This document shows positions 1 to 64,000 of a stretch of 64,000 bases of DNA, in pieces (position 1 is the stretch's first letter; each line of letters opens with the position of its first letter). Under the pieces are notes generated by a model. That model saw only the letters and a program-made list of their open reading frames with translations. It searched no databases and had not been told where the DNA came from. Both the position numbers and the translations under genes were made by a program. This stretch comes from Eledone cirrhosa (Eukaryota), in assembly GCA_964016885.1 (NCBI GenBank), contig OZ024744.1, positions 103,106,001-103,170,000 of the forward strand. The letters are read 5' to 3'.

Positions 1-3000
1 AGTCGGTCTACTGTTTAAAGTGGTCCTGCTGCCATGAAACTAAAAAGTTGTCAGTCAACTTTTTAAAGTGGTCCTGCTGACATGAAACTAAAAAGTAGTC
101 AGTCAACTTTTTAAAGTGGTCCTGCTGCCATGAAACTAAAAAGTTGTCAGTCAACTTTTTAAAGTGGTCCTGTTGCCATGAAACTAAAATTAGTCAGTCC
201 ACTGTTTAAAGTGGTCCTGCTGCCATGAAACTAAAAAGTAGTCAGTCCACTGTTTAAAGTGGCCCTGTTGCCATGAAACTAAAAAGTAGTCAGTCTACTG
301 TTTAAAGTGGTCCTGTTGCCATGAAACTAAAAAGTAACTAGTACACTGTTTAAAGTGGTCCTGCTGCCATGATACTAAAAAGTAGTCATTCTACTGTTTA
401 AAGTGGTCCTGCTGCCATGAAACTAAAACATAGTCATTCCACTGTTAAAAGTGGTCCTGCTACCATGAAACTAAAAAGTAACCAGTCCACTGTTTAAAGT
501 GGTCCTGCTTCCATGAAACTAAAAATTAGTCAGTCTACTGGTTAAAGTGATCCTGTTGCCATGAAACTAAAATCCTGTTGCCATGAAACTAAAAAGTAGT
601 CAGTCCACTGTTTAAACTGGTCCTGCTGCCATGAAACTAAAAAGTAACCAGTTCCAATGTTTGAAGTGGTCCTGTTGCCATGTAACTAAAAAGTAAACAG
701 TCTACTGTTTAAAGTGGTCCTGTTGCCATGAAACTAAAAAGTAAACAGTCTACTGTTTAAAGTGGTCCTGTTGCCATGAAACTAAAAAGTAAACAGTCTA
801 CTGTTTAAAGTGGTCCTGTTGCCATGAAACTAAAAAGTAAACAGTCTACTGTTTAAAGTGGTCCTGTTGCCATGAAACTAAAAAGTAAACAGTCTACTGT
901 TTAAAGTGGTCCTGTTGCCATGAAACTAAAAAGTAGTCAGTCTACTGTTTAAAGTGGTCCTGTTGCCGTGAAACTAAAAAGTAACCATTCCACTGTTTAA
1001 AGTGGTCCTGATGCCATGAAACTAGAAAGAAACCAGTCTACTGTTTAAAGTGGTCCTGTTGCCATGAAACTAAAGAGAAACCAGTCCACTGTTTAAAGTG
1101 CTCCTGCTGCCATGAAACTAAAAAGTAGTCAGTCTACTGTTTAAAGTGGTCCTGCTGCCATGAAACTAAAAAGTAACCAGGCTACTGTTTAAAGTGGTGC
1201 TGCTACCATGGAACTAAAAAGTAACCAGTCAACTGTTAAAAGTGGTCCTGCTGCCATGAAACTAAAAAGTAGTCAGTCTACAGTTTAAAGTGGTCCTGCT
1301 GCCATGAAACTAAAAAATAGTCAGTCCACTGTTTAAACTGGTCCTGTTGCCATGAAACTAAAATTAACCAGTCTACTGTTCAAAGTGGTCCTGCTGCCAC
1401 GATACTAAAAAGTAGTCAGTCCACTGTTTAAAGTGGTCCTGCTGCCATGAATCTAAAAAGTAGTCAGTCTACTGTTTAAAGTGGTCCTGCTGCCATGAAA
1501 CTAAAAAGTAGTCAGTCTACTGTTTAAAGTGATCCTGCTGCCATATAACTAAAAAGTAATCAGTCCACTGTTTAAAGTGGTCCTGCTACCATGAAACTAA
1601 AAAGTAGTTAGTCTACTGTTTAAAGTGCTCCTGCTGCCATTAAACTAAAAAGTAACCAGTCTACTATTTAAAGTGTTCCTGCTGCCATGGAACTAAAACG
1701 AAATCAGTCTACTGTTTAAAGTGGGCCTGCTGCCACGAAAGTAAAAAGTAGTCAGTCCACTGTTTAAAGTCGTCCTGCTGCCATGAAACTAAAAGGTAGT
1801 CAGTCTACCGTTTAAGGCAGTCTACTGTTTAAAGTGGTCCTGCTGCCATGAAACTAAAAATTAGTCAGTCTACTGTTTCAAGTGGTCCTGTTGCCATGAA
1901 ACTAAAAAGAAGTCAGTCTACTGTTTAATGTGGTCCTGCTGCCATGCAACTAAAAAGTAGTGAGTCCACTGTTTAAAGTGGCCCTGTTGCCATGAAACTA
2001 AAAAGTAGTCGGTCTACTGTTTAAAGTGGTCCTGCTGCCATGAAACTAAAAAGTAATCAGTCTACTGTTCAAAGTGGTCCTGCTGCCATGAAACTAAAAA
2101 ATAGTCATTCCACTGTTTAAACTGGTTCTGTTGCCATGAAACTAAAAAGTAACCAGTCTAGTCCTGTTGCCATGAAACCAAAAAATAGTCAGTCTACTGT
2201 TTAAAGTGATCCTGCTGACATGAAACTAAAAAGTAGTCAGTTTACTGTTTAAAGTGGTCCTGCTGCCATGAAACTAAAAAGTAGTCAGTCCACTGTTTAA
2301 AGTGGTCCTGCTGCCATGAAACTAAAAAGTAGTCAGTCAACTTTTTAAAGTGGTCCTGCTGCCATGAAACTAAAAAGTAGTGAGTCCACTGTTTAAAGTG
2401 GTCCTGCTGCCATGAAACTAAAAAGTAGTCAGTCTACTTTTTAAAGTGGTCCTGCTGTCATGGAACTAAAATTAGTCAGTCTACTGTTTAAAGTGGTCCT
2501 GTTGCCATGAAACTAAAAAGTAGTCAGTCTACTGTTTAAAGTGGTCCTGCTGCCATGAAACTAAAAAGTAGTCAGTCTACTGATTAAAGTGGTCCTGTTG
2601 CCATGAAACTAAAAAGTAGTCAGTCTACTGTTTAAAGTGGTCCTGCTGCCATGAAACTAAAAGTAGTCAGTATTGCTTAAAGTGGTCCTGCTGCCATGAA
2701 ATTAAAAAGTAAGCAGTCTACTGTTTCAAGTGGTCTTGCTGCCATGAAACTAAAAAGTAGTCAGTCTACTGTTTAAAGTGATCCTGCTGCCATGAAACTA
2801 AAAAGTAATCAGTCCACTGTTTAAAGTGGTCCTGCTACCATGAAACTAAAGAGTAACCAGTCCATGTTTAAAGTGGCCCTGCTGGCATGAAACTAAAAAG
2901 TAGTTAGTCTACTGTTTAAAGTGCTCCTGCTGCCATTAAACTAAAAAGAAGTCAGTCTACTGTTTAATGTGGTCCTGCTGCCATGAAACTAAAAAGTAGT

Positions 3001-6000
3001 GAGTCCACTGTTTAAAGTGGCCCTGTTGCCATGAAACTAAAAAGTAGTCGGTCTACTGTTTAAAGTGGTCCTGCTGCCATGAAACTAAAAAGTAATCAGT
3101 CTACTGTTCAAAGTGGTCCAGCTGCCATGAAACTAAAAAATAGTCATTCCACTGTTTAAACTGGTCCTGCTGCCATGAAACTAAAAAGTAACCAGTCTAC
3201 TGTTTAAAGTGGTGCTGCTACCATGGAACTAAAAAGTAACCAGTCAACTGTTAAAAGTGGTCCTGCTGCCATGAAACTAAAAAGTAGTCAGTCTACAGTT
3301 TAAAGTGGTCCTGCTGCCATGAAACTAAAAAATAGTCAGTCCACTGTTTAAACTGGTCCTGTTGCCATGAAACTAAAATTAACCAGTCTACTGTTCAAAG
3401 TGGTCCTGCTGCCATGATACTAAAAAGTAGTCAGTCCACTGTTTAAAGTGGTCCTGCTGCCATGAATCTAAAAAGTAGTCAGTCTACTGTTTAAAGTGGT
3501 CCTGCTGCCATGAAACTAAAAAGTAGTCAGTCTACTGTTTAAAGTGATCCTGCTGCCATATAACTAAAAAGTAATCAGTCCACTGTTTAAAGTGGTCCTG
3601 CTACCATGAAACTAAAAAGTAGTTAGTCTACTGTTTAAAGTGCTCCTGCTGCCATTAAACTAAAAAGTAACCAGTCTACTATTTAAAGTGTTCCTGCTGC
3701 CATGGAACTAAAACGAAATCAGTCTACTGTTTAAAGTGGGCCTGCTGCCACGAAAGTAAAAAGTAGTCAGTCCACTGTTTAAAGTCGTCCTGCTGCCATG
3801 AAACTAAAAAGTAGTCAGTCTACCGTTTAAGGCAGTCTACTGTTTAAAGTGGTCCTGCTGCCATGAAACTAAAAATTAGTCAGTCTACTGTTTCAAGTGG
3901 TCCTGTTGCCATGAAACTAAAAAGAAGTCAGTCTACTGTTTAATGTGGTCCTGCTGCCATGAAACTAAAAAGTAGTGAGTCCACTGTTTAAAGTGGCCCT
4001 GTTGCCATGAAACTAAAAAGTAGTCGGTCTACTGTTTAAAGTGGTCCTGCTGCCATGAAACTAAAAAGTAATCAGTCTACTGTTCAAAGTGGTCCTGCTG
4101 CCATGAAACTAAAAAATAGTCATTCCACTGTTTAAACTGGTTCTGTTGCCATGAAACTAAAAAGTAACCAGTCTAGTCCTGTTGCCATGAAACTAAAAAA
4201 TAGTCAGTCTACTGTTTAAAGTGATCCTGCTGACATGAAACTAAAAAGTAGTCAGTTTACTGTTTAAAGTGGTCCTGCTGCCATGAAACTAAAAAGTAGT
4301 CAGTCCACTGTTTAAAGTGGTCCTGCTGCCATGAAACTAAAAAGTTGTCAGTCAACTTTTATTAGTGGTCCTGCTGCCATGAAACTAAAAAGTAGTCAGT
4401 CAACTTTTTAAAGTGGTCCTGCTGCCATGAAACTAAAAAGTAGTGAGTCCACTGTTTAAAGTGGTCCTGCTGCCATGAAACTAAAAAGTAGTCAGTCTAC
4501 TTTTTAAAGTGGTCCTGCTGTCATGGAACTAAAATTAGTCAGTCTACTGTTTAAAGTGGTCCTGTTGCCATGAAACTAAAAAGTAGTCAGTCTACTGTTT
4601 AAAGTGGTCCTGCTGCCATGAAACTAAAAAGTAGTCAGTCTACTGATTAAAGTGGCCCTGTTGCCATGAAACTAAAAAGTAGTCAGTCTACTGTTTAAAG
4701 TGGTCCTGCTGCCATGAAACTAAAAGTAGTCAATATTGCTTAAAGTGGTCCTGCTGCCATGAAATTAAAAAGTAAGCAGTCTACTGTTTCAAGTGATCTT
4801 GCTGCCATGAAACTAAAAAGTAGTCAGTCTACTGTTTAAAGTGATCCTGCTGCCATGAAACTAAAAAGTAATCAGTCCACTGTTTAAAGTGGTCCTGCTA
4901 CCATGAAACTAAAGAGTAACCAGTCCATGTTTAAAGTGGTCCTGCTGGCATGAAACTAAAAAGTAGTTAGTCTACTGTTTAAAGTGCTCCTGCTGCCATT
5001 AAACTAAAAAGAAGTCAGTCTACTGTTTAATGTGGTCCTGCTGCCATGAAACTAAAAAGTAGTGAGTCCACTGTTTAAAGTGGCCCTGTTGCCATGAAAC
5101 TAAAAAGTAGTCGGTCTACTGTTTAAAGTGGTCCTGCTGCCATGAAACTAAAAAGTAATCAGTCTACTGTTCAAAGTGGTCCAGCTGCCATGAAACTAAA
5201 AAATAGTCATTCCACTGTTTAAACTGGTTCTGTTGCCATGAAACTAAAAAGTAACCAGTCTACTCCTGTTGCCATGAAACTAAAAAGTAGTCAGTCCACT
5301 GTTTAAAGTGGTCCTGCTGCCATGAAACTAAAAAGTAGTCAGTCCACTGTTTAAAGTGGTTCTGCTGCCATGAAACTAAAAAGTTGTCAGTCAACTTTTT
5401 ATAGTGGTCCTGCTGCCATGAAACTAAAAAGTTGTCAGTCAACTTTTTAAAGTGTTCCTGCTGCCATGAAACTAAAAAGTAGTCAGTCCACTGTTTAAAG
5501 TGGTCCTGCTGCCATGAAACTAAAAAGTAGTCAGTCTACTTTTTAAAGTGGTCCTGCTGTCATGGAACTAAAATTAGTCAGTCTACTGTTTAAAGTGGTC
5601 CTGTTGCCATGAAACTAAAAAGTAGTCAGTCCACTGTTTAAAGTGATCCTGCTGCCATGAAACTAAAAAGTAGTCAGTCCACTGTTTAAAGTGGTCCTGC
5701 TGCCATGAAACTAAAAAGTTGTCAGTCAACTTTTTATAGTGGTCCTGCTGCCATGAAACTAAAAAGTTGTCAGTCAACTTTTAAAAGTGGTCCTGCTGCC
5801 ATGAAACTAAAAAGTAGTCAGTCCACTGTTTAAAGTGGTCCTGCTGCCATGAAACTAAAAAGTAGTCAGTCTACTTTTTAAAGTGGTCCTGCTGTCATGG
5901 AACTAAAATTAGTCAGTCTACTGTTTAAAGTGGTCCTGTTGCCATGAAACTAAAAAGTAGTCAGTCTACTGTTTAAAGTGGTCCTGCTTCCATGAAACTA

Positions 6001-9000
6001 AAAAGTAGTCAGTCTACTGTTTAAAGTGGTCCTGTTGCCATGAAACTAAAAAGTAGTCAGTCTACTGTTTAAAGTGGTCCTGCTGCCATGAAACTAAAAA
6101 GTAGTCAGTATTGCTTAAAGTGGTCCTGCTGCCATGAAATTAAAAAGTAACCAGTCTACTGTTTAAAGTGATCCTGCTGCCATGAAACTAAAAAGTAACC
6201 AGTCCACTGTTTAATGTAGTCCTGCTGCCATGAAACTAAAAAGTAGTGAGTCCACTGTTTAAAGTGGCCCTGTTGCCATGAAACTAAAAAGTAGTCGTTC
6301 TACTGTTTAAACTGGTCCTGCTGCCATGAATGTAAAAAGTAGTCAGTCCACTGTTTAAAGTGGTCCTGCTGCCATGAAACTAAAAAGTAGTCAGTACACT
6401 GTTTAAAGTGGTCCTGTTGCCATGGAACTAAAAACTAGTCAGTCCACTGTTTAAAGTGGTTCTGCTGCCATGAAACTAAAAAGTAGTCAGTCTACTGTTT
6501 AAAGTGGTCCTGCTGCCATGAAACTAAAAAGTAACCAGTCAACTGTTTAAAGTGGTGCTGCTACCATGAAACTAAAAACTAACCAGTCCACTGTTTAAAG
6601 TGGTCCTGCTGCCATGAAACTAAAAAGTAGTCAGTCTACTGTTTAAAGTGGTCCTGCTGCCATGAAACTAAAAAGTAGTCAGTCTACTGTTTAAAGTGGT
6701 CCTGCTGCAATGAAACTAAAAAATAGTCAATCTACTGTTTAAACTGGTCCTGTTGTCATGATACTAAAAAGTAACCAGTCTACTGTTCAAAGTGGTCCTG
6801 TTGCCATGAAACTAAAAAGTAGTCAGTCCACTGTTTAAAGTGTCCCTGTTGCCATGAAACTAAAAAGTAGTCAGTCCACTGTTTAAAGTGTCCCTGTTGC
6901 CATGAAACTAAAAAGTAGTCAGTCCACTGTTTAAAGTGGACCTGTTGCCATGGAACTAAGAAGTAATCAGTCTACTGTTTAAAGTGGTCCTGCTACCATG
7001 AAACTAAAAAGTAACCAGTTCCACTGTTTAAAGTGGTCCTGCTGCCATGAAACTAAAAAGTAATCAGTCTACTGTTTAAAGTGGTCCTGTTGCCATGAAA
7101 CTAAAAAGTAGTCAGTCCACTGTTTAAAGTGGTCCTGCTACCATGAAACTAAAGAGTAACCAGTCCATGTTTAAAGGGGTCCTGCTGACATGAAACTAAA
7201 AAGTAGTCAGTCTACTGTTTAAAGTGCTCCTGCAGCCACTAAACTAAAAAGTAACCAGTATACTACTATTTAAAGTGGTCCTGCTGCCATGGAACTAAAA
7301 CGTAATCAGTCTACTGTTTAAAGTGGTCCAGCTGCCATGAAACTAAAAAGTTTTCAGTCAACTTTTTAAAGTGGTCCTGTTGCCATGAAACTAAAATTAG
7401 TCAGTCCACTGTTTAAAGTGGCCCTGTTGCCATGAAACTAAAAAGTAGTCAGTCTACTGTTTAAAGTGGTCCTGCTGCCATGAAACTAAAAAATAGTCAT
7501 TCCACTGTTTAAACTGGTTCTGTTGCCATGAAACTAAAAAGTAACCAGTCTAGTCCTGTTGCCATGAAACTAAAAAATAGTCAGTCTACTGTTTAAAGTG
7601 ATCCTGCTGACATGAAAGTAAAAAGTATCCAGTCTACTGTTTAAAGTGGTCCTGCTGCCATGAAACTAAAAAGTAACCAGTCTACTGTTTAAAGTGATCC
7701 TGCAGCCATGAAACTAAAGAGTAACCAGTCTACTATTTAAAGTGGTCCTGCTGCCATGAAACTAAAAAGTAACCAGTCTACTGTTTAAAGTGGCCCTGCT
7801 GCCATGGAACTAAAAAGTAGTCAGTCCACTGTTTAAAGTGGTCCTGCTGCCATGAAACTAAAAAGTAACCAGTCTACTGTTTAAAGTGATCCTGCTGCCA
7901 TGAAACTAAAACGTAGTCAGTCCACCGTTTAAAGTGGTCCTGCTGCCATGAAACTAAAAAGTAGTCAGTCTACTGTTTAAAGTGGTCCTGCTGCCATGAA
8001 ACTAAAAATAGTCAGTCTACTTTTTAAATTAGTCCTGCTGCCATGAAACTAAAAAGTAGTCACTCTACTGTTTAAAGTGGTCCTGTTACCATGAAACTAA
8101 AAAGTAACTAGTACACTGTTTAAAGTGGTCCTGTTGCCATGAAACTAAAATATAGTCAGTCCACTGTTTAAAGTGATCCTGCTGCCATGAAACTAAAAAG
8201 TAGTAAGTCTACTGTTTAAAGTTGTCCTGTTGCCATGAAAGTAAAAAGTAGTCAGTCTACTGTTTACAGTGGTCCTGTTGCCATGAAACTAAAAAGTAGT
8301 CAGTCTACTGTTTAAAGTGGTCCTGCTGCCATGAAACTAAAAAGTAGTCAGTCTACTGCTTAAAGTGGTCCTGCTGCCATGAAATTAAAAAGTAACCAGT
8401 CTACTGTTTCAGGTGGTCCTGCTGCCATGGAACTAAAAAGTAGTCAGTCTACTGTTTAAAGTGGTCCTGCTGCCATGAAACTAAAAAGTAGTCAGTCTAC
8501 TGCTTAAAGTGATCCTGCTGCCATGAAACTAAAAAGTAACCAGTCCACTGTTTAATGTAGTCCTACTGCCATGAAACTAAAAAGTAGTGAGTCCACTGTT
8601 TAAAGTGTCCCTGTTGCCATGAAAATAAAAAGTAGTCGTTCTACTGTTTAAAGTGGTCCTGTTGCCATGAAACTAAAAAGTAACCAGTCTACTGTTTAAA
8701 GTGGTGCTGTTGCCATGAAACTAAAAAGGAAACAGTCTACTGTTTAAAGTGGTCCTGTTGCCATGAAACTAAAAAGTAGACAGTCTACTGTTTAAAGTGG
8801 TCCTGTTGCCATGAAACTAAAGAGTAACCAGTCCACTGTTTAAAGTGGTGCTGATACCATGGAACTAAAAAGTAACCAGTCCACTGTTTAAATTGGTCCT
8901 GCTGCCATGAAACTAAAAAGTAGTCAGTCTACTGTTTAAAGTGGTCCTGTTGCCATGGAACTAAAAAATAGTCATTCCACTGTTTAAACTGGTCCTGTTG

Positions 9001-12000
9001 CCATGAAACTAAAAAGTAACCAGTCTACTGTTCAAAGTGGTCCTGTTGCCATGAAACTAAAAAGTAACCAATCTACTGTTCAAAGTGGTCCTGTTGCCAT
9101 GAAACTAAAATTAACCATTCTACTGTTCAAAGTGGTCCTGCTGCCATGACACTAAAAAGTAGTCAGTCTACTGTTTAAAGTGGTCCTGCTGCCATGAAAC
9201 TAAAAAATAGTCATTCCACTGTTTAAACTGGTCCTGTTGCCATGAAACTAAAAAGTAGTCAGTCCACTGTTTAAAGTGGTCCTGCTGCTATGAAACTAAA
9301 AAGTAATCAGTCCACTGTTTAAACTGGTCCTGCTGCCATGAAACTAAAAAGTAACCAGTTCCACTGTTTAAAGTGGTCCTGCTGCCATGAAACTAAAAAG
9401 TAGTCAGTCTACTGTTTAAAGCAGTCTACTGTTTAAAGTGGTCCTGCTGCCATGAAACTAAAAAGTAACCAGTCCACTGTTTAAAGTGGTCCTGTTGCCA
9501 TGAAACTAAAGAGTAACCAGTCCACTGTTTAAAGTGCTCCTGCTGCCATGAAACTAAAAAGTAGTCAGTCTACTGTTTAAAGTGGTCCTGCTGCCATGAA
9601 ACTAAAAAGTAGTCAGTCTACTGTTTAAAGTGGTACTGCTGCCATGAAACTAAAAAGTAGACAGTGTACTGTTTAAAGTGGTCCTGTTGCCATGAAACTA
9701 AAGAGTAACCAGTCCACTGTTTAAAGTGCTCCTGCTGCCATGAAACTAACAAGTAGTCAGTCTACTGTTTAAAGTGGTCCTGCTGCCATGAAACTAAAAA
9801 GTAGTCAGTCTACTGTTTAAAGTTGTCCTGCTGCCATGAAACTAAAAAGGAACCAGTCTACTGTTTAAAGTGGTGCTGCTACCATGGAACTAAAAAGTAA
9901 CCAGTCCACTGTTTAAAGTGGTCCTGCTGCCATGAAACTAAAAAGTAGTCAGTCTACTGTTTAAAGTGATCCTGCTGCCATGAAACTAAAAAATAGTCAG
10001 TCCACTGTTTAATCTGGTCCTGTTGCCATGAAACTAAAAAGTAACCAGTCTACTGTTCAAAGTGGTCCTGTTGCCATGAAACTAAAAAGTAGTCAGTCTA
10101 CTGTTTAAAGTGGTCCTGCTGCCATGAAACTAAAAAGTAACCAGTCCACTGTTTAAAGTGGCCCTGTTGCCATGGAACTAAGAAGTAATCAGTCTACTGT
10201 TTAAAGTGGGCCTGCTGCCATGAAACTAAAAAGTAGTCAGTCTACTGTTTAAAGTGGTCCTGCTGCCATGAAACTAAAAAGTAGTCAGTCCACTGTTTAA
10301 ACTGGTCCTGCTGCCATGAAACTAAAAAGTAACCAGTTCCACTGTTTAAACTGGTCCTGCTGCCATGAAACTAAAAAGTAGTCAGTCCACTGTTTAAACT
10401 GGTCCTGCTGCCATGAAACTAAAAAGTAACCAGTCTACTGCTTAAAGTGGTCCTGTTGCCATGAAACTAAAAATTAGTCAGTCTACTGTTTCAAGTGGTC
10501 CTGTTGCAATGAAACTAAAAAGTAGTCAGTCTACTGTTTAATGTGGTCCTGCTGCCATGAAACTAAAAAGTAGTGAGTCCACTGTTTAAAGTGGCCCTGT
10601 TGCCATGAAACTAAAAAGTAGTCAGTCCACTGTTTAAAGTGGCCCTGTTGCCATGAAACTAAAAAGTAGTCAGTCTACTGTTTAAAGTGGTCCTGCTGCC
10701 ATGAAACTAAAAAATAATCATTCCACTGTTTAAACTGGTTCTGTTGCCATGAAACTAAAAAGTAACCAGTCTACTGTTCAAAGTGGTCCTGTTGCCATGA
10801 AACTAAAAAATAGTCAGTCTACTGTTTAAAGTGATCCTGCTGACATGAAACTAAAAAGTAGTCAGTCTACTGTTTAAAGTGGTCCTGCTGCCATGAAACT
10901 AAAAAGTAACTAGTCTACTGTTTAAAGTGATCCTGCTGCCATGAAACTAAACATTAGTCCGTCCACTGTTTAAAGTGGTCCTGCTGCCATGAGACTAAAA
11001 AGTAGTCAGTCTACTGTTTAAAGTGGTCCTGCTGCCATGAAACTAAAAAGTAGTCCGTCTACTGTTTAAAGTGGTCCTGTTGCCATGAAACTAAAAAGTA
11101 GTCAGTCTACTGTTTAAAGTGGTCCTGTTGCCATGAAACTAAAAAGTAGTCAGTCTACTGCTTAAAGTGGTCCTGCTGCCATGAAACTAAAAATTAGTCA
11201 GTCTACTGTTTAAAGTGGTCCTGCTGCTACGAAACTAAAAAGTAGTCAGTCTACTGCTTAAAGTGGTCCTGCTGCCATGAAACTAAAAAGTAATCAGTCT
11301 ACTGTTTAAAGTGATCCTGCTGACATGAAACTAAAAAGTAGTCAGTCTACTGTTTAAAGTGGTCCTGCTGCCATGAAACTAAAAAGTAACCAGTCTACTG
11401 TTTAAAGTGATCCTGCTCCCATGAAACTAAAAAGTAGTCAGTCTACTGTTGAAAGTGGTCCTGCTTCCATGAAACTAAAAAGTAACCAGTCTACTGTTTA
11501 AAGTGATCCTGCTCCCATGAAACTAAAAAGTAGTCAGTCTACTGTTGAAAGTGGTCCTGCTTCCATGAAACTAAAAAGTAACCAGTCTACTGTTTAAAGT
11601 GGCCCTGCTGCCATGAAACTAAAAAGTAACCAGTCTACTGTTTAAAGTGATCCTGCTGCCATGAAACTAAAAAGTAGTCAGTCCATATTTAAAGTGGTCC
11701 TGCTGCCATGAAACTAAAAAGGAGTCAGTCTACTGTTTAAAGTGGTCCTGCTGCCATGAAACTAAAAAGTAGTCACTCTACTGTTTAAAGTGGTCCTGTT
11801 GCCATGAAACTAGTAAGTAACTAGTACACTGTTTAAAGTGGTCCTGTTGCCATGCAACTAGTAAGTAACTAGTACACTGTTTAAAGTGATCCTGCTGCCA
11901 TGAAACTAAAAAGTAGTCAGTCCGCTGTTTAAAGTGGTCCTGCTGCCATGAAACTAAAAAGTAGTCAGTCCACTGTTCAAAGTGGCCCTGCTGCCAGGAA

Positions 12001-15000
12001 ACTAAAAAGTAGTCAGTCTACTGTTTAAAGTGATCCTGCTGACATGAAACTAAAAATTAGTCAGTCTACTGTCTAAAGTGGTCCTGTTGCCATGAAACTA
12101 AAAAGTAGTCAGTCTACTGTTTAAACTGGTCCTGCTGCCATGAAACTAAAAAGTGACCAGTCTACTGCTTAAAGTGGTCCTGCTGCCATGAAACTTGAAA
12201 GTAGTTACTCTACTGTTTAATGTAGTCCTGCTGCCATGTAACTAAAAGGTAACCAGTCTACTGTTTAAAGTGGTCCTACTGCCATGAAACTAAAAAATAG
12301 TCAGTCAACTGTTTAAACTGGTCCTGTTGCCATTAAACTAAAAAGTAACCAGTCTACTGTTTAAAGTGGTCCTGCTGCAATGAAACTAAAAAGTAGTCAG
12401 TCTACTGGTTAAAGTCGTCCTGCTGACATGAAACGAAAAAGTAGTCAGCCTTCAGTTTAAAGTGGTCCTGTTGCCATGAAACTAAAAATTAGTTAGTCCA
12501 CTGTTTAAAGTGGTCCTGCTGCCATTAAATTAAAAAGTAACCAGTCTACTGCTTAAAGTGGTCCTGCTGCCATGAAACTAAAAAGTAGTCAGTCTACTGT
12601 TAAAAGTAGTCCTGTTGTCATGAAACGAAACATTAGTCAGTCTACTGCTTAAAGTGGTCCTGTTGCCATGAAACTAAAGAGTAACCTGTCCACTGTTTAA
12701 AGTGGTCCTGCTGACATGGAACTAAAAAGTAGTCAGTCTACTGTTTAAAGTGGTCCTACTGCCATGAAACTGAAAAGTAGTCAGTCTACTGTTTAAAGTG
12801 GTCCTGCTGTCATGAAACTGAAAAGTAGTCAGTCTACTGTTTAAAGTGGTCCTACTGCCATGAAACTAAAAAATAGTCAGTCAACTGTTTAAACTGGTCC
12901 TGTTGCCATTAAACTAAAAAGTAACCAGTCTACTGTTTAAAGTGGTCCTGCTGCCATGAAACTAAAAAGTAGTCAGTCTACTGGTTAAAGTGGTCCTGTT
13001 GCCATTAAATTAAAAAGTAACCAGTCTACTGCTTAAAATGATCCTGCAGCCATGAAACTAAAGAGTAACCAGTCTACTGTTTAAAGTGATCCTGCTGCCA
13101 TGAAACTAAAAAATAGTCAGTCCACTGTTTAAAGTGGCCCTCCTGCCATGAATCTGAAAAGTGCCCAATCTACCGTGTAAGATGGCCTTGCTGGTGTTTA
13201 AAGTGGTCCTGCTGCCATGAAACTAAAAAGTAGTCGGTCCATGTTTACAGTGGTCCTGCTGCCATGAAACTAAAAAGTAGTCAGTCTACTGCTTAAAGTG
13301 ATCCTGCTGCCATGAAACTAAAAAGTAGTCAGTCTACTGTTTAAAGTGGTCCTGCTGCCATGAAACTAAAAAGTAGTCTGTCTACTGTTTAAAGTGGTCC
13401 TGCTGCCATGAAACTAAAAAGTAGTCAGTCTACTGTTTAAAGTGGTCTTGCTGCCATGAAACTAAAAAATTACTAGTACACTGTTTAATGTGGTCCTGCT
13501 GCCATGAAACTAAAAGGTAACCAGTCTACTATTTAAAGTGGTCCTGCTCCATGAAAATAAAAAGTAGTCAGTCCACTGTTTAAAGTGGTCCTGCTGCCAT
13601 GAAAGTAAAAAGTAGTAAGTCTACTGTTTAAAGTGGTCCTGCTGCCATGAAACTAAAAAGTAGCCAGTCTACTGTTTAAAGTGGTCCTGCTGCCATGAAA
13701 GTAAAAAGTTGTCAGTCAACTGTTTAAAGTGGTCCTGCTGTCATGAAACTAAAAAGTAGTCAGTCCACTGTTTAAAGTGGTGCTGCTGCCATGAAACTAA
13801 AAAGTAACCAGTCTACTGCTTAAAGTGGTCCTGCTGCCATGAAACTAAAAAGTAGTCAGTCTACTGTTTAATGTGGTCCTGCTGCCATGAAACTAAAAGG
13901 TAACCAGTCTACTGCTTAAAGTGGTCCTGCTGCCATGAAACAAAAAAGTAACCAGTCTACTGCTTAAAGTGGTCCTGTTGCCATGAAACTAAAAAGTAGT
14001 CAGTCTACTGTTTAAAGTGGTCCTGTTGCCATGAAACTAAAAAGTAGTCAGTCTACTGTTTAAAGTGGTCCTGCTGCCATGAAACTAAAAAGTAGTCAGT
14101 CTACTGTTTAAAGTTGTCCTGCTGCCATGGAACTAAAAAGTAATCAGTCTACTATTTAAAGTGGTCCTGCTGCCATGAAACTAAAAAGTAGTCAGTCCAC
14201 TGTTTAAAGTGGTCCTACTGCCATGAAACTAAAAAGTCACCAGTCTACTGTTTAAAGTGGTCCTACTGCCATGAAACTAAAAAGTCACCAGTCTACTGTT
14301 TAAAGTGGTCCTGCTGCTGTGAAACTAAAAAGTAGTCAGTCCACTGTTTAAACTGGTCCTGCTGCCATGAAACTAAAAAGTAACCAGTTCCACTGTTTAA
14401 AGTGGTCCTGATGCCATGAAAATAAAAAGTAATCAGTCTACTGTTTAAAGTGGTCCTGTTGCCATGAAACTAAAAAGTAGTCAGTCCACTGTTTAAAGTG
14501 GTCCTGCTACCATGAAACTAAAGAGTAACCAGTCCATGTTTAAAGGGGTCCTGCTGACATGAAACTAAAAAGTAGTCAGTCTACTGTTTAAAGTGCTCCT
14601 CCAGCCACTAAACTAAAAAGTAACCAGTATACTACTATTTAAAGTGGTCCTGCTGCCATGGAACTAAAACGTAATCAGTCTACTGTTTAAAGTGGGCCTG
14701 CTGCCATGAAACTAAAAAGTAGTCAGTCCACTGTTTAAAGTAGTCCTGGTGCCATGAAACTAAAAAGTTGTCAGTCAACTTTTTAAAGTGGTCCTGCTGC
14801 CATGAAACTAAAAAGTAGTCAGTCAACTTTTTAAAGTGGTCCAGCTGCCATGAAACTAAAAAGTTTTCAGTCAACTTTTTAAAGTGGTCCTGTTGCCATG
14901 AAACTAAAATTAGTCAGTCCACTGTTTAAACTGGCCCTGTTGCCATGAAACTAAAAAGTAGTCAGTCTACTGTTTAAAGTGGTCCTGCTGCCATGAAACT

Positions 15001-18000
15001 AAAAAATAGTCATTCCACTGTTTAAACTGGTTCTGTTGCCATGAAACTAAAAAGTAACCAGTCTAGTCCTGTTGCCATGAAACTAAAAAATAGTCAGTCT
15101 ACTGTTTAAAGTGATCCTGCTGACATGAAAGTAAAAAGTATCCAGTCTACTGTTTAAAGTGGTCCTGCTGCCATGAAACTAAAAAGTAACCAGTCTACTG
15201 TTTAAAGTGATCCTGCAGCCATGAAACTAAAGAGTAACCAGTCTACTATTTAAAGTGGTCCTGCTGCCATGAAACTAAAAAGTAACCAGTCTACTGTTTA
15301 AAGTGGCCCTGCTGCCATGGAACTAAAAAGTAGTCAGTCCACTGTTTAAAGTGGTCCTGCTGCCATGAAACTAAAAAGTAACCAGTCTACTGTTTAAAGT
15401 GATCCTGCTGCCATGAAACTAAAACGTAGTCAGTCCACCGTTTAAAGTGGTCCTGCTGCCATGAAACTAAAAAGTAGTCAGTCTACTGTTTAAAGTGGTC
15501 CTGCTGCCATGAAACTAAAAATAGTCAGTCTACTTTTTAAATTAGTCCTGCTGCCATGAAACTAAAAAGTAGTCACTCTACTGTTTAAAGTGGTCCTGTT
15601 ACCATGAAACTAAAAAGTAACTAGTACACTGTTTAAAGTGGTCCTGTTGCCATGAAACTAAAATATAGTCAGTCCACTGTTTAAAGTGATCCTGCTGCCA
15701 TGAAACTAAAAAGTAGTAAGTCTACTGTTTAAAGTTGTCCTGTTGCCATGAAAGTAAAAAGTAGTCAGTCTACTGTTTACAGTGGTCCTGTTGCCATGAA
15801 ACTAAAAAGTAGTCAGTCTACTGTTTAAAGTGGTCCTGCTGCCATGAAACTAAAAAGTAGTCAGTCTACTGCTTAAAGTGGTCCTGCTGCCATGAAATTA
15901 AAAAGTAACCAGTCTACTGTTTCAGGTGGTCCTGCTGCCATGGAACTAAAAAGTAGTCAGTCTACTGTTTAAAGTGGTCCTGCTGCCATGAAACTAAAAA
16001 GTAGTCAGTCTACTGCTTAAAGTGATCCTGCTGCCATGAAACTAAAAAGTAACCAGTCCACTGTTTAATGTAGTCCTACTGCCATGAAACTAAAAAGTAG
16101 TGAGTCCACTGTTTAAAGTGTCCCTGTTGCCATGAAAATAAAAAGTAGTCGTTCTACTGTTTAAAGTGGTCCTGTTGCCATGAAACTAAAAAGTAACCAG
16201 TCTACTGTTTAAAGTGGTGCTGTTGCCATGAAACTAAAAAGGAAACAGTCTACTGTTTAAAGTGGTCCTGTTGCCATGAAACTAAAAAGTAGACAGTCTA
16301 CTGTTTAAAGTGGTCCTGTTGCCATGAAACTAAAGAGTAACCAGTCCACTGTTTAAAGTGGTGCTGATACCATGGAACTAAAAAGTAACCAGTCCACTGT
16401 TTAAATTGGTCCTGCTGCCATGAAACTAAAAAGTAGTCAGTCTACTGTTTAAAGTGGTCCTGTTGCCATGGAACTAAAAAATAGTCATTCCACTGTTTAA
16501 ACTGGTCCTGTTGCCATGAAACTAAAAAGTAACCAGTCTACTGTTCAAAGTGGTCCTGTTGCCATGAAACTAAAAAGTAACCAATCTACTGTTCAAAGTG
16601 GTCCTGTTGCCATGAAACTAAAATTAACCATTCTACTGTTCAAAGTGGTCCTGCTGCCATGACACTAAAAAGTAGTCAGTCTACTGTTTAAAGTGGTCCT
16701 GCTGCCATGAAACTAAAAAATAGTCATTCCACTGTTTAAAGTGGTCCTGCTGCTATGAAACTAAAAAGTAATCAGTCCACTGTTTAAACTGGTCCTGCTG
16801 CCATGAAACTAAAAAGTAACCAGTTCCACTGTTTAAAGTGGTCCTGCTGCCATGAAACTAAAAAGTAGTCAGTCTACTGTTTAAAGCAGTCTACTGTTTA
16901 AAGTGGTCCTGCTGCCATGAAACTAAAAAGTAACCAGTCCACTGTTTAAAGTGGTCCTGTTGCCATGAAACTAAAGAGTAACCAGTCCACTGTTTAAAGT
17001 GCTCCTGCTGCCATGAAACTAAAAAGTAGTCAGTCTACTGTTTAAAGTGGTCCTGCTGCCATGAAACTAAAAAGTAGTCAGTCTACTGTTTAAAGTGGTA
17101 CTGCTGCCATGAAACTAAAAAGTAGACAGTGTACTGTTTAAAGTGGTCCTGTTGCCATGAAACTAAAGAGTAACCAGTCCACTGTTTAAAGTGCTCCTGC
17201 TGCCATGAAACTAACAAGTAGTCAGTCTACTGTTTAAAGTGGTCCTGCTGCCATGAAACTAAAAAGTAGTCAGTCTACTGTTTAAAGTTGTCCTGCTGCC
17301 ATGAAACTAAAAAGGAACCAGTCTACTGTTTAAAGTGGTGCTGCTACCATGGAACTAAAAAGTAACCAGTCCACTGTTTAAAGTGGTCCTGCTGCCATGA
17401 AACTAAAAAGTAGTCAGTCTACTGTTTAAAGTGATCCTGCTGCCATGAAACTAAAAAATAGTCAGTCCACTGTTTAATCTGGTCCTGTTGCCATGAAACT
17501 AAAAAGTAACCAGTCTACTGTTCAAAGTGGTCCTGTTGCCATGAAACTAAAAAGTAGTCAGTCTACTGTTTAAAGTGGTCCTGCTGCCATGAAACTAAAA
17601 AGTAACCAGTCCACTGTTTAAAGTGGCCCTGTTGCCATGGAACTAAGAAGTAATCAGTCTACTGTTTAAAGTGGGCCTGCTGCCATGAAACTAAAAAGTA
17701 GTCAGTCTACTGTTTAAAGTGGTCCTGCTGCCATGAAACTAAAAAGTAGTCAGTCCACTGTTTAAACTGGTCCTGCTGCCATGAAACTAAAAAGTAACCA
17801 GTTCCACTGTTTAAACTGGTCCTGCTGCCATGAAACTAAAAAGTAGTCAGTCCACTGTTTAAACTGGTCCTGCTGCCATGAAACTAAAAAGTAACCAGTC
17901 TACTGCTTAAAGTGGTCCTGTTGCCATGAAACTAAAAATTAGTCAGTCTACTGTTTCAAGTGGTCCTGTTGCAATGAAACTAAAAAGTAGTCAGTCTACT

Positions 18001-21000
18001 GTTTAATGTGGTCCTGCTGCCATGAAACTAAAAAGTAGTGAGTCCACTGTTTAAAGTGGCCCTGTTGCCATGAAACTAAAAAGTAGTCAGTCCACTGTTT
18101 AAAGTGGCCCTGTTGCCATGAAACTAAAAAGTAGTCAGTCTACTGTTTAAAGTGGTCCTGCTGCCATGAAACTAAAAAATAATCATTCCACTGTTTAAAC
18201 TGGTTCTGTTGCCATGAAACTAAAAAGTAACCAGTCTACTGTTCAAAGTGGTCCTGTTGCCATGAAACTAAAAAATAGTCAGTCTACTGTTTAAAGTGAT
18301 CCTGCTGACATGAAACTAAAAAGTAGTCAGTCTACTGTTTAAAGTGGTCCTGCTGCCATGAAACTAAAAAGTAACTAGTCTACTGTTTAAAGTGATCCTG
18401 CTGCCATGAAACTAAACATTAGTCCGTCCACTGTTTAAAGTGGTCCTGCTGCCATGAGACTAAAAAGTAGTCAGTCTACTGTTTAAAGTGGTCCTGCTGC
18501 CATGAAACTAAAAAGTAGTCCGTCTACTGTTTAAAGTGGTCCTGTTGCCATGAAACTAAAAAGTAGTCAGTCTACTGTTTAAAGTGGTCCTGTTGCCATG
18601 AAACTAAAAAGTAGTCAGTCTACTGCTTAAAGTGGTCCTGCTGCCATGAAACTAAAAAGTAGTCAGTCTACTGTTTAAAGTGGTCCTGCTGCTACGAAAC
18701 TAAAAAGTAGTCAGTCTACTGCTTAAAGTGGTCCTGCTGCCATGAAACTAAAAAGTAATCAGTCTACTGTTTAAAGTGATCCTGCTGACATGAAACTAAA
18801 AAGTAGTCAGTCTACTGTTTAAAGTGGTCCTGCTGCCATGAAACTAAAAAGTAACCAGTCTACTGTTTAAAGTGATCCTGCTCCCATGAAACTAAAAAGT
18901 AGTCAGTCTACTGTTGAAAGTGGTCCTGCTTCCATGAAACTAAAAAGTAACCAGTCTACTGTTTAAAGTGATCCTGCTCCCATGAAACTAAAAAGTAGTC
19001 AGTCTACTGTTGAAAGTGGTCCTGCTTCCATGAAACTAAAAAGTAACCAGTCTACTGTTTAAAGTGGCCCTGCTGCCATGAAACTAAAAAGTAACCAGTC
19101 TACTGTTTAAAGTGATCCTGCTGCCATGAAACTAAAAAGTAGTCAGTCCATATTTAAAGTGGTCCTGCTGCCATGAAACTAAAAAGGAGTCAGTCTACTG
19201 TTTAAAGTGGTCCTGCTGCCATGAAACTAAAAAGTAGTCACTCTACTGTTTAAAGTGGTCCTGTTGCCATGAAACTAGTAAGTAACTAGTACACTGTTTA
19301 AAGTGGTCCTGTTGCCATGCAACTAGTAAGTAACTAGTACACTGTTTAAAGTGATCCTGCTGCCATGAAACTAAAAAGTAGTCAGTCCGCTGTTTAAAGT
19401 GGTCCTGCTGCCATGAAACTAAAAAGTAGTCAGTCCACTGTTCAAAGTGGCCCTGCTGCCAGGAAACTAAAAAGTAGTCAGTCTACTGTTTAAAGTGATC
19501 CTGCTGACATGAAACTAAAAATTAGTCAGTCTACTGTCTAAAGTGGTCCTGTTGCCATGAAACTAAAAAGTAGTCAGTCTACTGTTTAAACTGGTCCTGC
19601 TGCCATGAAACTAAAAAGTGACCAGTCTACTGCTTAAAGTGGTCCTGCTGCCATGAAACTTGAAAGTAGTTACTCTACTGTTTAATGTAGTCCTGCTGCC
19701 ATGTAACTAAAAGGTAACCAGTCTACTGTTTAAAGTGGTCCTACTGCCATGAAACTAAAAAATAGTCAGTCAACTGTTTAAACTGGTCCTGTTGCCATTA
19801 AACTAAAAAGTAACCAGTCTACTGTTTAAAGTGGTCCTGCTGCAATGAAACTAAAAAGTAGTCAGTCTACTGGTTAAAGTCGTCCTGCTGACATGAAACG
19901 AAAAAGTAGTCAGCCTTCAGTTTAAAGTGGTCCTGTTGCCATGAAACTAAAAATTAGTTAGTCCACTGTTTAAAGTGGTCCTGCTGCCATTAAATTAAAA
20001 AGTAACCAGTCTACTGCTTAAAGTGGTCCTGCTGCCATGAAACTAAAAAGTAGTCAGTCTACTGTTAAAAGTAGTCCTGTTGTCATGAAACGAAACATTA
20101 GTCAGTCTACTGCTTAAAGTGGTCCTGTTGCCATGAAACTAAAGAGTAACCTGTCCACTGTTTAAAGTGGTCCTGCTGACATGGAACTAAAAAGTAGTCA
20201 GTCTACTGTTTAAAGTGGTCCTACTGCCATGAAACTGAAAAGTAGTCAGTCTACTGTTTAAAGTGGTCCTGCTGTCATGAAACTGAAAAGTAGTCAGTCT
20301 ACTGTTTAAAGTGGTCCTACTGCCATGAAACTAAAAAATAGTCAGTCAACTGTTTAAACTGGTCCTGTTGCCATTAAACTAAAAAGTAACCAGTCTACTG
20401 TTTAAAGTGGTCCTGCTGCCATGAAACTAAAAAGTAGTCAGTCTACTGGTTAAAGTGGTCCTGTTGCCATTAAATTAAAAAGTAACCAGTCTACTGCTTA
20501 AAATGATCCTGCAGCCATGAAACTAAAGAGTAACCAGTCTACTGTTTAAAGTGATCCTGCTGCCATGAAACTAAAAAATAGTCAGTCCACTGTTTAAAGT
20601 GGCCCTCCTGCCATGAATCTGAAAAGTGCCCAATCTACCGTGTAAGATGGCCTTGCTGGTGTTTAAAGTGGTCCTGCTGCCATGAAACTAAAAAGTAGTC
20701 GGTCCATGTTTACAGTGGTCCTGCTGCCATGAAACTAAAAAGTAGTCAGTCTACTGCTTAAAGTGATCCTGCTGCCATGAAACTAAAAAGTAGTCAGTCT
20801 ACTGTTTAAAGTGGTCCTGCTGCCATGAAACTAAAAAGTAGTCTGTCTACTGTTTAAAGTGGTCCTGCTGCCATGAAACTAAAAAGTAGTCAGTCTACTG
20901 TTTAAAGTGGTCTTGCTGCCATGAAACTAAAAAATTACTAGTACACTGTTTAATGTGGTCCTGCTGCCATGAAACTAAAAGGTAACCAGTCTACTATTTA

Positions 21001-24000
21001 AAGTGGTCCTGCTCCATGAAAATAAAAAGTAGTCAGTCCACTGTTTAAAGTGGTCCTGCTGCCATGAAAGTAAAAAGTAGTAAGTCTACTGTTTAAAGTG
21101 GTCCTGCTGCCATGAAACTAAAAAGTAGCCAGTCTACTGTTTAAAGTGGTTCTGCTGCCATGAAAGTAAAAAGTTGTCAGTCAACTGTTTAAAGTGGTCC
21201 TGCTGTCATGAAACTAAAAAGTAGTCAGTCCACTGTTTAAAGTGGTGCTGCTGCCATGAAACTAAAAAGTAACCAGTCCACTGTTTAAAGTGGTCCTGTT
21301 GCCATGAAACTAAAGAGTAACCAGTCCACTGTTTAAAGTGCTCCTGCTGCCATGAAACTAAAAAGTAGTCAGTCTACTGTTTAAAGTGGTCCTGCTGCCA
21401 TGAAACTAAAAAGTAGTCAGTCTACTGTTTAAAGTGGTACTGCTGCCATGAAACTAAAAAGTAGACAGTGTACTGTTTAAAGTGGTCCTGTTGCCATGAA
21501 ACTAAAGAGTAACCAGTCCACTGTTTAAAGTGCTCCTGCTGCCATGAAACTAACAAGTAGTCAGTCTACTGTTTAAAGTGGTCCTGCTGCCATGAAACTA
21601 AAAAGTAGTCAGTCTACTGTTTAAAGTTGTCCTGCTGCCATGAAACTAAAAAGGAACCAGTCTACTGTTTAAAGTGGTGCTGCTACCATGGAACTAAAAA
21701 GTAACCAGTCCACTGTTTAAAGTGGTCCTGCTGCCATGAAACTAAAAAGTAGTCAGTCTACTGTTTAAAGTGATCCTGCTGCCATGAAACTAAAAAATAG
21801 TCAGTCCACTGTTTAATCTGGTCCTGTTGCCATGAAACTAAAAAGTAACCAGTCTACTGTTCAAAGTGGTCCTGTTGCCATGAAACTAAAAAGTAGTCAG
21901 TCTACTGTTTAAAGTGGTCCTGCTGCCATGAAACTAAAAAGTAACCAGTCCACTGTTTAAAGTGGCCCTGTTGCCATGGAACTAAGAAGTAATCAGTCTA
22001 CTGTTTAAAGTGGGCCTGCTGCCATGAAACTAAAAAGTAGTCAGTCTACTGTTTAAAGTGGTCCTGCTGCCATGAAACTAAAAAGTAGTCAGTCCACTGT
22101 TTAAACTGGTCCTGCTGCCATGAAACTAAAAAGTAACCAGTTCCACTGTTTAAACTGGTCCTGCTGCCATGAAACTAAAAAGTAGTCAGTCCACTGTTTA
22201 AACTGGTCCTGCTGCCATGAAACTAAAAAGTAACCAGTCTACTGCTTAAAGTGGTCCTGTTGCCATGAAACTAAAAATTAGTCAGTCTACTGTTTCAAGT
22301 GGTCCTGTTGCAATGAAACTAAAAAGTAGTCAGTCTACTGTTTAATGTGGTCCTGCTGCCATGAAACTAAAAAGTAGTGAGTCCACTGTTTAAAGTGGCC
22401 CTGTTGCCATGAAACTAAAAAGTAGTCAGTCCACTGTTTAAAGTGGCCCTGTTGCCATGAAACTAAAAAGTAGTCAGTCTACTGTTTAAAGTGGTCCTGC
22501 TGCCATGAAACTAAAAAATAATCATTCCACTGTTTAAACTGGTTCTGTTGCCATGAAACTAAAAAGTAACCAGTCTACTGTTCAAAGTGGTCCTGTTGCC
22601 ATGAAACTAAAAAATAGTCAGTCTACTGTTTAAAGTGATCCTGCTGACATGAAACTAAAAAGTAGTCAGTCTACTGTTTAAAGTGGTCCTGCTGCCATGA
22701 AACTAAAAAGTAACTAGTCTACTGTTTAAAGTGATCCTGCTGCCATGAAACTAAACATTAGTCCGTCCACTGTTTAAAGTGGTCCTGCTGCCATGAGACT
22801 AAAAAGTAGTCAGTCTACTGTTTAAAGTGGTCCTGCTGCCATGAAACTAAAAAGTAGTCCGTCTACTGTTTAAAGTGGTCCTGTTGCCATGAAACTAAAA
22901 AGTAGTCAGTCTACTGTTTAAAGTGGTCCTGTTGCCATGAAACTAAAAAGTAGTCAGTCTACTGCTTAAAGTGGTCCTGCTGCCATGAAACTAAAAAGTA
23001 GTCAGTCTACTGTTTAAAGTGGTCCTGCTGCTACGAAACTAAAAAGTAGTCAGTCTACTGCTTAAAGTGGTCCTGCTGCCATGAAACTAAAAAGTAATCA
23101 GTCTACTGTTTAAAGTGATCCTGCTGACATGAAACTAAAAAGTAGTCAGTCTACTGTTTAAAGTGGTCCTGCTGCCATGAAACTAAAAAGTAACCAGTCT
23201 ACTGTTTAAAGTGATCCTGCTCCCATGAAACTAAAAAGTAGTCAGTCTACTGTTGAAAGTGGTCCTGCTTCCATGAAACTAAAAAGTAACCAGTCTACTG
23301 TTTAAAGTGATCCTGCTCCCATGAAACTAAAAAGTAGTCAGTCTACTGTTGAAAGTGGTCCTGCTTCCATGAAACTAAAAAGTAACCAGTCTACTGTTTA
23401 AAGTGGCCCTGCTGCCATGAAACTAAAAAGTAACCAGTCTACTGTTTAAAGTGATCCTGCTGCCATGAAACTAAAAAGTAGTCAGTCCATATTTAAAGTG
23501 GTCCTGCTGCCATGAAACTAAAAAGGAGTCAGTCTACTGTTTAAAGTGGTCCTGCTGCCATGAAACTAAAAAGTAGTCACTCTACTGTTTAAAGTGGTCC
23601 TGTTGCCATGAAACTAGTAAGTAACTAGTACACTGTTTAAAGTGGTCCTGTTGCCATGCAACTAGTAAGTAACTAGTACACTGTTTAAAGTGATCCTGCT
23701 GCCATGAAACTAAAAAGTAGTCAGTCCGCTGTTTAAAGTGGTCCTGCTGCCATGAAACTAAAAAGTAGTCAGTCCACTGTTCAAAGTGGCCCTGCTGCCA
23801 GGAAACTAAAAAGTAGTCAGTCTACTGTTTAAAGTGATCCTGCTGACATGAAACTAAAAATTAGTCAGTCTACTGTCTAAAGTGGTCCTGTTGCCATGAA
23901 ACTAAAAAGTAGTCAGTCTACTGTTTAAACTGGTCCTGCTGCCATGAAACTAAAAAGTGACCAGTCTACTGCTTAAAGTGGTCCTGCTGCCATGAAACTT

Positions 24001-27000
24001 GAAAGTAGTTACTCTACTGTTTAATGTAGTCCTGCTGCCATGTAACTAAAAGGTAACCAGTCTACTGTTTAAAGTGGTCCTACTGCCATGAAACTAAAAA
24101 ATAGTCAGTCAACTGTTTAAACTGGTCCTGTTGCCATTAAACTAAAAAGTAACCAGTCTACTGTTTAAAGTGGTCCTGCTGCAATGAAACTAAAAAGTAG
24201 TCAGTCTACTGGTTAAAGTCGTCCTGCTGACATGAAACGAAAAAGTAGTCAGCCTTCAGTTTAAAGTGGTCCTGTTGCCATGAAACTAAAAATTAGTTAG
24301 TCCACTGTTTAAAGTGGTCCTGCTGCCATTAAATTAAAAAGTAACCAGTCTACTGCTTAAAGTGGTCCTGCTGCCATGAAACTAAAAAGTAGTCAGTCTA
24401 CTGTTAAAAGTAGTCCTGTTGTCATGAAACGAAACATTAGTCAGTCTACTGCTTAAAGTGGTCCTGTTGCCATGAAACTAAAGAGTAACCTGTCCACTGT
24501 TTAAAGTGGTCCTGCTGACATGGAACTAAAAAGTAGTCAGTCTACTGTTTAAAGTGGTCCTACTGCCATGAAACTGAAAAGTAGTCAGTCTACTGTTTAA
24601 AGTGGTCCTGCTGTCATGAAACTGAAAAGTAGTCAGTCTACTGTTTAAAGTGGTCCTACTGCCATGAAACTAAAAAATAGTCAGTCAACTGTTTAAACTG
24701 GTCCTGTTGCCATTAAACTAAAAAGTAACCAGTCTACTGTTTAAAGTGGTCCTGCTGCCATGAAACTAAAAAGTAGTCAGTCTACTGGTTAAAGTGGTCC
24801 TGTTGCCATTAAATTAAAAAGTAACCAGTCTACTGCTTAAAATGATCCTGCAGCCATGAAACTAAAGAGTAACCAGTCTACTGTTTAAAGTGATCCTGCT
24901 GCCATGAAACTAAAAAATAGTCAGTCCACTGTTTAAAGTGGCCCTCCTGCCATGAATCTGAAAAGTGCCCAATCTACCGTGTAAGATGGCCTTGCTGGTG
25001 TTTAAAGTGGTCCTGCTGCCATGAAACTAAAAAGTAGTCGGTCCATGTTTACAGTGGTCCTGCTGCCATGAAACTAAAAAGTAGTCAGTCTACTGCTTAA
25101 AGTGATCCTGCTGCCATGAAACTAAAAAGTAGTCAGTCTACTGTTTAAAGTGGTCCTGCTGCCATGAAACTAAAAAGTAGTCTGTCTACTGTTTAAAGTG
25201 GTCCTGCTGCCATGAAACTAAAAAGTAGTCAGTCTACTGTTTAAAGTGGTCTTGCTGCCATGAAACTAAAAAATTACTAGTACACTGTTTAATGTGGTCC
25301 TGCTGCCATGAAACTAAAAGGTAACCAGTCTACTATTTAAAGTGGTCCTGCTCCATGAAAATAAAAAGTAGTCAGTCCACTGTTTAAAGTGGTCCTGCTG
25401 CCATGAAAGTAAAAAGTAGTAAGTCTACTGTTTAAAGTGGTCCTGCTGCCATGAAACTAAAAAGTAGCCAGTCTACTGTTTAAAGTGGTCCTGCTGTCAT
25501 GAAACTAAAAAGTAGTCAGTCCACTGTTTAAAGTGGTGCTGCTGCCATGAAACTAAAAAGTAACCAGTCTACTGCTTAAAGTGGTCCTGCTGCCATGAAA
25601 CTAAAAAGTAGTCAGTCTACTGTTTAATGTGGTCCTGCTGCCATGAAACTAAAAGGTAACCAGTCTACTGCTTAAAGTGGTCCTGCTGCCATGAAACAAA
25701 AAAGTAACCAGTCTACTGCTTAAAGTGGTCCTGTTGCCATGAAACTAAAAAGTAGTCAGTCTACTGTTTAAAGTGGTCCTGTTGCCATGAAACTAAAAAG
25801 TAGTCAGTCTACTGTTTAAAGTGGTCCTGCTGCCATGAAACTAAAAAGTAGTCAGTCTACTGTTTAAAGTTGTCCTGCTGCCATGGAACTAAAAAGTAAT
25901 CAGTCTACTGTTTAAAGTGGTCCTGCTGCCATGAAACTAAAAAGTAGTCAGTCCACTGTTTAAAGTGGTCCTACTGCCATGAAACTAAAAAGTCACCAGT
26001 CTACTGTTTAAAGTGGTCCTGTTGCCATGAAACTAAAAAGTAACCAGTCTACTGCTTAAAGTGGTCCTTTTGCCATGAAACTAAAAAGTAGTCAGTCCAC
26101 TGTTTAAAGTGGTCCTGCTGCCATGAAAGTAAAAAGTAGTAATCTACCGTTTAAAGTGGTCCTGTTGCCATGAAACTAAAAAGTAGTTAGTCCACTGTTT
26201 AAAGTGATTCTGCTGCTATGAAACTAAAAAGTAACCAGTCTACTGCTTAAAGTGGTCCTTTTGCCATGAAACTAAAAAGTAGTCAGTCTACTGTTTAAAG
26301 TGGTCCTGTTACCATGAAACTAAAAAGTAGTCAGTCTACTGTTTAAAGTGGTCCTGCTGCCATGAAACTAAAAAGTTGTCAGTCTACTGTTTAAACTGGT
26401 CCTGTTGCCATGCAACTAAAAAGTAACCAGTTTACTGTTTAAAGTGGTCCTGCTGCCATGAAACTAAAACATAACTAGTACACTGTTTAAAGTGGTCCTT
26501 TTGCTATGAAACTAAAAAGTAGTCAGCCTTCTGTTTAAAGTGGTCCTGTTGCCATGAAACTAAAAAGTAGTTAGTCCACTGTTTAAAGTGGTCCTGCTGC
26601 CATGAAACTAAAAATAACCAGTCTACTGCTTAAAGTGGTGCTGTTGCCATGAAACTAAAAAGTAGTCAGTCTACTGTTTAAAGTGGTCCTGTTGCCATGT
26701 AACTAAAAAGTAACCAGACTACTGTTTAAAGTGGTCCTGCTGCCATGAAACGAAAAACTAACCAGTCTACTGTTTAAAGTGGTCGTGTTGCCATGAAACT
26801 AAAAAGTCACCAATCTACTGTTTAAAGTGGTCCTGCTGCCATGAAACGAAAAACTAACCAGTCTACTGTTTAAAGTGATCCTGCAGCCATGAAACTAAAA
26901 AATAGTCAGTCCACTGTTAAACGTGGCCCTCCTGCCATGAATCTGAAAAGTGCCCAATGTACCCTGTAAGATGGCCTTGCTGGTGTTTAAAGTGGTCCTG

Positions 27001-30000
27001 CTGCCATGAAACGAAAAAGTAACCAGTCCACTGTTTGAAGTGGTCTTCCTGCCATGAAACTAAAAAGTAACCAGTCCACTGTTTAAAGTGGTCCTCCTGC
27101 CATGAAACTAAAAAGTAGTCAGTCTACTGTTTAAAGTGGTCCTGCTGCCATGAAACTAAAAAGTAACCAGTCTACTGTTTAAACTGGTCCTGTTGCCATG
27201 CAACTAAAAAGTAACTAGTACACTGCTTAAAGTGGTCCGTTTGCCCTGAAACTAAAAATTAGTCAGTCCACTGTTTAAAGTGGTCCTGTTGCCATGAAAC
27301 TAAAAAGTAGTCAGTCTACTATTTAAAGTGGTCCTGCTGCCATGAAACTAAAAAGTAGTCAGTCTACTGTTTAAAGTGGTCCTGATGCCATGGAACTAAA
27401 AAGTAATCAGTCTACTGTTTAAAGTGGTCCTGCTGCCATGAAACTAAAAAGTAGTCAGTCCACTGTTTAAAGTGGTCCTGCTGCCATGAAACTAAAAAGT
27501 CACCAGTCTACTGTTTAAAGTGGTCCTGTTGCCATGAAACTAAAAAGTAACCAGTCTACTGCTTAAAGTGGTCCTTTGCCATGAAACTAAAAAGTAGTCA
27601 GTCCACTGTTTAAAGTGGTCCTGCTGCCATGAAAGTAAAAAGTAGTAAGTCTACCGTTTAAAGTGGTCCTGTTGCCATGAAACTAAAAAGTAGTTAGTCC
27701 ACTGTTTAAAGTGATTCTGCTGCTATGAAACTAAAAAGTAACCAGTCTACTGCTTAAAGTGGTCCTTTTGCCATGAAACTAAAAAGTAGTCAGTCTACTG
27801 TTTAAAGTGGTCCTGCTGCCATGAAACTAAAAAGTAGTCAGTCTACTGTTTAAAGTGGTCGTGCATCCATGAAACTAAAAAGTAACCAGTCCACTGTTTA
27901 AAGTGGTCCTGCTGCCATGAAACTAAAAGGTAACCAGTCTACTGCTTAAAGTGGTCCTGCTGCCATGAAACAAAAGTTAGTCAGTCCACTGTTTAAAGTG
28001 GTCCTGTTGCCATGAAACTAAAACGTAACCAGTCCACTGTTTAAAGTGGTCCTGCTGCCATGAAACTAAAAAGTAACCAGTCTACTGCTTAAAGTGGTTC
28101 TGTTGCCATGAAACTAATAAGTAACCAGTCTACTGTTTAAAGTGCTCCTGCTGCCATCAAACTAAAATTTAGTCAGTCCATGTTTAAAGTGGTCCTGCTG
28201 CCATGAAACTAAAAAGTAGTCAGTCTTCTGTTTAAAGTGGTCCTGTTGCCATGAAACTAAAAAGTCGTCAGTCTTCTGTTTAAAGTGGTCCTGTTGCCAT
28301 GAAACTAAAAAGTAGTCAGTCTACTGTTTAAAGTGGTCCTGCTGCCATGGAACTAAAAAGTAATCAGTCTACTGTTTAAAGTGGTCCTGCTGCCATGAAA
28401 CTAAAAAGTAGTCAGTCCACTGTTTAAAGTGGTCCTGCTGCCATGAAACTAAAAAGTCACCAGTCTACTGTTTAAAGTGGTCCTGTTGCCATGAAACTAA
28501 AAAGTAACCAGTCTACTACTTAAAGTGGTCCTTTGCCATGAAACTAAAAAGTAGTCAGTCCACTGTTTAAAGTGGTCCTGCTGCCATGAAAGTAAAAAGT
28601 AGTAAGTCTACCGTTTAAAGTGGTCCTGTTGCCATGAAACTAAAAAGTAGTTAGTCCACTGTTTAAAGTGATTCTGCTGCTATGAAACTAAAAAGTAACC
28701 AGTCTACTGCTTAAAGTGGTCCTTTTGCCATGAAACTAAAAAGTAGTCAGTCTACTGTTTAAAGTGGTCCTGCTGCCATGAAACTAAAAAGTTGTCAGTC
28801 TACTGTTTAAACTGGTCCTGTTGCCATGCAACTAAAAAGTAACCAGTTTACTGTTTAAAGTGGTCCTGCTGCCATGAAACTAAAAAGTAATCAGTCTACT
28901 GTTTAAAGTGGTCGCGCATCCCTGAAACTAAAAAGTAACCAGTCCACTGTTTAAAGTGGTCCTGCTGCCATGAAACTAAAAAGTAACCAGTCTACTGCTT
29001 AAAGTGGTCCTGCTGCCATGAAACAAAAGTTAGTCAGTCCACTGTTTAAAGTGGTCCTGCTGCCATGAAACTAAAACGTAACCAGTCCACTGTTTAAAGT
29101 GGTCCTGCTTCCATGAAACTAAAAAGTAACCAGTCTACTGCTTAAAGTGGTTCTGTTGCCATGAAACTAAAAAGTAACCAGTCTACTGTTTAAAGTGGTC
29201 CTGTTGCCATGAATCTAAAAAGTAACCAGTCCACTGTTTAAAGTGCTCCTGCTGCCATCAAACTAAAATTTAGTCAGTCCATGTTTAAAGTGGTCCTGAT
29301 GCCATGAGACTAAAAAGTAGTCAGTCTACTGTTTAAAGTGGTCCTGCTGCCATGAAACTAAAAAGTAACCAATCTACTGTTTAAAGTGGTCCTGCTGCCA
29401 TGAAACTAAAAAGTAGTCAGTCTACTGTTTAAAGTGGTTCTGCTGCCATGAAACTAAAAAGTAGTCAGTCCATGTTTAAAGTGGTCCTGCTGCCATGAAA
29501 CTAAAAAGTAGTCAGTCTACTGTTTAATGTGGTCCTGCTGCCATGAAACTAAAAAGTAGTCAGTCTACTGTTTAAAGTGGTCCTACTGCCATGAAACTAA
29601 AAAGAAGTCAGTCCACTGTTTAATGTGGTCCTGCTGCCATGAAACTAAAAAGAAGTCAGTCTACTGTTTAAAGTGGTCCTGCTGCCATGAAACTTGAAAG
29701 TAGTCAGTCTACTGTTTAAAGTGGTCCTGCTGCCATGAAACTAAAAATTAACCAGTCCACTGTTTAAAGTGGTCCTGCTGCCATGAAACTAAAAATTAAC
29801 CAGTCCACTGTTTAAAGTGGTCCTGCTGCCATGAAACTAAAAAGTAGTCAGTCTACTGTTTAAAGTGGTCCTGCTGCCATGAAACTTGAAAGTAGTCAGT
29901 CTACTGTTTAAAGTGGTCCTGCTGCCATGAAACTAAAAATTAACCAGTCCACTGTTTAAAGTGGTCCTGCTGCCATGAAACTAAAAATTAACCAGTCCAC

Positions 30001-30072
30001 TGTTTAAAGTGGTCCTCCTGCCATGAATCTGAAAACTGCCCAATCCACCGTGTAAGATGGCCATGATGGTGT
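1..30072. repeat. 48-bp satellite DNA array, about 625 monomers, continuing past the left edge of the window
   Basis: Consensus GCCATGAAACTAAAAAGTAGTCAGTCTACTGTTTAAAGTGGTCCTGCT repeats head-to-tail with recurrent variants (AGTAACC/AGTAGTC, TCCAC/TCTAC, CTGTT/CTGCT). The consensus has stops in all six frames; the short minus-strand ORFs show the 16-aa (48-bp) period. The array ends in a divergent monomer at about 30012-30072. Confidence 0.98.
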
Positions 30073-30179
30073 CCACTTTAGAATGTAATTTACAACCTTC
30101 TGCAATCCTCATAATTGTGTTTAAAATATATAAATGATATCAAAATTTCACTCGGCTTTGAATGTATGTTGTAAGTAGT

Positions 30180-30412
30180 CACCGATACATACCAGCCTTT
30201 CCTCTCCATACCATTGATGTTCTGCAAGGAAAGGTAAAGGTTGATACAACTTGGCACCAGAGACATCACAACTCATTTCACAGCTGAGTAAACTGGAGTC
30301 ATATGAAATAAAGTGTCTTACTCAAGGACACAGCACACTGCCTGTTACAGGAAACGAACTAACAACCTGATGATTGTAAGCCCAACTGTCTAAGTACTAA
30401 GCCATGAGCCTT
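30180..30412 (-). mobile_element. tRNA-derived CORE-type SINE, degenerate (3' tail type A)
   Basis: The reverse complement reads TGGCTTAGTACTTAGA...GTCCTTGAGTAAGACACTTTATTTCATATGACTCCAGTTTACTCAGCTGTGAAATGAG, matching the head and central domain of the SINE at 58768; the tail differs. Confidence 0.8.
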
Positions 30413-30660
30413 CACATGCTACATAGTATGGTGGACACAAAAAGAAATGTTAACAATCACATATGTATATGTAACAAATCATATAGGTTAAGATGTTCAT
30501 TAAAAATTAGAAAGGGTGATTATATTATGACTTACCCTATAGAGATATGCTAACTAGGTCAAAATATTCTATGGAAGTCTTACCTGAAATTAAAGAAAGA
30601 AAATAAAATAAATTTATAGCAACATACATATGTGACAGAATAATAAAATACATTAATATG

Positions 30661-30920
30661 TTAAGCCCTTAGATTTAAACCGGCCATATCCGGCCAGAAT
30701 TCTCTCGCCTCTTTCTGTTTAAAACTGGCCGTAACTGGCTGCTGATACTTATGGTAAGGCATTGTTCTCGAAATAAATAATATCGAATCTACCAGATTTT
30801 GATATTGTTTATTTTGAGATATTATATTATTCGATATTATGTGAGATATTCGCGTGAGATAATGTGTTTCATGAAAATACAATAGTGTAATATAGAACAA
30901 TGTAAATGCTAAAGGGTTAA
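30661..30920. mobile_element. MITE with TTAA-CCC termini (piggyBac-like ends)
   Basis: Left end TTAAGCCCTTAGATTT and right end AAATGCTAAAGGGTTAA (reverse complement TTAACCCTTTAGCATTT) form imperfect TIRs bounded by TTAA; 260 bp, non-coding. Confidence 0.65.
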
Positions 30921-31136
30921 ATGAAAATTACAAAATATTTAAAAATTATAACTTACATTATACTCTTCAATCTTCCACTGGTGTTTCCGAAGAAAAAAAA
31001 AAACAAAGAAAATAAGAGAAATTCTAAATGGAAATCATATATACATTCCTACATATATATATTTATATATATATATATATATATATATTATAAAGAGTTG
31101 GGGCCTGACTAGTGTGCTCTTCTCATTTCAACAGCA

Positions 31137-34100
31137 AGTTCATTATATCAATATACACACTACCCTTTATATCAACATACACACTACCCTTTATATCAAT
31201 ATACACACTACCCTTTATATCAATATACACACTACCCATTATATCAATATACACACTACCTTTTATATCAATATACACACTACCCTTTATATCAATATAC
31301 ACACTACCCTTTATATCAATATACACACTACCCTTTATATCAATATACACACTACCCTTTATATCAACATACACACTACCCTTTATATCAATATACACAC
31401 TACCCTTTATATCAATATACACACTACCCTTTATATCAATATACACACTACCCTTTATATCAATATACACACTACCCTTTATATCAATATACACACTACC
31501 CACTATATCAATATACACACTACCCTTTATATCAATATACACACTACCCATTATATCAATATACACACTACCCATTATATCAATATACACACTACCCACT
31601 ATATCAATATACACACTACCCTTTATATCAATATACACACTACCCTTTATATCAATATACACACTGCCCATTATATCAATATACACACTACCCATTATAT
31701 CAATATACACACTACACATTATATCAATATACACACTACCCTTTATATCAATATACACACTACCCATTATATCAATATACACACTACCCTTTATATCAAC
31801 ATACACACTACCCTTTATATCAATATACACACTACCCTTTATATCAATATACACACTACCCTTTATATCAATATACACACTACCCTTTATATCAACATAC
31901 ACACTACCCTTTATATCAATATACACACTACCCTTTATATCAATATACACACTACCCATTATATCAATATACACACTACACACTATATCAATATAAACAC
32001 TACACACTATATCAATATACACACTACCCTTTATATCAATATACACACTACCCATTATATCAATATACACTACCCTTTATATCAATATACACACTACACA
32101 CTATATCAATATACACACTACCCATTATATCAATATACACACTACCTTTTATATCAATATACACACTACCCACTATATCAATATACACACTACCCATTAT
32201 ATCAATATACACACTACCCATTATATCAATATACACACTACCCATTATATCAATATACATACTACACACTATATCAATATACACATTACCCTTTATATCA
32301 ATATACACACTACACATAGTTCATTATATCATTATACACACTACCCTTTATATCAATATACACACTACCCTTTATATCAATATACACACTACCCATTATA
32401 TCAATATACACACTACCCAATATATCAATATACACACTACCCATTATTTCAATATACACACTACCCTTTATATCAATATACATACTACACACTATATCAA
32501 TATACACATTACCCTTTATATCAATATACACACTACACATAGTTCATTATATCATTATACACACTACCCATTATATCAATATACACACTACCCTTTATAT
32601 CAATATACACACTACCCATTATATCAATATACACACTACCCTTTATATCAATATACACACTACCCTTTATATCAATATACACACTACCCTTTATATCAAT
32701 ATACACACTACCCTTTATATCAATATACACACTACCCTTTATATCAATATACACACTACCCACTATATCAATATACACACTACCCATTATATCAATATAC
32801 ACACTACCCATTATATCAATATACACACTACCCATTATATCAATATACATACTACACACTATATCAATATACACACTATATCAATATACACATTACCCTT
32901 TATATCAATATACACACTACACATAGTTCATTATATCATTATACACACTACCCTTTATATCAATATACACACTACCCTTTATATCAATATACACACTACC
33001 CATTATATCAATATACACACTACCCAATATATCAATATACACACTACCCATTATTTCAATATACACACTACCCTTTATATCAATATACATACTACACACT
33101 ATATCAATATACACATTACCCTTTATATCAATATACACACTACACATAGTTCATTATATCAATATACACACTACCCTTTATATCAATATACACACTACCC
33201 ATTATATCAATATACACACTACCCTTTATATCAATATACACACTACCCATTATATCAATATACACACTACCCTTTATATCAATATACACACTACCCATTA
33301 TATCAATATACACACTACCCTTTATATCAATATACACACTACCCATTATATCAATATACACACTACCCATTATATCAATATACACACTACCCTTTATATC
33401 AATATACACACTACCCATTATATCAACATACACACTACCCATTATATCAATATACACACTACCCTTTATATCAATATACACACTACCCATTATATCAATA
33501 TACACACTACCCTTTATATCAATATACACACTACCCATTATATCAATATACACACTACCCTTTATATCAATATACACACTACCCATTATATCAATATACA
33601 CACTACCCTTTATATCAATATACACACTACCCATTATATCAATATACACACTACCCATAGTTCATTATATCAATATACACACTACCCATTATATCAATAT
33701 ACACACTACCTTTTATATCAATATACACACTACCCATTATATCAATATACACACTACCCATTATATCAATATACACACTACCCTTATATAAATATACACA
33801 CTACCTTTTATATCAATATACACACTACCCATTATATCAATATACACACTACCTTTTATATCAATATACACACTACCCATTATATCAATATACACACTAC
33901 CCTTTATATCAATATACACACTACCTTTTATATCAATATACACACTACCCATTATATCAATATACACACTACACATTATATCAATATACACACTACCCTT
34001 TATATCAATATACACACTACCTTTTATATCAATATACACACTACCCATTATATCAATATACACACTACCCTTTATATCAATATACACACTACCTTTTATA

Positions 34101-35853
34101 TCAATATACACACTACCCATTATATCAATATACACACTACACATTATATCAATATACACACTACCCTTTATATAAATATACACACTACCTTTTATATCAA
34201 TATACACACTACCCATTATATCAATATACACACTACCCTTATATAAATATACACACTACACATTATATCAATATACACACTACCCATTATATCAATATAC
34301 ACACTACCCATTATATCAATATACACACTACCCTTTATATCAATATACACACTACCCTTATATAAATATACACACTACACATTATATCAATATACACACT
34401 ACCCATTATATCAATATACACACTACCCATTATATCAATATACACACTACCCATTATATCAATATACACACTACCCATTATATCAATATACACACTACCC
34501 TTTATATCAATATACACACTACCCTTTATATCAATATACACACTACCCTTTATATCAATATACACACTACACATTATATCAATATACACACTACCCATTA
34601 TATCAATATACACACTACCCTTTATATCAATATACACACTACCCTTTATATCAATATACACACTACCCATTATATCAATATACACACTACACATTATATC
34701 AATATACACACTACCCATTATATCAATATACACACTACACACTATATCAATATACACACTACCCTTTATATCAATATACACACTACCCTTTATATCAATA
34801 TACACACTACCCATTATATCAATATACACACTACCCTTTATATCAATATACACACTACCCATTATATCAATATACACACTACACACTATATCAATATACA
34901 CACTACCCATTATATCAATATACACACTACCCATTATATCAATATACACACTACCCATTATATCAATATACACACTACCCATTATATCAATATACACACT
35001 ACCCATTATATCAATATACACACTACCCTTTATATCAATATACACACTACCCTTTATATCAATATACACACTACCCATTATATCAATATACACACTACCC
35101 ATTATATCAATATACACACTACCCATTATATCAATATACACACTACCCTTTATATCAATATACACACTACCCTTTATATCAATATACACACTACCCATTA
35201 TATCAATATACACACTACCCTTTATATCAATATACACACTACCCATTATATCAATATACAAACTACCCATTATATCAATATACAAACTACCCATTATATC
35301 AATATACACACTACCTTTTATATCAATATACACACTACACACTATATCAATATACACACTACCCTTTATATCAATATACACACTACCCTTTATATCAATA
35401 TACACACTACACACTATATCAATATACACACTACCCATTATATCAATATACACACTACCCTTTATATCAATATACACACTACCCATTATATCAATATACA
35501 CACTACCCTTTATATCAATATACACACTACCCTTTATATCAATATACACACTACCTTTTATATCAATATACACACTACCCTTTATATCAATATACACACT
35601 ACCCTTTATATCAATATACACACTACCAATTATATCAATATACACACTACCCTTTATATCAATATACACACTACCCATTATATCAATATACACACTACCC
35701 ATTATATCAATATACACACTAACCTTTATATCAATATACACACTACCCTTTATATCAATATACACACTACCCATTATATCAATATACACACTACACATAG
35801 TTCATTATATCAATATACACACTAGCCATTATATCAATATACACACTACACAT
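31137..35853. repeat. 24-bp minisatellite, about 195 copies
   Basis: Unit TATATCAATATACACACTACCC(T/A)T with CTT/CAT/CAC variants. The 8-aa periodic ORFs (ISIYTLPF, GSVYIDIK) are by-products of the 24-bp period. Confidence 0.98.
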
Positions 35854-35917
35854 GCTAGCAGAAAAACCACCGTTTGGGTGGTTTTTCTTCTAGCATTGGT
35901 AGTGTGTATATTGATAT
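35831..35917. repeat. Inverted repeat with 41-bp arms and a 5-nt loop
   Basis: ATATCAATATACACACTACACATGCTAGCAGAAAAACCACC-GTTTG-GGTGGTTTTTCTTCTAGCATTGGTAGTGTGTATATTGATAT; 3 mismatches. Confidence 0.95.
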
Positions 35918-36326
35918 TATATGCAAGTATATATACATGTAGATATGATACATCAAATAAAATCGTAATTGACAATATATAATACATAGAAATTGAATGA
36001 AGACTGCGTTACACTGTGTTCTGTAATCAGTAAAGTAATCCATGATACATTAAATAAGACGATATTATATATAAACTGCAATAGAAGTAAATTAGTATGT
36101 TTATTTAACGATGGCCAACCGGAAGTGTTGACATTTCAGAAATTTTAAAGAAGTGAATCTTTAAATAAACAAAATATATTTAATCAACAGCCACGAAATT
36201 TAAAAGATAAATTATGTAATATTCATTCATTATTTATTCAAAGTAATCCAACTTAATTTACTTATGGGATAAACAAAATTATAAACCGTACGCAGTCCCG
36301 CGCTCCTTACTTTATTATAGTTTAGA
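35856..36326 (-). mobile_element. Non-autonomous Helitron-like element (3' boundary uncertain)
   Basis: Minus strand starts A|TCTAAACTATAATAAAG at 36326. Positions 36117-36170 are the reverse complement of about 43162-43213 (AAATGTCAACACTTCCGGTT), which lies in a Helitron-like element. A hairpin plus CTAG occurs at 35856-35881, but the CTAG is followed by C rather than T. Confidence 0.5.
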
Positions 36327-36338
36327 TATATATGTATA

Positions 36339-37273
36339 CTAGCAGCAGTACCCAGTGTTGCCTGGGTAGGTAAAATAATATCTGCTTTGATGAAAAGGTG
36401 TTGATCTTAGCGACTGCTTCTCGACGACTCATCTATGGCCATACGGGGGAGGGTGGTGATGACCTCTATCACTGAGAAATGCGGGTGACTGACGAAGGGG
36501 CATGCTGGAGGAGGGAGGTAATGACCTCTAACACGAAGCGAAATTTCTTCATGCTACTTGATTGGAAACCGATGAATTCTCAAATACACAAGTAAAAGCT
36601 CAGACGACGTGAGTGGCCATCGTTTTGCCTTTGACCAACTATAAGATGTGCAATGATAGGTTCTATTGTAGTATAAAAATTGAACCAAATAAATTGATTT
36701 ATGTGTGAGGTGGAGCCGAAGTTTCGAATTTGAACGAAATTGGTTGAAAAATGTGGGAGCTAATGATAGGTTCTATCGTAGTATAAAAGTTGAACCAAAT
36801 AAATTGATTTGTGTGTGAGGTGAAATAATCAGATCTAGCGTAGTGTAAAATTTGAACAAAGTAGGTTGATTAATGTGGGAGCTAGAGCCGAAAAAGTGGG
36901 AATTTGAGTCTAAAAGTGGTAATTTTGAATATTCAAGCGGCTGCCACGCCGTCCCTGAACAACAAATGCAAAATATAAAGTCATTACAAGATGTGCAATG
37001 ATAAATTCTATTTTGCTTTAATGAAATCGGTGGCAAAATATGGGAGCTAGAACCAAAAATCTTATTTTTCGATACCTAAAAAAGGTGACTGCCCTATCGA
37101 TTTTTATCTGCAAAATGACCCCGGAATAAAAAAAACGATACGCTGATATATAGAAAACACTCCCCGATGAATAATCTATGAGCCTGTAAAGTTTCATGAA
37201 AATCGGTCGTAAGATGTAGGCCCCTATAGGTAATACACAGACACACACATACTTAATTTTATATATATACAGA
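36339..37273 (-). mobile_element. Non-autonomous Helitron
   Basis: Minus strand: 5' A|TCTGTATATATATAAAATTAAGTATGTGTGTGTCTG; 3' hairpin ACCCAG-GCAACA-CTGGGT (36350-36367), then CTAG|T at 36339-36342. Internal diverged direct repeats at about 36645-36900. Confidence 0.8.
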
Positions 37274-37278
37274 TATAT

Positions 37279-37670
37279 AGAAATAGGATTTTGCTTCAAG
37301 CATAGCGTTATACATATATGTATAGAAATTTCGTATTTCTAAAGAAACACGGTTTTAGGAAGCCGTAGCTATGTAAACATCGAGGCTAACGCCCTCTGGT
37401 GGTGTCCAGCAGAAGCAAGGGGACAACCGTCTATGCATTTCAGGCTTGACTGGCCTTCCTCAGGACAGTCCCTCCCACCGCTTGCAACTGCTGGACTTGA
37501 AAACAGTCGAGAATATATAGTTTTTTCGTTTGTGTAAATGAGGTGATTAATCTCATTTGCATATAAAGCTGCATAAGTTGGCTCAACTTATAATAGAAAA
37601 GAAATAGGATTTCGCTTCAAGCATAGCTTTATACAATTATGTATAGAAATTTCGTATTTCTAAAGAAACA
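37279..37670 (-). mobile_element. Hammerhead-containing element with 71-bp direct terminal repeats (retrozyme-like or Penelope-derived, unit 321 bp)
   Basis: 37279-37349 and 37600-37670 are near-identical (AGAAATAGGATTT...TAAAGAAACA). The internal region carries a complete hammerhead; flanks are TA-rich; no ORF; no TG..CA LTR ends. Confidence 0.75.
37425..37470 (-). ncRNA. Minimal type I hammerhead ribozyme
   Basis: Minus strand GACUGUC-CUGAGGA-AGGC-CAGUCAA-GCCU-GAAA-UGCA-UA-GACGGUU. Stem I is 7 bp (two G-U), the CUGANGA and GAAA core is intact, stem II is 4 bp, stem III is the palindrome AUGCAU, and the cleavage triplet is AUA (cut between 37432 and 37431). Confidence 0.88.
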
Positions 37671-37678
37671 TATACTTA

Positions 37679-37685
<7 letters not shown>

Positions 37686-37711
<26 letters not shown>

Positions 37712-38580
37712 TTCATTTATTGGCCACAAGGGCCGACATATAGGGGACAATACAAAAGACTGGGACAGTGGAGTTTTACAGAAAAATCAAGTAAACAATA
37801 TGAATAACAATAACAAAATAACAATAAAATTACAACAAGAAAAAATTCCCCAATAGGGGGGGATGACCACCCAGGGTTCGCTCAGATACCCCACCAGTCC
37901 TGAACGACCCGACGCTTCGAGAGCACCCTGGAAGGGCACCCCTCTCCTCCTCAAATTTACCTACCTACAGCCACATGACCAGAGTAGCCCCACTCACACG
38001 GGTCATTCTCGCCGCATTCACCCACCTTTCAGCAAATGTACTAGGGGGCAGCACTTCTCTCTCCTCCCTCACCTTCCTTTCCAAGTGAAAATTGAAAAAG
38101 TTGATGAGGGATTGGCTGAAGAGAAAAGTGTCTGTCTTCAGTCCTTTCAACCTCGTCCACCTTAAAACCTCTTTCGCTACTGCCACCAGACAGAGGAAAA
38201 TTGCCTGCCCTTACTGGCCAATAGAAGGCGGCGGGTCGATCTTCACTATGGACTCGGCTGATAGCCGGATCCGTTCTACACGCGACAACAGCTGTTCAAC
38301 ATAACTCCACAAGTCAGTAATGCACGGACACTGGACGAGTGCGTGCAGAATGGTTTCGTCGCTCTGCCCGCATCTCGGGCAGGTCCGTCTGACAGCACTT
38401 CCGTGCCTGTAGAGTTTATCTCGAACCGGCAGTGCCCTCCATTAGCACTGCCAAGCGAGGGATTTTTGGGAATTATTCATCGTCCCCGGCTCGAAGGTCC
38501 TCCGGGTCAGACTGGTTAGTTTGACTTCGTCGATTCCCAGAGCCTCTTCGAGTGCGTCGTTGCACTTGCCCACCACTAAT
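37686..38580 (-). mobile_element. L1/Tx1-like LINE 3' fragment (ORF2 C-terminal zf-RVT-like region), copy 1
   Basis: Minus-strand translation SLAWQC*..ALPVRDKLYRHGSAVRRTCPRCGQSDETILHALVQCP...VAKEVLRWTRLKGL (CCHC-type motif); 3' end has AATAAA and an (ATT)n tail at about 37686-37710. Confidence 0.75.
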
Positions 38581-38582
38581 CC

Positions 38583-39170
38583 TTTACCACAAGGGTTGAC
38601 ACAAAGTATAACATTAAAGACAACACAGGACAATACAAATGGGCATTTCTGTATGTAAAAAAAAACAGAGTATGTGACAAAAAAGGAAACAATGAAAAAT
38701 TCCCAAATAGGGGGGAGACCTCCGAGGGTTGCTCGTGGAGAAAGCCCACAAGAAAAGCCATGGTTACCCTGACCACCAGGGCAAATGCCTTCTTCCAGTT
38801 TTCCTCCTATGATGCTACAGGCACACACTCAGGGTAGACCCATTCACACGAGCCATTCTTGCCTCTCTCACCTACCTCTCAACAAACTGGCTGGAAGTCA
38901 GCACTTCCCTCTCCACCCTGATTTTCCTTTTCAGGTGAAACCTGAAAAGGTTAATGAGGGCGTGACCGAAGAGGAAAGTACCCGTCTTCAACCCTTTCAG
39001 ATGTGTCCACCATGCAATCTCTTTTACCATGGCCACCAGGCAGATAAAAACTGCCTGCCCTTCTCAGCTAAAGGAAGGTGGCGGGGCAATTTTAACGATG
39101 GGCTCAGCTGATATCCGTCCTACACGCGACAGCAGGTGTTCGGCATAAACCCACAAGTCAGCAATGCTCG
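38583..39170 (-). mobile_element. L1/Tx1-like LINE 3' fragment, copy 2 (diverged)
   Basis: 38830-39165 is colinear with 37985-38325 (e.g. CTACACGCGACAGCAGGTGTTC vs CTACACGCGACAACAGCTGTTC); the 3' end shares CCACAAGGG with copy 1. Confidence 0.75.
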
Positions 39171-39852
39171 GTTTCATAACTTTTGTTATGACAGGGCCAC
39201 ACCAACATCAGATTGGTACTTTCATTGTTAATATTGCCTTCAGGAAAAGCTTCTTAAGCTCTATATTTTTGGACTGTATGTTTTTGAACTCTATATTTTG
39301 GTACTCTATGCTTTTAGGCTCTATATTCTACTGGATGGATATTATGACTAATATTATAAAACATTTTGCCTGAAATCTATATATCCTTTGATATTTATAT
39401 AAAATTTTAATACCTACAATTACCATTCTGCTTACATTACATATATTGCAAGTACTCTACTGTAATGATATTTTAACTATAATATTCTTGTTATAATTAA
39501 TAACCATATCCTTATACATAACCTATACCTCCAATTATTTATATTATAGCTTTATTATAATTTTTATAATAATATTGGGTTAGGGTGAGGGTTGGGGTTG
39601 TGGTTGATGTTAATGTTGGAATTGGGGTTAAGGTTAGTGGGTATAGAAAAATCCAGGAGAGAGAGCAGGTCCAAGGGTACCCCCTTTTCCCCACTTACTT
39701 TTCCATTAAAAAATGTCCTTTGCATTATATTAGGAGGTAAGTTTAATTGATTGCACTTGAACAAAAATATGATGAAAAAAAATTACTATTTCCCACTAAA
39801 ATTGGTAAGGATTGTCTTTCTATAAATTTACCAAAACAAGAACTGTCAGAAC

Positions 39853-39990
39853 CTGACCTCATTGGAATTATTGCTGTTGTATTAAATGGGGGTTTTAACA
39901 GTGTTATAGGCCCTACCATGGTCAGAGAGATACCAGGGTATATATACACATATATATATAGAGGGAAAGAGACATAGGTATATATATATA
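39853..39990. repeat. Dispersed repeat, second copy at about 42874-43005
   Basis: CTGACCTCATTGGAATTATTGCTG...GGTCAGAGAGATACCAGGGTATATA...GAGGGAAAGAGAC is near-identical at both sites, and both end in (TA)n. Confidence 0.85.
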
Positions 39991-40042
39991 TATATTTATT
40001 AAAATAACAGATTAAAGTTTAAGCAAAGAATCGCTGCTTTCA

Positions 40043-40085
40043 CCCTTAACGGGATCTTCTGAGTTTCAGAAGATCCCGTTAAGGG
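40043..40085. repeat. Perfect 20-bp-arm inverted repeat
   Basis: CCCTTAACGGGATCTTCTGA-GTT-TCAGAAGATCCCGTTAAGGG. Confidence 0.95.
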
Positions 40086-40158
40086 GTTCTTATATATTTG
40101 ATATATATTTATCCTTATCGAGCCCTCTTTGGATTTTAGTCTTCAAATTTATTATTAT

Positions 40159-40196
<38 letters not shown>

Positions 40197-40202
40197 TACA
40201 CA

Positions 40203-40385
40203 CTGATACAACAGAACAATACAACATGTTAAACATGATATAAAAATTACAAAGTCTTTATAAATTATAACTTACATGTTTGGGTTAACGGTGGAAGTAA
40301 CTGTTGGTTTAAAAATCATGCCTGAAAGTAAGTATCAAATAAAATAATAGCAATTCTACATTGATATGTTTGTGTTTGTATATAT
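40203..40385. repeat. Dispersed AT-rich repeat, second copy at about 52541-52720
   Basis: CTGATACAACAGAACAATACAA..TGTTAAACATGATATAAAAATTACAAAG...CTACATTGATATGTTTGT is shared; family not identified. Confidence 0.8.
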
Positions 40386-40414
40386 GTATACATATATATG
40401 TGTGTATGTATGTA

Positions 40415-41050
40415 TGTAAATTTTTAGTATTTGGAAAAAAGAGAGGACCCTGATTCCTTCAAGGAAGAAGTGGCTCTGCTCAATATGTAGAAAAGGAGTA
40501 GGTATAAATGCCAAAGAATGTACACAATGTAAATCTGGGTACACAAGAGATCCAGGGGTAACTGAGGGGATGTGCATCAGAGATGTAAACCTTTTTCAGT
40601 GTCAAGAATGGTCCATAAAGTGGTTGATAGATTCTGTTAAGGAAAAGGGGGTGCTATAAGAACATAATGGTTAGAACAAGTATAGGATGAAAACATCTTA
40701 AAGAGATACACCCAGTGTAGACAACAAAATGTTTCTCCCTCCCGACAAAATGATGACTGTATGATGCTTGTGTATGAAATGTGATACTCCATGGTGGTGA
40801 AACATGGGTTGTGATTGCAGAGGACAGGCAAAGAGTGAAGAGTAATGAAACAACCATGCTTCATTGGATGTGCAATGTAAATGTGAGACAAAGGAAGAGC
40901 TTAGATTGTCTGAAGGAGAAACTGGGTTTATGAGGAATCCAAAGGGGTGTGCAAGAGAGAAAACTGCATTTGTACGGATATGTGATGTGCTTGGACGATG
41001 ATCGTTGGGTGAAGGAGCAAGGAAATCCCAGTGGAAGAAAGCTGCATGAA
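40415..41050 (+). mobile_element. Highly degenerate RTE LINE fragment
   Basis: Colinear with 50610-51300 (GATTCCTTCAAGGAAGAAGTGGCTCTGCTCAATATGTAGAAAAGGAGTAGG; TGGGTACACAAGAGAT; CATGGTGGTGAAACATGGG). Confidence 0.75.
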
Positions 41051-41059
41051 TCATACAGT

Positions 41060-42873
41060 CAACCTTTCAATTTGAGGGCAAAATCTTTTGTACTTAACAG
41101 TGGTAGTAGCTCCCTGCATTCTCACTCTGGCCCCTGCATTTTTGGAACACCCTCCTCCACTGCTAAATTGGACACCCAGTTGGTCTATTACTTCTACAGA
41201 GCCCTCTGGGTATTTGAAGGAGTTTGTATCCTGTGAGCTATTGATACTTACTTCACCTGTGCCTCAGCCTCATGTAAAACCAACATTCTTTGATAGCCTG
41301 CCTGACATCACACTACATCTCTTGTGTACCCATAGTTTGCATTTGAGACATAGGATGGTATTTCTACCTACTCATTTTCTGCACACTGGGAAGGGCCATT
41401 TCCACGAGGAAATATGGGCCTTGTTTTCCTTTCTACATATATTGACAAAATAACTTAAGACCTTTTGATTGTAGGCCATGCTTCCAGGTTTGGAATAACT
41501 TCTGTAAATCAGCCATAGATTCACCTATAACGGTTAGGTCTGCATACAGGAGTTCTCATGGGCAGCCAGTCTTAAACTCATCTTTTATAGACTACAGGAT
41601 GATAATAAACAAAAGATGGCTAAGAATCGAACCCTGATGGACACCAACCTGCATGCTAAATTCTTCGCTATAGTCATCGTTAATTCTGCCCTTGCTGACT
41701 GTTCTTCTGTACATTGCTTGTACTGCCCTCACAAGCCACTCATCTACTCAGTTTTCTAAGAGCCCACAAGCCAAATAGAGGGGTTTACATTTAGCTAGGT
41801 ACTTTTCTTGCAGTTGCCTTACAAGGAAAAGGGTATCTGTGGTACTTTTATTTAGCACAAATCCAAATTGCATCTCATCTAGCTTAACTTGCTTGACTTC
41901 ATATCCTTGATTGCTTTACTTACTATACTACTGTTACTTGTACTGCCAGTCCCTCTGTTGGGTTGACTTGAGGCAAACTATTTTCTTCTCATGCATTCTC
42001 CTCATTCAGTAATCTTTCATAGTGACACTTTCAAACAACCTTCTTTTCAGTGTCAGTGAGGGCAAGTACACCATTATCATCTCAGACACATTTCTCCCCA
42101 CCAACATCACAATTTTCCCTGACACACTGCCTTGCAACCCTGAACACCTCACAACGTTGGTCCTCATGCTGCAAAATGTACTTAAATTTTTTATTTTCCG
42201 CTTCCCTTCTTGCAAGATATACTTGTTGCCTAGCTTCTCTCTTAGCATTCTAGTAGACTTGTCTATTACTCCCATTTTGCCATTCCTTCCATGCCTGTTT
42301 TTGGCCTTAATTGTTTCATCTACCTTACTGTTCCACCATCTAGTCACTCTCCTTTTCCCTAGAGATCTACTTGTCACTCTCCTTTTCCCTAGAGATCTAC
42401 TCCAATTTCAGATTTCATTTGTCACCTTCAGTAGGTTATCTGTATGTTTCTATTTGCTCTACCTTACTGATGAAAGCATCAGTTAACATACTTCTAAATT
42501 TGTTACTGGTTGATGGGTCTTTTAACTTCCATATTCTTCTCCTCCAGGTTGTCTTCTGCAGCTAGCTTCTTCTAGGCCTGACTATAAGGTCGCTAACTAC
42601 TAAGTTATGTTGAGAGGTGCATTCTTCCCAAGGGAGGGGCTTTTTTTTGTTCACAACCATCACTCTGTCTTCTTTTCTGGTTAGTGTAAAATCTATCTGG
42701 CTGGTGTGCTGAATTGATCTAGAGGTGATTAAGTGGTTGTCTGGTTTTTACAGATAGGTCATTTTGTGTCACAGTATTCAAGGAGCCTGAAACCTTCTTC
42801 ATTTCTAGTACCAAACCCATAACCCCCGTGGATCCTGTTGAAGCCACCACAGTGTTGCCTGACATGCACATTA
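41060..42873 (-). mobile_element. Degenerate RTE LINE (APE endonuclease remnant through RT)
   Basis: Minus-strand remnants NVHVRQHCGGFNRIHGGYGFGTRNEEGFRLLEYCD (APE), TRWWNSKVDETIKAK, QVGVHQGSILSHLL and KTGCP.ELLYADL; many stops and frameshifts. Confidence 0.85.
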
Positions 42874-43011
42874 CTGACCTCATTGGAATTATTGCTGCTG
42901 TATTAGATGGGGGTTTTAACAGTGTTATAGGCCCTACCATGGTCAGAGAGATACCAGGGTATATACACAATATAGAGAGGGAAAGAGACAGAGGTATATA
43001 TATATATATAT

Positions 43012-43336
43012 ATATATAATAAAGCTGACGGCCGTATGTATGTAACAAACGGCTGGACCAAAAAGCTCCAAATTTGCACCATAGACGTAACTTTTTCCAA
43101 GTAAGAAAGTGAGGGCATTTTTGTTTTCTAAATTTCGTTAAAAGATTAAAGATATTTTATCGTTTATTTAAATATTCACTTCTTTAAAATTTTCAAATGT
43201 CAACACTTCCGGTTATACGACATTCCTCTCTCTTTCTTAGTCTTTGTACATCGCTATAACGTCACGCCCTTATAATATGTTTCTGGATGTCTGGCTGTCT
43301 GCATTATGAAAACCATTCTGTACATTATACTTCACT

Positions 43337-43340
<4 letters not shown>
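43012..43340 (+). mobile_element. 5' fragment of a non-autonomous Helitron (same family as 44247-45027)
   Basis: ATAAAGCTGACGGCCGTATGTATGTAACAAAC...GGCTGGACCAAA...GTTAAAAGATTAAAGA is shared with 44255-44400; 43215-43305 is shared with 50066-50170. Confidence 0.7.
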
Positions 43341-43384
<44 letters not shown>

Positions 43385-43388
43385 TGTA

Positions 43389-44223
43389 CTAGCAGAATGG
43401 CCCGGCGTTGCTCGGGATTCTAAACATAGATTGGCATGTTTATCCCTCCTTTCTGAAACAGTACAGAGAAGTACGGAATACCTCGGCCTGGAGATGGTGT
43501 CCACATTTTGTGCTTATAAAAAAAATTCGTCGTAGATTACCAGGGGTTTAACTTAATTGGGCGCCTGAGAGTAAAATGTTCAACCCACGAAAGCCAAGAC
43601 GATAGGGTTAAGTAAAAAAGCATTCGACAAACCGAACATGTATTTGTTGTGCTATGGTACAATGAAAGCAATAGTTACAGAGCAGTAAGCATGTGGGATT
43701 GCAGTGGTGGAGAGCATGAAGGAATTTAGTTGGATACTTTTAAGGTTAAGGCCCTAACGCAACCAAAATGCAAAATAATGCGGTCCCCGGACAAAGATAA
43801 TTTGTGAAACATAAGTAATGCATATGCAAAGTTTAAAAAAAAATCGGTTGGGTACTTCTCGAGTTACAGGCCCTAACGCAATCAAAATGCTTCAAAAAAT
43901 CGGTTTTTCGCCTAATGCGGTCCCTGGGGCAAAAAATGAGAAAATCTTTTTTGCTCAAAACACTTTAAACGACATAAGTAATGCAAATTTTGAAGAAATC
44001 GCCTGGATTATTGTTCCGTTATACCTCAAAAAATCCTTTAAAGCCTAAAATATGCGGTTTTTCGCCTAATGCTGTCCCTAGGAAATATTTAAAATATTTT
44101 TTTGCTCAAAACACTCACAGGACCATAAGTATTACATGTGTAAAGTTTGAAAAAAATCGGTTGGGTAGTTCTCCAGTTTTAGGGAGACAGACAGACAGAC
44201 ATTCTCTGTTTTAGATATATAGA
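43389..44223 (-). mobile_element. Non-autonomous Helitron
   Basis: Minus strand: 5' A|TCTATATATCTAAAACAGAGAATGTCTGTCTG; 3' hairpin CCCGAGCAACGCCGGG (43401-43416), then CTAG|T (43389-43392). Internal diverged repeats at 43745-44180. Confidence 0.85.
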
Positions 44224-44246
44224 TATACATATAGATAGTGTTAGTA

Positions 44247-45027
44247 TCTATACTATAAAGCTGACGGCCGTATGTATGTAACAAACTTTTCGCCAAACGG
44301 CTGGACCAAACACCACCAAATTTGCACCATAGATGTAACTGTTTCCAAGTAAAAAAGTGAGGGTATTTTTGTCTACTGAATTTTGTTAAAAGATTAAAGA
44401 AAGCAACGATTCTTTGCTTAAATTTAATCTGTTATTTTAATATATATATTCGTGTACAGATATTTTTGCATACACAAAAACAAAATATAAACAAACCTAT
44501 TTATTTCACAAAAGCACAGACAGTTTATCATCATTGTTACTGCCGATATGCTTCCCTAAAAGACCCAGCCTGGCCGCAAGATCAGATTTTCCAGAAGAAA
44601 AAATGTTACTAGAGCAAGAGAGTCTGAAGATGATCATGAACATCGCCTTCAGCAGATGAGGGCTCAAGCGAGAGCCATTCGATCAGCCCAGTCTCAAGAG
44701 CAGCACCAGTCTTGCCTTCAGCAACTGAGGTCCTGTGCAGAAGGCAGGAGAGCAACACAGACAGAACAAGCCAGATTGGAGCAGGTGAGTTCACAAGCTG
44801 ATTGCATCCACATTGCATTACAGCATCAGTGTGCCATACAGGTCCTTGCAAAACTGAGTCCGATTTTTAACTATTCAAACCCAACATCAGAGCACGTTAA
44901 CCCCCCACCACCCTCCCCGCTGACTTGAGAGGGAGTGCGGTATCTTTGCACTGGAGTGGAGGGGGGATTCCTGAAAAGATAAAATGCCAGTATACCTAGC
45001 CGGACGCCAGCCGGACGAGTCAACTAG
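44247..45027 (+). mobile_element. Non-autonomous Helitron carrying a probable RepHel N-terminal coding remnant
   Basis: 5' A|TCTATACTATAAAGC; 3' GC-rich CCGGACGCCAGCCGG, then CTAG|T (45024-45027). From 44548 it reads MLP*KTQPGRKIRFSRRKNVTRARESEDDHEHRLQQMRAQARAIRSAQSQEQHQSCLQQLR, a charged R..ES.E...RL repeat like many animal Helitron N-termini, followed by CAG|GTGAGT at 44785. Confidence 0.7.
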
Positions 45028-45535
45028 TCATAAATAAGAGACAGTTTAATTTGTACATTTTATTCCTTTATAAGTATATATACATTTTTATTCCTTTATC
45101 TCTCTATATATAAAACGGTAGATGTCTGTCTGTGTGTGTTATGATTTTTATGCATTTCCACATTTCTCTACCGATTTTGATGATTTTTTTCCAATGTGCT
45201 CCAAATTTACCAGGGCAGGTCAACGTGTAATTATTTTGGCCAAACATTTTCTGCTTCTATGAAAAAAAATCGATAAAACTAAATACATGCTGTAACCCTC
45301 TCTCTTACACGCTTCATTCCTCTCACTACTACCATAAAAAATATATGAAACTACATACATGTTGCAACTCTCTTTAAAAGGTTCATCCTTTCCTCTACTC
45401 CACTCTCAATCTCCTCTGCAACTCTTTTAAAAAGGTTCATCACTCTCTCTACTCCCCCCCAATCTCCTCTGCAACTCTCTTAAGGTTACTGTCTCCGTCT
45501 ACTACCCTATCACCATTACAATTTAGAACAACGAC

Positions 45536-45720
45536 GGGGAATTGGCAGTATCGGTAGAGAGTCGGACGCCATGCTTTCTAGCATAGTTACGTCCCTTTAC
45601 GGTCTGAGTTCAAATCCCGCCAAGGTTAACTTTGCCTTTCATCCTTACGGGGTCGATAAAATAAAGTACCAGTAATGTACTGGGTAATTGCTGGCCTTGT
45701 GCCTAAAGTAGAAACAATTG
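45536..45720 (+). mobile_element. tRNA-derived SINE (Meta-domain-like centre) inserted in the Helitron
   Basis: A-box-like TGGCAGTATCGG, B-box-like GAGTTCAAATCCC, centre TTTGCCTTTCATCCTTACGGGGTCGATAAAATAAAGTACCAG. 17-bp TSD CAATTTAGAACAACGAC at 45519-45535 and 45721-45737. The Meta-domain assignment is from memory and uncertain. Confidence 0.85.
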
Positions 45721-46714
45721 CAATTTAGAACAACGACAAAACTTCTTTTGAAGGAACGCGACACAAACTTTGAAACCTAAGCAACACATCGATTTATACA
45801 ACAACCATAGCTTTACTCTCCCCGTCGCTCTTCCCTCTCTCTACAATAGATTATTCCCCCTCTCTATAATTTAACTGCTTTACTCTCTTCATGCTTCGAG
45901 GTTTAACACTAGCTTCACTCTATCCGTCGCTCTTCTCTCTATATATAATAGATCATTCCCCCTATTCGCTCGGGAACACGAAAAAAACCTTGATAACTAA
46001 GCAACACATCATTTTATACAACAACAAACATAGTCATAACGACACTCATTCATCAAAAATCAAAATTTAAAAAGCCGATAACACTAAATACATACTCCTC
46101 TCTCAACGTTACATTTTACACACTTACATTTTACATCAAATATTCAAAAGCAACAGATGAATTTATAAAACAACAAACGTAACAATAACAACGTTTAAGC
46201 ATTTATTTACATGATTCTCAACAAAGACATTATATTTTATTGTTGTCCTTTTCGTAATTTTCTTTTTGTTTTTCTCAATATGAGACAAAAAATTAATGTG
46301 AAAAGTCGGGACAATTATTGCTTTTGGTCAGGAGAAGGTCATGAAGCAAAAAAATTTCAAATCAATCAGCAATAAGGGCAAAAATCGATCATAATCATTC
46401 CCCCACTCTATAATTTAACTGCTTTACTCTCTCTGTCGCTCTTCACTCCATAAATGACAACATTGCAGAGAGAGAAACAATGTATATGATCAAATGGAGC
46501 GTTCCGTATATTTCCCCTCTCTATAATTTAACTGCTTTACCCTCTCTGTCGCTCTTCACTCCCTATATGACAACACTGCAGTGGAGCGTTCCGTATTGAC
46601 ATACGGCTTATCTGGGGCATTTTCAATCGGCTTATTGCAAATAACCCGCAAAATAACACTTCATATAACAGATTAATGCTATAGACATATGAATCGGAAT
46701 GTAACCCGATGAAC

Positions 46715-49617
46715 TTTTTCCTGGGCAAAATTATTCGAACAGACATGACCTCATTGCCAGAGTGTTCAGACTGAAACTGGCTAAACTCATGGCTTTAATC
46801 AAAAAGGTCAGGTATTTGGGGCTGTAAAATGTGACATGTTCACCGTCGAATGGCAAAAACGAGGGCTGCCACATGCTCACATTTTGATTTGGTTAGCTGA
46901 TAAAATCAATTCAAATGCCATAGACAGCTTCATTTCAGCTGAAATCCTTAACCCAGCAACTGACCAGGAATTACATGACATCGTCAAAGCTAACATGGTC
47001 CGTGTGCATCGGGTCTTAATGAGCATCACACGTGTCTGAAAGGGGGGGGGCGTGCAGTAAGGGATACCCCAACAAATTTGTTGACCAGACTCAGACTGGT
47101 GGCGACGGGTACCCCCTGTACAGGCGGAGACGGCCCGAGAACGGTGGCTTCACCACAACAGTAAGGGGAGGTCAAGTCGACAATAGATGGGTGGTCCCTT
47201 ACTGCCCGCTTCTCTTGAAGATGTTCAACCCCCACATAAACGTTGAGTTTTGCAACTTCGTCAAGTCGATAAAATACATATGCAAATATATAAATAAGGG
47301 CTCTGATACCGCAATGTTTGCATTTCAAGCTGAAAATAGCAGCGTCGAGGTCACAGAATACCTGGCGGGGCGGTACATCAGTAGCAATGAAGCTTTTTGG
47401 CGCCTATTTGGTTGACCCCTACACCAACGTCACCGCGCCATCGTACAGCTTGCGGTACATTTGGAAAATGGGCAAAGGGTTTACTTTACGGACCAAAGCG
47501 CCGCCAAGTTGGCCGCCGATCCGAAAGAGACCACTCTGACGGGTTTCTTCAAACTTTGTCAGTTCGATACATTTGCGCAAACAATTGTGTACCCCCAGGT
47601 TCCATCCGACTTTATATGGTCGAAAAACACTTGGGTGCGAAGAAAGTCAGGCCAGGCTGCTGAAAGACATCCTGGTGTAAAATTTGACAGCTGTCTTGGA
47701 AGGGTTTACACTGTGCCCCCAAGTCAGCATGAGTCCTTTCATCTCCGCCTTCTTCTGCATGAAGTTGTAGGCCCACAAAGTTTTCAGGACCTCAAAACTG
47801 TTGATGGAGAAATATGTGATACGTACCGGGAAGCCTGCTTTAAGCGTGGTCTTTTGGAAGATGATTCGCAATGGGATTCCACTTTAGCAGAGGGTGCTTT
47901 GTTGAAATTACCTAAAGGTCTACGAGAACTCTTTGCCATTTTGCTTCAAAAGAGTGAATTGGGTGATCCCAAATCTTTATGGGTCAAGTACAGAGACTTC
48001 ATGTCTGAGGACTTCCTGCGCCTGGCTAATCTGCAGTATACTTCAGTGGAAGTTGGTTACAGCGACATTATCTACAACAGGGCACTCATTGATATCGAGG
48101 ACGCCCTCCTCGACATGGGTGGGAGTGAGTTAGCGACGTATGGCTTGCCGTCAACCGTCAGAGCGGAAGCTAACACGTTGGCCCCGGATTTGTTGCGGCA
48201 ACAGCATATGACATTGAATCTCTTTCCCAATACTTAGAGGAAAATGAGCCCAAACTTCTGTCGGACCAAAGGTTGGCCTATTTAACTATCATTGACGCGG
48301 TTCAAAATCAGACTGGGGGTATTTACTTTCTCGATGCTCCTGGGGGTACCGGAAAAACTTATGTAACGAAATTGATTCTCGCTAAGATTCGTCAGGAAAA
48401 AAATTGCGTTGGCCGTTGCATCGTTCGGGATCGCTGCTACTTTGCTGCCAGGAGGCAGGACAGCACATTCAACCTTTAAACTCCCCTTGGATTTAGTAAA
48501 AACTGAGACACCAACATGCAATATCAGCAAGAGTTCACACGAAGCTCTGGTTCTCAAAAAATGTTGCCTCATTGTTTGGGATGAGTGCACAATGGCACAC
48601 AAGGGTGGCCTTGAGGCATTGGACAGGACCCTGACATGCATTAGGGATTCTACGGCTCCTATGGGTGGTGTAACCCTTCTGCTATCAGAGGATTTTCGGC
48701 AAACGCTGCCTGTCATCTCCAAAGGGACAAGAGCTGATGAAGTGCGTGCCTGCCTTAAGTCGTCCATGTTGTGGCTCCAGGTGAAGAGTTTGTACCTGAG
48801 CACAAATATGCGTGCTCATTTACATGGTGACAACATGTCTGCAGCATTTGCTCAGAATATTTTAGCACTTGGTGAGGGCAAGGTCCCTGCAGATGACAAG
48901 GACAGCATAGCAATCGACTCCCTGTGCAACATTGTCAGCAGCCCTTCTGACCTTTGGGAAGCAGTTTTCCCTAATGTCTCATCTAACTTTAAAAACCTCG
49001 ATTGGCTCAGCGAAAGAGCCATCCTTGCTCCGAAAAATACCATGTTTAATTTTATTAACCAGCAGCTGATTGAGAAGATTCCTGGTAAAGAACACATCTT
49101 CAAATCTATCGACCGGACGTCAGACCCCGACGATATCCTTAATTATCCAGTTGAGTTATTAAATTCCCTTGAGCCCCCAGGGCTCCCACCTCACATTCTT
49201 AAGCTTAGGGTTGGCTGTCCCATTATGCTAATAAGGAACTTGCATCCACCAAAGCGGTGCAACGGTACTCGTATGGTCGTCAAGTAAATGACGCCCCACT
49301 TGATTGAGGCCACCATTGTAACGGGGTGCGGGAGAGGGGAGAATGTTTTAATTCCAAGGATGAACCTTTTCCCCTTGGCGTCAGATATCCCATTCGATTT
49401 CTGGCGATCCCAATTCCCGGTGAGACCATGTTTTGCCATGTCCATTAACAAGTCACAAGGGAAAACATTGTTGGTGGCGGGCATCCATTTGGGGGAGCCA
49501 TGCTTCTCCCATGGCCAACTTTATGTTGCCTGTTCCCACGTAGGGAGCAGGAATGGACTTTTTGCTTACACTCCTCAAGGGATGACATGCAATATCATCT
49601 ACAAAGAGGTGCTATAG
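46715..49617 (+). pseudogene. Helitron RepHel (HUH Rep endonuclease + PIF1-family helicase), frameshifted, N-terminus missing
   Basis: Rep motifs VEWQKRGLPHAHILIWL and YICKYINKG; helicase motifs FLDAPGGTGKT, IVWDECTM, DFRQTLP, QFPVRPCFAMSINKSQG, FSHGQLYVACS; ends NIIYKEVL*. Split across at least six ORFs by frameshifts and a stop at 49285-49287. Confidence 0.95.
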
Positions 49618-49987
49618 ATGTTGGTGCAGGTGTTGGAGGTGTTGGAGCTATGCCGTCTGGAAAACTGGTAGGGTCACCCATAGTGGACAGATCTGACACC
49701 CAGCGGCATCAGGGCCACCATCTTGCAACTTTGGTCTACTAAATTTGCTATTGGAAGATTATTAACCCATCATTGATTGTCCAAAATGCTAATTGGTTCG
49801 TAACTTTTAATAACCGGTTCAACTGCTTTATGCACTTCATTGATAAGCTTATGCGCTTTCAAGCTACGTTTACCTCTATGTAACTTTTCATAGCAATTGA
49901 ACAAACCCGAGCAACGCCGGGCTAAACTGCTAGTACGTACATATACATACATAAACATGTTATTTAGGGTTGTATAAAAAAGAAGTA

Positions 49988-50050
49988 TAATTGTTTCTAC
50001 TTTTGGCACAAGGCCAGCAATTATCCCAGTACATTACTGGTACTTTATTA
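49988..50050 (-). mobile_element. 3' fragment of the SINE family at 45536
   Basis: AATTGTTTCTACTTTTGGCACAAGGCCAGCAATTATCCCAGTACATTACTGGTACTTTATT is the near-exact reverse complement of 45660-45720. Confidence 0.75.
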
Positions 50051-50255
50051 TATATAATATATATAATACGACATTCCTCGCTCTTTCTTAGTCTGTCATT
50101 TTAGATAGATACATAGCTATAACGTCGCGCCCTTATAATATCTGTCTGTATGTCTGCCTGTTTGCATTGACTTCGCTTCTAACTAACTTTTAATTAATTA
50201 TCAAACCCATGCAAGCGTTAAACGATGATGATGATGATGATATATATATATATAA

Positions 50256-51746
50256 TAGGAGTAGATGAATGGCTTAGGAGTAGATGAATGGCTTGTGAAA
50301 GCGGTACAAGCCATGTATAGGGGAGCAGTCAGCAAAGTTAGGATTGGCAATGAGTATAGCGAGGAATTTAGCGTACAGGTTGGGGTCCACCAGGGCTCTG
50401 TTCTTAGCCCTCTCCTGTTCATCATAGTCCTGCAGGCAATAACGGAGGAGTTTAAGACCGGATGCCCATGGGAACTCCTGTATGCTGATGACCTCGCACT
50501 CATAGCTGAATCTATGGTAGAACTAGAGAATAAATTCCAAACCTGGAAGCAGGGACTAGAGAGAAAGGGCCTCAAAGTCAACATGACAAAGACTAAGGTC
50601 CTTATAAGTAGACGAGAAAACAGAACCCAGATCCCCTCAGGGAAATGGCCTTGCTCAGTATGTAGGAAAGGTGTAGGTAGGAACTCCATTCTTTGCCCCA
50701 AATGCAAACAATGGGTACACAAGAGATGTAGCGGGATCTCAGGAAGCTTAATTAAGAATGTAGGATTCACATGCAGCAGCTGTGCTGAAACAGCAAGCAA
50801 ACAGCCACAGGAAACAAGTACCACCAATCTCTGGGAGGGCCCTGTAGAAACAGTAGACAGCTTCTGCTACCTAGGTGACCGAATTAGCAACGGAGGTGGG
50901 TGCTCAGAAAGTACAATAACTAGGGTAAGAACGGGATGGAAGAAGTTTAGGGAACTACTACCACTGCTAGCTGCAAAAGGCTTCTCCCTCAGAATGAAAG
51001 GCAGACTGTATGATGCGTGTATCCGAACAGCGATGTTGCATGGTAGTGAGACCTGGGCGCTGAAGGTGGAAGACTTACGTAGATTAGAGAGAAACGAAGC
51101 CTGCATGCTCCGATGGATGTGTAACAGTAATATACGTGAACGACAAAGCATAAATGAATTGAGAGAGAGACTGAGCATAAGAGGAATCAAATGCTGCGTG
51201 CAGGAGAGGCGGTTACGCTGGTATGGACATGTGATGCGTATGAAGGATGACAGCTGCATAAAAAGGTGCAGAGCACTAGAAGTTGATGGAAACCGCGGAG
51301 TGGGGAGACCCAAGATGACTTGGGATGAGGTGATAAAAGCCGACCTTACCCAACTACACCTCTCAAAGTCAATGACACACGACCGTGACTTCTGGCGTCA
51401 CGCAGTAATACAGGGTACCCGACCTCCCATGGGTACATGCTGAAGCATATAAACAATATGCCCCCCCCCCCCACCGCAAGGTGGTCGTGGAGGTGCCACG
51501 GCAAAAAAGCACCCAGCCCACACTGTAAAGTGGACGTGTAGGCGCCACGAAAAAGCACCCAGCACTCACTGTAAATGAGGTTGGTGTTAGGAAGGGCATC
51601 CAGCTGTAGAAATCAAGCCAGATCAGTTCCTGTATGAGCAAGGCATGGTCAGCCGACCAGACACTGCCCACAACAGGACAACCCGTCTAACCCATGCTAG
51701 CGTGGAAGAACGGACGTAAAACGGTGATGATGATGATGATGATGAT
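50256..51746 (+). mobile_element. Young 5'-truncated RTE-clade LINE
   Basis: Uninterrupted 392-codon frame, 3' UTR with internal ~49-bp repeats, (GAT)n tail at 51725-51746, and a 19-bp tandem duplication at the 5' junction. Confidence 0.93.
50265..51443 (+). CDS. Partial RTE reverse transcriptase (C-terminal half) of a truncated retrotransposon; probably not translated in place
   Basis: Motifs VGVHQGSVLSPLLF, LLYADDLAL, GLKVNMTKTK, a Cys-rich insert CSVC...CPKCKQWVHKRC, FCYLGD, MLHGSETW, RRLRWYGHVMRM and GRPKMTW. Confidence 0.85.
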   Translation: MNGLGVDEWLVKAVQAMYRGAVSKVRIGNEYSEEFSVQVGVHQGSVLSPLLFIIVLQAITEEFKTGCPWELLYADDLALIAESMVELENKFQTWKQGLERKGLKVNMTKTKVLISRRENRTQIPSGKWPCSVCRKGVGRNSILCPKCKQWVHKRCSGISGSLIKNVGFTCSSCAETASKQPQETSTTNLWEGPVETVDSFCYLGDRISNGGGCSESTITRVRTGWKKFRELLPLLAAKGFSLRMKGRLYDACIRTAMLHGSETWALKVEDLRRLERNEACMLRWMCNSNIRERQSINELRERLSIRGIKCCVQERRLRWYGHVMRMKDDSCIKRCRALEVDGNRGVGRPKMTWDEVIKADLTQLHLSKSMTHDRDFWRHAVIQGTRPPMGTC

Positions 51747-51764
51747 AATTATATATTCGTGTAC

Positions 51765-52358
51765 ATATTTTCAACAGTAATACTGTACTATATATTTTCA
51801 ACATTAATACTCTACTATATATTTTCAACAGTAATACTATACTATACTATATATTTTCAACAGTAATACTGTACTATATATTTTCAACAGTAATACTCTA
51901 CTATACTATATATTTTCAACAGTAATACTATACTATATATTTTCAACAGTAATACTGTACTATATATTTTCAACAGTAATACTGTACTATATATTTTCAA
52001 CAGTATTACTATACTATACTATATATTTTCAACAGTAATACTGTACTATATATTTTCAACATTAATACTCTACTATATATTTTCAACAGTATTACTATAC
52101 TATACTATATATTTTCAACAGTAATACTGTACTATATATTTTCAACATTAATACTCTACTATATATTTTCAACAGTATTACTATACTATACTATATATTT
52201 TCAACAGTAATACTGTACTATATATTTTCAACATTAATACTCTACTATATATTTTCAACATTAATACTCTACTATACTATATATTTTCAACAGTAATACT
52301 ATACTATATATTTTCAACATTAATACTCTACTATATATTTTCAACAGTATTACTATAC
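51765..52358. repeat. 27/32-bp AT-rich minisatellite, about 20 copies
   Basis: Unit TATATTTTCAACAGTAATACTGTACTA, with variants carrying an extra TACTA. Confidence 0.95.
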
Positions 52359-52408
52359 AACACAGACAGCTTATCGTCTGTTTATCCAAGCTTAGCTAGG
52401 TACGTCAG

Positions 52409-52409
<1 letters not shown>

Positions 52410-52485
<76 letters not shown>
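52410..52485. repeat. (TA)n microsatellite
   Basis: Pure TA run; similar runs at about 40160-40192, 43354-43381 and 53529-53573. Confidence 0.95.
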
Positions 52486-52486
<1 letters not shown>

Positions 52487-52728
52487 ATGCCGTAGAACAC
52501 GCCAATGGTAGCCGGGGGCCAGCTAGTACATATATACATGCTGATACAACAGAACAATACAATATGTTAAACATGATATAAAAATTACAAAGCCTTTATA
52601 AATTATAACTTACATATTGGTATTGGTGGAAGAAGAATAAGGTATTGCACAAAGGTCGTATCTGAAAATAATATCAAATAAAATAATAACAATCCTACAT
52701 TGATATGTTTGTATTTGTATATATATAT

Positions 52729-53210
52729 ATCATCATCATCATCATCATCATCACCGTTTTACGTCCGTTCTTCCACGCTAGCATGGGTTAGACGGGTTGT
52801 CCTGTTGTGGGCAGTGTCTGGTCGGCTGACCATGCCTTGCTCATACAGGAACTGATCTGGCTTGATTTCTACAGCTGGATGCCCTTCCTAACACCAACCT
52901 CATTTACAGTGAGTGCTGGGTGCTTTTTCGTGGCACCTACACGTCCACTTTACAGTGTGGGCTGGGTGCTTTTTTTGCCGTGGCACCTCCACGGCCACCT
53001 TGCGGTGGGGGGGGGGGGGGCATATTGTTTATATGCTTCAGCATGTACCCATGGGAGGTCGGGTACCCTGTATTACTGCGTGACGCCAGAAGTCACGGTC
53101 GTGTGTCATTGGGTCACGGTCGTGTGTCATTGAGTCACGGTCGTGTGTCATTGGGACACGGTCGTGTGTCATTGGGTCACGGTCGTGTGTCATTGAGTCA
53201 CGGTCGTGTG
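52729..53210 (-). mobile_element. Short 5'-truncated copy of the same RTE, inverted, with a 21-bp tandem array at its 5' junction
   Basis: 52729-53110 is the reverse complement of about 51370-51746, with two substitutions seen plus homopolymer length differences. GTCACGGTCGTGTGTCATTG(G/A) occurs about 5.7 times at 53092-53210. Confidence 0.93.
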
Positions 53211-53421
53211 ATATATATATATATTTATATATATATATATGCAAAAGTTTTATTTAAAATTGTTGGGTTACAACAAGTAAATATTTTATAACTGATATAA
53301 AGCACTCGACAAGTTTTTGGAGTAGATATACGATATTAAACACTACCAAACCAGCTTCCTACATAATGGTCGCTCATATTTATGGTACGTCAAAATTATT
53401 TATAAAACTGTTTATATATTG

Positions 53422-53487
53422 TATTTTATCTGACGAAGGCATGCCATATTTTTAATATGGTATCCCCGAAATATGTATAATAAAATA
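53422..53487 (+). ncRNA. Type I hammerhead ribozyme of the Penelope-associated minimal type
   Basis: UAUUUUAU-CUGACGA-A-GGCAUGCCAUAUU-UUU-AAUAUGGUAUCCC-C-GAAA-UAUGUA-UA-AUAAAAUA. Stem I is a perfect 8 bp, the core is intact, stem II is 13 bp with one mismatch and one G-U plus an A-C at its base, stem III is quasi-palindromic, and the triplet is AUA. Confidence 0.75.
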
Positions 53488-53527
53488 AATATGGTTTTAT
53501 AAATATAGTTTCCATTTGTTTAATATC

Positions 53528-53589
<62 letters not shown>

Positions 53590-53608
53590 ATGCATGTATG
53601 TATGTATG

Positions 53609-54815
53609 TTCTCTTTCTCTTAATATCGAGTACATTTTTGACCGGCCACCTTCCTGGTGGCAAGGTTGTAAAAGAAAAGAAATTGTCATCCCTTGAATTG
53701 CAAGAATGTTCTGCAAATTTTAAAGGTGCCAACCATTGCAGCCATTTCCATAGGGAGCTGTGCTCTTTGTCCACAAATCCAAGTTCAGTCATACTTTGGT
53801 TCAAGTGGGTTGGTATATAACCTGTAGCACTAATAATTGTTTCTACTTTTGGCACAAGGCCACCAATTATCTCAGTGTATTACTGGTACTTTATTTTATC
53901 GACCCCCGTAAGGATGAAAGGCAAAGTTAACATTGGCGGGATTTGAACTCAGACCATAAAGGGCGGTAACTCTTTACTGCAAAGCATGGCGTCCGACCCT
54001 CTACCGATACTGCCAATCAACTGATGGGTACGAAGCTGAATGTGTATCTTGGATACTGGATCTGCAAACTCCTCATCAATGGCCCTTAGATGTCCTCCTC
54101 CTGTATTTTTCTTACAATGTTGACATCAAGTGGGCAGCTGATCTCTACAACAGAGCACATCTTCAATGTGTGGTCCCAAACAACAATATCAGGCCAGTTG
54201 TGCTTCAATTTTGTGGCAGGTTTTATTTTCAGGTTCCACTAATATTCCTTAGTGCCATCTATCTCAACATATTCCTCCTCGTTTGTTTTAAATTTTGGTT
54301 TCCTAAGTGCATTCCAGATGGTTCTAGCTATGACATTGTGTCTCATAGGGAGGTAGTAACGAGATGACATTCTTTCACAGTTGGCAATAATGTGGTGAAC
54401 ATCTTCGATCTTTGTTTTACATAGCCTACATTTATTGTTGACTGATGGCCCTCCTCTTTTGTGTAGCAGATATTTGGTAGGGATTTCTTGTTCCTGTATT
54501 GCATAGAGATATCGTTCATAAACTTCTCAGAACTCGATGCCAGGGTTTTCGAATGAATTATTCCCTCTATGGTCTGTGGTTTTCGTCTCAGATACCCATG
54601 CACAACTTTCTTTGTAAATTGGTCTATTTTTTAATCTTGTTTGAGCATTGAATAGGATCTTCCAATGTCCCTGGGAGTGAGATTTATATCAGGCCTTCCA
54701 TTTTCTTCTCCAGATCAGTGGCTATCCTAATGATATTATTTCCTTCATGCTCATAAACCTGAGCAAGATGGTTGATGACCTTTTTCTTCTGTTGAAGATG
54801 TTGCTTCAGTGTTAC
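53609..54815 (-). mobile_element. Degenerate R4/Dong-like RLE retrotransposon 3' part, interrupted by a SINE
   Basis: Minus-strand remnants MHGYLRRK, CRLCKTKIEDVHHIIANCERMSSRYYLPMRHNVIA, PDIVVWD...CSVVEISCPLDVNI and ATGYIPTHL...LGF; SINE at 53832-54018. Confidence 0.8.
53832..54018 (-). mobile_element. SINE (family of 45536)
   Basis: Near full-length reverse complement of 45541-45720. Confidence 0.85.
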
Positions 54816-54825
54816 TATGTATGTA

Positions 54826-57550
54826 CGTATTGGATTCTAACACAAGACTCTCTCACATCAACTAGATAGATATGCATGCATGTCTGCGTGCATGCATGCA
54901 TGTGTGTGCAGGTATGGATGTTATTGTATGTGTGGATGTGGATGTTTTGAGTTGTATGTGTACATGTGCATATGTTTTGTATCTGTACATGTGTATATGC
55001 AGTTATTAGATGCAGAATTTCTGGAATGTTTTACATATTTTTACTGTTCCATTAATGGATTGTACTTCTAATTTCCTAACTAGTTGTGTTATATCTGTTT
55101 CTGTGAAGCCCAGCTTCTCAAGATTTGTATTGAGGCAGTTACTAACATATCTCAGTGACCCCAATAATCACAGGTATTAATCTGAAGGTATAGTGAGGGT
55201 GGTGTATCTGCAGATTTCTCATTAGTTCTGCATAGATATTCTCCTTTTCACTAATCTTTGATATTATATTGACATCTGCTGGACAGCTAACTTCCACTAC
55301 TGTGCATGTCTTCTTCTCCCTGTCCCATATCATTATGTCTGGTCTGTTATGCCTGCATTTTATTAGGCTTTTGACTGGAACATTCTACAAGTACTCTTTC
55401 ATATTATGAATATGTATGTCTTCCACATTGCAGTAAATTTTTAAGTGTTTATTATCAGGAGGCTATCTTTTCTATGGATTGCATTGTACAGTGTTTTGGC
55501 CACTACATCATGCCTCATAGGTAGATAGTACCGCGATGACATCTTTGGACAGCTGCTGATGACATAGGTGATACCTTCGATTTTAGTTCTGCAGAGTCTG
55601 CACTTGTTATCACATCTAGGTGTTTTGCCTGCATCCCTTTCTCTTTTGTCAATCAGGTATTTTATTGTTATTGCCTGTTCTTGGATTGCAAAAGCGTATC
55701 CTTCAAAGTGGGAGCCAATATAGCGGTTGTTGGTCCAAGATAGACTACTTTTTTTATCTATATTACTCTCGCTCTGGAGCCTCCTGTCAACATATCCATG
55801 CATGATTATTTGCTGATAAGCATGCAGTTTTTCATCGATGGAATCACTGCCGTATTGCTGGGCAATTTCCCTGGGTGTGAGAGTTTTTGATTATCATGCA
55901 GGGAGTATCTTTCGGGGTGTGATGAAAAATTCCTAATTAACAAAACTGCAATGTCCAACTCTCATGATCTTATCTGTCTCATGCAGACAGACATGTTCAA
56001 TAGATGGGCTCCTATGCTTGGAGTCTGGTAGATGTTGTCAGAGGGATATGATGTGACACTTGAATACTGTCTGGACTTATGTTAGCCCCCCCCCCCCCTC
56101 CCCGCTTACATTTCAAGAGGTGGTCTATGTCACTGGATGTGAAATTTTCTGGTTTTGTTTATGATTTTTGGGGCTTTAACATCAATTGCTCGGATTTCGT
56201 CTGTCGTTCAATCGAGTATTCCAAACGTTGGTGTTAGGACAGGCACAGCAATCACATTGTGTGTAGAGATTTCAGATGACCGTATTTTTCTTAATCAGGA
56301 GTAATATTCCCTGGTTACACATACCTTGTTACAGATTCCATTATAGGATATATTCTCACCTATCCCTGTAGCAGTCCTTGTAGGATATTGGCGAAACAGT
56401 TAGGTCATTGATAAAAATCTTGCTAGATTGGCTTGCTGTTTTTCTCCACTTTACAATCATATGTGAACCTTTATCCTTGCCAAACTCCATTCCTATATCC
56501 TTTGAGTATGTCATAACCAGGTCAAGGTTTCTCTTCATCCCATTTATGTTCTTGGCATAGAGTTTAAGGTCATCCACATAGAAATTATTTGTTAGGTTTG
56601 TATTTGTCATCATGTGAGCCAACTATATATCCTTCACATTTCTTGAGAAAGGACAAGGGGTTTAATGACAGGATAAATAATATCACAGAGAGACTGTCTC
56701 CTTGAAATATACCCCTGTGATATTCTATTTTATCAGTGAAAATTGAGTGCTCCTTCTCTGTCTTTAACTTTAGGATAGAACCCCAAGAAGAAGACAGCCT
56801 CTCTATGGCTCTGATAATAATGTCTGGGACTTTAGCAAGCCGGAGGGCCTCTATCATCCAAGAGTAGGGAACAGAATCAAATGCTTTCCTGTAGTCCAGC
56901 CAGACTGTAACCATATTTCTCCTAAGTTGCCGCACCTCTGACATTGCAGTTTTGTTAATTAGGAATTTTTCAGCACACCCCCAAATACCTTTCTTCCAAG
57001 CAGCTTGTTCATTTATGATGATGTCATTACTGTTGCAGTGATCTTGGAGGAATAGGTTCAGGCAGGCTGTATACATCTTATACATCAGGTTTTGGCATGC
57101 AATGGGTCGTTAGTTTTTTGCCAAGTGGGTGTCTTTGTTCTTGGGGACCAGTATTGTTTGTGCTAATGTCAACCATTCTGGTATAAGTGCATCTCCTTTG
57201 AAAGCTTGCTGGTTGAGGTTGATAAGATACATCTGATAGAATGTCAGATTTTTGTACCAGTAGCTGACAATCAATCTCTTCCTGGAGTTTTCCTATCACA
57301 GTCTCATTTATTTTGTATGTTTTTGTTGTAGTGTAGGAGCAATAGTTCTTTTGGATTTCTTTTAGCCACACTGCATCTTAGTTGAAATTCTTCTTTTCAC
57401 TACATATTTTTCTCCAGAAGGAATCTATGTCTTTCTGGGATGGGGCCTCAGTGACATTTATTACTTTGTCCTTCATATCTCTATAGACTGATATTTGGTT
57501 TTGTCTGAATCTTTTATGAACTACTTTTCTTTCAGCTACCTTCTTCTGGT
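54826..57550 (-). mobile_element. R4/Dong-like non-LTR retrotransposon (RT + CCHC + restriction-like endonuclease), decayed and 5'-truncated
   Basis: RT motifs WLDYRKAFDSVPYSW, RGIFQGDSLS and FYVDDLKLY; zinc-knuckle region CRLC...ISSC...RHD; RLE motif HNRPDIMIWD...VVEVSCP...K..EK..IY; several frameshifts. Confidence 0.9.
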
Positions 57551-57699
57551 ATGTTGGTATGTTAAAAAAATTAGAAAGGTTCTATAATTAATAAAACTTA
57601 CACCATATAGTTCCTGGTAGATTCATTGTTATTAACCGTGTGCCTGGAAAAACAAAAAAAATGACGAAAAAATACTTTCAAATCAACATTTATATAATA

Positions 57700-57903
57700 T
57701 TCGTTTCTGATTTAGGTACAAGGCCAACAATTTTTGGGGGAGAAAAAGTCGATTAAATCAACCCCAGTGCATTACTGGTGCTTTATTTTATCAACCCCGT
57801 ATGGATGAAAGGCAAAGTTAACCAGGATTTGAACTCAGATCATAAAAGTCCGTAACTTTATGCCATAAAGCATATTGTCTGATGTTTCACTGATACTGCC
57901 AAT
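57700..57903 (-). mobile_element. SINE (relative of the 45536 family)
   Basis: ACTGGTGCTTTATTTTATCAACCCCGTATGGATGAAAGGCAAAGTTAACCAGGATTTGAACTCAG...GATACTGCCAAT. Confidence 0.8.
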
Positions 57904-58151
57904 CCATATATTATATTAGCAAAAGTATATGGTGATGTCTGGGTTTTGTATCCATAGTTAATAAGATCAGATTTTAGAGAGAACTGGCTGGTATATCAAG
58001 CATATCTACTTACCAGTTGTGTATAGCAATGACAACATCATATAGATGTAAGTATGAAGTTCAAAAAGGAGATTATTGTGTTAGAGATCACCAAACTAAA
58101 AGTAGTAACCAACTCTTCCTCAAATTACACACCAGCCTATATTTATAAATG

Positions 58152-58748
58152 TATGGAGTGGTCACCTTGCCAGGATGGAGGATTCTAGGATACCAAAACA
58201 ACTTTTTTATGGAGAGTTAGTTAAAGGAAAACGACCTCCGCCTAAACTCAAAAAGAGGTATAAGGACTTATTGAATGCCTCCTTGAAAGACGCTAACATC
58301 TCTCCTGATACATGGGAAAGCATAGCTGCTGATCTTAATAAATGGAGAAGGACTGTACATGAGGGGAAAGTTGCTTTTGAGGCATCTTCAATCGCATACG
58401 AGAAAGTAGATAGGGATGTCAGCAAAGGTCCTCCTATGGAGCTGACATGTGGTGTTTGTGCAAGGGTCTGCCTCAGCAAAGCTGGACTCAAAAGTCATCT
58501 TTGCAGTCATAAAGTGAGACCACTGGTTGATTACCAGGCTGCTGTTGGAGTTGCTACTCATTATACCTATCAAGCATGTGGTAGAGAGTGTAGATCAGCA
58601 AGAAGGTTCAAACGACATGCAAAAGTAGATGATGAACAACCAGTCAGCTATTGCCAGTGAATGTTTTTATCGTGGTTGTCATCTCTGTGCAAGCCATTTT
58701 AGATCATTGGCTGGGCTAAAAAGCCACATTCGATCGCCGCACCCTTAA
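58152..58748 (+). mobile_element. RTE (BovB-like) LINE 3' fragment ending in three C2H2-like zinc fingers
   Basis: WSGHLARMEDSRIPKQLFYGEL..GKR....KKRYKD (typical RTE C-terminus), then CGVCARVCLSKAGLKSHLCSH, YQACGRECRSARRFKRHAKV and CHLCASHFRSLAGLKSHIRSPH. Confidence 0.8.
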
Positions 58749-58767
58749 TTATTAGTATATATATAGA

Positions 58768-59128
58768 GGCACAGGGAGGCACATGGCTTAGTGGTTAGAG
58801 CATTGGCCTTGCAATCGAAAGGTTGTGAGTTCAATTCTCAGACCGGGTGATGTGTTGTTTCCTTGAGCAAGACACTTTATTTCACATTGCTCCAGTTTAC
58901 TCAGCTGTAGAAATGAGATGATAGGGACTGGGGTCCCTATCATTCCACTGTAAAGTGGTTGTGCAGGTGCCACGGCAAAAAAAGCACCCATCACTCACTG
59001 TAAATGAGGTTGGTGTTAGGAAGGGCATCCAGCTGTAGAAATCAAGCCGGAATCAGTTCCCGTCCCACCCTTGCAAGCAGGGAAAAAGCGGACGTAAAAT
59101 GAAATGATGATGAAATGAAATGATGATA
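58768..59128 (+). mobile_element. CORE-type SINE with RTE-derived 3' tail (tail type B)
   Basis: tRNA-like head TGGCTTAGTGGTTAGAGC...GAGTTCAATTCTC; centre CCTTGAGCAAGACACTTTATTTCACATTGCTCCAGTTTACTCAGCTGTAGAAATG resembles the MIR CORE (CCTTGGGCAAGTTACTTAAC...CAGTTTCCTCATCTGTAAAATG); 58946-59100 matches the RTE 3' UTR at 51520-51720. Confidence 0.9.
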
Positions 59129-59170
59129 TACTGTCTAAATCCATGCTAGCGTGGAAGATAGACGTTAAAC

Positions 59171-59203
<33 letters not shown>

Positions 59204-59309
59204 ATATATTTTTATCATGTGATGGCCATACTTGATAGTAAGGGAGCAGCCATCATATATGTATGTATGTATGTGTGTTAGCATGTGTTTGTACATGTAT
59301 GTATGTGTG

Positions 59310-59630
59310 AAGGTGTGTGACTTTGTGGTTAGGTTATTCGGCTCATGGTTGTAAGGTTGTGAGTTCAATTCCCAGAGATGCATTGTGTCCTTAAGCAAGA
59401 CACTTTATTTCATGCTGCTCCAATCCACTCAGCTGGCAAAAATGAATTGTACCTGTTATTTAAATGGCCAGTCTTGTCACATTCTGTATCAAAACTGAAT
59501 CTCCTGAGAACTACCTGACGGTTATGATTATCTGTAGAATGCTCAGCCACTTGCATGTTAATTTTATGAGCTGACTGTTCCATTGATCATATCATATGGA
59601 TCATTCATCTCATAACTGACAGGGTGCCAG
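59310..59630 (+). mobile_element. CORE-type SINE, tail type C
   Basis: Same head and CORE (GTGAGTTCAATTCCC...GTCCTTAAGCAAGACACTTTATTTCATGCTGCTCCAATCCACTCAGCTG), unrelated 3' region. Confidence 0.75.
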
Positions 59631-59654
59631 ATTATTTGTATGTATGTATGTATT

Positions 59655-59770
59655 GGTAACATGTAACCCAGTACAAGCTGTTGCATGGTGAGGTCGTTGG
59701 CAACTAAACTAGCAAGCCCACTAATCAAGCTTTGTGAAGGGGGTGATTTTTTGGACATCCTGTGGGAGGA
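59655..59770 (-). mobile_element. R4/Dong-like 3' UTR fragment
   Basis: TAACATGTAACCCAGTACAA...ACTAAAC...GGGTGATTTT matches 63648-63745, which adjoins R4-like coding remnants; preceded by (TATG)n. Confidence 0.6.
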
Positions 59771-59834
59771 AAAACAAAACCCTTCAAAGGACAGAGGAAC
59801 TCATAAGTATCAACAGATTTCCAAAAGTTTACTT

Positions 59835-60480
59835 GGAAAGAGAAACCTCAGACTCCTAATGAAAATATTGTATGGAGAACTGTTGAGAGCCTGCAGTGCA
59901 AGACACACAAGTGCTTTAAGGACTGCCTGAAGGATAATCTGAAGAACATCAATAATCAATACCGAAACATGGGAAAATCTTGCAGCAGACAGAGCCCAGT
60001 GGCAAAATCTTATTGTTACCAGTATTGTGGAATTTGAAAAGAAGCAGAGGACCTAAACTTAAGTCAGAAAGCAGCTAAATATATGGGGGTTGTTAGTCTG
60101 CTCCCAGAATGAGGTTCAAAAGTAATTTTTACCTGTGAGTCATGCAGACATGTATGTCAAAAGTAGGGCTACTAAACTATAGCTGATGTGATACTCATGG
60201 AAATAACATCTTTGAGTACCCCATACACCTTAGTTTTGCATGTGGCATCAGTATTTAGGTGTGTTACTCTGCTAATCGACTAACACAGCAACACAAATCA
60301 TGTGATACCTAGCAAACTGAAGCAGGCAGGAAACTTACCTTCACACTGTGTGTTATGGCATGAAAGTCACTACTTGGTTTGGTGAGCCATCTAAGGTGGC
60401 ATCAACAACATCAATGACATATTTTTGTCAATGTCAGTTTTTCCTCAAAGAAGTGGCCATAATTGGACATTAGTTAAATT
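59835..60480 (+). mobile_element. Very degenerate zinc-finger RTE 3' fragment
   Basis: Remnants KILYGEL, TWENLAADRAQW, CESCRHVC and SLLGLVSHLRWH are colinear with 58152-58748. Confidence 0.6.
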
Positions 60481-61099
60481 CCACTATATATGTATATGTA
60501 TGTGTGTATGATATATGTATGCATGCATATGTATGTGTATGTGTGTATATATGTTTGGATTCATGTTGGTATGAAGAACATCTAATCCTTGTTAGGACAT
60601 TCTTCTTGGAGCAGGAAAACCCTGATGTAAAAGCAATGAGCTGATGACAGCTAATGATGTTGACCAGTTCCTTCTTTTTTGATGCCCTTCACTGATGTTC
60701 AGAGAGTGGGATTAACCTGGAACAAGCCCTTTCTTCACTTAAAATTGCATCATTTCATGTGTGTTGTGTGAGCATGGAATTTTCTATTTTCTTTTACTGC
60801 AGCATATGCAGAGAGGAATCTAAGACATTGTTAGGACTAAAATGTCATGCAATGTCACTCATGTATGAGAAAAGTGTCACGGGACGGCAATTCTTGATAT
60901 TGAGATGCAGCCAATTTATGTATGTAGGTGGATATATGTATTATACAAATCATCATCATCTTTATCATTACCATCATGATTTTCTTCTTTCCTTGCAAGG
61001 TAGATATTGGCTAACATAGATCAAATCATATTCAATAGCCTTCCAATGTACAACCAGGATATATAGATATAAACATGTCTCACACACACCTTATATAAC

Positions 61100-61280
61100 T
61101 TTCATTTTTCCACACTAGCATGGGTTTGGTGAGTTGTTCTTTTGTGAGCAATCCAGGTCAGATGACCATATCTTGCTTGGTTTCTACAGCTGCATGCACT
61201 TACTTATGCCAACCACGTTTACTGTGAATGCTGGGAGTTTTTTGCCGGGTCACCTAAACGACCACATTACAATGTGGACT
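61100..61280 (-). mobile_element. Degenerate RTE/SINE 3' tail
   Basis: TTCCACACTAGCATGGGTT...TTTCTACAGCTGCATGCACTTACTTATGCCAACC is similar to 52770-52900. Confidence 0.65.
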
Positions 61281-61285
61281 GGGTA

Positions 61286-61625
61286 TTCATTCATTCATTT
61301 CATTTTACGTCCACTTTATCTCTGCTTGCAAGGATGAGACAGGAATTGATTATGGCTTGATTTCTACAGCTGGATGCCCTTCCTAACACCAACTTCATTT
61401 ACAATCAGTGCTGGGTGCTTTTTTGCCATAGCACCTCCATGACCACTTTGCAGTGGAATGATAGGGAGTAAACTGGAGTAAACTGGAGTAAACAGCTGAG
61501 TAAACTGGAGCAATGTAAAATAAAGTGTCTTGCTCAAGGAAACAAGACATTACCCGGTCTGAGAATTGAACTCGCAACCTTTCGATAGCAAGGCCAATGC
61601 TCTAACCACTAAGCCATGTACCTCC
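61286..61625 (-). mobile_element. CORE-type SINE with RTE tail (inverted relative of 58768)
   Basis: Reverse complement of 58775-59110, with an internal GGAGTAAACT x3 duplication at about 61465-61495. Confidence 0.88.
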
Positions 61626-62657
61626 ATCATATATACACATATATATGCCAAATATATATATGCATGAGTCACATATACATATGTATGTAGGTACATATGT
61701 ATGTAGATAATCTTCATCATCTAACTTTTGTTTTACCTGCTTTCAAAGTGTTTGATGAATCATCATGGACCAAGTCAGCACTGAGGTGCAGCTTCTTTTC
61801 TTTAAGATGGGCTCAGAGCCTTTATATTCTTTATATCCAATACTACATGCTGTCTTGTGCTTAGATAGACTAGTGGCCAATATTCCCATTTTATATGTAT
61901 CTGTATTGACCACAGTACTATGGATATTGTCCTATACACATGTCATACGTAGTGGGATATGACTAGGTACTGAATAGAACAGGCATGAATGTATTTACTG
62001 CAATGAAAGAAGCTACTAAGCTGTGATAGTGGAGGAAGGCATGAATGAAGTTGAGAGATATAGTGAAGGCATTGATATCTACTAAGTGGACAGATTGATA
62101 TATGTACATCTTTCTACCTGTCAGTCTATCTATCTCATCATCATCATGGCTTGACATTGCAAATGAAGATTATGAAGCAGGTGGTCCACGTTGACTCTGA
62201 GATCACTCATGGTTGTACAGACAAATGTGGGACAGGCAGGCACAGCTACAGCGGATACATCTATATATCTTCTCAGGGTTTAATAAATTGGTATTGAGGT
62301 TTACCCTTGTGTCTTTTGTCCTTAAGGGTGGCCCTGTGGGTTTTTTAAAGGTGAGGAAAGCATGGTTGATGGGTGGGATTCCATTTGTCATGGTTCTTAG
62401 CTAGGGTGGACCACTGACGATGGTCCATGTGATTCTATATATATATGTGTGATGGTGTAATAATAAAAGATAGGTTCTTAAATGTAACTTAATAAAAGAA
62501 GGTTCTTGAATGTAACTTACTGTTTTCAATTCTTGGTGGTTTGGTTGCCACTTGATCTCTGCCTGTAAACCATCCACCTAAATAAAGAAAATAATATCAA
62601 ATCTACATATATAAACCTGTGATATTAACAGATAATGATGTGTGATGTCAGTGAAAG

Positions 62658-62768
62658 TTGGCTGCTATTTCTAGCATATTTAGTTACTAGGTAGGTCTAG
62701 CATTGATTTCAAACAGAATTGGCTGCTATTTCTAGCATATTTAGTTACCAGATAGGTCTAGCATTGAG
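62658..62768. repeat. Direct duplication of about 49 bp
   Basis: TTGGCTGCTATTTCTAGCATATTTAGTTAC..G.TAGGTCTAGCATTGA at 62658 and 62720. Confidence 0.85.
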
Positions 62769-62898
62769 GTCTTCATATAGATTTTAGTATGAAACACATA
62801 AGGAAGATGTTTGTGTTGTAGATCACTCTCCTTCAAATTACACATTACCAACTTATGTATGTATGTATGTATGTATGTATGTATGTAGTTATGTATGT

Positions 62899-63307
62899 TC
62901 TTTTGGTTTTATAATTTCACACATTTTTACCAATAGAGAGAGAGAGAGTCGGTTTCTAACATAGACACACGACTCTCATTGTAATTTACACAACATCAAC
63001 AAAGTAGATTATGTATGCATGGATGCATGTGTAGATATGGATGTTATTGTATGTGTGGATGTGGATGTTTTGAGTTGTATCTCTGCATATGTATATGCTT
63101 TGTATCTGTACATGTATATATGCAGTTATTAGAGGCAAACATTTTTGGAAGTTTTACATATTTTTACTGTTCCATTAATGGATTGTACTTGAAATTTCCT
63201 AACTAGTTGTGTTCTTTCTGTTCATGTGAAGCCCAGCTTCTCAAGATTTGTATTGAGGCAGTTACTAACATACCCCAGTGCCCCAATAATCACAGGCATA
63301 AATCTGA
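62899..63307 (-). mobile_element. Short 5'-truncated R4/Dong-like copy with 14-bp TSD inside (TATG)n
   Basis: 62950-63307 is colinear with 54833-55185; TSD GTAGTTATGTATGT at 62885-62898 and 63308-63321. Confidence 0.85.
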
Positions 63308-63337
63308 GTAGTTATGTATGTATGTATGTATGTATGT

Positions 63338-63610
63338 GGGACTGGCTTTGTGCAGTGCCTTTTCCTCACTATAAAAGCTTCACGGCACAGCCATTGCTTT
63401 ATATCTGGAGATCTCTCTGCACTTGTCGTCACATGGTACCATGGGCCCAGCACTATGTGTCAGTAATTGTCACAAGTGTAGAGTTTGTACCAGAGCTTTC
63501 AAGTCGCTGGCTGGCTTAAAAAGTCACACTCGTTCAGCGCATCAGTAGGGGTTCTCCTACATGGATATAAAGTAGTGGCCTTACTCGAAAAACGAGTTGG
63601 CAGCCACGAT
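63338..63610 (+). mobile_element. Zinc-finger RTE 3' fragment
   Basis: HKCRVCTRAFKSLAGLKSHTRSAHQ* matches the last finger at 58675-58748; a short UTR is followed by (TGTA)n. Confidence 0.7.
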
Positions 63611-63624
63611 GTATGTATGTATGT

Positions 63625-64000
63625 CGGGTCACTCTTCAGTGTTACTTGTAACATGTAACCCAGTACAACCTGTCGCATTGTCGGGTTGTCGGTGACTAAA
63701 CCGGCAACCCCACCAAGTTTACTTGGTGAGGAGGGTGATTTTGGATCCAGGTGACAAGGTTGTAAAGAAAAAGAAATTGTCATTTCTTGTGTAAGCCTTC
63801 ATCCTTTCAATCATGAGAACGTTTTACAAATTTTGAAGGTTTCAGATATCATGGCAATTTGTAGATCATGAATTTAGGAGCCATGTTCTTTCTCTATAAA
63901 TCCCAGTTCAGTTATACTTTGGTCCAGGTGGAATTGTATATAAACTGTAGCTCCAATTATTATATGGTTGAATTTGACCATGTATCTTGGATACAGACTA
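63625..64000 (-). mobile_element. R4/Dong-like 3' end, continuing past the right edge of the window
   Basis: 63755-64000 is colinear with 53660-53830 and 54040-54056 (CAAGGTTGTAAA..AAAGAAATTGTCAT; GTTCAGTTATACTTTGG; TGTATCTTGGATAC). Confidence 0.75.

Follow-up and report, generated by a model that had tools for sequence, protein, structure and literature searches.

The first 30 kb of a 64,000-nt stretch of the Eledone cirrhosa genome (contig OZ024744.1, positions 103,106,001 to 103,170,000; the window hereafter) consist of a tandem array, and the same stretch contains LINE and SINE copies whose shared tail includes a unit of much the same length. Did the array arise from that tail unit, as a preliminary description of this DNA proposed, was the unit instead acquired from an older repeat, or do the two merely look alike?

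The satellite array and the neighboring retroelements

A tandem array of 48-bp units does indeed occupy positions 1-30053, with 559 of its 621 units exactly 48 bp long. Its left end lies beyond the window, so that the 621 units and 30 kb are the visible portion only. Mean identity of the monomers to their consensus is 93.6% (553 monomers), and a long head-to-tail array of such a homogenised monomer constitutes satellite DNA. The plus strand of the array corresponds to the LINE/SINE tail in its sense orientation. The following features can be recognized in and at the edge of the array:

1..30005, plus strand: main A-type monomers, 48 bp
13131..13199, plus strand: 69-bp internal copy of the B-type monomer together with 21 nt from the extension at the edge
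16909..25489, plus strand: exact 4,242-bp tandem duplication (16909-21150 identical to 21248-25489)
30006..30053, plus strand: divergent edge monomer, B-type, with 11 differences from the consensus
30054..30077, plus strand: outermost partial unit, 17/23 identical to the tail unit at 51478 with one gap

The A-type monomers fall into two linked subtypes at positions 34-35, with GT in 339 and AC in 162 of 553. More copies of the internal B-type segment begin at 20596, 24935 and 26920, and the B-type monomer at the edge would represent a relic of an older monomer form. A third copy of the 4,242-bp segment, at 9444-13685, has one base different; the exact duplication may reflect either a very recent unequal exchange or, possibly, an assembly artefact. 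Altogether, 11,274 bp of the array repeat exactly what already stands earlier in it, and the true array length may therefore be smaller. Repeat periods of 247, 156, 91, 157 and 41-42 monomers are found inside it, each in two to three copies, and the cores of the duplicated segments are identical or almost so. The large-scale pattern is one of a few nested duplications of differing lengths with no regular higher-order repeat; a fixed n-mer in many tandem copies, as in alpha-satellite, is absent from the array, and the higher-order structure ascribed to it in the preliminary description was an overstatement. A search for a coding role found no frame of more than 91 codons. The array is probably an ordinary, heterochromatic satellite.

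The retroelements and their tail units are as follows:

50256..50294, plus strand: 19 bp of the element itself, duplicated in tandem where LINE copy A is truncated at its 5' end
50265..51443, plus strand: LINE copy A, 5'-truncated; retains the C-terminal portion of the reverse transcriptase ORF, within which lies a PHD finger
51478..51572, plus strand: tail units of LINE copy A, a tandem pair within its 3' UTR, 49 nt (51478-51526) and 46 nt (51527-51572)
51573..51745, plus strand: remainder of the shared LINE/SINE tail with its (GAT)n end, not in the satellite
52906..53001, minus strand: two tandem tail units of LINE copy B, which is inverted and 98% identical to copy A
53092..53210, minus strand: 21-bp unit from the LINE ORF end, repeated 5.7 times, where copy B is truncated at its 5' end
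58784..58841, plus strand: tRNA-like head of a SINE (28.1 bits, E 0.0014; gathering score 29)
58944..59001, plus strand: start of the SINE tail with one unit (58952-59001), flanked by a short direct repeat
61221..61268, minus strand: tail unit in an older, diverged tail, with the last part of another unit before it
61401..61449, minus strand: tail unit of a second SINE copy, 86% identical to the first

Among named relatives of the protein of LINE copy A, one from Octopus bimaculoides is the best (63% over 72%). The protein contains an RVT_1 reverse transcriptase domain (E 8.5e-15); against structures it shows weak matches to L1 and R2. A LINE-type reverse transcriptase is combined here with a microsatellite-like (GAT)n 3' end, and the C-terminal motif of the enzyme has what we take to be an RTE-like look. 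Membership of the RTE clade is plausible, and searches of the protein atlas and the PDB for the clade returned no clade name. The tail units of copy A begin 35 nt past the stop codon and are followed by the start of a short partial third; this tandem repeat and the single unit in the SINE tail were both correctly recognized at the outset, while three tail loci on the minus strand had been overlooked, namely 53001-52906 (two units), 61449-61401 and 61268-61221. The window accordingly has five LINE/SINE tail loci with a unit of 46-50 bp, the copy number of which varies, being two in both LINE copies and one in both SINE copies. The SINE tail is 90% identical to the LINE tail over 118 nt, and the former elements have the makeup of tRNA-derived SINEs with a LINE tail, the head falling slightly below the gathering score. 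Tandem repeats of the element's own sequence are present at the 5' junctions of both LINE copies (2/2); that at 53092-53210 is an element-attached mini-array, with a unit that differs from that of the satellite. Additionally, a 10-bp unit is repeated 4.4 times at the body/tail junction of the second SINE copy (61465-61510). No tRNA genes were found in the window, nor any Rfam family at gathering score; the array edge likewise gave no meaningful Rfam match, and there is therefore no ribozyme of the retrozyme kind.

Likeness of the monomer and the tail unit

The two repeats are alike in period (46-50 for the tail unit, 48 for the satellite) and in the register of a two-helix hairpin. The 34 identities in 46 ungapped columns originally counted between them are correct in number for the monomer variant that was quoted, but the alignment requires gaps of 3 nt and 2 nt; strictly ungapped, the best figures are 31/46 for that variant and 29/46 for the consensus. 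The quoted monomer is a minority variant, with five exact copies in 553. The majority consensus differs from it at three positions, two of which shift the consensus away from the tail unit, and attains 32/46 with gaps (hand count on the alignment). The best single-locus match to the consensus is the SINE at 58944-59001, with 37 identities, six mismatches and five gaps. The modest ungapped identity of the consensus would suit a chance resemblance, in which short, imperfect palindromes of unrelated origin, both with an A-run, come to look alike once gapped, the pair having been picked by eye in a repeat-rich window.

Shuffling bears directly on this reading. At four individual loci, the score of the consensus was reached by 0, 0, 1 and 21 of 1000 dinucleotide shuffles; at the young tail loci, that is, 0-1 of 1000 shuffles match as well. 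Chance is further disfavored by shuffles that preserve the hairpin and the A-run, for they reach the score in 0, 0, 1 and 13 of 1000 cases, still 0-1 at three of the loci. Across the whole window, a profile built from the satellite dimer and run against non-satellite DNA has tail units as its top three matches (E 0.0056, 0.0088 and 0.08), and its 12.5 bits were reached in that DNA by 0/250 column shuffles and 0/250 block shuffles. Whole-monomer alignment likewise has the LINE tail as its top match window-wide (equalled by 7/170 shuffles for the consensus and 0/170 for the variant), and a 72-nt query under a periodic null is equalled by 4/300; this last figure supersedes a value of 0/1000 for the 72-nt consensus query, which came from a non-periodic null with one rotation and was too favorable. 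In every window-wide test with the right query length, the best or near-best match falls on a tail unit, in the same strand and register. These periodic and shuffled-profile nulls, together with the matching periods, speak against chance.

Several results pull the other way. With the second LINE unit removed, 43/300 shuffles reach the window-wide score, such that one monomer against single-unit tails is not significant. A single-monomer profile searched against the window found no tail (best E 4.4), and the reverse search of the satellite with a tail profile reached only E 0.77. An unrelated 27-bp minisatellite comes close to the young tails, with a score of 15 to their 17-19 (3/1000), and under permissive scoring it even surpasses them (187 versus 185). 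With BLAST-like scoring, the consensus score is attained by 27-1576 of 4000 shuffles. The likeness is hence above chance at the young loci and moderate window-wide, and it is at this moderate strength that the array shows the hallmark of a transposon-derived satellite, a monomer homologous to a segment of an element beyond what shuffles yield.

The edge of the array provides further evidence. The divergent edge segment, of which the preliminary description made no use, has its best match on both strands at the same tail loci (3/1000 shuffles), which again argues against chance; its internal 69-bp copy is marginal (47/1000). The outermost partial unit at 30054-30077 scores 9 against the tail unit at 51478 and 3.5 against the satellite consensus, and it retains the 3-nt-longer spacer of the tail unit, the A-type monomers being without those 3 nt. 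In a test of this spacer that was devised only once the sequence had been inspected, 1.3-1.7% of the 12-mers in the window equal it for three of the six tail units and 7-17% for the other three. Because the top window-wide matches are tail units and the outermost partial unit is more tail-like than satellite-like, we consider it quite probable, as far as comparison of the repeats can tell, that the monomer and the tail unit are homologous, and coincidence unlikely.

Other candidate connections failed. Past about 20 nt, the match between the array's 3' edge and the tail remainder is equalled by 103-2571 of 3000 shuffles (30 tests), and a continuation into the distal tail was rejected, as shuffles match equally well. 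The edge monomer is no nearer to the tail than the A-type monomers (rank 513/621, p 0.12-0.19), the B-type differences fall at tail states no more than expected by chance (p 0.12-0.19), and conservation of the satellite is not clearly higher at tail-invariant columns (20/24 versus 15/20). A SINE fragment at 30269-30411 lies on the opposite strand and lacks the tail, and is therefore not the seed. Searches farther afield returned 0 matches for the tail motif in bacterial and archaeal genome contigs, and for the reverse transcriptase protein of the LINE, such contigs gave 29 pattern matches, of which none could be confirmed. The translated tail and satellite gave nothing at E 1 against the protein set (lengths of 0.55-1.75x only); five motifs sought in published paper texts matched only irrelevant human papers, and motifs were absent from the four of eight PMC9115989 supplementary files searched.

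Direction of change and a proposed origin

Base composition offers a clue as to which of the two repeats came first. GC content is 55% in the tail unit, as against 39.6% in the satellite and 39.4% in the flanks, and the tail unit has five CpGs where the satellite has none. The differences between tail and satellite that can be polarised comprise four GC-to-AT and zero AT-to-GC changes, too few for significance, and mutation within the array is biased AT-ward by about 2:1 (10.8 versus 5.1 changes per site). Given the GC contrast, the four-to-zero split and this bias, change would have proceeded from tail to satellite. The converse is that the LINE took the unit from an older satellite or minisatellite, or that both derive from a third repeat, be it another tail subfamily or a junction of a SINE 3' end with an older tail. 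Such a course would explain why no single source fits the alignment, the best match to one part or form of the monomer being the LINE, to another the SINE junction and to yet another a chimeric junction at 61317-61269 (minus strand), and it accords with the tail unit being an add-on upstream of the conserved distal tail. However, it would require AT-to-GC changes against the measured bias plus the gain of five CpGs. Moreover, the unit is an old and stable part of the tail, because the LINE-shared segment begins at it in both SINE copies and the older tail has it too. We hence regard this converse as rather improbable, and on balance lean towards derivation of the satellite from the LINE/SINE tail unit. 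The origin put forward in the preliminary description is to that extent upheld in its homology; its direction depends on base composition, the edge has no continuation into the tail, and a search for element-attached intermediate arrays found none in the window, all five tail loci having at most two units.

We posit the following course of events for an origin from the tail unit. The source would have been an old relative of these elements rather than LINE copies A or B themselves. Situated at the start of the tail between short direct repeats, the unit may have served as a tandem-prone precursor of the monomer, from which a short seed array could have been made, either by slippage as an element inserted or by unequal exchange involving the direct repeats. 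Unequal crossing-over and conversion would then have expanded and homogenised a variant that was shorter by 3 nt and longer by 2 nt, had lost its CpGs and had drifted in AT content to that of the flanks, with the array being maintained by recombination without an RNA function. As observed, the array has at its edge a monomer of older form and a partial unit that is tail-like, and very recent kilobase duplications inside. A bolder version, which we rate a long shot, is that the reverse transcriptase of the LINE, which reiterates segments of its template at 5' junctions (2/2 copies here), itself directly produced the first array of the tail hairpin, and that this grew into a major (peri)centromeric satellite of an octopus with the hairpin fold kept. 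If true, one enzymatic step would be linked to the birth of a satellite, and there would be a first handle on cephalopod centromere DNA.

Putative function and parallels in known systems

It had also been suggested, as a speculation, that the array, if transcribed, could be a decoy or small-RNA source; its RNA would then divert the reverse transcriptase of the LINE or supply small RNAs silencing the family. Folding lends this some appeal: the monomer is predicted to be able to adopt the two-helix hairpin of the tail unit, one monomer of the consensus type has a better fold than its shuffled versions (z -2.06, 7/200), and 64/70 cells are paired across seven tail units. Yet the folding of the tail units themselves does not surpass that of shuffles (z -0.74 to +1.05), covariation in the hairpin was tested and found no support (67/500), and the polymorphic stem pair 13:34 of the satellite is mismatched in 130/553 monomers. 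The longest exact words in common are of 10-13 nt, in rare variants. The consensus reaches 15-16 matches in the best 21-nt window and 18-20 in the best 28-nt window, as compared with 16-18 and 21-22 when any variant is allowed; matches over 21-28 nt at this level are insufficient for piRNA or siRNA targeting. The satellite also lacks the distal 170 nt of the tail and the (GAT)n, where priming starts. With neither near-complete complementarity over 21-28 nt nor the 3'-terminal recognition region of the element in the satellite, common words not exceeding 13 nt and the distal tail absent, a decoy or small-RNA role appears most unlikely from these comparisons, and at present the evidence suggests no new biological function.

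Satellites from the 3' ends of retroelements are a known kind in plants, flies, birds, whales and reptiles, to which this array probably adds a case; our literature search found no cephalopod one. First, satellites have arisen from sequence repeated in tandem within the 3' UTRs of Ogre LTR retrotransposons, including PisTR-A in pea and 9/11 of those in Lathyrus sativus (PMC7004042). Like these, the present case as we reconstruct it leads from a short 3' UTR tandem repeat of variable copy number, which the LINE/SINE tail units do display, to a long free array. Unlike them, it involves a non-LTR LINE accompanied by partner SINEs, with only 1-2 units in the UTR and an identity of about 70-80% over 48 nt, and the window shows none of the element-attached intermediates by which the plant cases were proved.

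Second, the SINE-derived satellites (sSats) of squamates are tandem repeats of a part of the SINE/LINE tail with units of 70-290 nt, the longer arrays being more homogeneous and most arrays ending with a longer unit that reaches the SINE terminus (PMC10702118); earlier SINE-satellite examples were judged inconclusive in the review of these cases. Our array resembles them in repeating a part of the tail and in having edge units unlike those of the middle, but its unit is 48 nt, and the visible 3' edge, instead of extending to the SINE terminus, is tail-like for only about 20 nt. Third, according to the review PMC9659126, the monomer resembles a non-LTR 3' end in the common cetacean satellite (L1 3' end), the non-coding 3' region of HeT-A/TART in Drosophila 18HT, and the 3' UTR and ORF2 of CR1 in the chicken HinfI repeat. 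Here, too, the monomer resembles the 3' end of a non-LTR element, the LINE clades being different among the cases described. Those three monomers are long and include much more of the element, whereas the whole monomer of the present array is one short internal unit.

Finally, RTE elements make microsatellite families by slippage during insertion (PMC2887409), and bivalve SINEs form tandem arrays of 2-15 whole SINEs (PMC11481361). The present locus would be akin to these in having repeats seeded by RTE-type elements and molluscan SINEs involved in tandem arrays; it departs from them in having a 48-bp unit in hundreds of copies as opposed to 1-6-bp tail repeats or whole-SINE arrays. Placed among these systems, it would, if confirmed, bring together the source unit, seed-like mini-arrays, a relic edge and the mature array within 64 kb, and so offer a compact case for testing how satellites begin.

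The array, the tail unit and their host elements

Splitting the 48-bp satellite, whose left end is cut by the window edge, yielded 626 anchors, 553 spacings of exactly 48 bp and 222 distinct monomers; the 48-bp monomers average 93.6% identity to the majority consensus, and 621 units remain once false splits are merged. Four columns are polymorphic, with columns 34-35 defining two linked subtypes (GT in 339/553, AC in 162/553); the variant quoted in the preliminary description is AC-type, with five exact copies. Searches of the array for Rfam families and tRNA genes were negative, and none of its reading frames is long. Identical monomers recur at distances of 247, 156, 91, 157 and 41-42 units. 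The higher-order structure previously claimed amounts to nested duplications of two or three copies each. In these, 16909-21150 is identical to 21248-25489 (4,242 bp, exact), with a single base change in a third copy, and 11,274 bp of the array duplicate, without change, runs of at least 350 bp that lie earlier in it; the nearby 24-bp satellite contains no such run as long as 300 bp. Both very recent unequal exchange and mis-assembly fit these exact duplications.

Repeats and tail units in the window
1-30053, 48-bp tandem array
9444-25489, three 4.2-kb array blocks, almost identical
31141-35853, 24-bp satellite, 195 copies, 1.1 kb from the 48-bp array
50265-51443, LINE ORF (copy A), RVT_1 with internal PHD finger
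51478-51572 (+), two tail units, LINE copy A
51765-52358, 27-bp minisatellite directly after LINE copy A, 86-bp superperiod
53001-52906 (-), two tail units, LINE copy B
58952-59001 (+), one tail unit, SINE
61449-61401 (-), one tail unit, second SINE
61268-61221 (-), one tail unit, older tail

The tail unit, a segment of 46-50 nt that begins the 3' tail shared by LINE and SINE, is present at five loci (two 5'-truncated LINE copies, two SINEs and an older tail), bearing out its earlier attribution to both the LINE 3' UTR and the SINE tail. The SINE head is tRNA-like, and the part that the SINE shares with the LINE starts just upstream of the unit. Because the initial bases of the unit recur in degenerate form where the distal tail (the remainder, ending in (GAT)n) begins, a short direct repeat brackets the unit. 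The closest named relative of the LINE ORF is an Octopus bimaculoides protein (63%), which points to a probable octopod host. The (GAT)n end agrees with the name RTE, as presumably does a LINE motif, and on such features this putative name fits; an expansion of RTE-BovB has been reported for cephalopods (PMC10294476). A PHD finger lies at 50652-50783, within the C-terminal part of the reverse transcriptase ORF, and recurs in most of 120 relatives among the matches listed (cnidarian, lancelet, unnamed); the literature search listings offered no obvious description of a PHD finger in that position.

Outside the array, the window is dense in repeats, with the 24-bp satellite, pieces of Helitrons and LINEs, and SINEs. 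The + strand of the 24-bp satellite is nearly G-free, its GC skew being close to -1. A fragmented element with Pif1 helicase domains, which we take to be Helitron-like, occupies 47023-49617. Among the LINE remnants at 40434-41749 (-), 56585-57109 (-) and 58109-58660 (+), one shares about 70% identity with the ORF of copy A, RVT_1 occurs in one, and the C-terminus of a further one is presumably LINE-like. A tailless SINE head/body fragment lies at 30269-30411 (-), 190 bp from the array edge on the opposite strand, and an inverted repeat of two perfect 11-bp arms around a 4-nt loop (58918-58943) marks one SINE's body/tail junction and is absent from the second copy.

Likeness of monomer and tail unit

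The 34/46 ungapped identities counted by hand in the preliminary description are recovered provided that two gaps are allowed and the variant monomer is used; a hand count for the consensus yields 32/46, and the best gap-free match is 29/46 (consensus) or 31/46 (variant). Across four loci (copy B being redundant with A), the consensus score was matched by 0, 0, 1 and 21 of 1000 circular dinucleotide shuffles, and by 0, 0, 1 and 13 of 1000 when hairpin and A-run were kept. Single-unit local tests are scoring-dependent: at +5/-4, 0-7/4000 shuffles did as well for four units and 1620/4000 for the old unit; at BLAST-like scores, 27-1576/4000.

The pair was chosen from the whole window, and therefore the fair tests are those against all non-satellite DNA on both strands. 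Here a monomer profile found no match, and the three best matches of a dimer profile were all tail units (E 0.0056, 0.0088, 0.08), the 12.5 bits of this profile being reached by 0/250 column and 0/250 block shuffles. Window-wide, whole-monomer alignment was equalled in 7/170 shuffles for the consensus and 0/170 for the variant, and a 72-nt query under a periodic null in 4/300. The reverse search, tail profile against array, gave a best E of only 0.77. As a decoy we used the 27-bp minisatellite, which led a permissive search (187 vs 185); it reached 3/1000 shuffles in the per-locus test. Its minus strand is nearly as similar to the 48-bp monomer as the tail unit is. The alignment beats shuffled controls at young loci and in most window-wide tests, but with the second LINE unit removed a 48-nt query was equalled by 43/300 shuffles, its top match being the SINE unit. 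Taken together, these tests show a real signal of moderate strength, part of which stems from the common period. We consider homology of monomer and tail unit probable; chance, on whose side stand the decoy and the 43/300, with the dimer-profile shuffles against it, is an unlikely source of the likeness.

The array edge and the direction of descent

The last full monomer (30006-30053) shows 11 differences from the consensus. It recurs, extended by 21 bases, inside the array at 13131, 20596, 24935 and 26920, and is no closer to the tail than ordinary array monomers. Used as a semi-independent query, the edge (72 nt) had its best match on both strands at tail loci (3/1000 shuffles; an internal 69-mer, 47/1000). 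Its best minus-strand match, 61317-61269 (-), is a 49-nt chimeric stretch of SINE 3' end and target, where a SINE was inserted in an older tail. The outermost partial unit (30054-30077) matches the beginning of tail unit A in 17/23 positions with one gap, retains a 3-nt spacer that the main monomers lack, and scores 9 against tail unit A vs 3.5 against the satellite consensus; in this post hoc test, designed after the sequence was inspected, 1.3-1.7% of window 12-mers score as well for three of six tail units and 7-17% for the other three. Past these 24 nt, no continuation into the distal tail was found (30 tests, 103-2571/3000 shuffles as good), so the extended terminal unit of squamate SINE-derived satellites (sSats) is absent on the visible side.

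GC content is 55% in the tail unit, 39.6% in the monomer and 39.4% in the flanks. Consensus differences comprise four GC-to-AT and no AT-to-GC changes; within the array, GC-to-AT changes per site are twice AT-to-GC (10.8 vs 5.1), and the two LINE units hold five CpGs, the consensus dimer none. In O. bimaculoides, satellites are the sole repeat class reported with higher methylation (PMC9476566). Composition, mutation bias and CpG loss, though small counts, would favour the tail-to-satellite direction. A possible seeding route is represented in the window by element-attached mini-repeats: where each of the two LINE copies is truncated at its 5' end, a piece of the element is tandemly reiterated (19 bp x2.1 in one, 21 bp x5.7 in the other), and the body/tail junction of one SINE holds a 10-bp unit x4.4.

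Small arrays of the elements' own sequence
50256-50294, LINE 5' truncation point
53092-53210, LINE 5' truncation point
61465-61510, SINE body/tail junction

The first satellite array may have been made by slippage at insertion, as proposed for RTE-linked microsatellites (PMC2887409), or by unequal exchange between direct repeats. The proposed origin from the LINE/SINE tail draws on homology and AT-ward differences, set against moderate scores and an edge that does not continue into the distal tail. We lean towards descent from the tail unit; the opposite direction, or a third source, appears improbable, somewhat more so than chance.

Proposed roles and known systems

Monomer and tail unit are predicted to form a matching two-helix hairpin in register; shuffled sequences fold as well as tail units do, covariation gives no signal (67/500), and a stem pair is broken in 130/553 monomers. 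Small-RNA targeting rules provide the yardstick for silencing: the longest exact word common to monomer and tail is 10-13 nt, and the consensus matches the tail at 15-16 positions in the best 21-nt window and 18-20 in the best 28-nt window. For a decoy the yardstick is LINE 3'-end recognition (PMC4824008, PMC3747384), and the satellite lacks distal tail and (GAT)n. Such short words and missing parts make either role, as suggested in the preliminary description, unlikely on sequence grounds, a functional decoy being highly improbable. The LINE tails at 51370-51756 (+) and 53111-52721 (-) form an inverted pair, 98% identical and ~1 kb apart; a read-through transcript would give ~390 bp of double-stranded RNA, which would serve better than the satellite as a substrate for small-RNA production or editing.

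Finally, satellites born from retroelement 3' ends are already known: PisTR-A, a cetacean satellite, 18HT and HinfI (PMC9659126, PMC12628747), Lathyrus satellites (PMC7004042) and squamate sSats, with bivalve SINE arrays (PMC11481361) and PMC4245944 as further comparisons. Our literature search, in which coverage of subscription papers was thin, found no cephalopod case. Ceph-SINEs contain RTE-derived parts, in whose treatment, in the sections consulted, the present tail was not found (PMC5786205); a different octopus RTE has a mostly microsatellite 3' UTR (PMC9115989). The 48-bp array, without an extended terminal unit on its visible side, differs from the squamate sSats, in which such a unit is typical (PMC10702118).

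Follow-up and report, generated by a model that had tools for sequence, protein, structure and literature searches.

The repeat at positions 37279-37670 of the window (the whole 64,000-nucleotide stretch of Eledone cirrhosa DNA analysed here) is best read as a decayed, one-armed copy of a non-LTR retrozyme, likely mobilised in trans by a Penelope element and probably copied from a circular RNA formed by self-cleavage and re-ligation; we give this reading odds of about three in four. Judged on sequence criteria, the family is a non-LTR retrozyme and so belongs to a known class: it has a type I hammerhead, a low-GC, non-coding unit of about 300 nt, and family copies in which several ribozymes run head to tail. 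The class has been described, with Penelope elements proposed as its helpers (Cervera and de la Pena, 2020; PMC7229834), and non-LTR retrozymes have been argued to be non-autonomous derivatives of Penelope (Li, Clavereau and Pollet; bioRxiv 10.64898/2026.07.22.740005). An earlier, sequence-only reading of this DNA had suspected an undescribed system, which these papers do not support. It had also proposed a mobile, hammerhead-carrying family of non-LTR retrozymes, and this was borne out: a 17-mer from the ribozyme has 1,608 exact matches in the genome, against 0 for a control, and the copies are dispersed and hold no open reading frame. The repeat has spread to well over a thousand genome sites.

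The copy in the window

The copy contains two direct repeats of 71 nt each (37279-37349 and 37600-37670; 94% identity, spacing 321), as first noticed, and a complete hammerhead on the minus strand with every part that had been ascribed to it (Table 1). The ribozyme occupies unit positions 130-175, with a predicted cut after unit position 168, following AUA. Stem I joins 37470-37464 with 37431-37425 in seven pairs, G-U wobbles included; the core comprises CUGAGGA (37463-37457) and GAAA (37441-37438); stem II has 4 bp and a 7-nt loop. The assignment to type I stands but the label 'minimal' does not, since a short palindromic helix III is present, which in the nomenclature of PMC4209133 marks the canonical metazoan type I form. 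The family subset to which the window copy belongs has A10.1-U11.1 at a position where that paper gives G-C as the conserved pair.

A descriptor scan found one motif in the window, versus none in 200 shuffles of 28 kb. When the whole unit is folded, pair probabilities are 0.58-0.93 in stem I and 0.91-0.92 in stem II, and the ribozyme sits at the tip of a long helix; the folding z-score is -2.89 for the unit and -0.45 for the 56-nt motif alone. The Rfam hammerhead model, a check suggested by the earlier reading, gave no match in the window at its gathering score, and at E<=10 there were 11 weak unrelated matches and no hammerhead. In a co-fold of two 54-nt motifs the palindromes pair and stems I and II misfold, so the co-fold does not demonstrate a dimeric ribozyme. 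Folding the whole unit gives the hairpins predicted at the 3' sites a probability near zero, and we therefore claim no recognition structure there.

Table 1. Features of the retrozyme copy, in window coordinates
Feature	Position	Strand	Remark
Full retrozyme unit, 321 nt	37279..37599	-	unit position = 37600 minus window position
Upstream partial unit, 5'-truncated (unit 251-321), makes the 71-bp direct repeat	37600..37670	-	
Type I hammerhead motif	37425..37470	-	predicted cut between 37432 and 37431
Palindromic helix III, AUGCAU	37433..37438	-	intermolecular pairing in co-fold
Long helix extending stem I, 9+5 bp past the ribozyme	37404..37496	-	pair probabilities 0.92-1.0
Site S1, first preferred 3' end of family copies (unit 266-298, mostly 276-291)	37302..37334	-	putative start of reverse transcription
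Site S2, second preferred 3' end (unit 305-321)	37279..37295	-	the window copy's own 3' end
TA-rich flank, 3' end	37256..37278	.	putative target microsatellite
TA/TAA-rich flank, 5' end	37671..37709	.	

The unit is 40.8% GC and non-coding, and a tRNA search of it found none. The window copy differs from the commonest family letters in 13 columns (95.8% identity), its exact 45-nt ribozyme occurs a single time in the genome, and no clear target-site duplication surrounds it. A tblastn search found no Penelope open reading frame in the window, and the copy has none of the joint reverse transcriptase (RT) and GIY-YIG coding that characterises an autonomous element. By its structure the copy is a one-armed product ending at S2, an ordinary decayed member of the family. 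With one ribozyme in 1.2 units, it is not 'active' in the sense of Li et al., who require two consecutive complete ribozymes.

Elsewhere in the window lie a 48-bp satellite of about 30 kb (1-30035), a 24-bp satellite that ends in a 44-bp inverted repeat (31141-35920), a broken Helitron-like element with PIF1 helicase domains (47000-49620), and RT fragments of non-LTR elements (50265-51443 and 56585-57109), one with a PHD finger. Adjoining the retrozyme copy on its right are two diverged repeat copies about 850 bp apart (37710-39200).

Family, subfamilies and ribozyme variation

Searching the genome with the unit gave 3,245 first-look candidates; the 40 that were scored are 92-96% identical, the window copy excepted. 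Pieces longer than 200 nt have a median identity of 93.6% to the commonest letters. Direct dimers, with two exact ribozyme 17-mers one unit apart, number 35, and the sole long array of the window family that we found is an old one of about 10 units (L188:5632-8936, G000:C2:83920631-83923935), 77-87% identical to the window unit. Tandem sources are thus scarce in the window's subfamily. A pattern for an older subfamily matched 252 times; its copies are 70-87% identical (one of 30 loci reaches 92%) and share the phase and the ends. Older subfamilies as a whole (L210-L239, L244-L253) are about 68-87% identical and mostly have G-C as the first stem II pair together with an AUC triplet.

We aligned the structure across 53 copies: the window copy, 29 family copies and 23 of 30 older-subfamily loci, the other seven being left out for truncation, indels or duplication. 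Paired cells make up 94.3% of the ribozyme and 93.9% of the long helix that extends stem I. One stem I pair (CG in 28 copies, UA in 21) and three stem II pairs have changed on both sides. There are 9 covarying pairs versus 6.2 in shuffles (35 of 500 as good), a count not clearly above shuffles; the covariation reflects few events between two subfamilies, and the core of the older set was fixed by the search pattern. Within these bounds, the paired changes suggest that the ribozyme structure is under selection across subfamilies. The sequence-only reading had called for a look at stem covariation and core conservation among copies. The former appears between subfamilies, but the latter does not: in copies that were not chosen on the motif, core columns are 4.2% non-majority, against 4.7% elsewhere, as would be expected of neutral decay after insertion. 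The most variable ribozyme column (48%) is N7, a free core position, which follows the subfamily markers.

Anatomy of the insertions

Taking the first 100 listed 17-mer matches in genome order, we obtained 80 loci and, after removal of four duplicates, 76 insertions; five matches, presumed copies of one segmental duplication, were left out of the sample. Forty-three insertions are head-to-head, 30 are one-armed and three are complex. Their 3' ends fall into two narrow zones 30-45 nt apart, with 52 of 116 ends at S1 and 49 at S2 (unit position 305 or beyond), 101 ends together, and 15 elsewhere; some S2 copies extend several bases past the unit end into the next unit. Both ends could be classified in 30 of the 43 head-to-head pairs, and 27 of these combine one S1 with one S2 end (binomial p = 4e-6). 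The S1-S2 interval corresponds to a Penelope-type tail. Whether copies are circularly permuted or tandem had been put forward as a check; with 3' ends at two fixed sites, free permutation is rejected.

The 5' ends, by comparison with these 3' ends, are scattered across the unit. Microsatellite runs (TA, CA or CT) adjoin 86 of 120 3' flanks, versus 193 of 1,520 background windows, and also occur at 17 of 32 5' flanks. Copies read through the cut site: none of 36 5' ends lies at the cut (unit 165-175) in this sample, which was anchored just downstream of it. These read-through copies bear out the earlier idea of reverse transcription across the unit junction and the cut site. We found no poly(A) end on the copies, no shared non-unit 5' flank apart from one locus pair and same-locus or segmental duplicates, and, by tblastn, no Penelope protein match abutting the unit in 143 sampled loci and the window, so that attachment to a Penelope open reading frame, which would have made the family an ordinary remnant, is not what these loci show. 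The insertions look like Penelope insertions, with 5'-variable partial tandems, an inverted 5' arm, a one-sided tail, and microsatellite or AT-rich targets.

A younger relative

The genome also contains a young relative with a unit of 310-312 nt, for which an exact 23-mer matches 17,976 times. It is homologous to the window unit in register (global score 37, against -36 +/- 12 and a maximum of 2 in 200 shuffles). We examined 18 insertions (L241 at G000:C1:1239718-1244451, L242, L243 and L315-L329). Fourteen are two-armed, and in 13 of those each arm ends at a different one of two sites that lie 36 nt from each other. The arms form perfect head-to-head tandem arrays of up to about 10 units each. 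Each insertion has one variant set, bar changes in single units, and about 12 sets occur among the 18. Such uniformity would be the expected trace of copying round one small circle, and uniform source arrays would produce it equally well. Array collapse may account for the short arms seen in the older family.

Priming and template

The two arms probably arose from two separate primings. An inverted arm made by fold-back synthesis would place one arm inside the other. Such nesting is absent from 15 of 27 S1+S2 pairs of the window family and from 3 of 12 pairs in the young relative; later collapse might blur nesting in old pairs, less in young ones. Both arms were thus likely primed on RNA. Arkhipova et al. 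(2013; PMC3846280) proposed self-priming of the inverted arm, whereas the non-nested arms seen here argue for two primings. Units of an insertion have rare variants in common at rates of 3.45 and 2.57 per kb; between loci the rate is 0.55. This sharing fits a single template, and it also fits later gene conversion.

The template was usually a circle or an uncleaved multimer, as the lack of a 5'-end pile-up at the cut implies; a linear cleaved monomer as the usual template is rejected on the same ground. The 1.2-unit shape of the window copy, first taken as a trace of a circle, fits that origin but does not prove it, being also the shape of an ordinary Penelope partial tandem or of a collapsed array.

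One locus bears on cleavage itself. Nine pieces start at unit 160-178, and a start at 169 occurs only in the two arms of L040 (L040:1140-1976, G000:C4:58160442-58161278). Here an exact cut-to-cut monomer (unit 169-321-1-168) sits within sequence of an unrelated hammerhead family, dividing it precisely at that family's predicted cut. Beyond the monomer the partner family resumes at its cut, matching L202 at 82% over 157 nt, and the first junction recurs in the inverted arm. The structure could have come about through RNA ligation or through template jumps between cleaved ends. Either route needs cleavage, which favours a cut-and-joined RNA. We take L040, a single case and indirect, as a sign that cleavage and joining take place in vivo. 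A genome-wide search for more chimeras with two patterns yielded seven matches for each, the only clear one being L040 itself. L335 and L330/L331 were considered as chimeras and set aside, as they end at 168 with no ribozyme cut upstream; L050 was set aside likewise. The partner in L040 is another hammerhead repeat family, seen at L202:2205-2547, L014, L047 and L199.

Penelope elements in the genome

A GIY-YIG scan of the genome returned 10,597 candidates, and autonomous elements with RT and GIY-YIG domains are abundant. In two of the autonomous elements, L205 and L195, the two arms recur and just one of them bears a tail, and in the L205 family a hammerhead lies upstream of the two-arm ends. 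No similarity to the unit was found in the 50 Penelope loci examined among these candidates. Against two Penelope 3' ends the unit aligned no better than many shuffles (237 of 300 and 36 of 300 as good), and the best 3'-end alignment was that of the young relative with L205 (8 of 300 as good). L240 and 14 further loci were tried as helper partners and turned out to be neighbours or family copies.

We noted two Penelope families, one at L190:3809-6622 (-), L195 and L199 and one at L193, L197 and L205, both with RT plus a GIY-YIG domain at the C terminus. In one, copies are 94-98% identical with a 938-codon open frame; the other has a compact hammerhead in its 3' end. Further unrelated hammerhead motifs occur in repeats near Penelope loci (L195:33, L200:8068, L208:6962, L199:7591-7708).

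Discussion

We envision the following cycle. Transcripts with at least two ribozymes would cut themselves, likely in dimeric form via the AUGCAU palindrome, after which ligation would join the monomer ends. A Penelope-like helper, with its reverse transcriptase and GIY-YIG endonuclease, would cut both strands of a TA-rich microsatellite, as the positions of the ends suggest. Each strand would then prime synthesis at its own internal site on the RNA, the two sites lying about 110-120 and about 150 nt downstream of the cut. Synthesis would cross the cut site and the unit junction and stop at variable 5' points, a course that can be read in the DNA structure of the copies, as can the joining of two arms head to head and the retention of a single product in one-armed copies. 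With one ribozyme and about 4% decay, the window copy would release no monomer by itself and could not alone yield unit-length RNA.

The same family and a Penelope-type enzyme could also work from a linear, uncleaved multimer transcribed from a genomic array, in which case the ribozyme would be of minor importance and a circle unneeded. Frangieh et al. (2024; PMC11167929) found that uncleaved RNA dominated as template in vitro, the 10-unit array exists, uniform arrays would give uniform transcripts and hence uniform insertions, and read-through of the cut suits this model and the circle alike. We nevertheless think it improbable: a cut-to-cut monomer joined at the cut ends of another ribozyme, as in L040, needs cleaved RNAs, stem changes between subfamilies are compensatory, and the many variant sets of the young insertions, each uniform, are simpler with single small templates.

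Two other explanations deny the family its independence or its ribozyme a role. In the first, the copies are no more than end pieces (pLTRs), left by truncation of an autonomous Penelope element. Upstream of a full unit, its own 3' end comes again instead, in head-to-tail order and as many as 10 times, and the protein searches and 5' flanks described above give no Penelope match next to the unit; this account is very unlikely, even though every end feature is a Penelope insertion feature and these elements are plentiful here. Dispersed copies and one tandem array would suit a SINE- or satellite-like repeat that owes its spread to a LINE or to DNA recombination and carries the ribozyme-like motif as a passenger. 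That idea is largely refuted by the missing tRNA and poly(A) end, the covarying ribozyme, the two internal 3' sites, the head-to-head arms and the S1+S2 pairing. A retrozyme mobilised in trans by Penelope, probably from a circle, remains our preferred reading.

Like the metazoan non-LTR retrozymes of Cervera and de la Pena, the family has a non-coding unit of about 300 nt, GC below 45%, head-to-tail units, no LTR features, and a canonical type I hammerhead with a short palindromic helix III. It differs in that the window's subfamily consists mostly of head-to-head pairs and of dispersed pieces shorter than two units, long arrays not being its usual form; theirs were shown to be expressed and to form circles. 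With the families of Li et al. it shares co-occurrence with Penelope and many monomer-type copies. Their link to Penelope is pLTR similarity and co-distribution in 35 species, by their description including no mollusc, and the link drawn here is insertion anatomy, with no matching pLTR among the 50 loci compared. They add a phylogeny, state that the mechanism of retrozyme mobility is still to be found, and report that eight of nine dimers assayed did not cleave.

With endonuclease-bearing Penelope-like elements (Craig et al., 2021; PMC8557442; Arkhipova et al., 2013; Frangieh et al., 2024) the family shares 5' truncation, partial tandems, an inverted 5' copy, a one-end tail of 30-40 nt, TA microsatellite targets, two internal start sites and a hammerhead near the 3' end. 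Unlike them, it has no open reading frame. Frangieh et al. (2024) measured two internal start sites and two-strand cutting, and account for the Penelope pattern by these sites together with cutting and extension of each strand. Our literature search found no paper on the family, none on retrozymes of octopus or other cephalopods, and none describing chimeric retrozyme junctions; Repbase, Dfam and the preprint's supplements lay outside it.

For the mobility of animal retrozymes, the insertion ends carry the Penelope signature and give likely RNA start sites. The arms argue against fold-back synthesis, and the L040 junction would be a record of two ribozyme RNAs being cut and joined. The young relative, whose matches would amount to about 5.6 Mb if each were a full unit, offers near-identical natural dimers and the best material for cleavage, circle and transposition assays. 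There is perhaps an even chance that this genome preserves the retrozyme cycle in full, as a fossil record: monomers of different families were ligated at their cut ends in vivo, and a Penelope enzyme, priming from each strand of a single microsatellite break at two different sites, rolled round one RNA circle.
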